In this document: one piece after another, positions 1 through 64,000 of the stretch | How positions within the stretch are numbered: the first letter of the stretch is position 1 | How the letters are laid out: every line of letters begins with the position of its first letter | DNA from: Emiliania huxleyi CCMP1516 | Lineage: Eukaryota | Assembly (NCBI RefSeq): GCF_000372725.1 | Contig: NW_005201421.1 | Location: forward strand, 62,001 to 126,000 | Direction: 5' to 3' | DNA length: 64,000 nt | Notes under the pieces: generated by a model | Databases searched by the model: none | What the model saw: only the letters and a program-made list of their open reading frames with translations | Told to the model about the DNA's origin: nothing | Translations under genes and position numbers: made by a program

Positions 1-3000
1 GCGGCAGCGCTGCCAAGCTGAGCTGGGCGCGGCTGCCGCTCGCGCTGCACGTAGTCTGCGACTCCGGCGCCCGCGCCGACGGCAGGGCGGAGGATGACTC
101 CTCAGCGGAGCACTCAATGAATGGCTCGTTAGGCTTCCGCGCCGAGGACCTGCGGCAGGGCGGCGTCGGCGACTGCTGGTTCATGAGCGCGCTCGCCGTG
201 GTTGCCCAGCGGCACGACTTGATCGCCCGCATCTTCTCCGCCGACACGGCGCGCAACGCGGCCGGCTGCCTCGCTGCCTGCGCAATGGGGGAGAAACACT
301 GAAGAGACGGCCGGCTCAATGCTCAGGCGCGCAACGCGGCCGGCTGCCACTGCCTGCGCCTCTTCCTCGACGGCGCGTGGACGTCAGTCTGGATCGACGA
401 CCAGCTGCCGGTGACGGCGGCGCCGCGGCGAGACCACCTCGCCTTCGACACAAAGCTCGCCTTTTGCCGCTGCGGCTCCGCGAGCGGCGAGCAGCAGCTG
501 TGGGCGTCGCTGGTCGAGAAGGCGCGCGCCGACGAGGAGTCATCACGACGTGGGAGTGAGAGGAGGGATGACTAGTGACTGTTGATGACTAGTGACTGTT
601 GATGACTAGTGACTGTTGATGGGCGCCGCTGGTCGGGCAGGCGGAAGTCGCATAGCAGCTATCTCCCCCATATCCTCCCCCATATCTCCCCCACATCTCC
701 CTCATATCTCCCCCATACCTCCCCCACATCTCCCCCACACCTCCCCCACATCTACCCCATCTCTCCCCCACACCTCCCCCACATCTACCCCATCTCTCCC
801 CCACATCTCTCCCATGTCTCCGGGCAGGCGTACGCCAAGGCGCACGGCTCGTACCAGTCCATCTCCGGCGGCTGGGTGGCCGAGGCCCTTCTCGACCTGA
901 CCGGTGCTCCCACCGAGATGCAGCACCTCGGCTACTCCGCGCGTGAGTGAGCCATGAGTGAGGTCACCGACGAGCACAGGCGCGCCCACCGAGATGCAGT
1001 ACCTCGGCGACGCCCGCTTCGACTCGGAGGTGCCAGCTCCACCGCCACACCGCGCCACGACGTGCTGGGACAACCTCCAGCCGACCCACGGGTGCCCAAG
1101 CCGCCTCGCGCGTCCCAGCCCGACCGGCCCTCTCGGCGGCAGGCGACGTGGGCTCGACTCAAGGCTTACGCGGCGCTCGAGCTGCCAATGGGGTGCGGCA
1201 CGAACAACGCCGAGGGGAGCAACCTGAGGCAGGTCGGCCTCGTCGGCGGGCACGCCTACTCGATCCTCGACGTGAGGGAGGCGGCCACCCGCGCGGGCGA
1301 GGTGGCCGCGCTTGCTGCTGCGCTGAGGACTCGCTGGCCACGAGTCGCTCGTTAAGACTTTAGGCGGGGTGGTCCCCCACATCTCCCCCACATCTCCCCC
1401 ACATCTCCCCCACATCTCCCCCACATCTCGTCCTGACGTAGGCGAGGTGGTCCGCCTGCTGCGCGTGCGCAACCCGCACGGCTGCACAGAGTGGAACGGC
1501 GACTGGAGCGACGCGTCCGACAAGTGGGCCGAGCTCGTCGGAGGCGTCGAGGGCGGAGGCGGCGCCTCGTCCCCCTCCGGCGCCGCCGCTCTGCCTCTGT
1601 GCCCCTACGGCGCCGCCTGCTACCGGCGCAGCTCGCAGCACCGCGCAGAGTACCGCCACCACCGGCTGCCGACCGACCAGGCTGCGCGAGGCGGCGGAGG
1701 AGGCGACGGGTTCGACCGCACGGGAGTGGACGACGGCACGATCTGGGTCGGCTAGGCCAAAGCCCAAGAGGGCTTCCGCCTCATGGCGCCTTGGTGAATG
1801 AGCTAGGCACCTTCTGGATCGATTACACCAAATTTATGATGGGGTTTAGCCACGTCGACGTCTGCTACGCCTTCCGCGGCTGGCGCGCCTCCTCCTCCCC
1901 CCAACCACTGCTTGACTGGCAGTGTGGCTCATCGACCAACCATCGGCTATAGGCACGCCTCCTCCTTCCCAAACCACTTCCCGGCGGAGCGAAAGACGGC
2001 GAGGCGCGTCTGCGCGAGCGTGCTCACCGTGCGGCCGGCCGAGCGGGCGGCGACGCTGATGGTGATGGCCCTCCAGCCGACCAAGCGAGGGGCCTGGTGC
2101 CGCGCGGACCGCAAGAAGTCCTACCGGCTCGGCGACGTCTCGCTGCTGATCGGCCGCCCCGCCGACGGCGGCTCGGGCCTGTCCAAGGCACGCCCGTGAC
2201 ATGTCCGGCACATGTCCCTCAGGCCGCCTCACCGACGACGGCTCCGCCATCGCCTCGCTCGTCGGCGGGGGCCTGCGCGGCGCCGACCCGCGGCGAGCGG
2301 ACGCAGGCAAGGACTCGCTGCTTGAGCTCGTGCTTCGCTGGCTAGGCGCCGACCGCGGCGAGCGGACCTGGGTGGCGCGGCTGGACGACCCGTCGGCGTC
2401 GTATGTGGTCGTTCCGCTCTGCTTGGGCAACAACCCGACCGCGGCCGAGTCGACCGCCCGCCAGCCCTTCTCGCTCCGCCTCTGGTCGTCCGAGCCGTTG
2501 CGCGTCTCCAAGGCGTCGAGCTGCCCACCCGAGAGTACCCGAGAGGACCCGAGAGGACCCGAGGGGACCCGAGAGGAGCCGAGAGGAGCCGAGAGGAGCC
2601 GAGAGGAGCCGAGGACCCGAGGTCACCCGAGGTCACCAGAGGTCACCCGAGAGGACCCGAGGTTACCCGAGGTTACCCGAGGTCCCCCGAGGTGGTTAGG
2701 TGTCGAGCTACCCTCCTGCGGAGGCGGCGAGCTTCCTGGCGGTCGAGAGGAGCAGCGAGCTCGCGCTGCAGGAGCCCGTTCAGCTTAGCCAACCAGAGGA
2801 GGAGTGAATGGGAATGAATGGCTGTGCGAGCTCGCCCTCCCCTCGTAACCCACATACCCCCGCCACCCACACACACCTTGCAGGCCCTCACCCCGCCTCG
2901 CTGTCCCCTCACCCCTCGCCTCACTGTCGCAGGCCCTCCACCTCGCGCTCGCCTCGCGTGTCTCTCCCGCGGCCGCCTCACTGCCGCGAGGGCTCGCCCG

Positions 3001-3761
3001 CGCCCCCGAGCTCGAGAGGCTGATGCTGCAGCCCGAGCACGCACCCCTCCTCTTCGCGGAAGGCGCCGACGCGCGCATTAGCCGGCGCGCGACAGACCCC
3101 TCTCGCCGAAGCTGCTCCCTCATGAAGAGCTACCTCCTTCCTCGCTTCACTACTCAGGCGCGTCATCCGCCTCTCGCCGACCGCCGCCGTGCTCACCGTG
3201 CGCGGCTCCGAGATCACCCTCATCGCCGCCTACAACTGGGGGCGGCCGGACGAGGAGCACCTCGCTCTGCGGGCGACGGCGTACGTCAAGTCGTGCAGCG
3301 CCCGCTCGGCCGACGGGCTGCTCACCAACCAGAAGGAGCGCGCCGACGCCTGCTGCCGCCCGAGGGGGCGTGTCGTCGACGCGCCACGGACATGTCCTGG
3401 ACATGTCCCGTAGGAGCTCGCCGACGCCTACTACCGGCGGCGCGCCGACGAGGAGGAGAGGGCCAAGGCCGAGCGGGCGGCGCGCGGCGTGCCGCCGCCG
3501 CCGGCGAACGGCGAGCGTGGGCCGCGCTGGCCCGCGAAGTGGCAGGCGTACCGCGCGTTCGGCAAGGTTGCGCCGCGGTCGCGCCGTCTGTTCATGGTGG
3601 TGGCCGCGTCGGGCGTGCAGGAGGAGCTCGGCGCCATCGACGTCGAGATCGCCGACGACCACGACCACGGGGCAACCGCCGCCGGCCCGTCGGCCGCGTC
3701 TAAGCGAGAGGCCGCCGCCGCCAGCTCCGCCACGGCGATGCACCGGTGGCTGAGCCACGCA

Positions 3762-3802
<41 letters not shown>

Positions 3803-4013
3803 GGCCGGCGGCGGCGCCTCACCGTGGGCGCGCGGCGCGTCGTCAGAGGGCGTCTTCGCCGCCGCGCCCTTTGCGCCCGAGGAGCGGATCGCTCTCGCGG
3901 TGCCTTCTTGTACGAGTGAGCACTGAGCCGCATCATTCTGACGAGTCAGGAGTGGCTCGCCATCGAGGTCTTTCTGCGCGCCAAGCGGGAGGGCGGCGGA
4001 GGGGCGGCCTCCA

Positions 4014-4060
<47 letters not shown>

Positions 4061-4687
4061 GAGGAGGCATTGGCGGCGGTGCTCGAGGCTTCGGCGCGGG
4101 AGCACGAGGCGCGGCAGGCGGGCGACTACGGGACATGTATGTGGAGGACGCGTCCGTGACACGTCCGCGGCACGTCCCTCCAGGCGCGGCAGGCGGGCGA
4201 CTACGAGGCCGCTCTTGCCGCCTCGCGCCGCCTGCAGCCTCAGCCTTGGGCGGCGCCGCCGAGCTCTCAAGACGACCCCGACCTCGCTGCCGCGATCGCC
4301 GCAAGCTTGCAGCCGGCGCCGAGCGAGGGCGCGGCTCTGCACGATCTCGCCCGGCCGGACGCTGCCGGCGCCGACCCCGACCTCGCTGCCGCGATCGCCG
4401 CGAGTCTCGCCGACGTCGAGCGGGCGGGGACCGATGTTGCGGGGGGCGCGGCTGGGAGGGGGGAGGAGGAGGGGGCGTTTCAGCGCGCCCTTGCGCTCAG
4501 CCGGCAGGCAGGCACGGTGGCGGCGGGCGGGCTTGGCTGCGAGGAGGCGCCGATCGAGCTCTCCGACGACGACGGCGGGGCGACGGAGGGGGACGAGCCG
4601 GAGGAGCCAGCGGGGGAGGCTTTGGCGCCGCCCCCGCCGCCTTCTGCCGAAGAGGTCCGCGCAGCGCGGCTCCGGCGGTTTGGTTAG
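1..4687 (+). CDS. Calpain-family cysteine protease (peptidase C2), multi-exon, 5' end outside window; PBZ zinc finger insert and C-terminal UIM-like repeats
   Basis: Spliced exons give QGGVGDCWFMSAL (catalytic Cys, ~160-190), FLDGAWTSVWIDDQLP, EKAYAKAHGSY, GHAYSILDV (His, ~1250), RVRNPHG..EWNGDWSD (Asn, ~1470) and DDGTFWIDY. C-terminal DPDLAAAIAASL x2 and stop at 4687 (…RLRRFG*). Assigning 3900-4687 to this gene is inferred. Confidence 0.85.
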
Positions 4688-4958
4688 GCTCACTCTCGCC
4701 AGGGCACCGTGGAGCCGGGGCGCCCACGCCCGGCGGGTTGCGAAAAGGCTAGAGCCACTACTAGAGGGACAGAAAACTCCCCTTTCGTGTGTCTAACACT
4801 TTTACGGTGACGTACATGTACATGTAAAAATGAGTCATGGTACAGTCGAGGCTGCGGCTTTTGCGCTGGAGCGATTTCATTCACGAGCGTACGGCTTTAC
4901 CCATGTACGGCGGGGGTGTGCGCGCGCGCGAGTTCAACAGGTACAGGTGAATACAGGC

Positions 4959-6059
4959 TCAGGCCGCCAGGAGGCGCGCCACGAGCGCTGCTTTGACGCC
5001 GGTGGTGGCCAAGCCGAGGCGCTCGCACTCGCTCCTCAGCTCTGCGACTCGCATGGCCTGGTACCGCTTCTCCGCGGCCGCCTTGTCCTCGCTCGCGCCT
5101 GGCACTACGCGCACACACCGCTCCGCACCTTTCTCGCCCTCGTAGTACTGCACCTCGCCGTCGGCGAACTCCGTGCCCACCAGCCGCTCCGCACCTTTCT
5201 CGCCCTCGTAGTCCTGCACCTGGCCGTTGGTAAACACCGCGCGCACCTTCCGCTCCGCGCCTTTCTCGCCCTCGTAGTACTGCACCTCGCCGTCGGCGAA
5301 CTCCGTGCGCACCAGCCGCTCCGCGCCTCGCTCGCCCTCGTAGTGCTGCACCTGGCCGTTGGTAAACACCGCGCGCACCTTCCGCTCCGCGCCTTTCTCG
5401 CCCTCGTAGTAATGCACGTTGCCGCTGGTAAACACCGTGCGCACCAGCCGCTCCGCACCCCGCTCGCCCTCGTAGTGCAGCACGTTGCCGTTGGCAGTCT
5501 CCATGCGCACCTTCCGCTCCGCGCCTTTCTCGCCCTCGTAGTGCTGCACCTGGCCGGACTGCAAGAGGCGTCGCCGCAGATTCGCGCCATTCGCGTCGCC
5601 GCGCCGCAGTCTCCAGTATTTGGCGCGACTCGCGCCAGCACCCGTCACTTCCGACGAGAGGCAGAGCGCCGGGCTCACCCTCGCAAGCCACGGGAAGTGG
5701 TCGGCGCTGGCGCGGCGGTCGGCGGTGTAGGCGCGAAGGGTGCCCTCGTTCAGCGTTGCCGACACCGTGACGAAGGCACCGGCAAAGCGTTGGATGAGCA
5801 GCAGCCGCATCGCCACGGCGAAGAGAGGGTCCTTGAAGCGCGCCAGGCCGCTGCGCAGGGCGAGGAGGCCGAGGCGTGGCGACGCGAGGCTGAAGGCGGC
5901 GCAGTCGGAGAAGTCGTCGACGCCCTCGAGGATGCGAAGGTGCAGCTCCGGCGGCAGCTCGCCCAGCCAGTCCGTGGGCGGGGCGTCGTCCTCGGTGCGT
6001 GCGCGGGGCGAGCGCGACATTGAGCAGTCCCCGGAGCAGACCGACATCGAGCGCGACAT
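4959..6059 (-). CDS. Intronless F-box-like + ~22-aa tandem repeat + SAP domain protein
   Basis: WLGELPPELHLRILE (F-box-like); 7 repeats of G(Q/N/E)VxxYEGE(K/R)GAERxVR; C-terminal MRVAELRSECERLGLATTGVKAALVARL (SAP motif). Confidence 0.8.
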   Translation of the reverse strand: MSRSMSVCSGDCSMSRSPRARTEDDAPPTDWLGELPPELHLRILEGVDDFSDCAAFSLASPRLGLLALRSGLARFKDPLFAVAMRLLLIQRFAGAFVTVSATLNEGTLRAYTADRRASADHFPWLARVSPALCLSSEVTGAGASRAKYWRLRRGDANGANLRRRLLQSGQVQHYEGEKGAERKVRMETANGNVLHYEGERGAERLVRTVFTSGNVHYYEGEKGAERKVRAVFTNGQVQHYEGERGAERLVRTEFADGEVQYYEGEKGAERKVRAVFTNGQVQDYEGEKGAERLVGTEFADGEVQYYEGEKGAERCVRVVPGASEDKAAAEKRYQAMRVAELRSECERLGLATTGVKAALVARLLAA

Positions 6060-6152
6060 GCGCGGCGCAAACTTATTTTCTTTTTCCCAAAAATAACGGG
6101 AAAGAGACCCCGCCCCGCTCGGACGTGGCACTGATTGTTTTTCTCGCTGTCA

Positions 6153-9133
6153 ATGGTTGCAGAGTTCGCAATCTCGCGGCGCCGCGCCGCGGCGCTGCTC
6201 CTCGCCGCCCTACTCTCGTCGTCCCTGCCAGCGGCGAGCGCCGCAGCTGCGCTGAGGCTCCCCCGCTTTTGGCGGAGAGGAGCGGACAAAGCAGCGTCGC
6301 CGGCCAACTCGGCCGGCACTCCGCTGCCCGCCGCTGCCCCGCCGCAGCCGCTGCTGCTACCGCCGCCGCAGCCACCGCCGCCGCCGCCGCCGTCTCCGCC
6401 GACCGCCGAGGCGCTGCGGCAGCGAGCTGAGCTGCTGGAGCTGGAGGCAGAGAGGCACGCCCTCGAGGCGGCCGCGCTGCGGCTCGAGACAGAGCAGCGC
6501 CGGCTGAGCCGAGGCGAGTGGCGGCCGCCGGCGTCTCCAGCAGCGAGTGGGGCGCCGCCGGCAGCCACTTCCCCGCCGGGCGGCGGTTTGGGCGAGCGGC
6601 TCGACGTGTCTGCGGATCAGGCGGGCGGGAGAGAGGCGGGCAGGGAGGCGGGCAGGGAGGCCGAGAGAGACGGCTCTGAGGGGATGGAGGGCCGCGCGTT
6701 CGACGAGGGGCTCGAGGCGGCGGTGGCGCGGCTGCAGGAGGCGCTCAAGGAGGCGGGCGAGGAGGGCGAGGAGAGCGAGGCGCAGGCGAGGCGCCGCGCC
6801 GCCAGGAGCCTTCTCTGAAGCGTCTCCTCAGTCTCCCGTAGGAGAGCGAGGCGCAGGCCAGGTACCGTGCTGCCTGGGGCGACCTCGGCCTTCCCCCCGA
6901 CCGCTTCCCGCTCGAGGATGGCGCCGTGAGTGAGGCGCAGCTTGCGGCGCTGCAGTCGGAGGTTGTCGGCCTTCACCTGCCCCCCCCTCCCCCCAATCAG
7001 CAAGGAATGAGTTCCTTTATTGACGAATCATCAGGTCTTCGGGATCGACTCCTTCCTCCCCTCCTCCGCCGCCGTCACCCCGTGCGGCGTCTTCTTCTCG
7101 GGATCGCTGCGCAAGGCGCCGCCCGACGCGGCGGCGCTGCTGCAGGAGCGGCTGTCGTGCGAGCTCAGCCGTCCTCCTTCGGTAGCCCCTCACCTGACTG
7201 CCCTCACCTGACTCGCTGCTGCAGGAGCGGCTGTCCGCGAGCGAGTCGCTGCGTGACTCGGTGCGGCTGCTCCTGCCGCGCGAGCCGCTCTCCTGAAGGT
7301 CCTGAAGGGTTGGGGACGGACCGCCAGTGACCTGCCCCCTCGCAGGTCCGCCTCTTCCTGTTGCGCGACCCGCTCTACGCCCCGTCGCTCGAGGTGCCCG
7401 AGCCGGCGAGCGCGTCCGAGGACCCGCACGAGGAGGAGCTATCTCCCCCTATCTCCCCCGTATCTCCCCATATCTCCCCGTGTCTCCCCATAGGACCCGT
7501 ACGAGGAGGAGCTCTTCCTCATCTCGCTGCCGCCGCCCGTCGTCCTCGCCCTCCCCGCCGCCCTCCTCCCCGCAGCAGCCACGGGCTCCGGAGAGGCAGC
7601 CCGCCCCCTCGCACCACCCTCCGGCCCAACCCTCCCCGGCCAGCGCTGGCAGCAGGCTGACGCGAGGACGCACTCTCTCCGGTAGGCTGCCCCGCTGCCT
7701 CTCTTCGCCTGGTCCGCCCTCTCCGTCTTCACCACCGCCGGCGCCGCCCTCGGGGCACCCTCCTCCGCAGTCGCCCCTCCGCTCGCCGCCGCCGAGTCCG
7801 CCGCCGCCGCCGGCTCCGGCAACGGACGCGAGACGCCCAGCGCGGACCACGACTGCCCACTTCCTCACTCCCTCTTGTTCTGTGTTGAGCGCAGGCAACA
7901 TGGTCGAGCTTCTCGACGCAGCGGCGTACGCGGCGCCCATCTACGCCACCGTCGCCGCGCTGCTTCTCGCGCACGACGCGGCGCACGTGGTGGCGGCGAG
8001 GCGGCACGGCCTCCCCGTCAAGCCTCCCCTCCTCCTCCCCTCTGTCGAGCTCGGAACCTTCGGCACGCACGCGCTGCTCGGCGCCTACCCGCCCAGCCGC
8101 ACCGCCCTCGCCGACTTCGCGCTCTCCGGACCGCTCGTCGGCACCGCCCTCTCCGCCGCCGCCTTCCTCGCCGGCCTCGCCCTCACCGCCGCCGCGCCCG
8201 CGCCGCTCCTCGACTCCTTCCCTCGCCTCTCGCCAGCGATGCTGCACTCGTCGCTCCTCCCCTCGCTGCTGGTCGACGGGCAGCCGACACACCTCGCTCG
8301 CCCACGCCCCCCCTGAACACAGCCACCCCCCCCCCACCCCACCCCCCCCAGGGGGCCAGGACACACGTCCCTCAGGGTCGGGTTTTACCAGAAGGCGCCG
8401 CCGGAAGCCGCCGCTTTGCCGGTGCCGGTGCACCCCCTTGCCATGGGAGGGGCTTTCCGCTTTTCAGGACCCTTTCCATCCCCCCCCCCCCCCAAAAACA
8501 CACCCCACGGACCTTTCCCCGCCCTTACCCCCCCCCCCCCCCCACACACCACCACCACCACCACTCCTCCAACCGCCCCTCCCTCGCGCGGCCAGGCTTC
8601 CTCTCCCTCCTCGGCAACGCCCTCTCTCTCGTCCCGTGTGGCCGGCTCGACGGCGGCCGAGCAGCCACCGCCTGCTTCGGGCGGAGAGCGTCCGAGGCGA
8701 GGGGGCCTGACTGCTGCCGTCGTCGTGCTGTGAGCAGCGCCTCTTCACAGCTGCCGCGGGCTGTGAACACAGGCCATGGGCGTGCTCTCGGTCCTCGTCG
8801 TGCTGTCCGCCGTCGCGCTCAACGACGGCGCGCTCGGTCGCCCGCGCCCTGGGGCGATGGGTGAATGAGGGACTCATGGCATTGATGAACGCGTCAGGCG
8901 CGCCGGAGCTTCTCCTTCTCTGGGGCGGCGTCGTGCTGCTCCCGCAGCTGCTGCAGCAGGGCGAGGTGCCGTGCGCCGACGAGATCACGCCGCCGCCAGA
9001 GTCGCGCCGCCGCGCATTCCTCGCGCTTGTCGTCGTCGCCATCCTCTGCCTGTCGCCCGCGCCGCACGCCGAGCCCGCCCTCTCGCTGGACTCGTTCGCA
9101 GAGAGCTTTGGCGCGGCGGGCATTGCGTTGTGA
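6153..9133 (+). CDS. EGY-like site-2 (M50) membrane metalloprotease homologue, multi-exon, N-terminal signal peptide
   Basis: Hydrophobic leader; VFGIDSF and GVFFSGSLR; HDAAH..AARRHG..PPLLLPS..LGTFG..DFALSGPLVG; VHPLAMG; GNALSLVPCGRLDGGRA; PCADEIT near the C-terminus. Confidence 0.75.
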
Positions 9134-10197
9134 GATCCTTGATTGTGTCCTGCCGGTGCCCTTTGAGCCGCGCCGCGAGGGTATTTTCCATATGCGGCGC
9201 GTCACGCGAACGGCGATTTTGCGTCAGACAATTCCGAGAGCGAGTACGTACGTATGTTATCACCGCGGTGTGTCACACCACACACACGCGGCAGACGAGC
9301 CGCGACGGTGGACGGAGCAGCACAAACGCACATCTCGTATCTGTCCAGCGCCTGTTCACATGCGACATGCCCGCATCACGGGGGTTCACAGCTCACCACA
9401 CGTCACACACGGCACACGCCCCCCGCAGGGCGCAGCTCCACTAGCTCACCAGCACTCGCACGAGTGACAAGACACACCTCTCTCCACCTTTTCCCACCTG
9501 ACCGTTGCCCGCCCCGTCGTCACACGGGCGTCTGCAACAGCATGCCAAACTCCTCGAGATCGAGGTCGCCCGTGTGACGGCGGCCGTATCGGAAGCGCTC
9601 CTCCGCAAGCCGGTGCTGTGTCTCAGGTTCGAACAGGCGTCAACACCTCTTGACGACCATCTCACGGCACTGTGACGCACTCTCACAGCACTCTCATAGC
9701 ACTCTCAGGAGTAAAAAAAAGCGCCTTCTTCACACCAACACCTCGGCGCATATGCAGGCCAGTAAAAGAAAGAAAAGAAAGAAAACAGGCACCCCAAGGG
9801 AGGGATGGGAGGACGGCACGCCGCCACCACACAGGGATTTTAAGGAGAGGGGTGTGATGCGCTAGCCGTCGCCCACCCTTGGGCGTCCGCCTCTTCCTAT
9901 CTCTCTTCGCAGTCTCTCGCCGGTTCTCGCTGCAACCTTCATGCCACCTCGCGGTCGCCCCCTTCTCGTCGTTCTTTCCCTTGTCTCTTCTTCTTCTGTC
10001 GCGTCGCTCTCCTCTGCTTCGTTCTGCGGCGCCGCCGCCTCCTGCCGGTCCCTTGCTCTCGCGGCTTCTTGCGCCTTTCGGCGCATTTGCTGTGAAAGGG
10101 ACAGACTTCTTCAATTTCTTGCCAACATCGGCGATCATGTTCTGTCTGTCATCAGCCCCGCCGACTCCGCTGAACCTCGACAGCTCGAACGTGCGTC

Positions 10198-10782
10198 ATG
10201 CAGGCAACCAGCACAGGGCCGCGGCTCCGGCGGCTGGCATTCGGGAGCGGCGCCGCTCTCCTCCTCCTGCTCCTCGTCGCCAGCGTAACATCCTCCTCCT
10301 CCCGGCGGCCGCATTCAATGTTCTTTGGCCTCAGCAGCAGCTTCTGCAGCGCCACGCCCAGCAAAGTCTCCAGCCCCCTCCGGTGGGCAGAGCCCAGCAC
10401 TGAGAATGACCGCGCCGCAACCGCGGATCGAATCTGCTGCAGAAACCACGATTATGCCGAGTGGTCCGGGAGCTGGACGGTGAGCAGCTTCCCGAAGCGC
10501 CTCGCGGCCGGCGAGACCATCACCTTTTACGACGTGGCCTCGCATCTGCCTCTATATCGCGCTCCGATCGGCCGCACCTTTGACGAGTTTTTCGACGAGT
10601 CGAAGGCGCACGGCTGGCCTTCGTTCCGCGACCAGGAGGTCATCTGGGAGAACGTAGTGGTCAAATCTGGTGGGGAGGTGGTGAGCGGGAACGGGACGCA
10701 CCTTGGCCACAACCTGCCGGATCGCAAAGGCAATCGGCATTGCATCAACCTGGTCTGCGTTTCCGGCCCTCCGCCAACGTGA
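10198..10782 (+). CDS. Methionine sulfoxide reductase B (SelR)-like protein with hydrophobic N-terminus
   Basis: HGWPSF, THLGHN and RHCIN motifs typical of MsrB; no CxxC zinc pairs visible. Confidence 0.75.
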   Translation: MQATSTGPRLRRLAFGSGAALLLLLLVASVTSSSSRRPHSMFFGLSSSFCSATPSKVSSPLRWAEPSTENDRAATADRICCRNHDYAEWSGSWTVSSFPKRLAAGETITFYDVASHLPLYRAPIGRTFDEFFDESKAHGWPSFRDQEVIWENVVVKSGGEVVSGNGTHLGHNLPDRKGNRHCINLVCVSGPPPT

Positions 10783-11133
10783 GCGACTGCTTGCAAAACG
10801 CGTGGCGGTGCAATAGGTGTATTGTGGCAGTGAGCCAGGCCGTGGGCCGTGTGAGTGAGCTCGCAGAGTCTGTGTACGTATTTGACAAGTTTAATTGCTG
10901 AGAACTTTTGGTTTGTGAGAGCTCAAACCCGTCACTCTCTCCGAACCGATCCCAGGACTTCAAAAGACACCAGACAAAACGCGTACACGGCGAGGAGCCA
11001 GGACCCACGCGCCTTCATCCCCCTGCCCCCTGTAGAGCCGTAAGTACCGAGTATACATACGCGGCCTGACAAGCTGTGCCCGAGAGCGTGTTCACGTACC
11101 CTCCGCTAGCTGCCGCGAGTCGACTACGACCCG

Positions 11134-14100
11134 CTACAACGCGCTGGTATGCAGGACCCGCCGGCGCTGGAACAGGGCGCCCGAGGCCGCGTCGCTCGCG
11201 AGCTGGGCGCTAAAGGACGGCCGCGTGGCGCGCGTCGCCGCTGGGGCGGGTGCCGGCGCCGCCTTGCCCCCGACGCCCTCCTGCTGCGCCGCCGCCTCCG
11301 CGCGCCTCGCCATCCGCAGCTGCATCTCCAGCATCACATTCGCCTGCGTGCCCCCCGCGGGAGGAGCGGGCGGACCGCTCGGGCGAGCGGCCGGGGCCGC
11401 GCCGGCGCCTTTGGCCATGCGCTGCTTGCGGGCCCTCTCGCCGTCGTCGCGCGCGTTGTCTGCGTGGGCCGCCTTGAGAGCGCGCACCACTCCGGCAATC
11501 GGGCCGAGCAGCTCTGCCGGGCTCGACGCGGGCTTCTCGCCCAGCCAGGCGGCGAGCGCCTGGGGGTTTAGGGTCAGGGTCAGGGCCAGGGATTAGGGTC
11601 AGGCGAGGCTTAGCTTCTCGTCTAGCCAGCCGGGCGAGCGCCTTGACGCGCCCTTCCGCCGCGGCGAAGTTGCCACGCAGCTCCTCGAGCGGCCCCTCGA
11701 CCTATGCAAACGGCGAGAGGCGTGAGGCGTCGCCCCGCACGCCACGCAGCCCTCGCTCGCAGCCCCCCCGCCTCCGCGGCGAACGCGCCCATTTGCCGCG
11801 CAAACGCGCCCTCGCCGGCCTTTGCAGACTGCACCGTGCGCATGGCGGCGCCCAGCTTGGCCAGCTCGGCGCGCATCTCTCCAAGGTCGGCGTCCTTGGC
11901 GCCCTCCAGCTGGGAGAGCTGCTCGTCGAGCGCGGCCACCGACTCGGCGGCGGGCGCCTTCTCGAGGCGGCGGCAGAGGTAGTGCAGCAGCGTCGTCTGC
12001 GAGTCGGCGGACTTGACCTGCACCAGCTTGGCCAGGTCGGCGAGCTTGAAGCCGTAGGCGCCGCCGCGCGCCGACTGGCCGTTGAGGTAGTTTCCGACGC
12101 AGAGCACTCGCTGCAGGAAGGAGCGGAGGCCCTGCGATGAGAAGACCTGCAGCGAGGGCTCGGCGAGGGCTCGGAGGAGGCTCGTGGGCGGGGAGCGGGC
12201 GGCCCCACACGCAAGAGAGACCTGCTCGATGGCCTCGGCGAGCATCGCAACCTCCTCCCCCATCGCCGCGACCGCGGGACCGAGCGTGAGCGTCGCCTGA
12301 CGGGCAGGGCCAAGTGTGTTCGCCCGTGGCGCGCCGCCCCTCCACACCGCTGCCCGCGTGAGTCTGTGGCCGCCTGCAGGCAGTTGAGCCGCAGGCCGAG
12401 CCGGTCGACCTCGCCGAGGCAGAGAAAGAGCTGCTCGACGCGGCCGAGCGACTCGCGCTCCCCCGAGAACTCGCGCACCGTCTCGAGCTCCTCCGCGGTG
12501 GGCATCGCCGACAGGAGCGCCGACACCTGCTCCAGCGAGAGCGGCGGCCCGTCGCACACGCGCGCCTTGATCTCGCCGTCCGGCAGCCGGAGCCTCGCCA
12601 TGGCGATGGCGACGTTGTTGGAGCGCTTGACGTCGATGAGCGCGATGTTCTTCTCGGCCTTGCCCTTGGCCGCCGCCGGCGCGCCCTTGCTCTCCTTCTT
12701 GGCCGCGGCGGGAGGCGCGATCCCAAAGACCTCTTCCACCTCCGCCGGGTCGAGGTCCGCCTAAGAATAGATCCAGACCTACTGACGGGCGAATCGAGAG
12801 CGACCACCCCTCCGCCGGCCCTTTCCGCCTTGGAGTCGTCGATCTCTTCGAGCCACACCGTGCCGGCCAGCCGCGCGTCGGGGATCTTGGACCAGTGGAG
12901 AGGCTTCAGGGGGAGGGCGGGGGTCCGCTTCGCCTTTGGCGGGACGAGCGGCCGCGCCAGGCTCGGAGGCACGGGTGGCGGAGGGGGGGCGCCCGGAGTC
13001 GACGGCGGCGGAGGGGCAGGAGGAGGAGGAGGGGCGCCACCGGCGATCGGCGGCGGCAAGGGGGCGCCGCCGAGGGGCGGCGGAGCGAGGGGCGGCGGAG
13101 CGAGCGGCGGCGGAGCGAGCGGCGGTGGCGCCAGAGGCGGCGGAGCGAGCGGCGGCGGAGCGAGCGGCGGTGGCGCCAGAGGCGGCGGTGCGAGCGGCGG
13201 CGGAGCGAGGGGCGGTGGCGCCAGAGGCGGCGGTGCGAGCGGCGGCGGAGGAGCGAGGGGCGGTGGCGCGAGAGGAGGTGGCGTGGCCGGTGGCGGCGCG
13301 GCAGGCGGCGGCGGCGTCTTCTTGAGCGCTTCGAGCTCGGCCTCGGCCCGAGCGAGGGCCTCCCTCAGCTGAGCGATCGACGCGTCCCTCTCCTTGAGGC
13401 TCTCTCCGAGGGCCTCGCCCGCATCGCTCGCATCGCCGGTCGCCTCTCCGGAGGCGGCGGCGGCGCCTCGGACCACCTTCTCTGACGCCGCTGCCGCTTC
13501 CGCGGCGGCCTGCACGGCGCGAGCCTTCTCCAGGGACTCTGCCGCCTCGCTCCTGGCCGCAGCCTCCTTCGCCTCTGCCGCTTCCGCCGCGCCTTGCGCT
13601 GCGGCAGCCTGCTCTTTTGCCTTTGCGGCCTCGCGGCGCCAGCGCTCCACCTCGGCCTCAAGCGCTCGCACCGCCTCGGAGTGCGCAGCCGCGGTCTCGT
13701 CCGCCGATGCGTCTTCCTGCGTGCCGCGCGAGGGCGGCGGCGGCGCTGGCGGCTGTGCGACGGCGGGCGGCGGCTGCGATGGCGGTGAAGGCCGCGCTTG
13801 TGGCGAGGGCTTGGGAGGAGGGCCACCCGGCGGTGGCGGCGGCTTCCCTCGCGGTGGCGGCGGCTTCCCTCGCGGCGGCGGTGGCGGCCGCGCCGGAGCC
13901 GGTGCGTCGCGGCTGCAGCCTTGGTCGCCCGCTGTCTGTAGCTCGGTGGAGTCCTCAGCCATCTCTCGGTCGAAGATTCGGACTTGCGTGTCGAGCTCGT
14001 CGCCGCGGCCAGAGAGGAGCCGGCGCGACGCCTCGAGGAAGCCCGCGGCCGCGAGCTCGCCGCGCAGCTCAACGCGGTCGCTGATGGACGCGCGGCCCGA

Positions 14101-15345
14101 CACGAGGGCGTTGAGCAGCTGCAGCAGCCAACGTTGCGCGAGCCGCCGGGGCGGCGCCAATGCCTCGACAATCGGCTGGAAGCGCGCGCCCGCTGCGTCG
14201 GTGTCGGAACAGCCGTGCAGAAGGGCGAGCTGCTCGAGCGCGGAAAGGACGCTCCTCGCTCCCGCCTCCGAGTAGAGCGCCACCGCGCAGAGCACCTCGC
14301 TCGCAGCCCGCAGCAGCGGCTCGCGACCCGGAGCATCGCAGAGCAGCAAGGAGCCGCCGCCACCGGCAAAAGAGGAGCAGACCGCAGGGTGGGAGGCAAC
14401 CGCGGCGAGTCCGACCTCGGCATCCGCCAGCACGGCAACGCACCGGATGGCCACGTCGAGCGTGGCCCAGTCCGCCTCAGGCCGCTCTGCGCGCGAGCAA
14501 AGGGAGCGAAGGAGCGCGGAGAGGGCGTCGAGTCCTCCACAGGCCACGAACTCGGCCGACCACTCGCCCGAGCCGGCCAGCCTGGCGAGGCACTCCTGCA
14601 CAGCCTCGAGCGAGCTCGCCTCTTCGCTGCGAAGCCGGGCGACAAGGTCGCGAGGGCGGAGGCTCGATGCGTTAGCTGCCGTTGACAGACACTCTCGCTT
14701 CTTGCTCGCCGGCCACGCCTCCATCTCTCCCAGCCGTGCGGCGGGAAGCGATAGCCCCGAAAGGAGCACGGTGAAGGCGCTGCTGACCGCCTCGTCGTCC
14801 ACCGCCTCGAATGCCGCATCGATTGCTTGCTCCGCCCGGATGGCCTCCTCCGCCGCGCCGTGGCCCTTTGAGTTTCTGCTGCTCTTGCCGCCGCCAAACA
14901 GGCCACTGATGACGTTCCGAGTCGAAGACGCCGTGTCGCCGATGGCGGCCCACGTCGAGGATGCCGCGCCGACGGGAGCCGCCCGCGGTGCCGAGGCTTG
15001 TCCACGAAGGGCGGCCGTCGAGATGGCGCCCAGCCACTTCTCTCGGTCGCGGGAGGTGCGGACGCAGTAGGTCTTTCTTGCGGTCGTTGTCTGGATGGTA
15101 AAGTACCACGGGTCGTGCACAGGAGGCCGGGCACGGGCAGGCGGGTCGGACTCCGCCGCAGACAGCACCGTCTTGGCGCCATCGCGCATGAGGAGCTTTC
15201 GCTGCGCATCCGAAGGGCTCTCGTAGTAGCAGAGCTCGCAGCCTCGCAGGACGGCGTAGATCTTCTTCCAACCGCCGCCCTTCTCCTTGAGCTTGAAGAG
15301 GTAGCCGGCCTGCGGAGCGCGGTACTGCTCGGAAAGAACGGGCAT
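11134..15345 (-). CDS. Formin with N-terminal PH domain, GBD/FH3, FH1 and FH2, DAD-like tail; multi-exon
   Basis: GYLFKLKEKGGGWKKIYAVL…REKWLGAI (PH); armadillo-like FH3; poly-(LAPPP) FH1 at ~12970-13315; LKPLHWSKI, KRSNNVAI, GNYLNG..GAYGFKL..TTLLHYL (FH2); QLASDAASGALFQRRR tail. Confidence 0.88.
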
Positions 15346-16137
15346 TTTTAGGCGGTGGAGTTTGGTCGGGACGACCGAAATTCAGCTGGTTTTAAAATAT
15401 TTTTCTTTTTTCCTGACACGAGAGGAAGAGGCAGACGCCCAAGGGCAAACATGGGAGACGGCTAGCACCACACTCCTTGCCTAAAATCCCTGTGTGGTGT
15501 CGGGACGACCGAACAGCTGAAGCCTGTCCGAAAAGAAAAAAACGGTGAAGTCCAAGCATGTCGATTGTGCCGAGGAATGGGAGATAGGTGACTGTATCGG
15601 CACCCTGAAGATCTTCTACCGCGAGCGGAGCCACCTCCAGCTCTTGTCGCTGATCCCGCCCGACAGGCCGGCTGCCACCTCCGCCGCCGCCACCACCTCC
15701 GCCGCCGCCGCTTCGTCTCGCTCCAAGCGGCCTCGGCCTGGTTCGAAGGCCGACGATCCAATCAACCTCAGCTAATCCACACAGTCCGTCGCGCGCCTTG
15801 AAGCTGCGAGCCTAGGGCGGAGGAGCGGACGGCGGAGCGCAGCCTGCTGCGCACGCGTTTTGCCCCTCTGCAGCAGCGTATCTTATTTTGAAACTATACA
15901 GTAACACAACATTCGAAATCGCGCGAGCGACGTCTGACGACGTCTGTAGTAGACACGGTACGGCTTTATCGTCGCCGAGACGTCGCGCCGTGAGCCGAGC
16001 GAGGTAAGGTAAGGTAAGGTAAACTTCTCCACACACACGAGGTGGTGGGGCAAGGGGGGGCAACCCTCGCGTCTCCACATCTGACGACAGGAGCCCCACG
16101 GCATTCAAAGTGCAAGGCCCAGTGCGCGTGGGTGAGC

Positions 16138-16186
<49 letters not shown>
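16138..16186. repeat. (GT)n microsatellite
   Basis: Read directly. Confidence 0.95.
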
Positions 16187-16189
<3 letters not shown>

Positions 16190-16407
16190 CGAGACTTGAC
16201 CCCACATGAGACTTGGCGTCGCGACGGCGTGTGAAATCGTAGGAATCGGTTGGATCCGCGTGCGGGGGCCGGGGACCACTATAAAGACCGGACCCCGCTC
16301 GCCACTCTACACTCCGACTCCTGTCAGGTCGCCGCATCTAACCAACCGCGCCGCTCCCCCTCTCTGCCCCCTGGGTCTGGAGCCTCCGCCGCGCCGCTCC
16401 CGTCGCG

Positions 16408-19400
16408 TCACGACCACAGCTCCTTGACAAGCCTGCCCTCGCCCTCCATCCGAGACACGAAGGCGGCAGCCTCCGCCTCGCTCAGCTTGCCGTGCTCGAC
16501 GGCGGTGCGCTGGAGCGCCAGCACAACCTCCCTCCCCATGGCGGTGCCGCCGCAGATGTAGAGGTGGCCGCCGCGGCAGCCCAGCAGCGACCACACCTCC
16601 CTCCCGTCCTCGCGCAGCAAGTCCTGCACGTACACCTACCGCACGTTCTCACGGACGAGTCCTGGACGCATCCCGTCCTCGCGCTGCAATTTGTCGCAGC
16701 GCCCACACCTTGCGCGCTCCGTCGCGCGAAAAGGCGCAGCGCAGCGTGCCGAGCAGCTTGCCCTCGAGGGCGGCGGCCAGCTCGTCCTCGTACAGGTAGT
16801 CGCCCCGCGCGTGCCGGCAGCCAAAGTAGAGCCGCGTCGGCCCCGTCCGGCCGCGCCCCTCTGCCGCAGCCACGCGCATCTCCTGCAGGGCGGCGCGGAT
16901 CCACAGAGTCAACGAGTGGCCACGCTCATTGCTACGGTCGGAGGGGTGCCGCAGTCTCCTGCAGGAAGGCGCGGAACGGGGCGATGCCGGTGCCGGGACC
17001 GACCATCACCACCGGCGTGGCGCCGTCGCAAGGCAAGCGGAACGAGGAGCGGCGCACAAACGCGACGACGGACCGGCCGGCGGCCGCCGCCTCGAGCTGC
17101 GTGCTGCAGACTCCGAGCTTGGTGCGGTGCGGAGCGTCCCTGAACGGCTCGCGCAGCACCTGGCCTCGGGGCGACCTCGGGTGAACCTCGGGCGATCTCG
17201 GGCGATCTCGGGTGACCTCTGCTGATCTCGGGGCGACCTCGGGCGATCTCCGGTGATCTCGGGTGATCTCGGGTGATCTCGGCACCTTGACGGTCAAATG
17301 CAGCGTCGTGCGGTCGAGCGACGGCGAGGAGGAGATGGTGTAGTAGCGCGGCGCGAGGCGGGGCAAGAGCTCGAGCAAGCCTAATGGACGACGGGCGGTG
17401 ACTCACAGCCTCGCACCGTCCACGAGGCGGGGCGCGAGCTCGAGCAAGCCTCCGAGCGGCGGAGAGAGGGAGGGCATCTCCTGCAGCAGCTCCGCGGCGC
17501 CCCGGCCCGCCGCGACGACGTGCGCGGCGTACTCCTCCTTGCCCGCCCGCGAGGAGAGGTGCCTTCATCCACAACGCGGCAGCAAAGTCAGGTCCCTCGC
17601 CCGCCCCGGCCCGCCCTTGCCCGCGCCCGCGAGGGAGGAGGAGGCGCCTCAGCCGCGCCGCCTCGGCAGGGTCGGCTGCGTGCGCCGCCAGGAAGCGGAG
17701 CAGTGGCTTGGACGCGGCCGCGCGCAAGTCTGCGACCCAGCGCAGCGCCTGCCCGACCGCGCACGGGGTCGGGAGGATCGGGTTAGGGCTAGGGCTGCGG
17801 GTCTGGGGTGGCTAGGGTTAGCAGCGCCTGCCCGACCGTGCACGGGGTCGGCAGCGGCGGCGGCGGCGCGTCCGACCCGGCGGAGGGGTGGGCGAGGCGG
17901 AGGCGGAAGGTGGAGAGCGGGTCGAGGCCGAGCCGCGCGGCGGTGGCGGCGGCGAGGGCGGCGCCTGGGGTAAGGGGTCAGGGCCAGGGTCAGGGTCAGG
18001 GTCAGGGTCAGGGTCAGGGTCAGGGTCAGGGTCAGGGTCAGGGTCAGGGTCAGGGTCAGGGTCAGGGTCAGGGATAGGGTCAGGGTCAGGGTCAGGGTCA
18101 GGGTCAGGGTCAGGGATAGGGATAGGGATAGGGTCAGGGTTGGGATCTGGGTCCGGGTCCGGGTCTCGGGTGGAGGCGGCGAGAGCGGCGCCGTTGTCGC
18201 AGAGGACAGCGAGGTCGTCGGCGCACTCGTACCTCAGCCAGGTGACTCCGCGCCCGTCGCCTGCAGGGACATGTCCACGACACGTCCGGGACATGCCCGC
18301 ACCTCAGCCGGGTGACTCCGCGCCCGTCGCCCGCGGAGAGCGAGATGTGGCGGACCGATCCGCTGGACGCGTCCCGGCAGAGCTCGCGGTTCTCGCAGAC
18401 CTGCGGGACGTGCCACGGACATGTCATGTCATGTCATCGACATTCACGGACCTGATGTCATGGTGAGAGCGTCAAAAGTCAGGCCTGGCCCGCCGCCAGG
18501 CGCTGCTTCGGAAAGACGGCTCCGAGCCAGGCGAGGGGAGGCGCGTCGGAGCCAGGCTCGGAAACGCCGCCCGCCGCCGCCGCCGCCGACGGCGCCGCCG
18601 CCGACGGCGCCGCCGCCGCCACGACGGCGACGTAGCTCGGCGCGGGCGCCTCCTCCTCCGCCTCCTCCTGGCCGTCTGCCTGGTCGGACCCGCCGCAGAG
18701 GGCCACCCACAGGGAGGCGCGCCACGACTCAAAGTCGGCGTCGATGTCGCCGTCGTCGTCTCCCAGCCCGAGCGGCGCCAGCCTGCAGGAAGGGTCCAGG
18801 AAGGGTCCGGGAGAGGGCCTAGTCGCGCAGTCGGCGAGACACAGGCGGAGCGGTGTGCCGTCTCGCTCCGAGGGCGGAGAGGCGCGCGTCCACCCACTTG
18901 CCCATCGAGTTGTAGTGCTCGTACTGCGTGTTGCCTACCTCTCCACGTGCCGGTGTGAGCTGACCCGCCCGCCATCGCCTCACTCCTCTCGCCACTGGTC
19001 GCCGAGCCCAAACGCTGCATACTGCAGCGCCGCGAGGCAGCCGGGCTCGCGCGACGCGTCGCTGGCCCAGCGGTGGAAGGCGACCGTGTTGTCGGTCGGG
19101 TCTCCCTCGCCGTGTGTCGCCAGCAAGAAGACGCAGGGCCCCTCCACGCCGCCCAGCTCCTCTGGCGGGAGCTCCTCGAGGTCGAGCGCCCGTGCGGCGT
19201 ACCCCCGCACACGCGCCTCGCGCATCAGCGTGGTCGCGAAGCCCTCAGCCGTGCCCGTCTGCGAGCCGAACAGGATCGTCATCGGCCCGCGACCCGCCGC
19301 TTTCGCGCCGACGGCTCGGACGGGCGCCGACGGCTCTTCTCGAGGCGGAGGAGGAGCGCGCCGGCCGCGCTTCCAGCGAAGCAGCAGCCAACTGGCAATA

Positions 19401-19459
19401 AGCACAACAATCGTGGCGAGGCCGGACGAAAGGTCGAGAGCCGGCGAGGGGTTTGGCAT
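16408..19459 (-). CDS. NADPH-cytochrome P450 reductase-like diflavin oxidoreductase, multi-exon
   Basis: N-terminal [16 protein letters not shown] and [11 protein letters not shown] (FMN domain); [44 protein letters not shown] ending. Confidence 0.9.
17974..18140. repeat. Intronic telomere-variant array (GGGTCA)n
   Basis: More than 20 hexamers with GGGATA variants inside the reductase gene. Confidence 0.9.
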
Positions 19460-19521
19460 GTGAAGTGCCGGCGCGGCCGCAGCGTAGGGGTCGCACGAAA
19501 AAAAAAACGGGAACGCAGAAT

Positions 19522-19577
19522 GAGCTCCCCGGCCCTGGATGTGCGGTTGATGACTGCACTCCAAGTGCTCCAAGTGC
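19522..19577 (+). repeat. ~55 bp dispersed repeat
   Basis: AGCTCCCCGGCCCTGGATGTGCGGTTGATGACTGCACTCCAAGTGCTCCAA is nearly identical to ~57893-57943. Confidence 0.8.
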
Positions 19578-19713
19578 AGAAACCGGATACAAAACAAGAA
19601 AGCGGCCGCGGGGCTGATAGAGCAGGCCGGCTGCGGCTCCCGATGTACCTCCGCTTTTGGGTGGCGGTCGCGCGCTGCCGACGGCGCTCGCCGGCGCTAC
19701 GGCGCTCGCGGCG

Positions 19714-19732
19714 CACACGCACACGCACACGC

Positions 19733-19819
<87 letters not shown>
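19714..19819. repeat. (CA)n microsatellite
   Basis: Read directly. Confidence 0.95.
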
Positions 19820-19821
<2 letters not shown>

Positions 19822-20269
19822 CACGAGCAGCGTCGGGTACCGCCGGCATGTCGACCGCCGGCAGTTGACCGGCAAGATGAAGTCCACTGCGCTCGCAAAA
19901 AATACCACCGGAAGCGCCTCGCCGAGGCGCACAATAGTCCCCATGCTGGCAACGGCCAGTTCTGTCATCCTGGGCCGCTGCGAAAATCACGGCATGCGGA
20001 GGGGGGAAAAGCCGGTGCGCCCTCGGTCCTCCCGTTTCCCTTGCGAACGAGTGTAACTCGAGCGCCGCTTTTTTCCCATGTAGAACGAAACGTAGAAAGG
20101 TTGAATGTAGTTGCAAACTTTCCCCCCGAAGGGAACTTGGAAGGGGGAAAAAGCGAATGTAGAGTTCAGCCAATAAGCAGGGAAATTTCCGGTGGCCGCG
20201 GCTTCGCGCCTCCAACGCGGCCGAAGGAGATCCATTTCCCTCGAGAGGCTCTTCGCGCGTCTGGCCGAG

Positions 20270-21246
20270 ATGACGCTCCTCGGCCGTCGGCTGCTCCACC
20301 CCTTGCGCCGCTCCGCCGGCATGTCCTCGTCCTCCGCGCTCGCCGCAGAGGCGGCTCCGCCCTCGGCGCTGCGCTGGGCCGTGCTGCCGTGGAGCTTCTT
20401 CATCGGCGAGAATGTGCTCCTCTCGCACAACCGCGCCTCCATCATCGCGCTGTGCGGCGGCGATGAGCAGTCCTACCACGCCCTCTACAACGCCCTCTCC
20501 ACCGCGGCCTGCGCCTCGCTCGGATTCGGCTACTTCTTCCGCGTCGCTGGTGCGCCTCCGCTGCGGCACGTCTCCGTGGCGGCGGTCGGCGGCAGCTTCG
20601 TCCTCCAGGCGGTCGGTCTCGCAGGCCTCTTCCAGGCGCTCCCCCGCGTGCAGCTTCCCCTGGCGAGCGAGCCGGCCCACGGCGAGCGCGCGGAGCCGGC
20701 GGCGGCGAGCAAAGCCGGCGCTGCCGCCCGGCAGTGGGTGATCCGCTGCCCGATGGACTTCAAGGGCGAGTCGGCCTCGCCAGCGGTGACGAGCCCGGAC
20801 GGGCTGCACGGGCTGCACCGCGTCTCGCGGCACCCGATGCTCTGGTCGCTCGCCGCTGTTGGGCTCGGTGCGGCTCGCTCCTCTCCTCTCGTCGCCGGCC
20901 GGAGCAGGGCACCCACCGCGCCCCTCCTTCCCTTCCCCCCTCCCCCGCAGGCGGCGCGCTGGCCGTCCCCTCGGCGCCGCAGGCAGTGTGGCTGCTCGGC
21001 CCTGCCGCGATGGCGCTGCTCGGCGGAGCGCACATCGACTACCGCCACCGCCGCGGCGAGGGAGGCACGCTGAGCGCAGAGACGGAGCGCGTCACCTCGC
21101 TCCTCCCATTCGCTGCGATGGCGGCGGGCGCGCAGGCCGAGGGGGCGCTGGGCTCGCTGCAGGCGCTGGCACGCGAGCTCAAGGTCGAGAATGCCGTCCT
21201 GGGCGTGCTGCTGGCGGCGAGGTGGGCGATGACAAGGGGGAGGTAA
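20270..21246 (+). CDS. NnrU-family membrane protein, 2 exons (intron ~20868-20950)
   Basis: Several TM segments; RVSRHPMLWSLA and HIDYRHRR…TSLLPFAAM motifs. Confidence 0.7.
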
Positions 21247-22837
21247 AGCCGTAGGCAGTGGCAGAGGCAGCGCCGGCGGAGGGGTGTGTGTGAGGCCTCC
21301 CGCGACGAGGCGGGGCGGCTGGCCGGCGTGGGACGGGCTGGCGAGCAAGACGCCCATTGAGTGGTACGCAGCAGACACGGGAGGCTACGTGTTCACGGGG
21401 TGTGTGCCCCGTTTGTGCCGCGTCCCGTGCCCCCGAGTTCATTTTATAAAAGCCAGCGGCCGCTCCTCGTCTTCAAAAACATATTAAAAAGAAAAAAGAA
21501 CGCGCTCTTTTTGAACATGAAGCACTGCACCCCCTCCCCTCCGCCCGACGGCTTTCCAGCTGTGCTACGCTAGGCAAGCCGTGCGCTTTCCCCGCCTCTC
21601 ACGCTGGCCCCGCCGCCTACGTTCGCCGCAAGCTGCACGCCTTGATCCCCGCGACGCCTATTGCTCACCGAGCCCGCCCCGCCCGCACCACTCCCGCCGT
21701 GCGATGCGCCGCCGGAGCGGCTGTACCCCTTGGCCTCGCACCGCCTGCTCCCTCCCGCTCGCAGGTGCCGCCGCTGCCATTGAGGAGCCACGAGACGCGT
21801 CCGCTGCTGTCCATTCGCCACCCTTGCCCCGCGCTAGCCCGCACCATGCCCATCCCATTTTATGTTGCTGACGCCCGCCGTCGAGGGGAGGGCCGCTGCG
21901 GCATCTTGTCGAGCTGTCAACGCTGCGAGTAGGCGCGGCCCTCCTGAGCCCCCTTCCTCGCCATTCCCCCTCAAAGATGCTCTCAGCAGCACACCCCATG
22001 TCCATGTCAGCAGTACCCCATATATCCCCATACGTCCCCATACACCCCATGTACCCCATATACCACCTACCCCAAAGACATCTTCACAGCATTTTTGACC
22101 CTCTTTCACGTGGTTGTGCTCCGGTAGGCGCTTTCGTAGTACTCTGCACTGTAACCAGGAATAATAGTGCGCAGCATTACTCTGCAGTAGTATGATGTCA
22201 TCATCAGCATTACTCCGCAGTCTGCAGCCAAGACGAATGATGACATCTTGATGACCAGCAGCATAGTGGCTGCACAGTGCAGGCCGAAGGACACCAGCCT
22301 CTGAGGTCGAGACGAGGCTGCCGGCGTCGCCGCTGCAGCTCTGGGCATCACCTGCACAAGCAAAGCAGACTTTGTTACAAAAGCGGAGGCGTGTCGACGC
22401 GCCGCGCGCTCACATACTTGGGCTCCCATGCATGGCTCGGCGCGCGCGAGTCATGCGTCACGGTCGCTCTCCGACATATGAGGCGCGTTGAACTTGCCAG
22501 TGCTGCCCTGGCCTTCTGTCTGCCCGCCCAATGGGTGGCAGGTGCCTCTGCGCGCTGGCGCGAGTCATGGCGCATGCAACGCGTCTGAATGCTCGCCTCG
22601 CCTCGCGCAAATGCGAGAGTCGTGATTTCTTGTTGGTTTTCTAAAATCTCTCTCTCAAATGCGACCGTCCTCGCAGCCGACAGTCCACCCCCTGCTAAAG
22701 AAGCACTGCGATGAATGCGGCACCGGCGACGCATGGCAGGCTGGTCATGACGCAGTTATAGGGTGTTGTGTGCCGTCAGAGTGACTCGCGCTCTACCAAC
22801 CATCGCTCTACAACGCACCCGCCTCGTCACGCGGCGG

Positions 22838-22933
22838 ATGTAGAGCTCTACATTGCTCTACAGCGCTCCAGAGCGCTCTACATCTCTACAGCTCTACAGC
22901 GCTCTACACTCTACATCCTGTACACCCTCCCTC
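22838..22933. repeat. (CTCTACA)-rich dispersed repeat; inverted relative at 62159-62238
   Basis: Both copies contain CTCTACAGCTCTACAGCGCTCTA and end in TACACCCTCCCTC (read on the minus strand at 62 kb). Confidence 0.7.
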
Positions 22934-24477
22934 GCTGCCCACGCCGGGGACCGAGAGAGAGAGAGAATTCTTGATACGAAACCACGACGACACACACCAG
23001 TCGACTCGCATCGGTTGCCTCCATGAACGGCGGAGCTATTCTCGCGCCCACACCACACCTGGCTCCAACGTGGACACGCCCATAGCTGGGGACACTACTA
23101 GGTCACGCATGGCATCACAGAAGTTTTATCTCTGGGCCCCGAAAGGCATCTCTAGCAGTGTCGTTACACATGCCCCCTCCCCTCCTGGGCGCATGCGCCT
23201 CACGTCTCGCCAGAGCATAAGCCCTTGGCGTGTGGCGAGACGAGTTTTTCGCCATCGCAGCGAGCAGCAACCCGCCCGCCGCAAACAGCCGGAGGCCTCG
23301 CCGCGGCACTGGCTGCGCCGCGGTCCCGCACCCGTCGACGCAGCTCCCCCCGCGGAAGACCGCGCGTAGCAACGTCTTGACGATCGAGATGAGCGTGCCT
23401 GAAGCTCGCCCACCTACTGCCCCTGAGAGTTGGTTATTGAGTGGGATCAGCTCCCCCCCTTGGGATCGAAGCCGCCACAACCTCACACCCAACATCCCAG
23501 GCGGGATCAGAAGGGGACTCCACACCGGACACCGCCCGGGCACAGCCCCCCTACCCGTCGGATCGCACAGAGGGCCCCCTCGGAGCAGCCCACACACAAT
23601 CACGCATCGGCAGATTGAGTGCCTGAGTCAGGCAGACAGCACAGACAAGAGGAGAGAGAGGAGAGAGAGAGAGAGAGAGAGAGGAGAGAGGAGAGGGTGA
23701 GGGTGTGAACACACGTGAGGAGTGGGGGAGGGTGTCTGTGGTGGGCCGTAGTCCTACTACGTGGTTACAACCACGCGCCCCTCAGGAGCTTAAGGTAGAG
23801 TGGAGCGCCCTAGACGCCTCGGTGCCTCCCACCGGCGTGAAGACCATCCGGATCTATCTGCCGCGTCCTCCGTACGCAGCAGTCCCCGCGATGGCCCACG
23901 GTCCTCCGTCGCCTGGTCGAACCCCCTGCCTCCCGGTTGACCCCCCGGTCCCCGTACTCGACCATGAAATAAACTCAAAGTCCACCACAGCCACCAGCCT
24001 CCACCTCCACCCGCGAGCCGCCACCGCTGCCGCCCGCGACGCCGCCCGCCGCGTCAGATAGCCGCGACGCGCGCATCGAGTCGCGTCGGAGAGCCGCGCC
24101 GCACCAGCAGCAGCACCTGCACCACCACCAGCAGCAGCAGCACCACCACCACCACCCGAGAGAGAAGCGCACCTGCCCGACGCCGCCCGCCGCGTCAGAC
24201 GCTCGCGACGCGCGCGTCGAGCCCAGTCGCACAGCCGCGCCGCGCCAGCAGCAGCATCGGCACCACCAGCAGCAGCACCACCACCACCACCAGCAACAGA
24301 GACAGGCAGTGCAGGCGCAGAGGCGCTCGCAGAGCGGCGCTCAGCGCCGCGCACGCCACGCCGCGGACCGTCGCACGAGCGCACCGTACGTCGGCGGAGA
24401 GCCGCGTCGCCAGCCGTCTCGCGAGAGAGCGGCGCCGCCGCGTGCGCGCAGCAGCCGCCGCGGCAGAGGCGAGCCGC

Positions 24478-24514
<37 letters not shown>

Positions 24515-24733
24515 CGGGGACCCTCGCTCGAGGAACCCAGCTCCAAGAGACCTCGAGTGCGTGCGACACCTTGCGAGAGCCAATCGCGCCGCCCGTGGAT
24601 GCTCGAGGCGGAGATCGAGCAGCTGAGGGCGTCTCCGCTCACTTCGATCTTCATCCTAACTCTCCTCACCACCGTCGTCCTCCGCAAGCTGTACCAGCTC
24701 CAACTCAAGCTGGCGACGAAAAAGGACTGAGTC

Positions 24734-26720
<1,987 letters not shown>

Positions 26721-27089
26721 GCTCTGTACTGTTGGCGCCCGCAGCCTAAGCGTCCACCCCATGGTACACCGTACAGTTTTACCATGGTACTATTATTACT
26801 ACGAACCGGAAGAACACGGCACGGATGCCCCAGACTCCCCAGTCCCCAGAGCGTGCGCCTGGGCGCGGGGCGGTGGGCGGGCGCCCGGGCGCGCGGTGCA
26901 GACGTGCAGTGCGGCGTGTGTGTGCGAGTGACTGCTACCAGGGACCATGGGCGTATTATATCCTCTATTAACAACGAAGGCGCTCTAAAAAAAACCAAAG
27001 AATCCACCGATACGTCCGCAGGGCGAACCCACCAGTGGAAGGCCTATACCAACCCTTTTGTAAAATTCTTTTTCTTTTGTAAAATTCTT

Positions 27090-27361
27090 TAATAAATAAA
27101 TAAATACAACGGACACGCCAAACGAGGGGTGGGAGAAGGACAGGGTCCCCACCTGCACAAGCAGGATCTTGTAGGACGATCAGGGACACAGGGGAACGAA
27201 CTTTTTAGTCTTGGTCGCTAGACGCGGAGTTTCTTTTCTCGTGTGGTGTACCTGTGTTAGTGCCAGTGCGCGCCAGTCCCGTGCCCAGTGTCGTGGGGCG
27301 TAAATTCTTTTCTCGGTGTACCTGTGTTAGTGCCAGTGCGCGCCAGTCCCGTGCCCAGTGT
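27090..27361 (-). mobile_element. Dispersed repeat copy A (internally deleted relative to 58004-58333)
   Basis: 27090-27197 is the near reverse complement of 58226-58333; GTGCGCGCCAGTCCCGTGCCCAGTGT occurs twice here and inverted at ~58004-58029. Confidence 0.7.
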
Positions 27362-27436
27362 TGTGCGAGGGAGTTTGCTGGCAAGATTCTTTTCTCGCGT
27401 GAGAGAGAGTTGTTTTGTTTAAATTCTTTTCTCGCG

Positions 27437-28864
27437 ATGTCTGCCCCGCCGCGCCGCCGCTCGCGCCGCCTCGCCGCCTCCGCCTCCGCCGCTCCCTCGC
27501 CAGGAACGCCGCCGCCCGCCCGCCTCCTCGACCTACCCACCGACCTCCTCGTGCGCGTCGTCTCTCGGTGCGACCCCCTCGACATCGCTCGCGTCGCAGC
27601 CGTCTCGCTCCTCTTCCACGCCTCGCTTGCGGTGGAGGGCATCTGCTTGCGGGCGCAAGAGCGCGGCTTCGAGCTTCCGGCGCTGCCAGAGGGCGAGGGC
27701 TGCGCCGCGCGGTGGCTGTGCTTGTCGGCGCTGCTGTGCGAGTCCAACCCGCCGGCGAGGGCGGCGGCAGGCGACATGCACAGCGTTTTCGTCGTCGGCG
27801 AGGGGCGGCTCTCGTCGTGCGGCAATGCGCCGTCCTTCCTTCCAGGGCTGCTCGGCCACGGCGAGGGCGTGACGCGGCTCAACACGCCGATCCGCCTTCC
27901 CTCGACGCTGGGCGGCGAGCGTGCCGTGAGCGTGTCGGCTGGAAGCGGCCACAACCTCGCCATCACCGCCAACGGCGCCGCCTGGAGCTGGGGCTATGGA
28001 AGCTATGGCCGGCTGGGCCACGGCGACGGGCAGGCCCAGCCGCAGCCAAAGAAGATCGAGGCCTTCGCTGGCGAGCGCGCCCTCGCCGTGTCGGCTGGAG
28101 GAGCGCACAGCCTTGCCCTCACCACTGGCTGCGCCGTTTGGAGCTGGGGCAATGGACTCTTTGGCCGGTTGGGCCACGGCGACCGCGAGGACCAGCTGGA
28201 GCCGAAGAAGATCGAGGCCTTCGCTGGCCAGCACGTCGTCGCTGTGTCGGCGGGAGGCGACCACAGCCTTGCCCTCACCGCTGACGGCAGTGTCTGGAGC
28301 TGGGGCTGGGGAGGCTTTTGCCAGTTGGGCCACGGCGACGAGCAGAACCAGCTGCTGCCCAAGAAGATCGAGGCCTTTGCTGGGCAGCGCGTCCTCGCTG
28401 TGTCGGCTGGGCAGTACCACAACATGGCAATCACCGCCGACGGTGCCGTCTGGAGCTGGGGCACTGGAGTCACTGGCCGGTTGGGCCACGGCGACCAGCA
28501 GCGCCAGCTGCTGCCAAAGAAGGTCGAGGCCTTTGCTGACCAGCGCGTCGTCGTTGTGTCGGCGGGAGAGCACCACAGCCTCGCCCTCACCACCGACGGC
28601 GCTGTCTGGAGCTGGGGCGATGGAGCCCTTGGCCAGTTGGGCCACGGGGACCAGCAGAACCAACTGCTGCCGAAGAAGGTCGAGACGCTGGAAGGGCGGC
28701 GCGTCGTCGCCGTCTCGGCGGGAAGCGATCACAGCCTCGCCCTCACCGCCGACGGCGCAACCTTCGCCTGGGGCAAGGGCGAAAGCGGCTGTCTAGGCCA
28801 CGGAGAGGACCTGTCCAACCAGCTGCTGCCCAAGAAGGTCGAGGCGTGGGCGCCGGGGCTGTAG
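27437..28864 (+). CDS. Intronless F-box-like + RCC1-repeat protein
   Basis: LLDLPTDLLVRVV N-terminal; about 6 repeats of VSAGxxHSLALTADGxVWSWGxGxxGQLGHGD. Confidence 0.9.
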   Translation: MSAPPRRRSRRLAASASAAPSPGTPPPARLLDLPTDLLVRVVSRCDPLDIARVAAVSLLFHASLAVEGICLRAQERGFELPALPEGEGCAARWLCLSALLCESNPPARAAAGDMHSVFVVGEGRLSSCGNAPSFLPGLLGHGEGVTRLNTPIRLPSTLGGERAVSVSAGSGHNLAITANGAAWSWGYGSYGRLGHGDGQAQPQPKKIEAFAGERALAVSAGGAHSLALTTGCAVWSWGNGLFGRLGHGDREDQLEPKKIEAFAGQHVVAVSAGGDHSLALTADGSVWSWGWGGFCQLGHGDEQNQLLPKKIEAFAGQRVLAVSAGQYHNMAITADGAVWSWGTGVTGRLGHGDQQRQLLPKKVEAFADQRVVVVSAGEHHSLALTTDGAVWSWGDGALGQLGHGDQQNQLLPKKVETLEGRRVVAVSAGSDHSLALTADGATFAWGKGESGCLGHGEDLSNQLLPKKVEAWAPGL

Positions 28865-28889
28865 AGTGAAGGGGGCGGTGGCCGGCAGA

Positions 28890-29760
28890 TCAGGGACCTG
28901 CACCTCACGCTCATCCGCAACGAGAACGCGTACTCCTGCTGCGCCGCGATGCTCCTCGCCACGCCTCCGCCGCAGCCGGCCGACCCGCCCCTCGCGCCTC
29001 TGTACGTGGCCGGCGACTCGCACGCCCTCTCGCCCTCGTGGCGCGTGGTGCGCTGGCGCGGACAGCCGCGCGTGCTCGTGACCGGCCTCAAGCTGTGGCA
29101 CCTTCGCGACGGCGCAGACTTCTTCCCAAAGGCAAACTTCGAGGCGGCGGCCGCCTCCCTGCCCGACGGCGCAGACGTCGTCTTCGCGTTTGGAGAGATC
29201 GACTGCCGCGAGGGTGCGCCGCCCGCCGCCGTCGAGCGGGCGCGTCGCTCCCCTCTCGACGCCCCCCCCCCCCCCCCGTTGAGGGGGGGGGTTGCCCCCC
29301 TTTTGAGGCCCCCCCCCCCCCCCCCCTCTCACCCGCCCGCGCACCGCCCTTCAGGCTTGCTGCTCGCCGTCGAGCGGGCGCGCTACCGAGACCTCGCACA
29401 GGCGATCGACACGGTGGTTGACATCTACATCCGCACGCTGCGCCGGCTAGCGGCGCGCCGGCGCTTCAACATCCTCGTCCACCCGGCACCCCGCCCCTCC
29501 CCGCGCCCGCGCAGGGCGAGGCGCCCTCACTGAGGCGAGAGGTGCCGCCCCCCTGCAGGTCCCTCCGGTCCTGCCAGAGACTCGCGCCGTCGTCAAGCAG
29601 TTCAACGCAGCCCTGCGGCGCGCCGTCGAGCGCGCCTCGCCCGTGCTCGCTTGGCTCGACTTTTTCGAGCAGCTCCTCACACCCGCCGGCGACGCGCTCG
29701 CGGACGGCCTCGCCCTCGACGGCACCCACCTCAACCCGCAGTACGTCCGCCTGACGGGTG
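28890..29760 (+). pseudogene. 5'-truncated fragment of an SGNH-hydrolase-like gene (retains 2 introns)
   Basis: IRDLHLTLIRNENAY…LYVAGDSH…FAFGEIDCREG…DGTHLNP. It begins at an AG only ~25 nt after the RCC1 stop, leaving no room for upstream exons. Confidence 0.55.
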
Positions 29761-29800
29761 TTTGCGGTTTAGCGGCCGAGCCGCTCACGCTTGCGACAAA

Positions 29801-30526
29801 ATGCAGCAGAAGGCCGGGCCATCTGCCGCTGGCGGAGCGCCGCGAAAGCTCACGATCAAACCGCTTCGCACGGCGCCAAAGTTGCCCGCCAACTTCGAGC
29901 AGGCCACCTGGGCCAAGCTGCTGGACGCGGTGCGAGCTGTCCACGGCAAGCGTGCGGTGAACCACAGCCTGGAGGAGCTGTACCGAGGTGTGGAGGACAT
30001 GTGTGTGCAGCACATGGCGGCGCGGACGTACGATAAGCTGCAGGCAGAGTGCGAGGCCCACGTGGAGGCCTCGATCGAGGCCCTACAGACCCCCGACACG
30101 AGCGCCTTCCTCTCGCTCGTGCACGGCTGCTGGTCGGCGCACTGCGAGGAGATGCTCACCCTGCACTCGATCTTCCTGTACCTCGACCGCACCTACGTCA
30201 TGCAGAGCGCCGCGCGGCGCTCCCTCTGGGAGATGGGGCTGCACAGCTTCCGCGCGCAGCTGAGCGCGCGGCCCGAGGTGCTCGCCAAGTTGCGCGATGG
30301 CGTGCTCGCGAGCATCGAGCGGGAGCGGGGGGGCGACCAGGTGGAGCGGTCGCTGCTGGCGGAGCTGCTGCGCATGCTCTACGACCTCGGGCTCTACCAG
30401 CGCCACTTCGAAGAGCAGTTCCCGTCGTCCGCATACTACCTCGCACAGAGGCGCTGCAGAGATGAATGCGCGCGCCCCGCCCCGGCCGCCGGCCCGCCCC
30501 TCTCCGCGGTGAGCCGTAGACGGTAG
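29801..30526 (+). pseudogene. Cullin-4-like N-terminal fragment (~240 aa, truncated)
   Basis: KLTIKPL..PKLPANFEQATWAKL, SLEELYRGVEDMC, IFLYLDRTYV, IERERGGDQVERSLL. Similarity fades after HFEEQF and no cullin C-terminus follows. Confidence 0.75.
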
Positions 30527-30683
30527 AGCCGTACGGTGCAAGAGTCAAGACATAACGAGCCGTTCCACATACGTTTCAAATACTTCAGTACACACACGCA
30601 GCTCTGCACCTCCCTGTCGACTGACGACTGTCCAGTGTCCTCTCGCGCTGACCCATATCATATGTGGCGCCGGTGCTCCAGAA

Positions 30684-33600
30684 CTAAGCAGAGCCGCCGC
30701 GCCCCGCGCCCCGCCCGCCCCGCCCGCCACGTCCACGCCCCCCTCTCCCGCCTCGCCTACCGACCGCTGCCGTGACGCCCACGGGCTGAGCCTGGGGCGC
30801 GGGGCGCGAGGGCGGCTGGTAGACAAACGTCGTCTGCGCCGCCACCTGTGTCCCAATTGCGACGATGGGCAGCGCCGGCTGGCGGCAAGTCGGGCAGTTG
30901 GTGTCGCGCTCCAGCACGCGCGTCACACACGCCTCGCAGTACAGCGCGTGGCCGCACGCGAAGCGAACCGAGCGCGGCGCGTTCCAGCAGAGGTCACACT
31001 GGCGCTCCTCGGCTGCCGCCGTCTCCTCCACCTCCCCCGCCGCTTCGACTAGCGCCTCCAGCCGCGGCAGCGCCTCCGCGAGCGGCATCCGCTTCCGCTT
31101 CCGCTCGTACGCCAGCCCGACCACGAGCCGCGTCAGCTCCTCGGCCTGCGCCGCCGACCAGCCCGCGTCGGCCGCCGCGATCGATCCCTCCGCCGTGTCC
31201 GGCTCCTCCAGCGCATAGTCGCACGCGTTGAGCAAGCCGACGGCGCCGCGGCCGGTCAGGCTGACGAGCAGCGTGATGCCGAGCGCATAGCCGTCGGTCA
31301 GTTGCGAAGCTTGGTTGTCCTGCGTGATGATCGGGTCCATGTAGCCAGGCTTGCCAAAGATACGCTGCGTCGACAGGTGCGAGACCTGCTGGCTGCCGCC
31401 GGCCGTCGCCTCTGCCGCACGCGCGAGGCCCACGTCGGCGAGGTAGCCGTTGCCGCGCTCGTCGAGCAGGATGTTGCCCGCCGAGACGTCGCGGTGCAGG
31501 ATCATGGGCGAGAGCGTGTGCAGGTAGTGCAGAGCGCTCGCCGCGTCGCGCAGCACGCGGAGCCGTGCGGCGGAGGAGAGCGGAGGAGGCGCCGTCTCGA
31601 AGCCGAGCATGCGGAGCCGCTGCAGCGCGGCTGGCGAGCGGTAGAGGCGATCCTCGAGGCTGCCGCCGCGGCAGAGGGGGTAGACGAGGCACGCTCTCGA
31701 CGGCGCCAAACAGACGCCGAGCAGAGGAAGCAGGGACGGGTGGCACGCCGCGCTGAGCGTGCGCACCTCGCTCTGCAGCTCGGCGAGGCCTTGGGCGCCG
31801 ACACCGACCAGCGCCGTTTTGACAGCGAACCCGCAAGCGACGCGCGGAAGCGACGGCAGCGCGTCGGCGCGGTAGACGCGCCCGAAGCCTCCCTCGCCCA
31901 CCTTGCGCGCCTCGGCAAAGCCGTCGGTCGCCGCGACTAGCTCGTCGAGAGGGACGGCGGCGGGCGGTGTGGCGCCCGTGTCGACGGCTGCCCATCTTCC
32001 GCCAGACTTCCCTTGCTTTGCCGCTTCCTCGCCTCTCTTCTCTCCTTGTCTGATCCCGCCTCTTCCCAATTTCTATGCCTCGCTCTTTGTCCGTCCGCTC
32101 TTTCTTCCTACTCCCATACCTTCTCTCTGTCTTATAGCACCACCTCCTATCTTTTTCCGGAGCGTGTCCCTCCATACCTTCTTGTATTNNNNNNNNNNNN
32201 NNNNNNNNNNNNNNNNNNNNNNNNNNNNNNNNNNNNNNNNNNNNNNNNNNNNNNNNNNNNNNNNNNNNNNNNNNNNNNNNNNNNNNNNCTCCGCTGCCGC
32301 CGCCTCTTGAGCCTCCGCCGCCGCCACGGCCGCCACTGCCGCCTCTACAGCCGCCGCCTCCGCCGCTGCCTCCGCCGCTGCCTCCGCCGCCTCCGCCTCC
32401 GCCTCCGCCGCCGCCACTGCCGCCACTGCCGCCTCTACAGCCGCCGCCGCCGCCTCCTCCCTCTCCCTTGCCGCCTCCTCCCTCGCCCTCGCCTCTGCCT
32501 CCTCCCTTGCGCGCGACGCCACCTCCGCCTCCGCCAGTTCGTCGCGCAGCAGCCGCGCCGCCCGCAGCGCCTCCGAGCCGTCGGCGGCGTCGGTGTTCGC
32601 GTTGATCGCCGCCCTGAGCGCCTCGAGATCGGTGTCGCCTCGGCCGCACGCCTCAACCGCCTCGCGCAGCGCCGCCTTGGCTGCATCGCGCGCCTCCGCC
32701 GCCTCCGCAGCCGCTGCCACCTCGCGTGCGGCCGCCGCGGCCTGTTCGGCTGATTCTGCGACCGCCGTCTCCCCCTCCGCCTCTGCTGCGGTCGACGAGT
32801 GCTCCTCGAAGGCGCGCACGCACTCGGCGAGGCCTTCCTCCTTGGCCCACTGCAGAGCCGTCATGCCGCCAACAGTGCGCGCAGCATCTGCGCCCGCCTG
32901 CAGCAAGCGCCGCACGACAGCGGGGTGGTTGAAGCTGGAGGCGAGCATCAGCGCGGTGCCGCCGCCTCTGTCCTGCAGGTTGACGTCAGCGCCGCGCCGC
33001 ATCAGCAAGTCGACCACCCGCTCGTGGCCGTTGAAGGCGGCGTTCATCAGCGCGGTGCCGCCGTCGCTGTTCTGCAGGTTGATCTTCGCGCCGTGCTGCA
33101 ACAACAGCTCGACCACCCGCTCGTGGCCGTGGTTGGCGGCGGCCATCAGCAGCGTGAAGCCACTCAAACTACCTCTCTTGTACGTCGCGTCGACCCGCCC
33201 CCCGCCCTCAAGCCACGCCAGCACCGCCGCCTCCTCGCCACGCTCCACCGCTGCGATGACATCATCGGAGACTGTCACGCCCCCCCTCGAGGCCCGCTCC
33301 GCCGCCGCCGCCACCGGCAAGAGATTACCCGGCCGCACCCGCACGCTCTCGCCGCCGCCCTCGAGCGCAACCGCGTACCGCCCGCCCTCGATGCTCTGAG
33401 CCACGCCCCGCTGCCCGTTCAGCTCGGGGCGGGAAGAGAGCCCGCAGAGCACGACTCGCTGGCCAAGCAGCAGCGCGTCTTCTTCAGCTGCCGCTGCCGC
33501 GCCCGAGGAAGCGCCGCCGGCCCCAGCACGGCCGTCTGCAGCCGCCGCCGCCTCAGCCAAGACCTCGACGCACTCGGCGTGGCCCTTCTCCTTGGCACAC

Positions 33601-35603
33601 TGCAGCGCCGTGCCGTCGTTCTCCGCGCGCGCCGCCGTGTCAGCGCCCGCCTGCAGCAAGCGCCGCACGACGGCGGGGTGGTTGAAAGAAACGGCGTACA
33701 TCAGCGCGGTACCGCCATTGCTCCTCTGCAGGTTGACCTCAGCGCCGCGCCGCACCAACAGCTCGACCACCCGCTCGCGGCCTTCCTGGGCGGCGGCCAT
33801 TAGCGCGGTGCTGCCGTTGCTGTTCTGCAGGTTGATCTCCGCGCCGTGCCGCAGCAGCAGCTCGACCACCCCCAAGTGGCCGTACACGGCGGCGCCCATC
33901 AGCAGCGTGAGGCCGCTCAAGCCACCTCTCTCGTATGTCGCGTCGACCCGCCCGCCTTCCTCGAGCCACTCCAGCACCGGCTCCTCCTCGCCTCGATGTG
34001 CCGCTGCGATGACCTTGTCGGAGACTGCCGCGGCACCGCTCGAAGCCCGCTCCGCCGCCGCCGGCGACAGATTACTCGGCCGCACCCGCACGCTCTCGCC
34101 GACGCCCTCGAGCGCCACAGCGTACCGGCCGCCCTCGAAGCTCCGCGCCACGCCCCGCTGCCCGTTCAGCTCGGGGCGGGCCGAGAGCCCGCCGAGCACG
34201 ACTCGCTGGCCGAGCAGCGGCGCGTCCACAGCTGCCGCTGCCGCGCCCGAGGAGGCGCCGCCCGCCCCCGCCCGGCCGTCTGCAGCCGCCGCCGCCTCCG
34301 ACAAGACCTTGACGCACGCGGCGTTGCCCTTCTCCTTGGCCCACTGCAGCGCCGTCTTGCCGTTTTCATCGCGCGCCGCCGCGTCTGCGCCCGCCCGCAG
34401 CAAGTGCCGCACGACGGCGGGGTGGTTGAAGAAGGCGGCGAGCATCAGCGCGGTGAAGTCTTTGTTGCTCTGCAGGTTGACCTCAGCGCCGCGCCGTATC
34501 AGCAAGTCGGCCACCCGCTCGTGGCCTTGGACGGCGGCGTTCATCAGCGCGGTGAAGCCGATGCTGTCTTGCAGGTTGACCTCAGCGCCGTGCTGCAGCA
34601 GCAGCTCGACCACCCGCTCGTGGCCGTTGAAGGCGGCGCCCATCAGCAGCGTGATGCCGCTCAAGCCGCCTCTCTCGTACGTCGCGTCGACCCGCCCGCC
34701 GCCTTCGAGCCACGGCAGCAGCGCCGCCTCGTCGCCTCGCTCAGCTGCTGCGAGGATATCATCGGGGGCTGCCGCGGCACCGCTCGACGCCCGCCCCGCC
34801 GCCCCCGCTGGAGATAGCGTCTTCGCGACTCTCGATCCAGCCGAGGAAGCGCCGCCGGAGGAAGCGCCGCCTGCGCCTTCGCCGCCGGCTGCCGTCGCCG
34901 TGGGCCGTCCCGCCAGCATATCCTGGACGTGCTTCTTGAAGGCCTCAACGCACTCGGCGTGGCCCTTATCCTTGACCAGCTGCAGCGCCGTCATGCCGCT
35001 CGCATTGCGCGCCGCCGTGTCTGCGCCCGCCTGCAGCAAGCGCCGCACGACGGCGGGGCGGTTGAGGTAAGCGGCGAACATCAGCGCGGTTTCGCCGACG
35101 CTGTTCTGCAGGTTGATCTCCGCGCCGTGCTGCATGAGCAGGTCGACCACCTGCTCGTGGCCTTTGGAGGCGGCGAGCATCAGCGCGGTGTGGCCGTTGA
35201 TGCTCTGCAGGTTGACCTCAGCGCCGTGCCGCAGCAACAGCTCGATCACCCGCTCGTGGCCGTGCATGGCGGCGGTCATCAGCAGCGTGAGGCCGCTCAA
35301 GCCGCCTCTCCCGTAGGTCGCGTTGACCCGCCCGCCACCCTCGAGCCACGCCAGCACCGCCGCCTCGTCGCCTCGCCCAACCGCTGCCACGACCTCGTCG
35401 GAGACTGCCACGCCACCGCTCGACGCCGCCGCCGCCGGCGACAGATTACCCGGCCGCACCCGCACACTCTCGCCGCCACCCTCGAGAGCCACCGCGTAGC
35501 GGCCGCCCTCAAAGCTCCGCACCACGCCCCGCCGCCCGTTGAGGTCGGGGCGTGCCGAGAGCCCGCCTAGCACGACGCGCTGGCCGAGCAGCGGCGCGAC
35601 CAT
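30684..35603 (-). CDS. Ankyrin-repeat / protein kinase / RING protein (probably one gene across the N gap)
   Basis: Four ankyrin blocks (TALMxAA..GH) and three LGQRVVLxGLSxRPxLNG modules. After the gap: GEGGFGRVY, AVK, HRDVSAGN, DVGLAR, GKPGYMDP kinase; C3HC4 RING CDLC…CGH…CEAC…CPTC; RGG tail. Confidence 0.8.
32189..32288. other. Assembly gap (N run)
   Basis: N characters; the flank at ~32000-32188 looks like low-quality read-end sequence. Confidence 0.99.
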
Positions 35604-35942
35604 CTCGGCTGCTGAGCGCGCCGTCTTTCGTAATTGGGCGTCGTTTTCTTTTTCTCTGTAAAGGCCCCTGGTGATTTATTTCGGCTGCGCACTTTGGCAA
35701 AGTGTAAGGTGCCTATAGGGCTTCCAGTATCGGACCTTCAAGACATGCGGTTTTGGCCGGTGGCCTCCTCGGACATGGTACCGACCGGTGAGTGCACGGA
35801 GTGAGCAGTGGTGCGGTACTGAGCTCTGAGGCCGACATGAGAGCTGGTGCGGCACACAAGCGAGATGTGTTGCCGCACAGCATTTCCGGCTTACGCTCGA
35901 TACGTTGGCTGGCACCATGGGCACCTGCGCGAGCCGTGGTGA

Positions 35943-36983
35943 TTGGCTGGGCACAGAGGCTCGGCGCACGGTGGCACAGCGGCCGCCAACTGCTTGGCCC
36001 GGAAGCTGAGCAGAATGAGTACAACCGCAACATCAACTTGGGTGCTTGCGGATCTTCTGCAACAGAGCGCATCTCCGCCAGCACTGCGGCTGTGTGGACA
36101 CGAGTATCCCCTCCTTCTTCTCCATGGAGGCCGGAAAGAGGAGCCGCGGGTAGGGAGCTGCTTTCGCCTCAATCTGGAGTCATCTCGGGGCATCTCGGGG
36201 CATCTCGGGGCATCTCGGGGCATCTCGGGGCATCTCGGCGAGGGATCCTTTCCGCCCTCCGCGGCCTCCAATTCGCGCACAAGGGGAGTGCGACTGCTCA
36301 TGGCTGCTGCACATTGCACTGCAGGTCCTCCGCTATCTCGCGCACGCGCTTGGCGGCGCGCTGCGCGCAGCCGATGCGGCTGACAGCGGCGCCGCTCTCG
36401 CCCCCCAACAAGTCGTCAGTGCCGTTGGCGCGCTGTCGCGGCTGGTGGCATTGGCGCCACCTCCCGGCGACCACTTCGACGTGGCTCGCTCCGCCGCCGC
36501 CGAGGCGATCGGCCCGGCGCTGCAGCGGTTTGCGGCCACGCCGGAGACGTGCGGCGCCGTCGAGGTTCTGCTGGCGGCGCTGGACGACAAGGGCGTGTCG
36601 CTGCCGCACGGGGGGACGCCGCTGTGGCCGCTGCACGCGTCGGCGCTGCTGGCACTGCAGCAGGTGATCATCGGCCAAGAGACCCGCCTTGTACTAGAGA
36701 TGCAATCCGCGCTTCCCCCCCGCCACCCCGCGAGGTGATCGCCGGCTCGGAATCGCTGCGCGCGTGCCTTCCAGAGGGCGGTGAACGGCGCGCGAGGGTG
36801 GTCGCAAGGTTGGGAAGGCTGCTCGTGGACGACGGACAGGGCGATAGGTACGCGCTGGCTTCCGCCCTCGACGCCCTCCGCGCACTCGCCGACGCTCGGG
36901 ACGCCGAGGCTGGTCGGCTGCTGCTGGACGCACTTTTTTCGGCGCGATGGTGTCCCCACACAACCGCATCCTCGCAGTATTGA
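35943..36983 (+). CDS. Hypothetical multi-exon protein (start uncertain)
   Basis: GT..AG intron 36150-36324 with (CATCTCGGGG)n joins …KEEPR to VLRYLAHAL…; a second intron at ~36664-36733; stop at 36983. Confidence 0.45.
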
Positions 36984-37173
36984 AATGCGACCCCCATATG
37001 AGCAGTGTTTTCAAGACAACCAATCGAGTTTGATTTTGATTCTTTGTCTCGACGTTCAACGAAGCGCCAGAACGCCGCAATGTCTGTAGTCTATTGTATG
37101 TGAATGTGTGCTGCGTGCTCGTGGTGAGCACTCTAGTGCTAGAGCCGAGAGCGCTGCAGGATTCGGTACGTAT

Positions 37174-40100
37174 CTAGATACGGCTCTGAGGACACTCAAC
37201 AATTTGAACAAACACATCCGATCTAAACATCCGAACTGCTCCTCTTGGTCGGGAGGCAAAGCTGAGGGCACTACACCAATGGTAATGCACTTGCCCTCGG
37301 TGCCGAGCGGCGATCAAAATTAGCCCGGCAACGAGGCCCATCCCAAGAACGCTTGCTGCCACAGCTGCAGAGCCGAACGTGCGTGGTGGCGCTGCTAGCT
37401 GTTGGCGCAAGTATTGCTCTTTGGCATCATGCACATGCACGGCAAGCTCATCGCGGTTCTTGATGACCTTCATTGCTGCGGTCATTGACTCCTCGACCAC
37501 GCCACAGCAGTAGCTAAAGCACCAGGAGCCGTCGTCCCTCGCAATCTTATCCGGGGCCTCGCCGGGAGAGTAGTACCCAGGAAACCGAACGAGAACCGAA
37601 TTCGGGCAGACCCAGTCGGAAGTCCAGGCGCAGTCGCACTCAAACGCATCCTTTCGCAGGAGCTCCTCCTCCCTTTCAGCATCGGTGACCCAGAAGTGGT
37701 CAGCCACAGTGACGGCCGATGCTGCCACCACGCCGGCAATGATAATCGCTCCCGCCGCAGCAGCTCCAGCAGCTAGTTTAGGCGCGCTTGCGCACCTTCC
37801 TTCGCGCCCTTCTTCCCCACCGTCTCCATTGCTTCCCTTGCCACCTTGGCTGCTACTGCCGCGGACTTAGCCTTATTCGTATCGACATACTTGGCCAAGG
37901 AGGGCATGATGTTGTCACGGAATTTATCGCATACCGCCTTAGCTGATCTGAGGCCCATACAAACTGGACAACATATGTTATTGTCCATCTGCTTGCCCAG
38001 CACGCCTGCAGCCTCGCCGAAGGCTTTGCAAGTGAAGGGATTCTTGCAATTCGCCGTCATGTCCTTTGTTCCCTCTAGCGACTTGATGTAAAGAGACCTT
38101 TGATTCGCAGTTCTTTCAGCCACAGACATTGTCGGCGTCGGTTTCGGGTCCCAGGCTGTTTTGGGGAGCTCACCATACAGGCCTACCTTTCTCTGCTCCT
38201 TGAGAAGCTCCTTCTGTTCATAGCCCATCTTCTGGTTGAGTCCCCACTTTTTGTCGGACGTGAGTCCAGGCTCTGGCTTCAGGTTATGCTTCGAATTGAA
38301 TTCTTGATTAAATTGCTCAAAGTCAGCTTCTGTTGGGATTGGGATCTCACCACGCTCAATCATCTCGTCGACCACAAATTGCATGAACTGGCATTCAACT
38401 CGGTGGTCCGCGTCATGATTCGCGCTACATTTCGTCAAATCGGTGACGCCCAGGGGGCAACAATGCCCCTTGATTGCTTTGTTGCATATTGCTGCTCGAT
38501 AGTCATTCATCTTCATCACGATGCACCACGGGCACTTCGCCTTTGAACTCTCGGATCGCTCTGACACACATGCTTCGCCCTTGAAGGATTGGCTACGAGT
38601 GACGGCACGAAGGCGTCGTCCGTGATCCGTGCCGCTACCCTCCTCACTGGCCATAGCAGCATCAGCAATATGGTACGCCATTACTGCGCCGAGGCCGACG
38701 CCAGTACTTGAGACAACGTCTTCGGCCGCATCCTTACCAAAGTCACCTGCTTTGCGGCAGAGTTCAGGCACGGTGTACCCGAGAAAGACCCCGGGTGCAC
38801 TTTGCTGGAGGTCATCCAACCCATCCCAAAGCTCTGCCTTCCTCCGTTGAAATGAGCTGAGATAGTCCCCGGCCAAGGCGTCGCCAGCTCCGACGGTGAT
38901 GTACTCCTCAGCCTTCTCCAACAGCTCTTTGAGATAGGCGCCCTCGCTCCTGTGTTTCACCCTGCTGCCGAGAAGGAAGAGCCGGCCAAGCCACGCGCGT
39001 TGCATCTCCTCCGTCCATGAGCTGTTGAGCTGCGATGGGTCGATCTTGGAGAAGTACAGAACTAGCGCCGAGGTGAGGTTGACAAGCATGGGCGCCTGCG
39101 TGAAGTTGGAGAATAGCGCTTCGGCTGACTTCATCTGACCCTCGAGCAGTGTTGCGTCCTCGCCACCCCACGGTAGTAGAGCGCTCACCTCGGTGCTCAG
39201 AACCATATCGCTCAAAAGGCCCTTGACTTTCTCCTCGAGACTTGGCGGCATTGCTGGTGGCGGTTTGGGCGGCGAGGGTGGTTGTGGCGGCGGCATCGGC
39301 GGGGACGGCGGTGGCAATGGCGGAGACGGTGGGAGGCGATGGCGGCGGCGATGGCGGCGGCGACGGCGGAGGGTGGTGAGGCACCACAAAAGAGTGGGTG
39401 CCGTAGTGCCCCCACCCGAGCGTGATGTCTTCTTGTCCAAGGCCTGACCACGTGGCGTCGTCCCAGCCATTGCCCCACGTGTCGTACATGGAGAGGATAC
39501 ACCCCTCTTGAGAGCGGAGGGACGTCGACGCTGTATGCATGCGGGCTGTCCTGATGGCTGTACCACGTGCCGTAGGGTCCGTCCGAGATGAGGTGGCGAT
39601 CGTTGCACGCAAGACTCCAAGAGACCTCATTCGAGCGCCGCCCACCTTGCACCTCGATCCAGTACGCGGCAACGGGCGAGAATGGCGGGAGGGAGGGTGG
39701 CGATGCCGGTGGCAACGGAGGACTCGGCAACGGAATAGGACAGCAAGCAGCGAAGCCACTTGAGCCATCGTCGTGGGCGTACTGTTGCGCGGGCACATTG
39801 ACGATGAGGTACTTGGCGCCAGCACGCCAATCGAATCGCACAGTTCGACCCCCTTGTCCTGGCACGGTGACGCGCTCGAAATACCCCGATCCCCAAGAAT
39901 CCTGGAAAGTGACGCCCGGGACATATTTGACGGCGAAGCTGGTCGGCCCGGCAAGAGGCTTGCGGCCCCAAGGGCACGGCCAGGTCGCAATCCAGCTGCA
40001 GTCGTCGTGCACGGTGACACTTGGTACATCGTGCCCAGTAACAACTGAGGCTCGAGCTGGAATTGCTGTTTTGAAGCCGGTGGGGAGTTTGGCAGCAGTT

Positions 40101-40879
40101 GGTGGCGGCGCCGGGCAGCAGGCAGCAAAGCAACGGGAGCCATCGTCGTTGGCGTGTTGCTGCGCTGGAATCGTGACGTTTAGGAAGTCCGCGTCGCAAT
40201 ATGCACCTGCCTCGTACTTAACCGTGCGGCCCAACTGGCCGGGCACGATGAAGTTGTCAACGTTGCACGCGACCGCATAACCCCGTCGGTCAACGACAAC
40301 ACTCGCCACCCCGAACAGGGGCTTGCCGGGGCACGGCCAGGTCGCAGTCCAGCTGCAGTCGCATCCGTCGTTGGCGGTTGATGGTAGTACGGTAGCAGGA
40401 AGATCTCGTGCAGTGACACTGCCTGCGGCATGCTCGCCGGCGGGGAGTTCGGCAGATGGCGGCGGCGGGCAGCAGGCGGCAAAGCAATAAGAGCCGTCGT
40501 TGTTGGCATGTTGCTGCGCTGGAATCGTGACGTTTAGGAAGTCGGCGTGGCAGTACGCGCCCGACTGATACATGGCCGTGCGGCCCGCCTGGCCAGGAAC
40601 GACGAACATATCGTCACCCAAGCACGATGTTGATTTCTTCGGCCTGTGGTCGACGGTAACGCTCATTGGTCCAAAGAGCGGCTTGTCGGGGCAAGGCCAT
40701 GTCGCAGTGAAGCTGCAATCGCATCCGCCGCTCGCAGATGACGATGCAACGTAAGGAGGGACGCGGTCTCGTGCAGCAACAGTGCCGGTGACCGGCGGCC
40801 TCGCAGCAGACGCAACCATGGCAAACACCGCAAAATGCATCTGGGAGAGCACGGCACGACTCACGATGCTTGCACCCAT
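37174..40879 (-). pseudogene. Large secreted/membrane protein gene with Cys-rich repeats and HNH-like central region, broken by ~3 frameshifts
   Basis: Signal-like N-terminus; 3 repeats of (C)DCSWxATWPCP…NDDGSxCFAACC plus a fourth at ~37500-37640; Pro linkers. Coding sense continues across frame changes at ~39510, ~39340 and ~37790. Confidence 0.6.
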
Positions 40880-41226
40880 GCTACGAGCGTGCGTTTAGAC
40901 AGCGCCGAGGCCGCAGTGATGGTCACGGCACTTGGGCGCGCTCGGGGCGGCCGACGAGAGAGGCCGTCGAGCACAACCTTGCTTGCAGCGTGTCACCTTC
41001 TTTGCGTAACATTTCTTTTTCCGAATATGCGTTTTGCTCGAGCTGAAGCACATCCTGGAGTGTTCTTTACAAAAAACTTTGGCGACGCGGCGGAATTTTC
41101 TTTTTCTCGCCAGTGAGTTGCAACAAGTCCGACGCCTCATCAAGCACCCTGCTCCTCCCCTTCCCGCGCCTCGTTGCCCGCTCGGCGCCCTCACAAACGC
41201 CCCGTCCCTCCTCATAGGACACCAGT

Positions 41227-43217
41227 ATGCTGCGCGCCGCTTGTGCGCTCCGCGCTGCGCCGCGAGCCTGCGCAGGCAGCCTGCACCGAGCGCCGCTAGC
41301 TGTGGCGCGAGCCTCCTGCCCGGCCGGCTCGCGCGGCTCGCTGCTGCGGCCGGCCGCCCGCCAGCTGAGCACGGCGGCGGCCGAAGAGGCGGGCCTGCTT
41401 GCGCGCGGCCAGTTTGACGCCGGCTTCTTCCAGGGGACCGCACTCTTCGCGGGCGTCGTCCTCGGCGCCATGGCCGCGTCGGATGAGCAGCGCGCCTCCG
41501 CCATCAACGGGCTGCTGGCCGGCTTCCGCTCGCTCGGCGTGAGCGATCGGATCAGCGACCGGCAGCTGATCGAGGACTTCCTGCGCAAGAACGTGGCGGC
41601 GGCGGCGAACGTGGTGATGGCGTCGCCCGTCTTTTACTTTCTCTTTGCGGGCATCACGGGCGAGTCGGTCGTGGTCTCGTCGCTGCGCGCCATCACCGGC
41701 ACGATGCGGATCGTCCCGTTCATGGGCGCCTTCTACGGCCTGTTTGCGGTCTGCTCGCCCTTCCTCGTCGACTTCTTCATGGCGCGTGGGCCCGGAGGGG
41801 TTGTGAGGCACGCTGCTCGGAAGGGACTGAGCCGTGCGGGAGAAGCGGTGCTAGGCGCGCGGGCAAGGGTACGAAGAGGCGACCGGCACCGCAGGCCTCG
41901 CGATGATCCTCTCCGGCTTCGTCGCTATCGAGGCGGTCGTCGAGTTGCGCGGATGCGGCGTCCTCTTCTCGCAGATGACGGCCGCCTCGTTTGCAATTTT
42001 CATCCCCGCCCTGATCGGTCCGCCCGCGCGCGCGCCTGCTGCCTGCCGCCGCGAGTGGCCCGTGGATGAGAGGGGTGTGGGTGTGCCTCCGCAGGCCGGC
42101 TCGCGTGCGGCGTGCTGCTGCAGCAGCAGAAGACAGGCTGTGGCGAGGCGGGGCGTGCCTCGGCTCTCTCACCCGACTCGCTGACTCGCGCCAGGAGATG
42201 CGAGAGGTAGGCTCTAGCGAGGAGGCGTCGCTGCTCCCGGCGTCGTGGCAGGAAGGGCCGACCTGGCAGGCGAGATCGAGCCGAGATCGAGCCCGAGATC
42301 GAGCCCGATATGGATCCTGACACACGCACACACCCACGCCTCCTGTGCTCTTCGACGAAACCTTCGACGAAACCCTGACCGAAGCATGCCGTTCCGAATC
42401 CTTGCCTGGCCCGACACACACCACACATACTCACACCACCGACCACCTGCCTTCACCCAACCTCCACTGACCCAACCTCCAGGCGCATACGTACATGCTC
42501 TTTGACCAGCTCCACATCGGACAGGCCGAGATCTAGCCGAGATCTAGCCGAGATCTAGCCGAGGTCGAGACGAGATCTAGCTCACAGACGGCCCTCTCTT
42601 GGCACCTGGCCCTCCTCCTCCTCGCGCCCTCCCCACACCTTCCAAGGACGTCGCCATCGCCACGCCGCACGCACGCCACACGCCCGCCCCTGGTCCCATG
42701 CCGACAGGACTTTGCCGTCACCACGTGCGGTACGACTGTCTTCCAGTACATCCTCAACGCGGTGCCCCTTCGCGCTGCGGGCCGAGGGGCGAGTCCTCCC
42801 ACCGCAGGAGCACAGGGTAGCACGGTGTGGGCTGGTAGGTGACCTTCGTCCTCCTGACCAAGGGCCGCGCCTCCTCCCTCGGGGACATGGCGCGCTTCAT
42901 GGTCGGCGGCATGGGCGGCACGCTCGGCTCGGGGATGGCGACCCCCCCCCCCCCTTCTCAAGGCCCCTCCGTTCCCTGTCCGCGTCCACGACACGCGACA
43001 CGTCCCCCCCGTAGGCCCAGTTCGGCAAGACGCTCTTCATGAGAACCGGGTATAGACTAGTTCGGCCAAGGAGCCACCTCCCACCGAGGTCCGAGGCACG
43101 TCCCAGCGCACGCCCTGCACGTCCACCCGTAGGTTCGGGTTCGCGTGGAACCTCGCCTCCTCGCAGCCGGTCCAGATGCCCGCCTTCGACGCCGCCCTCG
43201 CGCGTTGCCCCGCCTGA
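41227..43217 (+). CDS. Hypothetical multi-pass membrane protein with transit-peptide-like N-terminus, multi-exon
   Basis: Arg/Ala-rich leader, several hydrophobic exons, repeat-filled introns, stop …LARCPA* at 43217. Confidence 0.6.
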
Positions 43218-44671
43218 GACCCGCCTGAGACCGCCCACCGCCTCAGCCACCACCCCTCTGCCGCTGAGCGCCCTCCCTCCCCGTCCGCCGGGAGCGTGTT
43301 CGAGGCCACAGCGGCATCTTTGGAGAGAGGGGGGGAGGGTGTCCCACAGCCCCGGACCATCGGAGAGCGTGCCGAGACCGCGTGCGTTGCGGAGCACTCT
43401 GCACGTGCTGGCGCCCCGCGGCCCGCGCCGCAGGCGCAGCGCCCGGCGCAAGCGCGTGTGAGTCTGTGTTTTGTTCGTGGCCTCCGCAGGCCAGGGATTC
43501 TACTGTATTTTATTACGAGTACACCAGGTAAAGTGGGCAGTCATCTCCACAACGACAGACACACAGGCACTCAGACAGGGCAGTGTGTGTGCGTACGGGG
43601 TGTGGAGGGTGAGTTGAACAGGGCAGTGTGTGTGCGTAGACACGAGAGACACAGGCAAACCGCGGGAGACGGCATTCAAAGAAAGGGGAAGGCCCGGGCT
43701 CCTCACTTTCCGGGATCCTGCGCCGCGGGGGTCGTGGGTGCGATGCAAAGTGGGTTCCCGTCACATTTCACACGATCAGCTTTCGGCGAGGCAAAGGCGG
43801 AGGGCGACGGCGAGGCAGCGGTGGTTGCCACGCTGCTGCCCCGGCTCAGTGCCCGGATGTGACCATGCTCCTCGGAACTGGGCGGCGGGAGGACACCTGT
43901 ACCTTGCTGCTTCTTAGCGAGGAGCAGCGCGTTGATCCTCTCCACCTCCTGCGCGGTGTACCAAATCATTCCATCAGCGTTCGGCCTGTGCGGGACGAGC
44001 AGCGGCGGTGTGTGAGTGCAGCCTGGGGATGTCACGCGCGGCTGCGGGCTGGGACCGGAGAGACGAGGTGGCAAAGCACGGCTAATAGGCCCGTATGGGG
44101 AGCACAACAAACCACGTGCCTGCCGTCGAAGGCTGTCGTCGCGGGCTTTGCCGAGGTGGCACCTCCGACGTGACTTTTCGGCGCAGGCAGCAACTTGCCT
44201 CATTTTCTTACAACCCCGGACCCAAGACGCACAAGCACAGACAGTCGAGCAGGGAGAGACAGCAACGACAGTCAGAAGCCAGCGCTGGGTACCAGGAGAG
44301 CGAATGCGATGACGGCCTCTAGTGTGAGCTCTATCTAGCTACTCGAGTAGTGAGCTCATACGCACGCCGGCAGATCGCGTATCGCGACTATATACAGCTA
44401 GCTAGTTAGTTAGGAGCCGACCGACCCTCGCGTCCAGTGCACTCCTCCCGTTCAACAACTTGGACAGTAGAGACGACATTCGGACGGCCCCAAGAGAGCT
44501 GATATCGGGTTTGAGCTCTTTATACTTTAATATTGGGAGCGATTTTTTTTGCGCTCTTCAACCTACATTCAGCTGGCTCGCAGCGAGGTCCCTTATGACT
44601 TTCGCCGCGCACTGCGACCCTGCGGCTGGCTTGGCTTTGGCGCTGGCCGGCCTGCTGCTGGGCAGTCGGCA

Positions 44672-45334
44672 TCAATCCCGGCCCTTCCGCTTCTTGGACG
44701 GCGCCGAGTCGTTGGCGCCGGAGCTGAGGAGCGCGGTGAGTTCGGTGAGGCGCGCCCGCTTATCATCCGCGCATTTGGCCAGCGTCGCGGCCAGCTCTCC
44801 CAACACTTCCTGCTCCTCCTCTCGCATCGACCTCAAAGGGCAGTCCGCGGGAGCGGCGCATGCCTCTGCGCTCACCCTTGATCGCCTGGCGCGGATCGTG
44901 CTCAGCAGCTCCTCCTTTTGTCGCACGCTCCTCTGCAGCTCCTTGATCTGAGCGCGCAGCGACAGCTTCCGCCGAGGTGGCGTCCTGACGAGGCGAGCTT
45001 CTCCGACGTTTGGCAAACTGTGTACGCATGCGCGGCAGGAGATGCAGCGATGCAGTCGCCGAATGCCCTCCATCGAGTCGAAACCATCTTGCCTCGCCGC
45101 GAGCATGGACGCGCCCAAGTTCGCGCTGACGTAGGCCGACCAGCAAGCCTCGTGCACGATGGCGTTGCAGCAGGAGCAGGTGAGGATGGGCTGCCTCTCG
45201 GACACCTCACAGGGGTCCAGGCAAAATGCACAGCTCACGGGCGGCTCGCTGCGCTGACGCGCGGTAAACATGAGCGGGCGCCGCGCGATTGCCATCGCCG
45301 CCGCGGGTTCTCGAGGGGAAGAAGGTTGATGCAT
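44672..45334 (-). CDS. Hypothetical PHD/RING-like zinc finger + coiled-coil protein
   Basis: CAFC…CSCC…HEAC…CISC spacing, followed by a coiled coil and KKRK (NLS-like). Confidence 0.45.
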   Translation of the reverse strand: MHQPSSPREPAAAMAIARRPLMFTARQRSEPPVSCAFCLDPCEVSERQPILTCSCCNAIVHEACWSAYVSANLGASMLAARQDGFDSMEGIRRLHRCISCRACVHSLPNVGEARLVRTPPRRKLSLRAQIKELQRSVRQKEELLSTIRARRSRVSAEACAAPADCPLRSMREEEQEVLGELAATLAKCADDKRARLTELTALLSSGANDSAPSKKRKGRD

Positions 45335-45765
45335 GTATCCTTTGGCCGCGTTGGGTGGCGAGGATTGGTGCAACGCGATCCACGCAGGCGTGTTTTCTGA
45401 CGCCGCCGGGAGAGTTGCGACCCGAGTTTCGCGCGGCGGGCGCCCAATGGCAAAAGGCGGCGGCAACAACTCAATAAAGGTTAGGTTAGGTAGGAAGGCG
45501 AAGAACAGCCTGGCTCGGACTGGACACCAGCGCGGTATGGGTGGACGCGAGACAGAAGAAACCCTTCGCGCCACTCCACATCGTCACGCCCATCGCAAAC
45601 CCTGTCAGCAGTCCTCCTCCGGGAATGTACGTAAGAGCCACGTAAACGGAAATAGAAAAGACTAGAAAAAAAACAAACAAACAAAAGAAGAATTCAAGGC
45701 TACTGGAGGCTCCGAGCACCTTCACCCCCAACATCGCGTGCTAGGATTTTCCTACTTCGCTGCTC

Positions 45766-48700
45766 ATGAGCGGCCACGCCAATGGCCACAACGGCGTGGG
45801 CCCGGGCAAGTTTGTCTACCCAGACTCGCCGCTGCACGAGCTCTTCCACCAGCAGGTGGCGCGGACTCCCGACCGGATCGCCGTCATCGACCAGGAGCGG
45901 GAGCTCACCTACACAGAGCTCAAGCGGCAGACACAGACCCTGGCCCTGTCGCTGCGGCACCGCGGCGTGAGCGAGGAGCAGCCGGTCGTGCCCATCTTCA
46001 TGCCGCGCTGCCTCGAGTTTGCCGTCGGCTACATCGCGGCGCTGTCAGCGGGCGGCGCCTACCTCCCTCTGGAGGTCGGCTACCCGGCGGAGATGCTGCG
46101 GCGTGTGCTCGCCGAGGCGAAGCCGGTGCTGACGCTGACGCTAGAGAGCCAGGCGGCAAAGCTGCCCGCCGACGCGCCGCGCCTCTGCCTCGATCCCGGC
46201 TGGGAGGAGGCTTGTGCGCTGCTGCCGGCCGAGCTGGCGGCTCTCCCGTCGCTGGCGACGAGCCTCGAGTCGCTCGCGTACTGCGTCTACTCTAGCGGGA
46301 CGACGGGCGAGCCGAAGGGCATCTCCTGCCCGCACCGCGGCTCCGTCCTCTCGTACTCCCACCGCGCGCACCACGCGCCGTACGCGGCGGACGGCTCCGA
46401 CCGCGAGGCATGCAACGTCTTCTTCGTCTGGGAGATGCTGCGGCCGCTGCTGCAGGGGGCGACGCTGGTCGTGGTGCCGGACTCGGTCATCTACGACCCT
46501 CCCGCCCTCTCCTCCTTCCTGGAGCGGCACGCCGTCACCCGCATGCTCTTCACGCCCTCCCTCCTCGAGGCTGTGCTCGACTCGCCCGCCCTCGCCTCTG
46601 GCGACGAGCTGCGGCGCGCCTTTGCCGCCTTCCGCGTGGTCGTGCTGTGCGGCGAGGTGGCGACGGCGGAGCTGCGCGCGCGGGTGCTCTCTCTCGCCCC
46701 CGCCGGCCTCAAGCTGCTCAACCTCTACTCCATCTCCGAGTGCCACGACGTGTCCATGGTCGACCTCGCCGCCACGCCGCCGCCCGAAGGAAAGTACTGC
46801 TCGACCGGCCCGCTGTTGGACGGGGTCGAGGTGCTCATCCTGGAGGACGCGAACCAGGCGGAGAAGTCGGGCGAGGCGCAGCGAGGGGCGGACGCCGCAA
46901 AGGCTCTCCGCCCCGTCCCGCTCGGCTTGCCGGGCGAGGTGTTCGTCTCCGGTCCCTGCCTCGCGCGCGGGTACTTGCAGCGGCCCGACCTCACCGCCAA
47001 GAAGTTCCTCCCGCGGCCTCCCTCCCTCTCGGCGACGCCCGCGCCGCAGACGCCCGGCCAGGACGCGGCCTCGCCCGCCCTCTACTCGCGGCTGTACGAC
47101 ACGGGCGACTGGGGCAGGCTGCGGCCGGACGGGACGCTTGAGATCTTCATTGATAGTTAATTAATCGTTCACCAGTTAATTAATCAGGCTGCGGCCGGAC
47201 GGGACGCTTGAGATCTTGGGGCGGCACGACTCGATGCAGAAGATACGCGGCTACTCGGTGGAGCTGCGCGCCGTCGAGGCGGCGCTGCTGCAGTGCCAGG
47301 GGGTCACCTCGTGCGTGGTTCGCGTGGTGGGCGAGGAGGGGACGGACAAGCATCTCGCCGCCTTCGTCGTCTTCGAGAGAGAGCGAGACGGGGGCAGCGC
47401 CGGCGAGGCGGCGCCGCGCCAGGCGCGCGCGGAGCTGCACGCGGCCGTGCCGCACTACATGGTCCCGTCCTTCATCGTCCCGATGGACGAGCTCCCGACC
47501 AACGAGGTCTATTAATTAATTATTAATTAATTAGGTCCCGTCCTTCATCGTCCCGATGGACGAGCTCCCAACCAACGAGTTCTCGGGCAAGCTCGACCAC
47601 AAGGCGCTGCCGAGGACGCTGCCGGAGCTCCTCCGCTTCGTCGAGAGCAGCGGCGGTGCGCGGGGGCCGCAGCTGCGCACGCCGACCGAGGCTGCGGTGG
47701 GCAAGGTGTGGGCAGAGGTCCTCGAGCTGCCCGCTGCGATGGTCGACCCCGAGGAGTCCTTCTTCGACCAGGGGGGGCACTCCCTCCTCCGCGCGACGAG
47801 GCTAATTAACAAGTAATGGTTAATTAACAGTTAATTACTTCATTAATTAGGCACTCCCTCCGCGCGACGAGGCTGATCGCCGCGCTCAACCAGGGAGGCT
47901 ACCCGGCGGTGCGCGTCGCCTCCCTCTTCGAGCACCCCACCATCCGAGAGCTGTCCGCGCACCTCGACGCTGACGGAGCCAGCCGCGCGGACAAGGCCCC
48001 GCACACGCCCCTCCCCCGCTCCGTCGTGGAGAAGGAGATTGCGGCCCTGGCGGGCGGCATGCCCGTCGGCTTCGACTCGGCTCTGCGCGCGTACTGGCAC
48101 GGCGTCTCTCTCGCGAGCAGGCGGGTCCTCTCGGCTCCTCTCGGCTCCTCTCGGCTCCTCTCGGCTCCTCTCGGCTCCTCTCGGCTCCTCTCGGCTCCTC
48201 TCCACTGACTGGCACGCAACTCTCTCTCTCTCGCGAGCAGGCGGGTCGACAGCTACTAATAATATATAATTAATAATATTATTAGGCGGGTCGACAGCTG
48301 CTCGTCGCAGTCGGCGAGCCGCGTGGGGAGCTACTCGTCGCTGCTGGCTCTCGGGGCGGAGGGGGGGCGGGAGGAGGGGTGCAAGGCGCGGGAGGAGCCG
48401 CTGCAGCTCGGCTGCGCGGGCGAGTGCGTCTTGCTCACCGGGGCGACCGGCTTCCTCGGCGCCTTCGTGCTGCGCGAGCTGCTCGCGGCTAATTAACTAT
48501 GAATGAGCTATTAATTATCAATTAGGCGCCTTCGTGCTGCGCGAGCTGCTCGCGGCGGGGGAGAGAGGGCCGAAGACCATCTTTTGCCTCGTGCGCGCGT
48601 CGGCGACGGAGACGGCGCTTCGACGCCGTGAGGGGCACGATGGCACCGTGAGAGCGTCTCCTTCACACCTGCAACTGTGAACAGGCGCTCGAGCGCGTGA

Positions 48701-51575
48701 TGGGCACGCTGGAGCGGTTCGGGCTCTGGGAGTCCGAGGGCGGGTGGGCGGCGCGCATCGAGGGCATCGAGGGCGACACCGCTCTCAAGAGCCTGGGCCT
48801 CTCCAACGACCACTACCAGTACCTCGCCACTGTGGTCGACCGCGTCATCCACGCCGCCGCGCGCGTCAACCTCGTCTTCCCGTGCGCGATGCCCTAGCTA
48901 GTCACCCGTGAGCAGTGTCGGTGGTGGGGAAGTGGGCGCGATGTCTCTCGCTCGGCTGAGGTTCTGGGCTGAGCGGCTGTCGGAGTGTGTGCCGCAGGTA
49001 CGCGCGCCTGCGCAGGGACAACGTCCTAACCCTAACCCTAACCCTAACCCTAACCCTAACCGCAGGTACGCGGGCCTGCGCAGAGACAACGTCGTGTCGA
49101 CCACGCGCGTGCTCCACTTCGCGATGGACCACAAGGTGAAGCCGGTGACCTACGTCTCGACCGACGCCGTCTTTCGGCCAGGCGACGCGCGGCCCGCGCG
49201 CGGAAGAGAGGGCGAGGCCGAGTGTGAGTCCTCTTTCACACCGCCCCCCCCTCTCCCTCCCTCAGGCACGCGCGGACCGCACGCAGAAGGCGAGGCCGAC
49301 TTGGACGCCGAGCTGCCCCTTCTCACGACCGGCTACGCGCAGTCCAAGTGCGTGGCGGAGCTGCTTGTGCGCGAGGCGGCCAAGCGAGGGCTAATTAGCT
49401 AACTAATTAACTATTAATTAACTACTAATTATTAATTAGGCGGCCAAGCGAGGCTTGCCCACGACCATCGTCCGGCCAGGCAAGCCCGAGATTACCCGAG
49501 ACTACCCGAGACTACCCGAGACTACCCGAGATTACCCGCCTGCCCACGACCATCGTCCGGCCAGGCAAGCCATCGCCGGCTGAGACACCTCTGCGTCTCT
49601 GCGTCTCTGCCCTTCACGCTCCCCGCGTGTGCGCCATTTAGGCAACCTTGGTGGGTGCGACCCGCGCGCCGCCATCCGACCGCGAGGCGCGCGTTCGCTC
49701 CTCCGCGCCGATGACACGCCGATGACACGCCCGTGACACGCGCGTGACACGCCCTCCTCCCCCTGCAGGCACGCGCCAGCTCATCCACGCCGAGAACGTG
49801 TCGATCGGGCGCACGCCCCGCTTCGACGCCGCAGAGCAGGTCAAGGCTGCGCTCGACGCCGCCGAGCGGTCGCGAGGCGGGCCGAGCTCTCTCTCGGACA
49901 AGGTCGCCGCCGCTGGCTGGAACAGCTCCGACTCCAACTTTCTGATGCTGGTTGGCTGCGCGCTGCTCGGCGCGGCGCCTGGCGGAGTCGGCGGGTGGAG
50001 CTGCGAGCTGACGCCGGTCGACTTTGCGGCGCGCGCAGTCGTGGCCCTCTCGGGCGACTCTGGCGCGGTCGGCCAGGCGTACAACCTGGTCAACTCCGAC
50101 GCGACTCTGCCTTGGGACGCCGTGCTCGACGCGGCGCGGAGCTGCGGCGTCGCGGTCGAGTCGCTGCCGTACGCAACCTTCCGCGAGCGGCTCGAGGCTG
50201 CCGCCGGCGGCGCGTCGGAGGCGGCGCAAGCCATCCTCCGCCCGCTGTGGGACTTGCTGAGTCCACTGGCCACTCCGGAGGTGTCGCCGCCGTCGCGCGC
50301 AGCCGTTCCCGCCTGCGCCCCTTCACGGCCGTGTGTCTGTGGACAGGCACTCGCCGCCAACGACGCCACCGCCTCCTTCGAGAGCGCCGCCTTGCGCGCC
50401 GTCTGCAGCCGTCGCGGCGCGGGCGCCTACCCGCCTCTCGACATCGCGCTCGTGCGCGAGTATTGCTGGCACCTCCTCGACGCTGGCGTCTTCCCGCGGC
50501 CGGCGGTCGGAGGCGCGGCCGGGGGCGCCGAGCCGCGCCGCCTCACCGGCCAGGTCGAATCTCGGGTAATCTCGGGTAATCTCGGGCTTGCCTGAGCCGC
50601 GCCGCTTCACCGGCCAGGTCGCCGTCGTCACCGGGGCCTCGGGCGGGATCGGCGCGGCGATCGCGCGGCAGCTCGCTGCGGCGGGTGCGGCGGTCTGCCT
50701 GGCGGCACGGCGGAAGGGGCGGATCGAGTCGCTGGCGGGGGAGCTGTCCCGCGCGCACGGCGTGCCCACCCTCGCCGTGGTTGCGGACGTGACCGACCGG
50801 GCGTCCGTCAAGGCGTGCGTGCGCGAGGCGGAGGGTGCGCTCGGCCCTGTGAGCGTGCTGGTGTCCAACGCGGGCGTGATGCACTACACGCTGATGAAGA
50901 ACCTGCACGAGGACGAGTGGGCGCAGGCGGTCGACGTCAACTGCAAGGGCATGCTCAACGCCGTCGGGGCGGTGCTGCCCGGCATGCTCTCGCGCGGCAG
51001 AGGCCACATCCTCACAATCACCTCGGACGCGGGCCGCAAGGCCTTCCCCGGCCTCTCCGTCTACAGCGGCACAAAGTTCTTCAACGAGGCGGTCTCGCAG
51101 GGCTTGCGCGCCGAGTGCGTCGGTACGGGCGTCAAGGTGACGACCGTGCAGCCGGGCGATTGCCGCTCCGAGCTCCCCGCTTGCACGACCGACGAGGAGG
51201 CGCGCGCTCGCTACGCGCAGCGGCCCCGCGTCTCTGCTCCCGCGATGCACCGCGCTTGTCGCTCCTCTCCACGCCGCACCCGCCCTCCCCTTGTACTCCT
51301 CACCGTGCCCGTCTCTCCTCGCGCGACGCACACCGGTCTGCCCCTAAGGCGCGCGGCATCTACGCGCAGCCGTCCAAGGACCGCAACGTCTGGCTCGACC
51401 CGCTCGACGTCGCAGACACCGTCGTGTGGGCCCTGTCGCAGCCGCCGCACGTCGCGGTCCGCCCCCGGGAGGAGGTCGTCGAGCCGCGAAGGCGTGACAC
51501 GTCCCACCACGCGTCCTCGGCACGTCCGCATAGGTCAACGAGGTCCTCGTTGAGCCGCGGGACGCGCCCGCGTGA
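45766..51575 (+). CDS. NRPS-like A-T-R-R reductase (glycine betaine reductase ATRR-type), multi-exon
   Basis: A domain YSSGTTGEPKG, CNVFFVWE, NLYSISE, YDTGD, KIRGYSVEL; T domain FFDQGGHSL; R1 LLTGATGFLG, GYAQSK; SDR R2 VTGASGGIG, NAG, YSGTK; stop …EPRDAPA*. Confidence 0.9.
49026..49060. repeat. Intronic telomeric repeat (CCCTAA)n
   Basis: CTAACCCTAACCCTAACCCTAACCCTAACCCTAAC read directly. Confidence 0.9.
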
Positions 51576-53039
51576 GGCTGGCAGAGCGGCGGCGCCCCGG
51601 CGGGAGAGGGGGGCGGAGCGGCCGGCACCGAGAGGCACTCTGGCGGGAGACGGAGGGGAGGGGGAGGGGGCCGGGGAGGGGAGGGAGACGGGGTCGGTGG
51701 CTGGCTTTCGGCACGGCGGTGTCACATGGAATCCCATGCATGATGCAGCATCACATAACACACATGAACATGATGCATCCTAATACATGATCCAGGCAGG
51801 CGTAGAGAGCGTGGCTGGTGGCCGGTGGCGGTGCGGTTTTTTACTATACGAAGTGGAGTCTGTCCGACGGCGACGCCCGCGGGTCAAATGGAAAGGTGTA
51901 AGTCGTAACAGCCAACACGCCGCAAAGGCAAAACAAGAGCCAAAAATCTCGAGCCGTGTAACAGAAGATAAACACGCGCAGTGGCCGTGCACCGTTTTTA
52001 AATCCAAGGTGCGTCACACACACGGTCACACGACCGAGTCTCCGCAAAGGGTCCACCGTGGATGGAGATGGAGCGTGAAGTTGCATTCGTTGAAGAGGAA
52101 AGGCTCAAAGCGAGCTGCTGGACCCCGCCATGGCCTCGTCGATGTGGCCGGTGCGCCCCTGCTTGCAGTAGAAGCAGACCTGCTCCGCCGGGTTCTTCTT
52201 CTCCGAGCGTACAGCCCGGCGTAGTGCAGATGTCGGCCACCGGCTCGGTTGGAGACACGTTCGGTGCCGGCGAGGAGGACGAGGTCGAGGCAGCAGACGA
52301 GGTGGAAGCCTGCGGATCGCCCTTGGCCTTGCACTGGCACGCGATAACCTCCCACCAGAAGAGGGAGCAGCGCGTCACCAAGTCGTCGTGGTCGGCAAAG
52401 GTGCCAGGGGAGAGGGTCTTGTGGCAGTAGAGCTCGTCCTCGTCGAACTCCTCAGGCATCGTGTCTGTGAAGAGGGTTGCGTGCATGTGCCATGTCGGCC
52501 TCGGCCCCGTCAGACAGGTTGACGTTGCGCAGGAAGATGAGCTGGTCGCGCCTTGTTGCGCTGCTCTTCGAGAGTTTGGGCTTCCTCCAGGCTCAGCTGC
52601 GAGACATCTCCGGCCAGCATCTGCGCCTCCAAGTCAGCAATACGCCGCCGCTCGAAGCTGCGCTCCCCATTGTTGGCGATCTGGAGGTCCTCGAGCTGCT
52701 TGATGTACGCGAAGGCGTCCCAGATGGAGTTTACGATTGTGTGAGATCCCACGAATCCGCGCAGCCAGCGCAGCCGATTGTATTGCTTCGTGGCCGTCGT
52801 CGGGGTTAGGGTCGCGGAATCCTGTTGTGAAACGAAAAAAGAAATGAACCCGGGCTGCCGCGAGAGAGTCGATTGTGGACACGATTCCCCCAGCTTGATG
52901 TCCTCAAATGCCCACAGAGTATACTGGTTGTGCTCACAGGTTGTGCTACATCAACAGGGGTGCAACTGAGAGGCTGCAACTAAGGAACAGCGTTTTGCTG
53001 GGCGTGGTACCAGCGTACGGATGGACAAGCGTGGTACCA

Positions 53040-53166
53040 GCCTCGACAGGCCTCGACAGGCCTCGACAGGCCTCGACAGGCCTCGACAGGCCTCAACAGG
53101 CCTCGACACCTCTATCCCTCGACAGCAGCTCGACACCCTCGACACCGGGCCTCGACACCTCGACAC
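53040..53166. repeat. (CCTCGACAGG)n 10-mer tandem array, decaying at the 3' end
   Basis: About 6 near-perfect units, then CTCGACA variants. Confidence 0.9.
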
Positions 53167-54092
53167 CAGGCGGGGCTCAGATCGCCCCCGCAGCGATATG
53201 GGTAGCACTGACCGATATGTAGCACCACCAGGCGTTATGGTACTTGGTAGCGGCGCCGATATGGTATCACCCCCAAGTGATATACCACGGGGCGCTGTAT
53301 AGCACCTTCCAGCGACAAGTATCGGCCGAGGTGATATGTTATCGGGGTGGGGCCATCTGCATCTCACCGCAGTTCTGAGGTGTCTTTACCGTTTTTAAGC
53401 GTTAGACTTAGAGCCGTACGGGGTGTGGACCCTGAGTTGACCAGGGGTTGTGCGCCGGGCCCTCCTGCTCGGCTCCAGCGAGTAGACAAGTGTTGTCATC
53501 AACAGAGTAGAAGGATCTGACCTCGGGGCCGATGTGACCAAGCGCTGGTAGCGTGGTTTAACCTCACACCCATGGTCTCACAGTGTGCCGGCAGTCGCCG
53601 AGCAGTGTCGCTCACACAACGAGCCGCAGCACAAGTGACTGAGGGCCAGTGAGGGCGAGCCCATCGCTGTCACAGCTGTGGCAGCCGCACAGTAGGCTGT
53701 GTCAACTGTGCAGAGTGTGTGAGCAGCAGAGGAGCTGCTCTCCAAGCTTCAGGCGCAAAGAGCTGCATGCCACCGAAAGCGCTGTCGAGGTTCGCCGAGC
53801 GCGGCGCAGGTTGGAGGACACCGTCACCGACGAGCGCGTTGGAGTATTCACTCCGGACAAAGACGGCGACACGCACACGAGCTGCGGCCGTGTCGCCGTC
53901 ATAGCGGCGAGGCGCGGGACCGTCTGTGGCGAAGTGGGTCGCGTCCTCCGATTTCCTCAACTCACGGTCCGCTCCCTCTAACGCGTAAGTTCCTGACACT
54001 CGACGGCTCTCTATGCTCTCTATCTCTCTCTCGTTTGAACACGTGCCTTTGATTTGAAAGAGAAAAAATCTAAACACGCAAGCCGTGGCGGC

Positions 54093-55531
54093 TCACGCAG
54101 ACGAGAGGGGGGGGAGGCGGCCAGCCTCGTGCAGGACTCGCAGCAGCCGGTTGGCTTGGCTGAGGAGCCCGCCGTCGGGTTCGAGAGAGAGGGTGTTGTG
54201 CGCGGCCTGGAGCATCGCGACCAGCGTCCCTTTCGGGAGGGAGAGCGCCGAGCGGATCGTCTCCACCTTGACCAGCAGCGGCAGCTCCTTCTCGGCGGCG
54301 GCGGCGACGGCGGTGGAGGCAACGGCGACGGGGGTAGCTGCGGCGGCTGCAGCGGCGGAGGCGGGCGCCGTGGCGGGAACAGTGTGCGCCGCGAGGAGCT
54401 GCTCTAGCCGTGCAACCTTCTCCGGCAGCTGCGCGGGCGGGTGGGAGGCGGAGGCTGCGGCGGAGGGGGTGACGCCGCGCGTCTCGAGAAGCGCCTGCAC
54501 GGCACCCTCGACGGCGACGACCCGCCCAAAGATGCCCCCGCTCGCCGCCCGCCCGCCGGCCGCCCCTCCGCTCGACTCAACGTACTCCTCGAGCGCTTCG
54601 AGCCGAGCTATGATCGTGCCAGCGTCGCTGGGAATAAAGGGGCGCGGCGCGGCGGAGGCGGTGGAGGAGGCGGTGCGAGGCGGCGGCTCCGTCCCGGCGG
54701 GGCCCGCGGTTCCCCCTCCTCCCGCGCCTCGCGCCCCTCTGCCGGCCAAATCTGCGCCCCGCAAGACCTCGACCTCGATGAGGCCACACGCATCGCGCAG
54801 CGCCTGGAGAAGGGGCATCCGCGAAGGCTCAGGCGGGGAGGGGCGCTCCGGGGGGCGAGCCCCTCGCCTCGCCGCTCGCTGCCTCGGTCGCCGCCTTGTG
54901 GCCCCACACGGGCGTACCGTTGACGGCGAGGACCTGGTGGGGGGGGGGGGGGGGGTGCCGTGGACGCGTCGTGGACACACGTGCCCCGGGGGTACGCGTG
55001 GCCGTCCAGAGGCGCGAGGACCGTGTCTGCGGCGCGGAGCCTTCCCTCGGCGAGCCCGCCCGGCAGCACCTGCAGGAAGGCTCCGAGGAGCTTCCGAGAA
55101 GAGTCCTCGCCTTGCCGACGGCGGTCCCTGCCCCGGCAAGCGCCTCCGAGACGCGAGGGTGTGTGTCGACGGCGCCTACGGGAGGGGGTCCGAGCAGGTT
55201 CCGAGAAGGTTCGCAGGCGGCGATGATGCGTGTCGCAGGCGCCAGTCAGCCGCACTCCCCACCTGGGCACCCGCGCGCATTCCGACTCCGCTGGCCGCTG
55301 GAACCAAATCGAGAGCTTTTTGGAGGAGGAGCTCGAGGTGTGGCACGAGGCGTCCGACGCCTGACGCCCGCAGCTGCGAGCGGGGCCCGCCGACGAGGCG
55401 GAGGCGGAGGCGGAGGCGGAGGCGGAGGCGGAGGCGGAGGCGGAGGCGGAGACAGGAGCCCTGCCCTCCCGTCCGCTGCGAGCGGCCACAGAGGCGAACG
55501 AGGGCACGGCGGCCCGCGTCGTCGAAGGGGG

Positions 55532-55592
<61 letters not shown>

Positions 55593-56827
55593 TGCCGCTG
55601 GGTGAGCCAAGCAGAGGCGACGCCCGAGCTGCCGGCCGGCCTCGAGCTGCTGTGCGCCTCGGCTGGAGCGGAGGCGGCGGTGGCGGAGGGGCCGGCGGAG
55701 GCGCCGGCCGCCGCCGCAGCTGCCATCCTCGCGGCGGCCGCCTGGGAGAGGAAGGAGGTCCTCTCCTTCCCCTCCTCTCCCTCCTCCTCCGCCTCCTCCT
55801 CCGCCGCCCCGTCTGCCCCCGCGCCGCCCGCCTCGGGCGCACGCTCGGGCGCGCCCTCGGGCGCGTACACATAGAGACCGCGCTCCTGCCGGATGCCGGG
55901 CAGACGCTCGAGCACCAGCGCCGGGCTGACGTAGCCGATCCCACTCTCCTTCGCCGCCGCCACGCAGAGGCTCCTCAGAGCCGTGTCTGCGATCAGCCTG
56001 CCGGCGGCGAGGCCTTGCTCTTCGCCGGCGCGCAGCTTGTCGACCAGCTGGCGGTGCAAACGCCCTCCGTGCAGCTTGGCCGCCAGCTGGGCCGCCACCG
56101 CCCTCTCCGACCGCCCGTGCTCCTTCCGCTGCGCCTTCTCCTGCGCCTTGTCCGCCTTCTCCTGTGCCTCCTGCCTCTCGTCCACGAGCGCAGCCAGGTC
56201 GGAGAAGCTCGCGGCGGCGCCGTCGCGCCAGCGGCGCTGAATCCGCGTCGCCGCCTCCACCATAGTCTTTGGCTTCACGCCGTACACTTCGGCCAGCTGA
56301 CGCTTCGCCTTGGCCCGCGCCTTGGTCCCCGGCTCCGCCGCGCACAGCTCGGCGAGGGCGGGGAGGATGGGGGAGGGCGGCACGCCCATCGCGGCGGCAG
56401 CGGACACCGCCGCCGCCCCCTGAGCCCCGTAGGCGCTGTCCGCGTGCATCATCCCTCGCCCGTTCGGCCGGAGAAAGCCGTGGAGCATCCCTCGCCCGTC
56501 GTAGAGCGGCATCGCGCCAGGCGGGAGCGCAGCCATGGAAGGAGGGCCCATGTGCGGCCCCATCATCGGGCCCATCAGAGGCCCCATCGGCGAGATGCCA
56601 AAGTGCGGCGGCATGGCGGGGGGAGGGTACATCATCGGTGAGGGCCCCATCGCGGGCCCCATCACCGACTGCACGCCGGGAACCTGGTTATATGCACCAC
56701 AGCGGCCGCACACCACGCTCGGCGCACCGCTCGGGACGACGAGAGTGGTGTGGCACCCGAAGCAGCCGAGGTAGGCGGAGTAGACGGGCGAATACTGGCC
56801 GGGGGCTGCGGGCGCGGGGGGGCGCAT
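54093..56827 (-). CDS. Hypothetical protein with LSD1-type zinc finger, Pro/Met-rich region and IQ-like motif; multi-exon
   Basis: CFGCHTTLVVPSGAPSVVCGRCGAYN; AATRIQRRWR; Ala runs; C-terminal exon ends …PPLSSA*. Confidence 0.6.
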
Positions 56828-57891
56828 TTGGAGGCCCTTTCCGGCACCCAGCGCGGCACGACAGCGGGCGCGAACAGAGACTGATCGAGTACGGTTCGTT
56901 GTGAAGTGGGCGCGCCACCCAACGAAGAGCCTAGGTAGGTGCGGATCGGCAAGGCGCAACCCATCTTTTTGCCTTATTATATCATCCTTGGGTTGTGATC
57001 TAAGAACTTGAAAGCAACCACGCACCACGGGGCCCTTGCTGTCTAGAAATATATACGCGCGACCTCCCGCGAGCGCGGCGGGATCGGAATTGCGGCCGGA
57101 GGGAAGGGCGAGCCGCCGCCGCCGCCGCCATACCATCAGCGACGACGACCGCGGCTCGCCCCAAACGCCAGGCGCTGGATCGGCAGTAGGGCTCGGGCGG
57201 CGCAGCGTAGGCCTCGAGCCACACGAGTCGCCGACACAACCCCCCCTCATCGACGTGATGGCAGCACCCGCTGCCGGCCGATGCAAGCTGCCGCCTCCAC
57301 CGCACCAGCGACACTGGCCGCGGCTCGCCGCCACGCGCCGGCTCGGAAGAGGGGCTGTCGGCAGCGCAGCAGAGCGGCACGCCTCGTCATTCGAGCAGCA
57401 CCAGCCCCCCTCTTCGACGTGACGGCCGCTCTCGGAGCCGGCCGGTGCGCGCTCGACCCACGCCCCCCCTCGCACAGCAGACTGGCACGAACTAGCACAG
57501 AGAAGAAAAGGTGGTGGCGGGGCCGCGGCTGAAAATGGCTAGGAGGGGAGGTCGGGCCCCGCGCCCGTCGGATGATCATCGGAAGGCGAACAAGAGGAAG
57601 AACTCAGAGGAGAGGGGAGCCTCATCCGGAGTGAGGATGAGGACCTTGCGCGAAGGGGCCCTGAGCGGTGACGTCGTGTGAGAGTACGCGTCGTGTTCAT
57701 GTCTGGTGTTCATTATAGCTCCGAGTAGAGGGGGGGCGGTCTGCTGCTAGGGGAAACCCGGAGCGCGGAGCCAACCCTCGGAGACCCGTGTTTACTTTTA
57801 AGGCCCTTTCCCTGCGAACGCGCACCCCCGGGGCTAGGGCTCTCTTGCCCGCAACCCGATCCCGATCATCCGGCCCGCTGGGTGCGCTTCT

Positions 57892-58333
57892 TAGCTCCCC
57901 GGCCCTGGATGTGAGGCTGATGACTGCACTCCAAGTGCTCCAAAGTGCTCACCGACACAGGTTCGACCCGGGTAGAAGAATTTTAGAACTAACTCTTCCT
58001 CCGACACTGGGCACGGGACTGGCGCGCACTCTGGCGCTATAACAGTAGAAGAATACGTGGCTGGGTCCACAGCGATTGTAGGAGAGCGCAACCAGTAGGA
58101 GGCCCGCGCCTGCCCCCGTGCCGCCGGGTGCAACCTGTCCTATACGAGAGAGGAATCCCTGGGACCCTGTCGTGTGGGTGAACCCTGCCCAGCCCCCCTC
58201 CGTGTCGCGATGCGCTCCCCGCTCCCGTTCCCCTGTGTCCCTGATCGTCCTTCCAAGATCCTGCTCGTGCAGGTGGGGACCCTGTCCCTCTCCCACCCCT
58301 CGTTTGGCGTGCCCGTTTTATTTATTTATTTAT
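57892..58333 (+). mobile_element. Dispersed repeat copy B ending in (TTTA)n; possible non-autonomous or non-LTR element remnant
   Basis: Shares blocks with 27090-27361 (inverted) and with 19522-19577 (direct). Confidence 0.65.
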
Positions 58334-59199
58334 AGGAAATTTGGGGGAACACTTGACGGTCGCGGCCTTCCGACTCGCGCCTCCGCCTCACTGGCACTAT
58401 TGTAGCCCTGGCCGGTGCGCGTGTGGAGTTGAAGTTCCCGAGTGAAAATTCGAACGCGTTCTCTCACGGTGACCAAAAAATGTCCACCTCAGAGGCACCT
58501 CCGGAGGCAGGCCGCCGCACGCCGGCGACACAGCTCCAGCTGTCGAACTGACCCGCAGCTCCTCTCAGAGCGGAAACTGTGACGAAAGTTGACTGAGGCG
58601 GTTGTCAGGAACCATCATACGGATCACATGGTGGCTCTCTCATGACGGGAGACCGCCCGACCACTCCTGGGTGGCACTGCCACCGGTGTCGCTCGACGTC
58701 CTGTCGACAGCGTGCCGACAGCGACACAGACCATGTGGGACGCGTCGAGTATCGACCTCTACTGCTTACCCAGTCTTCGAGTGTATCCTGCCTGTGGTCC
58801 CACACCCACTGGTGTCCGTCTCAGAGACCGCAGGAGGTCATGAGGGTCGATGGGAGTGCCAACCCCACAATGCCTAAAGACCCAGCCCAGTACAAGTTTG
58901 CCCACTCGCGTATTAGAAGAAAATTTCGACCGTGTAGTCGGCCCGCGGGTCCCGCGCAGCTGCGCCGCCGCCAGCTCCACCGTGGAGGCTCCAGCCCAGC
59001 AGCCAGCACCGCTGCGTAGCGCGAACTCCCGCTAACGGAATCTTAACCCTGCACCTTTCCCTCTCCTTATAGAATTCCTACTCTACCCGCGAGCCCTGCG
59101 CTTGCCGGCGCCTCCGGCGCGCGCGCCTCTGGCTCTCCGGATTCCTTTCGTGCTAAAACTTTGACGCCATGTCGTCCGCGGTCGTCGCCGCCCCGAACC

Positions 59200-62044
59200 T
59201 CAAAACTGATCTACCGGCAAGTGAGCGGTGGGGAACGCGGCCTCCGCCGCCGCCTCCGCCGCTGTTGGCGGGGGCCGAGCGGCGCTGGCCGCCGCGGCCG
59301 CGGGGAGGTCCTGCTCCTGGCTGGCTGCAGCGGCGTCCTGCAGCCGCCTGTCGACCGAAGTGAGGAGCTGCTCGAGCCGCGCTAGCCTATCGGCAAGCAA
59401 AGTCCGCCGTGCTCCCTCGGACCGACTTCCTCCCGGGGAGCCGCTCGAGCCGCGCTCGCCGCTGCTCAAGCGCGTGGAGCTGCGCCGCACCGCCCCCGTC
59501 GCCGCCGCCGCCGCCGCAGCTGGTTGGCGGAATGGTCGCGGCGAGGAGGGGCGGGGTAGACCCGTTGGCGCGCGCCTACGGGCAAGGGCTCCGAGAAGGG
59601 TCCGGGACGGGGCGAGGAGGAGCGGGTTGGACCCGCCAGTCCTACTACCGACGGCGGCGTGGCGGAGGGGCGGTGCGAGAAGCGGCCGGTCTCTGGGTCG
59701 CGGCAGCAGCCCATCTCCTGCGAAGTGGCCGCCAAGCAAGGGTGGGTGAGCCGAGTCAACCACGAGCGGTCTCTCTGCCGTGCTCTCTGCCGCGGGGTGG
59801 TGTGTGGGGGGGCGGCGAGGCGTCTGGACGGCCGTGTCGCCGCGGTGTCCGGGAAGTGTCCGGGAAGTGTCCTGGGAAGGAGCCGTGCGAGCCCTCTCCT
59901 GAGTCATGATCGAGATGATGGAGGAGAGGCCGACCACGCCGGTCAGCATCGCCATCGCCCCCACGAGCCGGCCCGCCGTCGAGAGAGGCACGAGATCGCC
60001 TGCGCTCAGCCAGTCCAGTCCGCCAGCCTTACTACTCTCGGGCACATCTCGGGCACATCTCGGGCACATCTCGGGCACATCTCGGGCACATCTCGGGCAC
60101 ATCTCGGCTTCAGCTCGCCATACCCCACCGTCGTCACCGTCACCAGCGCCCACCAAATCCCGTCACGCACCTGCAGCCGAGGTGCAGCCGAAGTGCAGCC
60201 GAAGTGCAGCCGAGGTGCGGCCGAGGTGCGGCCGAGGTGCGGCCGAGGTGCGGCCGAGGTGCACCGACTGGAAGGGCGCCAAGCGGCACTCCCCTTCCTC
60301 CTCCTCCTCCCCGCCTGGCTCGACGCGGCCCTCGCACTCCGCCCCGGCCACCTACTCACGAGTCGCCAGCTGGGGGGGGGGGGAGACTCGCACGCCGTAC
60401 CGCCCCGGCCCGCCCACCCACACGCCGCCGCCGGGCGAGCCGCCCGCCACGAAGGCGCCCGCCTGACGGCGAGGATCGCGGTACGCTGTCCTCTTGACAG
60501 AAGGCGCTCAGCCTTTCCTGTAGTCTCGGAAGCGTCTCGGAAATGTCTCGGAAATGTCTTGGAAGCGTCTCGGAAGCGTCTCGGAAAGCGCAACGCGTAG
60601 CCGAGACGAGATGAGAACAGGCGGGCCGAGATGCGCCGAGATCGTACCCGCGCCTCCGCGTGGAAGACGAACCCTCCCAGGATCAGGTTCTGCAGCATGA
60701 GGAAGAAGAGAAGCAGCCGCAGCGCGGGCAAGCAGCGGCGGACGCACGCGGCGAGGGCCTTGCGAGAGGACGCGGGGAGGCGGGCGAGGGGTAGCCGAGA
60801 GGTAGCCGCGATGCAGCCGGGAAGCAGCGGCGGACGCGCCAACCTCTCGCCTGATCTCGCCTGATCTGTCCTGATCTGTCCTGATCTGTCCTGAACTCGG
60901 CGGATCTGGCCTGATCTCGGCGGATCTGGCCTGATCTCGGCGGATCTCGGGCCTGCAGCTCGGAGGACTCTTTTGCGAAGCGGAGCAGCCGAAGGATGCG
61001 GACGAGGCGCAGCACGCGGACCATCGCCAGGAAAGCCTAGGGTTAGGGTTAGGGTTAGGGTTAGGGTTAGACGAGGCGCAGCACGCGGACCATCGCCAGG
61101 AAAGCCTGGCGGGCTGGCGAACTAAGGAGTGTGCACTGCTCGCTGGGCGGAGACCGCGGGCCATCGCGGGGAGGGCCTGGTGGGCGGTGGGAGGTGCCTC
61201 GGAGGAGTCTCGGAAGTGCCTCGGAGTGTCTCGGACGCGTCTCGGGCGTGCCTGCGGGAGGAAGAAGAGGACGAGGCCGATCCAGAAGGGGAGGATCGCC
61301 GCGAGGTCGATGACCATCATCGGCTGCTTGGCGAGGCGCAGCCGCGCCTGCCACCCATGGAGAGTGGAGGAGAGGGCTCAATGAGAAGTGACTCCTCGCG
61401 CCTCGCCTCGTAAGGCTGAGCTGCGCCTGGCAGGCGGACGCGGGAGGCGGCTGCCTATAGGGTGTGGCCACGGGCAGGTCATCGGAATGAGCCGGCAACC
61501 GCCCAGTTGGGGAGGGCGCGGGCTGCGGCCTCCGCCCGTCCTCCTCCGCCGCCTCGTCGCCACGCCCGTCGGGGGCGACGATGATGCGAGTGATGTACTC
61601 TGCCGTGAAGCCGACAGCGACCAGCGCGTCGATGAGCCGCCAGCCGGGCCACGACGCCATCGCCGGCTCGGATTGGAGGACAAAGCAGAGGGTGGAGACG
61701 AGGATCGCGCCGAGGATGAGCTACACGCAACAGGGGGTCCTCTCTCAAAAGGCGTCATCACAGCGGCACGTGGGCAGGCTCGGATCCTACTGTGCGCCCG
61801 TCGGGTCCGTCACTCTTGATGTGCTAGTCGCTTCTCTCCCAACGTGGTGGAGAATTCTTTTGCTCACCCAGTGCACAACGAGTGCCGCGCGTGACGAGGA
61901 CGGCCGGTTGAGCAGGTCGTGGATCGCGGCGCGGTGTGTCGGCGCCCGGATGAGCGAGTTGGTAGCGACGGCGCTCGTGAGCGGCGGCGTGAGGTTGGAG
62001 AGCGGCGCGCTGCGTAGCGGGGCGCCGACGTACTCGCTTGACAT
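59200..62044 (-). CDS. Voltage-gated (Kv/Shaker-like) potassium channel, multi-exon
   Basis: FTAEYITR (S2), IDLAAILPFW (S3), VRVLRLVRILRLLRFAK (S4), IWWALVTVTTVGYGD filter, S6 GAMAMLTGVVGLS. Confidence 0.92.
61038..61069. repeat. Intronic telomeric repeat (TTAGGG)n
   Basis: TAGGGTTAGGGTTAGGGTTAGGGTTAGGGTTA read directly. Confidence 0.9.
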
Positions 62045-62400
62045 GGGCAACCGCGGCTTCAACTTTTACATGAGAAAACCAGTCTCGGCCAAAAGGGCGG
62101 CGCCTCGTTGTGCCGCCTCCGCCTCCATGTGTTGATTGATCACGCCGACGCCCAACCTGAGGGAGGGTGTAGATGATGTAGAATGTATCGCGCGCCTTGC
62201 TAGAGCGCTGTAGAGCTGTAGAGCTGTAGAGCGCTGAGCAAAAACCTGAAACGCCACCCAGGCCGCGCTGGGGCGCTCAGAGATAAAACCTCTTCGCTAA
62301 CTAACCATCACGCACTCAGCAATCACAAGGCAAGGCAATGAGAGACATGGACGCTGGTCCCTCCCGCTTACCCAGCGCCCGACCCCCACCGATAGGTGAG

Positions 62401-62785
62401 ATGTTCCGCCAGGCTGTCGCCGCGCTCAAGAACCCCGATATCCAGGCCCATCGCCCGTCCCCCAGCGCCGCGAGAGCCCACCCTACTCTTCACCCCGCAA
62501 CCCGCCGCGAGACGCCACCCTAATTTCCTCCACCCCACAATCTCCTCCTCTGCTCAGGTCCCGCTCGCCGGCTCCGCCGCCCTGCTGGCGGTCGGCATCT
62601 GGGCGACGGCGGAGCCCACCACCGTGGTCGCCGCGCAGGGCGCAAAGGCTCCCCTCAAGCGCCGCCCGTCTTGGGAGGCCAAGTTCGCTGGCGGGTGGGG
62701 CGACACGACCCCCGAGATCGAGGCTCAGCTGACGGCCGCGATGGACAAGATCGGCACGCCGGAGTCGGGCGCAAACAGCCCGTGA
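62401..62785 (+). CDS. Small single-TM hypothetical protein (GC-AG intron 62446-62557)
   Basis: MFRQAVAALKNPDIQ|VPLAGSAALLAVGIWATA… splices in frame to the stop at 62785. Confidence 0.55.
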
Positions 62786-63234
62786 GAGCCGATAGGGGCG
62801 GGCGATGCACGGCACACCACAGCCAGCCAACGCCCCTTCCTCTAGTAGCCTCAGACTCCCGGGCGGCGCGGCCTCGCTCATGAGCCTAGCCCAGGAGCTG
62901 GTGGCCGGGATAGACAGCGATCGAGATCGGCTCACTCTTGGTTGCCCTGTGGGATGCATCCCGGCTCCATCACGTGTAAGCGCACCCACACGCTGCCCCC
63001 CTGCGCTCTCTCGCGGCGCCCGGCTCTGGCTCTGCGATGTGGTCGGAGAGCACGTGTGCGGCTGCGCGACACGGTAGGGACATGCAGATGTACATGTGCA
63101 TGTCGATCCTTTGAAGTTTGATGATGCACTTGTTTATGCACATGCAAACCGAACACACTAATTTACGGTGGATACACAACGTACACACAGGCCGCGACCG
63201 CTCGGAGACGACTCAGAGAGGGGGCTGTGTCGTG

Positions 63235-63969
63235 TCAGCTCCCCGCGTCCCTCCGCAAGTCGATGGTCTGCCCCCACCCCTCGTCCTTGGCCGCCGACAG
63301 CGCCAGGATCTCGGTGCTGCCGTCCTCCCTCCTCCGCCCCGTCGCGCTCAGGTTGCACGAGTAGGTCGACGCGCCGCCGTCGGTGGTGAAGATGCCGAAG
63401 AAGCGGACGAGGCAGCGCCCGTCCGGCCGCACGCCCGCGCCGAGCACAATCTCGACGCGGAGCAGCGAGCCGAGGCTCGCCTGCAGCTCGCCGCTCGCGC
63501 CGACGATGCGCCGCGTCTCGCGCACCGCTACGCGCACTGTCTGGTCGGCGGCGGCCGCGTCGTCGGCGGAGAGCGACTTTGCGAGGTTGGGCGTGATGTC
63601 GAGCGTGTCGAGCCCGTCGTCGACGGTGAGGCGCAGCGGCGAGGGGGCGTCGACGAGGAGGGCCATCACCGCGTCAAAGCCCCGCCGCGATACGTCGACG
63701 CCCTCCACCGCCAGGAGGCGGTCGCCGGGAGCGATGTCCAGCGCGGCGGCCTGCTCGGCGGCGGCGCCGCCCTCCTGGAAGGAGTCGAAGCGCACCCCGC
63801 CGCCGTCGCGCTCCTCGAGCACGATGCCGAGCGGCTTGGCGAGCGTCACACTCCGCGCGTAGGCGGTGCGCACGCTGAGCGCCGCCGGCGCAGAGCGAGC
63901 GCCGCGCGACGGCACCGGCCGCCAGGCTGACAGCAGCGACGTGAGGGAGGTGAGCAGCAGCGGGAGCAT
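63235..63969 (-). CDS. PDZ-domain protein with signal peptide (possibly plastid-targeted)
   Basis: MLPLLLTSLTSLLSAW leader; VTLAKPLGIVLEE…PGDRLLAVEGVDV PDZ signature. Confidence 0.8.
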   Translation of the reverse strand: MLPLLLTSLTSLLSAWRPVPSRGARSAPAALSVRTAYARSVTLAKPLGIVLEERDGGGVRFDSFQEGGAAAEQAAALDIAPGDRLLAVEGVDVSRRGFDAVMALLVDAPSPLRLTVDDGLDTLDITPNLAKSLSADDAAAADQTVRVAVRETRRIVGASGELQASLGSLLRVEIVLGAGVRPDGRCLVRFFGIFTTDGGASTYSCNLSATGRRREDGSTEILALSAAKDEGWGQTIDLRRDAGS

Positions 63970-64000
63970 TATGTGTGCGCCAGGCGGCGGCGGCTGGGCG

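Follow-up and report, generated by a model that had tools for sequence, protein, structure and literature searches.

Introns carrying copies of adjacent exon sequence in a 64-kb stretch of the Emiliania huxleyi genome

Described routes of intron gain and the present locus

How most gained introns originated is unexplained, and few cases underlie the duplication and repair routes. In the parts of the literature drawn on here, gain at staggered double-strand breaks in Daphnia pulex leaves an insertion bordered by directly repeated sequence of the adjacent exon (PMC4202315, PMC3443670), with repeats of 4-12 bp in 33 cases among new introns (PMC4202315); also described are introns that are polymorphic, sites hit more than once and parallel gains at the same position. 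In the tandem genomic duplication model, an AGGT inside the duplicate provides splice sites from duplicated exon or junction sequence, with no filler and an unchanged mRNA (PMC3443670, PMC3265369, PMC4974935). Introners, listed at 653 copies for E. huxleyi CCMP1516 and reported in Chrysochromulina too, insert into GC-rich sequence with a bias towards genes; their bodies resemble one another from end to end, their duplications measure 3-9 bp, and some bring their own acceptor and have the donor supplied by the target duplication (PMC9860276). Finally, CST/Pol alpha-primase fill-in at breaks with 3' overhangs (up to 50 bp) turns paired nicks into tandem duplications of tens of bases, as described in mammalian cells and, in the portion of that source used here, without a link to intron birth (PMC8355091).

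The locus studied here resembles each of these systems in part. As in Daphnia, a direct repeat of the adjacent exon stands at the insertion's opposite end (29 of 42 modelled introns at p<=0.01, ~70%, in three genes), and polymorphism and repeat events at one site find their counterparts, as parallel gains at the same position may too. Unlike the Daphnia repeats, those seen here are 13-50 nt long, make up at least about a third of the intron and occur in ~70% of a gene's introns; fillers are telomeric, AT-palindromic or built of 10-11-nt repeats, and donors are mostly GC or GA. Removal at G(T/C/A)...AG ends restores the frame, as for spliceosomal introns. The AGGT model shares the exon-derived splice sites and the unchanged mRNA, and its potato example, a duplication across an acceptor, resembles our compound introns, but here the copies stand apart, with 23-56 nt of unrelated filler between them. 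Pure AGGT duplication was rejected, since filler is present in 23/23 simple cases and an upstream AG in only 23/42. Insertion biased to genes and into GC-rich sequence recalls Introners; the introns of this window do not fit that class, as duplications are long and variable rather than 3-9 bp and the window's fillers share only short units, in either orientation. The footprint of a probable gain can be read in the majority of introns in ordinary genes, one of them polymorphic. Since the species has public genomes and many strains, the polarity of intron gain, its rate and its mechanism are open to direct tests.

Echo introns in the window

The window is the whole stretch analysed, 64,000 nt of E. 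huxleyi CCMP1516 (contig NW_005201421.1, positions 62,001 to 126,000). Three genes were modelled, with 42 introns, and all three ORFs are open once these are removed.

3..4687 (+): calpain-like gene, 16 introns, defined by spliced alignment to P0152, open frame and Pfam Peptidase_C2; its 5' end lies beyond the window
16408..19459 (-): gene for NADPH-cytochrome P450 reductase, modelled with 11 introns
45766..51575 (+): ATRR-like (adenylation-carrier-reductase-SDR) gene encoding 1452 aa, modelled with 15 introns, all of them beyond the first 1352 nt; the SDR domain is within the same ORF, not a separate gene

At p<=0.05 the number of introns echoing an adjacent exon rises to 33/42, leaving 9 with no echo at that threshold; the calpain-like gene has 12/16 at p<=0.01. 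Among 15 control introns from other eukaryotes, none echoes at p<=0.01 and none scores above 6. Repeat pairs concentrate at intron-like distances, with 54 at 60-90 nt (1.74 per unit spacing) vs 50 at 131-400 nt (0.185). The intron-bearing genes (27.3 kb) hold 36 such pairs against 0-2 in five shuffles of that DNA, shuffling being the kind of control that the first-pass annotation had asked for genome-wide, and against 1 in 20.1 kb of intergenic DNA. Echo introns are confirmed as real and pervasive within the window.

That annotation had listed 15 sites in at least seven unrelated genes as introns opening with a copy of the beginning of the next exon. All 15 do contain a direct repeat with intron-like spacing; 13 show a 5' echo, and the other two have a mirror layout, in which the end of the upstream exon recurs at the intron's 3' end. 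The list itself spans six genes (calpain, formin, P450 reductase, PhzF-like, ATRR-like, ion channel), and a seventh echo gene, peptidase M50-like, lies beyond it. The ion-channel-like and M50-like assignments are weak Pfam matches (E 0.005 and 0.001), and introns in these two, the formin and the PhzF-like genes were placed by hand. Where a junction lies inside identical repeats its exact placement is ambiguous.

Calpain-like gene:
249..326 (+): GC-AG intron, 5' echo 22/22
522..827 (+): compound intron holding, internally, a copy of upstream exon end and donor followed by an array of 10-11-nt repeats; the echo test gives no significance for its outer ends
904..979 (+): GT-AG intron, 5' echo 26/29
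1297..1441 (+): compound GC-AG intron, next exon's start present as two copies
1736..1806 (+): GC-AG intron, diverged 5' echo 13/18; found in another DNA sample
1883..1952 (+): GC-AG intron, gapped 5' echo of 27 nt
2153..2222 (+): GC-AG intron, 5' echo of 22 nt
2280..2345 (+): GC-AG intron, 5' echo of 23 nt with one indel
3336..3413 (+): GA-AG intron, 5' echo of 23 nt; GA donor equals exon start
4109..4183 (+): GC-AG intron, 5' echo 22/22; found in another DNA sample

P450 reductase gene:
16883..16958 (-): GA-AG intron, two-sided echo, 17 nt 3' and 9 nt 5'
17381..17449 (-): GC-AG intron, 5' echo 25/27
17749..17827 (-): mirror-type intron, 24-nt copy of upstream exon end at the 3' end, plus 7 nt at the 5' end
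17965..18191 (-): GC-AG intron with a long filler of telomere-like sequence and a 5' echo of 23 nt
18261..18330 (-): GC-AG intron, 5' echo 31/33; alternative placement 18233-18302, equal length

ATRR-like gene:
47118..47187 (+): GC-AG intron, 5' echo 30/30, AT-rich filler; RNA skips it and 3/3 DNA runs contain it
47462..47534 (+): polymorphic 73-nt echo insertion, putative intron, 44/45 within a 50-nt repeat with 2 mismatches; alternative placement 47507-47579
47777..47850 (+): GC-AG intron, 27-nt 5' echo; skipped in RNA; a 3-nt insertion in the intronic copy is missing from other DNA runs
48121..48285 (+): compound intron of 120 + 45 nt, a single junction having been duplicated twice in succession; RNA skips all 165 nt
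48459..48525 (+): GC-AG intron, 5' echo 31/31; skipped in RNA, present in 3/3 DNA runs
48615..48684 (+): GC-AG intron, diverged 5' echo; RNA has a loose end at 48619 and resumes with the second copy
48882..49065 (+): compound intron, duplicate taking in the older acceptor plus 28 nt of exon; perfect telomeric filler
49376..49439 (+): GC-AG intron, 5' echo 14/14, AT-rich filler
49480..49641 (+): compound intron, duplicate taking in 27 nt of exon end plus the older donor
50554..50617 (+): mirror-type GT-AG intron, 24-nt copy of upstream exon end, plus 4 nt

Hand-placed, other genes:
6771..6841 (+): GA-AG echo intron, peptidase M50-like; more echoes at 7146-7224, ~7261-7345 and 7421-7493
11560..11641 (-): GC-AG intron, formin; gapped 5' echo (12/28 ungapped, 18/21 on a shifted register), degenerate telomere-like filler
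25801..25868 (+): GT-AG intron, PhzF-like; 5' echo 21/24, AT-rich filler
61037..61105 (-): GC-AG intron, ion-channel-like; 5' echo 36/36, perfect telomeric filler, in-frame stops

Most introns of the three genes pair a 10-50-nt exon copy with a short filler. The simple echo introns (n=23) join a copy of 13-50 nt (median 28) to a filler of 23-56 nt, the duplication-plus-filler anatomy proposed at first pass, and introns of 64-85 nt are copy and filler with nothing else. The duplication straddles the junction and its bulk may fall on either side; the junction lies <=3 nt from the duplicate's left edge in 20/23, against 19% expected. In the compound introns (6/42), a second duplication covers an existing donor or acceptor. 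On each side, existing junctions represent 42/773 (~5%) of the G|G[CTA] sites, so that chance alone should produce a few such re-hits. The compound duplicates contain intronic bases, indicating copying at the DNA or pre-mRNA level.

The downstream exon begins with G in 42/42 introns, and the upstream exon ends with G in 41, as AG in 23 and as G without AG in 18, so that at these 18 junctions the acceptor A is supplied by the filler. The donor equals the first dinucleotide of the next exon in 36/42 (permutation mean 23.4, p=1e-5), which bears out the earlier suggestion that GC donors are simply exon starts; copying of these two bases accounts for GC and GA donors alike. The proposed G|GY proto-splice site proved too narrow, as 4/42 donors are GA.

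Splicing, other samples and age

In RNA contigs from one run, 15/16 informative introns are removed at the predicted length. The P450 reductase contig lacks ten, with length sums of 429, 381 and 144 that match exactly, and the ATRR-like RNA skips 70, 74, 165 and 67 nt before departing at the 70-nt intron 48615; in the calpain-like gene an RNA piece begins at 3412, beside intron 3336..3413. The exception, intron 17749-17827, is kept in its RNA contig, which has a different base at acceptor position -3. Other samples' DNA contigs contain 18/19 checkable introns, including three perfect echoes, and the insertion 47462-47534 is precisely missing in 3/3 runs, which carry a joined haplotype not contained in the window. 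The retained intron and the insertion found in no other sample are what one would expect if the repeats were assembly errors or unspliced coding duplications, a reading that we consider scarcely credible overall and that is refuted for most sites by removal from RNA and recurrence in DNA; moreover, the copies have diverged, and without splicing there would be stops or frameshifts. The first-pass worry over an assembly artefact is thereby answered for most sites, and transcripts keep both copies in a single case. Echo repeats do blur junction placement and break short-read assemblies.

An intronless 47462 allele is also expected from recombination between the two copies, and the polymorphism is therefore not polarised.

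Where the copies differ by an amino acid (19 sites), homologues match the second copy at 11, the first at 1 and neither at 7, and mismatches between copies fall 13/9/5 on the three codon positions, showing that the intronic copy decays neutrally. An age series, from identical to diverged copies, is borne out only in part: the polymorphic intron has 2 mismatches/50 nt while three perfect echoes are common to other samples, and between echo identity and the GC content of the filler there is no significant correlation (rho -0.35, p 0.11). The intronic copy in the window agrees with its exon at 17765 and 17768, two positions at which the other covering runs differ, possibly through conversion.

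Comparison with homologues suggests lineage-specific gain. The closest homologue locus of the ATRR-like gene (L001, Aureococcus-type, not haptophyte) is genomic and intronless vs 15 introns here. A calpain relative (P0144, 79% identical, 17-kb contig) and a reductase relative (P0125, 61%, 24.5-kb contig), both apparently genomic, have ORFs that run through 7 and 9 intron positions, respectively, as inferred from peptides alone. The first-pass annotation would have abandoned recent gain had positions been shared with distant eukaryotes: one is, a canonical intron of homologue L038 (41% identical) at the same position as the 47462 placement. Such sharing, the second duplications at existing donors or acceptors and the 17765/17768 pattern could mean that old intron positions had their ends rewritten by local copying, through duplication over the junction or partial conversion by spliced cDNA, with echoes dating the rewriting. 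We regard this as improbable, given the intron-free homologues, the few re-hits that chance alone should produce, intronic bases in duplicates that cannot derive from spliced cDNA, and short introns made wholly of copy and filler.

Possible origin of the introns

An all-against-all comparison of the 42 fillers in the window matched only short-unit simple-repeat families common to several genes, with no end-to-end identity between any two; this upholds the distinction from Introners drawn at first pass, except that it had not foreseen shared families. These families run either way (13 sense, 14 antisense, 4 both), whereas telomere-like fillers found by pattern are C-rich on the sense strand in 4/4 introns. 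Copies from the flanks account for 6/31 fillers at p<=0.05, some being residual echo.

Taken together, we think it probable that new introns arise by local duplication plus filler, from repair of two nicks ~28 nt apart. The breaks would be staggered with overhangs, fill-in repair would duplicate the interval, and simple-sequence DNA would be inserted between the copies, giving the observed layout exon-G | G-copy, filler, AG | G-exon. The donor would consist of the G of the exon itself followed by C, T or A; the acceptor G (often AG) would derive from the duplicate, so that the filler need only end in A while providing branch-point and pyrimidine context. Selection may retain events in which filler adjoins the acceptor. 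Telomeric fillers may be added by telomerase and the others by end-joining polymerases, in a process presumably directed to transcribed coding DNA.

Much of this anatomy would also follow if a reverse transcriptase or Introner-like element nicked G|G in genes, primed there, wrote a short repeat ending beside A and left a target-site duplication of unusual length, varying over 13-50 nt; the introns would still be gains, but element-driven. The left-edge position of the junction, the near confinement of echoes to genes, the G ending the upstream exon (to be expected from priming on 1-3 nt of homology), the shared filler families, the strand bias of telomere-like fillers and the Introners listed for E. 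huxleyi, some with target-derived donors (PMC9860276, in the part used), all suit it. We nevertheless judge it unlikely, because filler likeness is limited to short units, antisense as often as sense, because Introner duplications are given there as 3-9 bp, and because mirror-type and intron-internal events occur.

Under duplication by paired nicks, the staggered breaks invoked at first pass, if random, do not explain why such repeats are almost missing between genes. Only 34% of simulated random events are spliceable by dinucleotides, with the usual layout in 19% of those, so random breaks should leave more intergenic repeats than the one seen, and a gene-directed step is likely. A broader proposal, which we put forward tentatively and with some doubt, is an ongoing gene-directed intron factory in Emiliania, in which an enzyme would nick coding DNA at G|G, write telomeric or short-unit repeats and duplicate ~28 nt of exon, most introns of the genome having been so made within the lineage. 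GC donors, at 56-65% in E. huxleyi, have been ascribed to high GC content in the cited part of PMC4028052; a duplication origin offers a causal account of them, and in this broader proposal it, not base composition, would have made GC the majority donor.

Spacings between introns (n=39, low power) showed no 150-210 nt periodicity in a nucleosome-linker test, and hairpin arms in fillers average 4.6 vs 3.9 in shuffles.

Echo introns and their donors

Exon-echo introns, in which a 10-50-nt copy of the adjacent exon stands at one intron end and an unrelated filler separates the two copies, are a real and pervasive feature, on an evidence base of a single window, one RNA run and one unpolarised polymorphism. 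When the window (67% GC) was scanned for non-periodic direct repeats, 54 pairs were found at 60-90 nt spacing vs 50 at 131-400 nt, a ~9-fold higher number per unit of spacing. All 15 echo sites of the first-pass annotation proved real. The layout it described, an intron 5' end copying the next exon's start, held at 13 of them, and the remaining two are mirror images:

17827-17749 (-), intron 3' end a copy of the upstream exon end
50554-50617 (+), intron 3' end a copy of the upstream exon end

Three genes were modelled by spliced alignment to homologues, with open reading frames in each:

3..4687 (+), calpain-like gene, 16 introns
16408..19459 (-), P450 reductase gene, 11 introns
45766..51575 (+), ATRR-like gene, 15 introns

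The reductase gene's first exon matches a protein labelled Emiliania huxleyi CCMP1516 at 99% identity. Boundaries at 48121, 48459, 49182, 50554, 18261 and 16883 were chosen by hand from aligner alternatives or RNA lengths. Three aligner introns of the calpain gene (1580-1638, 1645-1702 and 4339-4458) were removed from the model, two because they lie within or beside a PBZ domain absent from the guide protein and one because it sits in a low-complexity tail. Given these choices, and since the models were fixed after the repeats had been seen, intron placement within repeats is not independent of the echo. Tested against coding positions matched for flanking bases, 29 of the 42 introns carry an echo at p<=0.01 and 33 at p<=0.05. 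Control introns (n=15), drawn from the 11 of 80 homologue loci with short, in-domain introns, scored 0-6, none at echo level; long 'introns', which the aligner proposed at many of the 80, were set aside as spurious. In simple echo introns (n=23), duplicates measure 13-50 nt, with a median of 28 nt, and fillers 23-56 nt.

Every downstream exon starts with G (42/42) and 41/42 upstream exons end in G, at a G share of 37% in coding sequence. Donors are GC in 29 introns, GT in nine and GA in four, and the earlier proposal that the donor is simply the exon's first two bases is borne out, as the two agree in 36/42 introns (expected 23.4, p 1e-5). For E. huxleyi, passages of PMC4028052 give GC donors at 56-65% and frequent intron retention. 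The public reductase model (P0121; 16408-19459, -) contains GT donors only and lacks most of the GC and GA introns that RNA length sums support.

Splicing and polymorphism in other samples

In the ATRR-like gene, one contig of RNA run X11 skips 70, 73, 74, 165 and 67 nt and, at 48619, crosses over to the second copy of the echo that follows. The 73-nt joint is common to DNA runs and thus uninformative, which leaves five informative introns in this gene. Compared with the reductase gene, a second X11 contig is shorter by 429, 381 and 144 nt between pieces, the sums of five, three and two predicted introns. It retains the eleventh reductase intron (17749-17827, mirror type), whose acceptor -3 base differs in X11 (CAG to AAG). 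Thus, the concern that transcripts might keep both copies applies to this one intron, and the other 15 of 16 informative introns are removed in the contigs of this single RNA run.

Three DNA runs from as many studies lack exactly the 73-nt unit 47462-47534, with 255 letters either side of the joint. At 47497 this intron-less allele carries the base of the first copy and at 47580 that of the second, and this combination is not a haplotype of the window. De Bruijn collapse was ruled out as the source of the DNA joint 47497-47571, because the joined haplotype is missing from the window and because two neighbouring introns with identical copies >31 nt are seen in the same runs as 97-nt loop contigs. 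In run X6, a short piece within 47502-47559 adds no depth in neighbouring bins and is tentatively read as coming from another locus. The intron-less allele could be ancestral, or a product of deletion between the copies. Among the matches listed, 18 other modelled introns recur in one or more further DNA runs (nine calpain, four reductase and five ATRR-like, one of the latter by its 5' part only); that the echoes are an artefact is very hard to credit.

Age of the intron positions

Where the two copies differ in amino acid, homologues agree with the second copy 11 times, with the first once and with neither seven times, and copy-to-copy mismatches have no third-position bias, indicating non-coding decay of the first copy. 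Echo identity and filler GC were not significantly correlated.

The nearest ATRR homologue locus (L001) has no intron, and its contig is genomic, as shown by a divergently oriented ORF (L001:1-1095) upstream. L001 is Aureococcus-type and groups as sister of the window protein in a quick tree, where biased composition is common to the window and its sister rows. The ATRR-like protein (45766-51575, +) matches Aureococcus-type sequence at 68% vs 59% for a homologue labelled apparently Chrysochromulina, and transfer of the gene between pelagophytes and this lineage is possible. Relatives' peptides point the same way as the intronless L001, as far as intron positions can be judged from peptides only: calpain ORF P0144 runs through seven positions, as does P0145, from a cluster in which Prymnesium polylepis is found; reductase ORF P0125 runs through nine. 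These ORFs end in unrelated peptide, as expected when gene calling runs on into an intron, and have their breaks at different codons, one of them perhaps 1 nt from 1883.

Ancient positions shared with distant eukaryotes, another concern raised at first pass, came down to one case among the short introns of 11 loci: where 47462 lies in the window, L038, an ATRR homologue with 41% identity, carries a canonical intron. This position favours a reading in which old introns were rewritten. Rewriting by spliced cDNA is excluded for the six compound introns, in which a further duplication spans a donor or acceptor already present and takes in intronic bases, and overall we consider rewriting improbable. 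The compound introns are reminiscent of the repeated breaks at Daphnia introns described in PMC4202315.

Origin and distribution of echoes

Fillers consist of AT palindromes, telomeric hexamers or 10-11-nt units and are common to several genes in both orientations, so that retroposition of intron 3' ends in sense orientation only is ruled out as their general source. Telomere-like fillers have a C-rich sense strand in 4/4 introns found by pattern and so supply branch-point-like motifs, read with what we take to be the branch-point consensus. Templating from 200-nt flanks is weak (6/31), and filler types cluster by gene at one threshold (p 0.008) and at p 0.09 at another. No nucleosome periodicity was seen among 39 intron spacings, at low power, and scans of viral contigs gave no finding. 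Inside an intron, away from junctions, a 22-nt duplication with filler lies at 51200-51348 (+; spacing 81).

The most likely mechanism, which we favour with some reserve, is nick repair with duplication and filler insertion. Paired nicks 13-50 nt apart would have both overhangs filled in, simple-sequence filler would be inserted, and the product would survive when it reads G|G(C/T/A)...AG|G. The main gap in this explanation is the near-confinement of echoes to genes: with density classes drawn by hand and 6.1 kb masked, 36 echo pairs fall in 27.3 kb of intron-bearing genes, one in 20.1 kb of intergenic DNA and one in 10.5 kb of long exons. Under untargeted repair the ratio should be reversed, and some link of echo formation to transcription or gene chromatin is therefore likely. 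A targeted element, or a reverse transcriptase leaving a long target duplication, is a minority possibility; both this and nick repair are intron gain, which taken together we hold to be quite probable. A few shorter duplications with filler also occur outside coding sequence, at 43575-43638 (21 nt exact plus 22 nt) and 22172-22221 (17 nt plus 16 nt).

In 20/23 introns, the junction lies <=3 nt from the duplicate's left edge, vs 19% in simulated random events. This bias could come from selection for filler adjoining the acceptor, which the retained mirror-type intron fits, or from a nuclease or priming preference.

Echo introns would be a variant of known intron-gain routes, one that also accounts for GC and GA donors, set apart by long duplications, repeat fillers and prevalence. 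The supplement of PMC9860276, in the portion available, counts at least 653 Introner copies in CCMP1516. No description of long exon echoes in haptophyte introns was found in the open-access literature as judged from listings, and the supplements of the 2013 E. huxleyi genome and 2016 Introner papers could hold one; the available portions of PMC2784329 and PMC10290126 contain nothing on them.

Introns crowd the 3' part of three genes, behind long intron-free first exons:

45766-47117 (+), ATRR-like, 1352 nt
19003-19459 (-), reductase, 457 nt
about 12860-15350 (-), formin, about 2.5 kb, by eye

Intron-poor repeat-protein genes at 5040-5570, 27850-28900 and 32900-35600 (66-nt, 156-nt and 99-nt units), which we take to be of the MORN-like, RCC1-like and ankyrin families, were masked from scans. 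The window scan gave no echoes in a long, apparently intron-free ORF (37200-40820, -) that is lower in GC and contains internal repeats rich in cysteine. One cullin-like stretch occurs twice, at 26130-26276 inside a PhzF-like gene, where an N gap comes next, and 4 kb further downstream at 30350-30478, possibly through local misassembly or as a transposed fragment. Non-coding segments are common, by eye, to 27060-27440 and 57860-58340, with an additional shared motif near 19520-19580 and 57890-57950, and possibly represent a dispersed element.

Follow-up and report, generated by a model that had tools for sequence, protein, structure and literature searches.

The window, that is, the whole 64-kb stretch of DNA that we analysed, has a GC content near 68% and carries on its minus strand a voltage-gated K+ channel gene in which a short insert, built of duplicated exon sequence and telomere repeats, lies at the start of the exon encoding S4 (hereafter the S4 unit). 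The gene was modelled by Pfam searches and by spliced alignment of P0021, an Ion_trans channel translated from an ORF of an MMETSP transcript. P0021 is a cluster member of P0001 (JGI), the closest protein, which is 94% identical to one exon; in the spliced alignment of P0021 to the window, 438/467 residues are identical at unsplit codons. Both proteins match PF00520/PF07885 (Ion_trans) and the copied stretch, which codes for AFLAMVRVLRLV, covers the start of S4, in agreement with an earlier note on this DNA that had placed the insert in the S4 region of a K+ channel.

59200..62044, minus strand: voltage-gated K+ channel gene, about 12 introns (P0021 spliced alignment, Pfam)
61252..61347, minus strand: upstream exon (S3, ends ...FFLPQ; P0021 spliced alignment)
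61177..61251, minus strand: oldest intron module M1, 75 nt, with a GC donor, 10-11-nt tandem repeats and CAG
61106..61176, minus strand: older module M2, 71 nt, a decayed exon-start copy, filler and CAG (the previous acceptor)
61070..61105, minus strand: copy 1 of the S4 exon start, 36 nt (38 with the AG at 61107-61106), predicted to be intronic now; starts with GC, identical to copy 2, followed by an in-frame TAA, same in metagenome contigs L001 and L002
61037..61069, minus strand: telomere-type filler, (TAACCC)5 plus TAG, with CTAAC motifs and the putative new acceptor (use predicted from P0021)
60953..61036, minus strand: exon beginning with copy 2 (61036-61001), encoding S4 (AFLAMVRVLRLVRILRLLRFAKESSELQ; spliced alignment to P0021)

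Read on the minus strand, the S4 unit follows ...GCCAG and consists of copy 1 (61105-61070) and (TAACCC)5 TAG (61069-61037), after which comes copy 2 (61036-61001). The two copies are identical over 36 nt and the AG preceding them, so that an exact 38-nt duplication with a period of 69 sits around a core of (TAACCC)5T; 31-33 of the 69 nt are filler and the rest is duplicated sequence. This confirms the arrangement that had been described before (CAG, copy, telomere repeats with TAG, identical copy), with the duplication lengthened to 38 nt by counting the AG. The unit begins with GC and ends with TAG, its 69 nt fall within the local intron length range, and on the plus strand its filler reads as GGTTAG units, an exact TTAGGG run. 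Only two metagenome contigs matched the exon motif, L001 and L002. Both contain the 69-nt unit unchanged, in a genotype distinct from the window elsewhere, and no empty allele was present in these two contigs (0/2). In both, a G to A change (Ala to Thr) is found in copy 2 only, and their two copies thus differ by one base. M1 measures 154 nt in L001 and L002 and 75 nt in the window, a repeat expansion or deletion between genotypes.

The alignment of P0021, whose genotype is about 4% diverged from the window and may lack the S4 unit, demands the removal of a single 215-nt segment, from the GC at 61251 to the TAG at 61037, joining LPQ to AFLAM. P0001 joins LPQ directly to AFLAM as well, and an insertion at this site is absent from the 13 more distant homologues aligned. 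Three modules of the form GC...AG, stacked one after another and 75, 71 and 69 nt long, make up the 215-nt intron. The decayed copy at 61176, in M2, matches the S4 exon start at 23 of 31 nt; among 16,938 GC-starting 31-mers, none besides it and the two exact copies scores as high as 23, the next best having 20. The earlier note had taken the 69 nt for a minimal stand-alone intron and the CAG upstream of copy 1 for an exon end. Neither view survives the LPQ-AFLAM join: the 69 nt are the 3′ module of the 215-nt intron, and the CAG closes older intronic modules that include the third, decayed copy of the exon start. Indeed, no coding exon directly flanks the unit upstream, the preceding 146 nt being intronic by P0021, P0001 and the homologues. 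We infer that the S4 unit is itself intronic from the in-frame TAA after copy 1 and from the orthologues that lack the insertion. It is the youngest module of a stacked intron and would move the acceptor. Since its TAG takes the place of the former acceptor, it is predicted to be spliced out along with the older modules. The old acceptor (61106) is still intact and its use would place the in-frame TAA inside S4, so that a working channel needs the TAG of the telomere unit. The claim that the telomeric run supplies both a CTAAC motif, a putative branch point, and the final TAG acceptor stands as far as the motifs are concerned, which are plainly there, the use of the acceptor being predicted through P0021. 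In the pore loop of the same gene, an intron with 11-nt repeats (60001-60120, minus strand) is apparently retained in frame in P0021 and out of frame in P0001; the modelled intron 60087-60035 is unreliable, as P0021 seems to keep sequence there, and was left out of the intron set described below.

The S4 unit exposes a dense class of duplication-plus-filler introns. We scanned the window without bias for direct repeats of at least 14 nt with a spacer and a period of 40-200, a scan that is blind to duplications shorter than 14 nt. This yielded 84 pairs, 50 of which lie in seven multi-copy tandem arrays and were masked, leaving 34 isolated pairs. In ten Markov-block controls of the window, only three repeat pairs arose in total (0-2 per control), which argues that the S4 unit is not a chance structure. 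Periods of 60-85 nt are found in 26 of the 34 isolated pairs (p 1e-14 against a uniform distribution over 40-200, in a range picked after seeing the data). These 26 units, about one per 2.5 kb and of several ages, have duplications of 15-47 nt, and in 19 the period is not a multiple of three. A GY..AG placement is possible for 20/26, and AG/GY occurs within the duplication in 17/26, against 10.2 expected (p 0.0065). Their fillers are telomeric, AT-rich (TAATTA-like, in 68% GC DNA) or made of 10-11-nt repeats, most not being telomeric, and an all-against-all comparison of the 26 revealed similarity of simple motifs only, with no unique element sequence in common. The 26 similar inserts are likely to be scars of DNA-break repair that become introns. 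Five sister units are given here.

47118..47187, plus strand: stand-alone, exon-splitting 70-nt GC-AG intron; 33-nt duplication and AT-rich filler; skipped in RNA contigs of 4/4 runs
48998..49065, plus strand: telomere unit, 68 nt; 34-nt duplication (2 mismatches) and (CTAACC)6; 3′ module of the 184-nt intron 48882-49065
17749..17827, minus strand: decayed telomere filler, 79 nt, 31-nt duplication; predicted exon-splitting
17965..18191, minus strand: expanded (CCCTGA)n filler, 227 nt; predicted exon-splitting
11560..11641, minus strand: decayed CCCTGA/CCCTAA filler, 82 nt, in a formin gene; predicted exon-splitting

The three minus-strand units appear to split exons, since the frame (at 11641-11560, 17827-17749 and 18191-17965) is open only when they are removed. 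Identity and strand of the gene at 17.3-18.4 kb are predicted from frame continuity and splice signals, and Pfam gave no match for its three short exon pieces. The formin was recognized by an FH2 match in a long ORF at 11599-15345. Further long ORFs contain tandem repeats (4959-6059, 27437-28864 and 32073-35603, with units of 66, 156 and 99 nt), which we take to be MORN-like, RCC1-like and ankyrin-like, respectively. Two regions, 53351-54404 and 57040-58620, stand out in each of the four RNA runs by a high summed contig depth and numerous variants and are probably multi-copy repeats or transposon remnants.

Several observations touch on repeats outside the 26 units. Among short-period units (24-39 nt), the window contains four matches, none convincing. 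At 27245-27361 (minus strand), a 47-nt duplication with a 23-nt spacer (period 70) lies outside any obvious gene and resembles sequence near 58040; the size of about 70 nt may thus not be due to splicing alone. Over the whole window, no class is commoner than tandem arrays with a period of 10-11 (23 arrays with at least three copies at score 50), many of which share a CCGAG/CTCGG core. Their units are not palindromic, and an origin of the 10-11-nt intron repeats as palindromic snap-back products was rejected on 23 units (mean 3.35 versus 3.56 when shuffled, p 0.73). Two fillers 1 kb apart, at 49456-49571 and 50530-50621, are reverse complements of one 10-nt unit, CCCGAGA[C/T]TA.

RNA evidence for sister units comes from an ATRR-like NRPS gene of the glycine betaine reductase type (45766-51600, plus strand), with AMP-binding and short-chain dehydrogenase domains, whose nearest named relatives are those of Aureococcus (63-64%) and of a transcript labelled Chrysochromulina (59%). 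It contains about 15 introns, all in the 3′ two thirds, the first 1.35 kb being intron-free. RNA contigs from four studies give at least 14 joints in this gene, all of which can be placed as GY..AG (10 GC, 4 GT). Eight duplication-plus-filler units lie within the gene and all eight are missing from the RNA contigs, seven coinciding with joints listed and the eighth, which is telomere-filled, by arithmetic, although these contigs could stem from strains whose DNA is without the inserts. The intron near 47.5 kb allows two placements, 47462-47534 or 47507-47579. The unit at 47118..47187 splits the conserved TGDWGRL motif. The telomere unit at 48998-49065 is stacked at an older acceptor, like the S4 unit, and the coordinates of the X10 and X12 RNA contigs each leave exactly 184 nt unaccounted for, which correspond to the stack 48882-49065. 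Removal of these 184 nt gives NLVFPYAGLRRDNV, in agreement with the orthologues; the downstream copy keeps the Gly (G-L in 6/8 orthologues), and the upstream copy encodes Arg. Another stacked intron, at 48121-48285 (plus strand), is made of 120 and 45 nt, its 45-nt module (48241-48285) being shorter than any stand-alone intron seen. Six AT-rich, TAATTA-like fillers with exact or near-exact duplications are gathered within 2.4 kb (47115-49453, plus strand; 75-93% AT in the five counted), a cluster that suggests a burst of intron gain in one gene.

Across the K+ channel and ATRR-like genes, we modelled 26 introns, with 16 at 64-84 nt, one of 94 nt, none at 95-146 nt and nine at 147-215 nt, so that the long ones look like multiples of about 70 nt. 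GC donors occur in 17 of the 26. Together with the GC content near 68% and the 10-11-nt intron repeats, these GC donors suggest Gephyrocapsa (Emiliania) huxleyi, a coccolithophore, or a close relative. A YTRAY motif is found at -45 to -8 in 9/26 introns, mostly those with young fillers, and is missing there from the other 17; a requirement for CTAAC is not supported.

The reading that we favour, with a probability of about 55%, is that the S4 unit is a 38-nt target duplication from the repair of a staggered break, in which telomerase extended the broken 3′ end before rejoining and selection kept spliceable outcomes. By analogy, new sequence flanked by a duplication would be what a staggered break leaves behind when it is repaired with fill-in. 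The process would begin with two nicks separated by 38 nt, one of them just upstream of the exon's AG/GC acceptor. The free 3′ end (...AAAGCCT on the plus strand, with 1 nt in register) would gain AG(GGTTAG)n, ending in GGTTAG, and rejoining of the extended end through a 1-nt overlap would leave 38 nt duplicated. The sense strand shows the old AG, copy 1, a stop-bearing C-rich filler, the new AG and the intact exon. In a last step, selection would retain only spliceable inserts, which would explain the C-rich sense orientation, the terminal AG and the 60-85-nt size of the exon-splitting sisters. The older decayed copy at the same site implies that the event recurred and that the intron grew in steps of about 70 nt (75+71+69).

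The G-rich strand of the S4 unit fits such an addition, with the copy followed by AG GGTTAG... and an end at GGTTA/G, whose G is common to the second copy. Telomere-type fillers are C-rich on the presumed sense strand in 5/5 cases, and all three with a readable end (at 61069, 49026 and in the 17820 region) can stop at GGTTAG on the G-strand. Two of six registers per filler allow this stop, at a junction free of splicing constraint, giving by arithmetic about 0.04 for the three. GGTTAG is where human telomerase ends a repeat; our literature search found no haptophyte telomerase RNA or template. At the primed 3′ end, 1 nt is in register in the S4 unit, 2 nt at 48998 and at least 2 at 17749, a weak signal given that the AG is selected; the single nucleotide of priming homology in the S4 unit is forced by the need for an AG. 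Where telomere runs are followed by AGGY in unrelated viral contigs, a duplication accompanies 0 of the 10 loci examined (best 6 nt) out of 17, the remaining 7, from three 162-178-kb genomes, having been left out. For G. huxleyi, the accessible part of one report gives about 66% GC and TTAGGG telomeres (10.1101/2024.05.26.595999). The earlier note had proposed that telomerase-like or telomere-templated healing of a break made the intron: the geometry does fit break repair with telomere addition, but what was made extends an older intron, and telomerase is only one possible source of filler, as most sister units have other fillers.

A repair polymerase acting without telomerase could also have copied the filler of the same break-repair scar, in a theta-like templated insertion whose template was telomeric (DNA or RNA) or an earlier filler nearby. 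Although we find this unlikely for the S4 unit, it is the main rival: fillers are of several kinds, the AT-rich ones cluster in the ATRR-like gene, neighbouring units tend to have the same filler types, which points to local copying and against telomerase, two fillers are the reverse complements mentioned above, and four of the seven AT-rich fillers exceed shuffles in palindromic 6-mers (p<0.03). On the other hand, 12 kb separate the S4 unit from the next pure telomere run within the window, a GGTTAG end is common to all three readable telomere fillers, and the 10-11-nt repeat units are no more self-complementary than shuffles. A different question, which concerns splicing and not origin, is whether the upstream modules are removed first and the 69 nt then leave as a GC-AG intron of their own, recursively with a zero-length exon; the anatomy permits the stand-alone intron of the earlier note in no other form. 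Modules of 69-75 nt, each GC...AG, have the size of stand-alone introns, long introns approximate multiples of 70, removal of M1 and M2 regenerates CAG/GC and GC donors predominate. We nevertheless judge recursive removal improbable, since the 45-nt module at 48241-48285, below the 64-nt stand-alone minimum, indicates that stacked modules need not be spliceable alone and favours one-step removal, and since a single step to the distal AG would be the simpler route.

Non-LTR retroelements that use target-primed reverse transcription are expected to leave a duplication with a simple-repeat tail, and long target duplications around severely truncated simple-repeat 3′ tails, telomeric ones included, would have the same strand geometry as telomerase addition. 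Such an origin is nonetheless very improbable for fillers that have simple motifs alone in common, with no unique element sequence among the 26 and no longer family member seen, and in which filler plus duplication stays near 70 nt. The chance that the insert is inefficiently removed, leaving a null or hypomorphic allele tolerated in a diploid, seems slimmer still: the old acceptor is intact, X10 has low-depth contigs over the intron next to the 215-nt one and no joint falls in the K+ channel gene among those listed (15/140), but the frame is otherwise intact against P0021, the unit is common to a diverged genotype and the sister telomere unit at 48998-49065 behaves as an intron. An assembly artefact (collapsed or chimeric repeat), for which only the repeat-rich sequence speaks, is refuted by the presence of the same unit in L001 and L002, where copy 1 and copy 2 differ at one position, unless these contigs were derived from the reference.

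Going back to break repair with telomerase extension, we tentatively consider it possible, if somewhat doubtful, from this single 64-kb window that most introns of the lineage come from one ongoing process, in which long staggered breaks are patched with new filler, telomerase being one of the enzymes, and AG-bearing scars of about 70 nt are kept, splitting exons or stacking as separately spliced modules. If that were true, spliceosomal introns would arise directly and repeatedly through telomerase, and their length would increase in quanta. The S4 unit alone is a modest case and the class that it reveals is the larger finding, bearing on telomerase writing splice signals into genes, on a non-transposon route to introns at genome scale and on recursive splicing of modules of about 70 nt. 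The source of most new introns is unsettled, and few clear cases support a gain by break repair. The present organism, many strains of which have public genomes and transcriptomes, shows the footprint of birth about once in every 2.5 kb, with units of several ages.

Our full-text literature search returned no telomere-filled introns and no such class in coccolithophores; supplements and subscription papers, those of the E. huxleyi genome paper included, may describe intron repeats. Introners, in the main text available (PMC9860276), fall into families by sequence similarity, have 3-9-bp duplications and in many cases carry terminal inverted repeats, and this text mentions neither huxleyi nor telomeres. 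The likeness lies in many young introns, splice sites from target duplications and marine algae; membership in an introner family was rejected on the simple-motif similarity of the 26 fillers and on their duplications of 15-47 nt, in a scan that sees 14 nt or more, versus 3-9 bp. The genome of the coccolithophore Calcidiscus leptoporus is intron-rich and has pervasive interstitial TTAGGG tracts, which the portions of that report available do not tie to introns or target duplications (PMC13518057). Mammalian short interstitial telomeric sequences (ITS) resemble the S4 unit in a TTAGGG run at a break, sometimes a target duplication from a staggered break, and nucleotides in register at the 3′ end. 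In the available parts of those studies (PMC2246262, PMC7215372), a target duplication occurs at a minority of loci (6/130 rodent, 4/25 primate and 3/66 horse), no human ITS is located in an exon, none is said to provide a splice site, and whether splicing is affected is posed as a question; in contrast, the S4 unit has a target duplication and supplies a predicted acceptor.

In intron gain by tandem genomic duplication of AGGT, as given in the accessible text of a review of seven intron-gain mechanisms that does not mention telomeres (PMC3443670; also PMC3265369, PMC4974935), the duplicated AG/GY likewise yields both splice sites, the first copy holding the donor and the second marking the acceptor. 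Here, however, non-duplicated filler lies between the copies and is often the source of the acceptor, and the 38-nt duplicate alone is shorter than the shortest stand-alone intron (64 nt); with 31-33 of its 69 nt being filler, a pure tandem-duplication intron was rejected for the S4 unit. Closest, along with the mammalian insertions, are the neointrons of Daphnia pulex, attributed in the accessible parts of PMC4202315 to repair of staggered double-strand breaks, with exon-intron repeats of 4-12 bp, filler proposed to be newly synthesised and repeated breaks lengthening young introns; the term 'telomer' is absent from the text of that paper. As in Daphnia, a direct repeat of the adjacent exon flanks the insertion in the S4 unit (38 nt, exact). 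In contrast to Daphnia, duplications here span 15-47 nt, total lengths cluster at 60-85 nt, GC is the usual donor and modules are added at an acceptor that already exists; we regard the class as a variant of break-repair intron gain.
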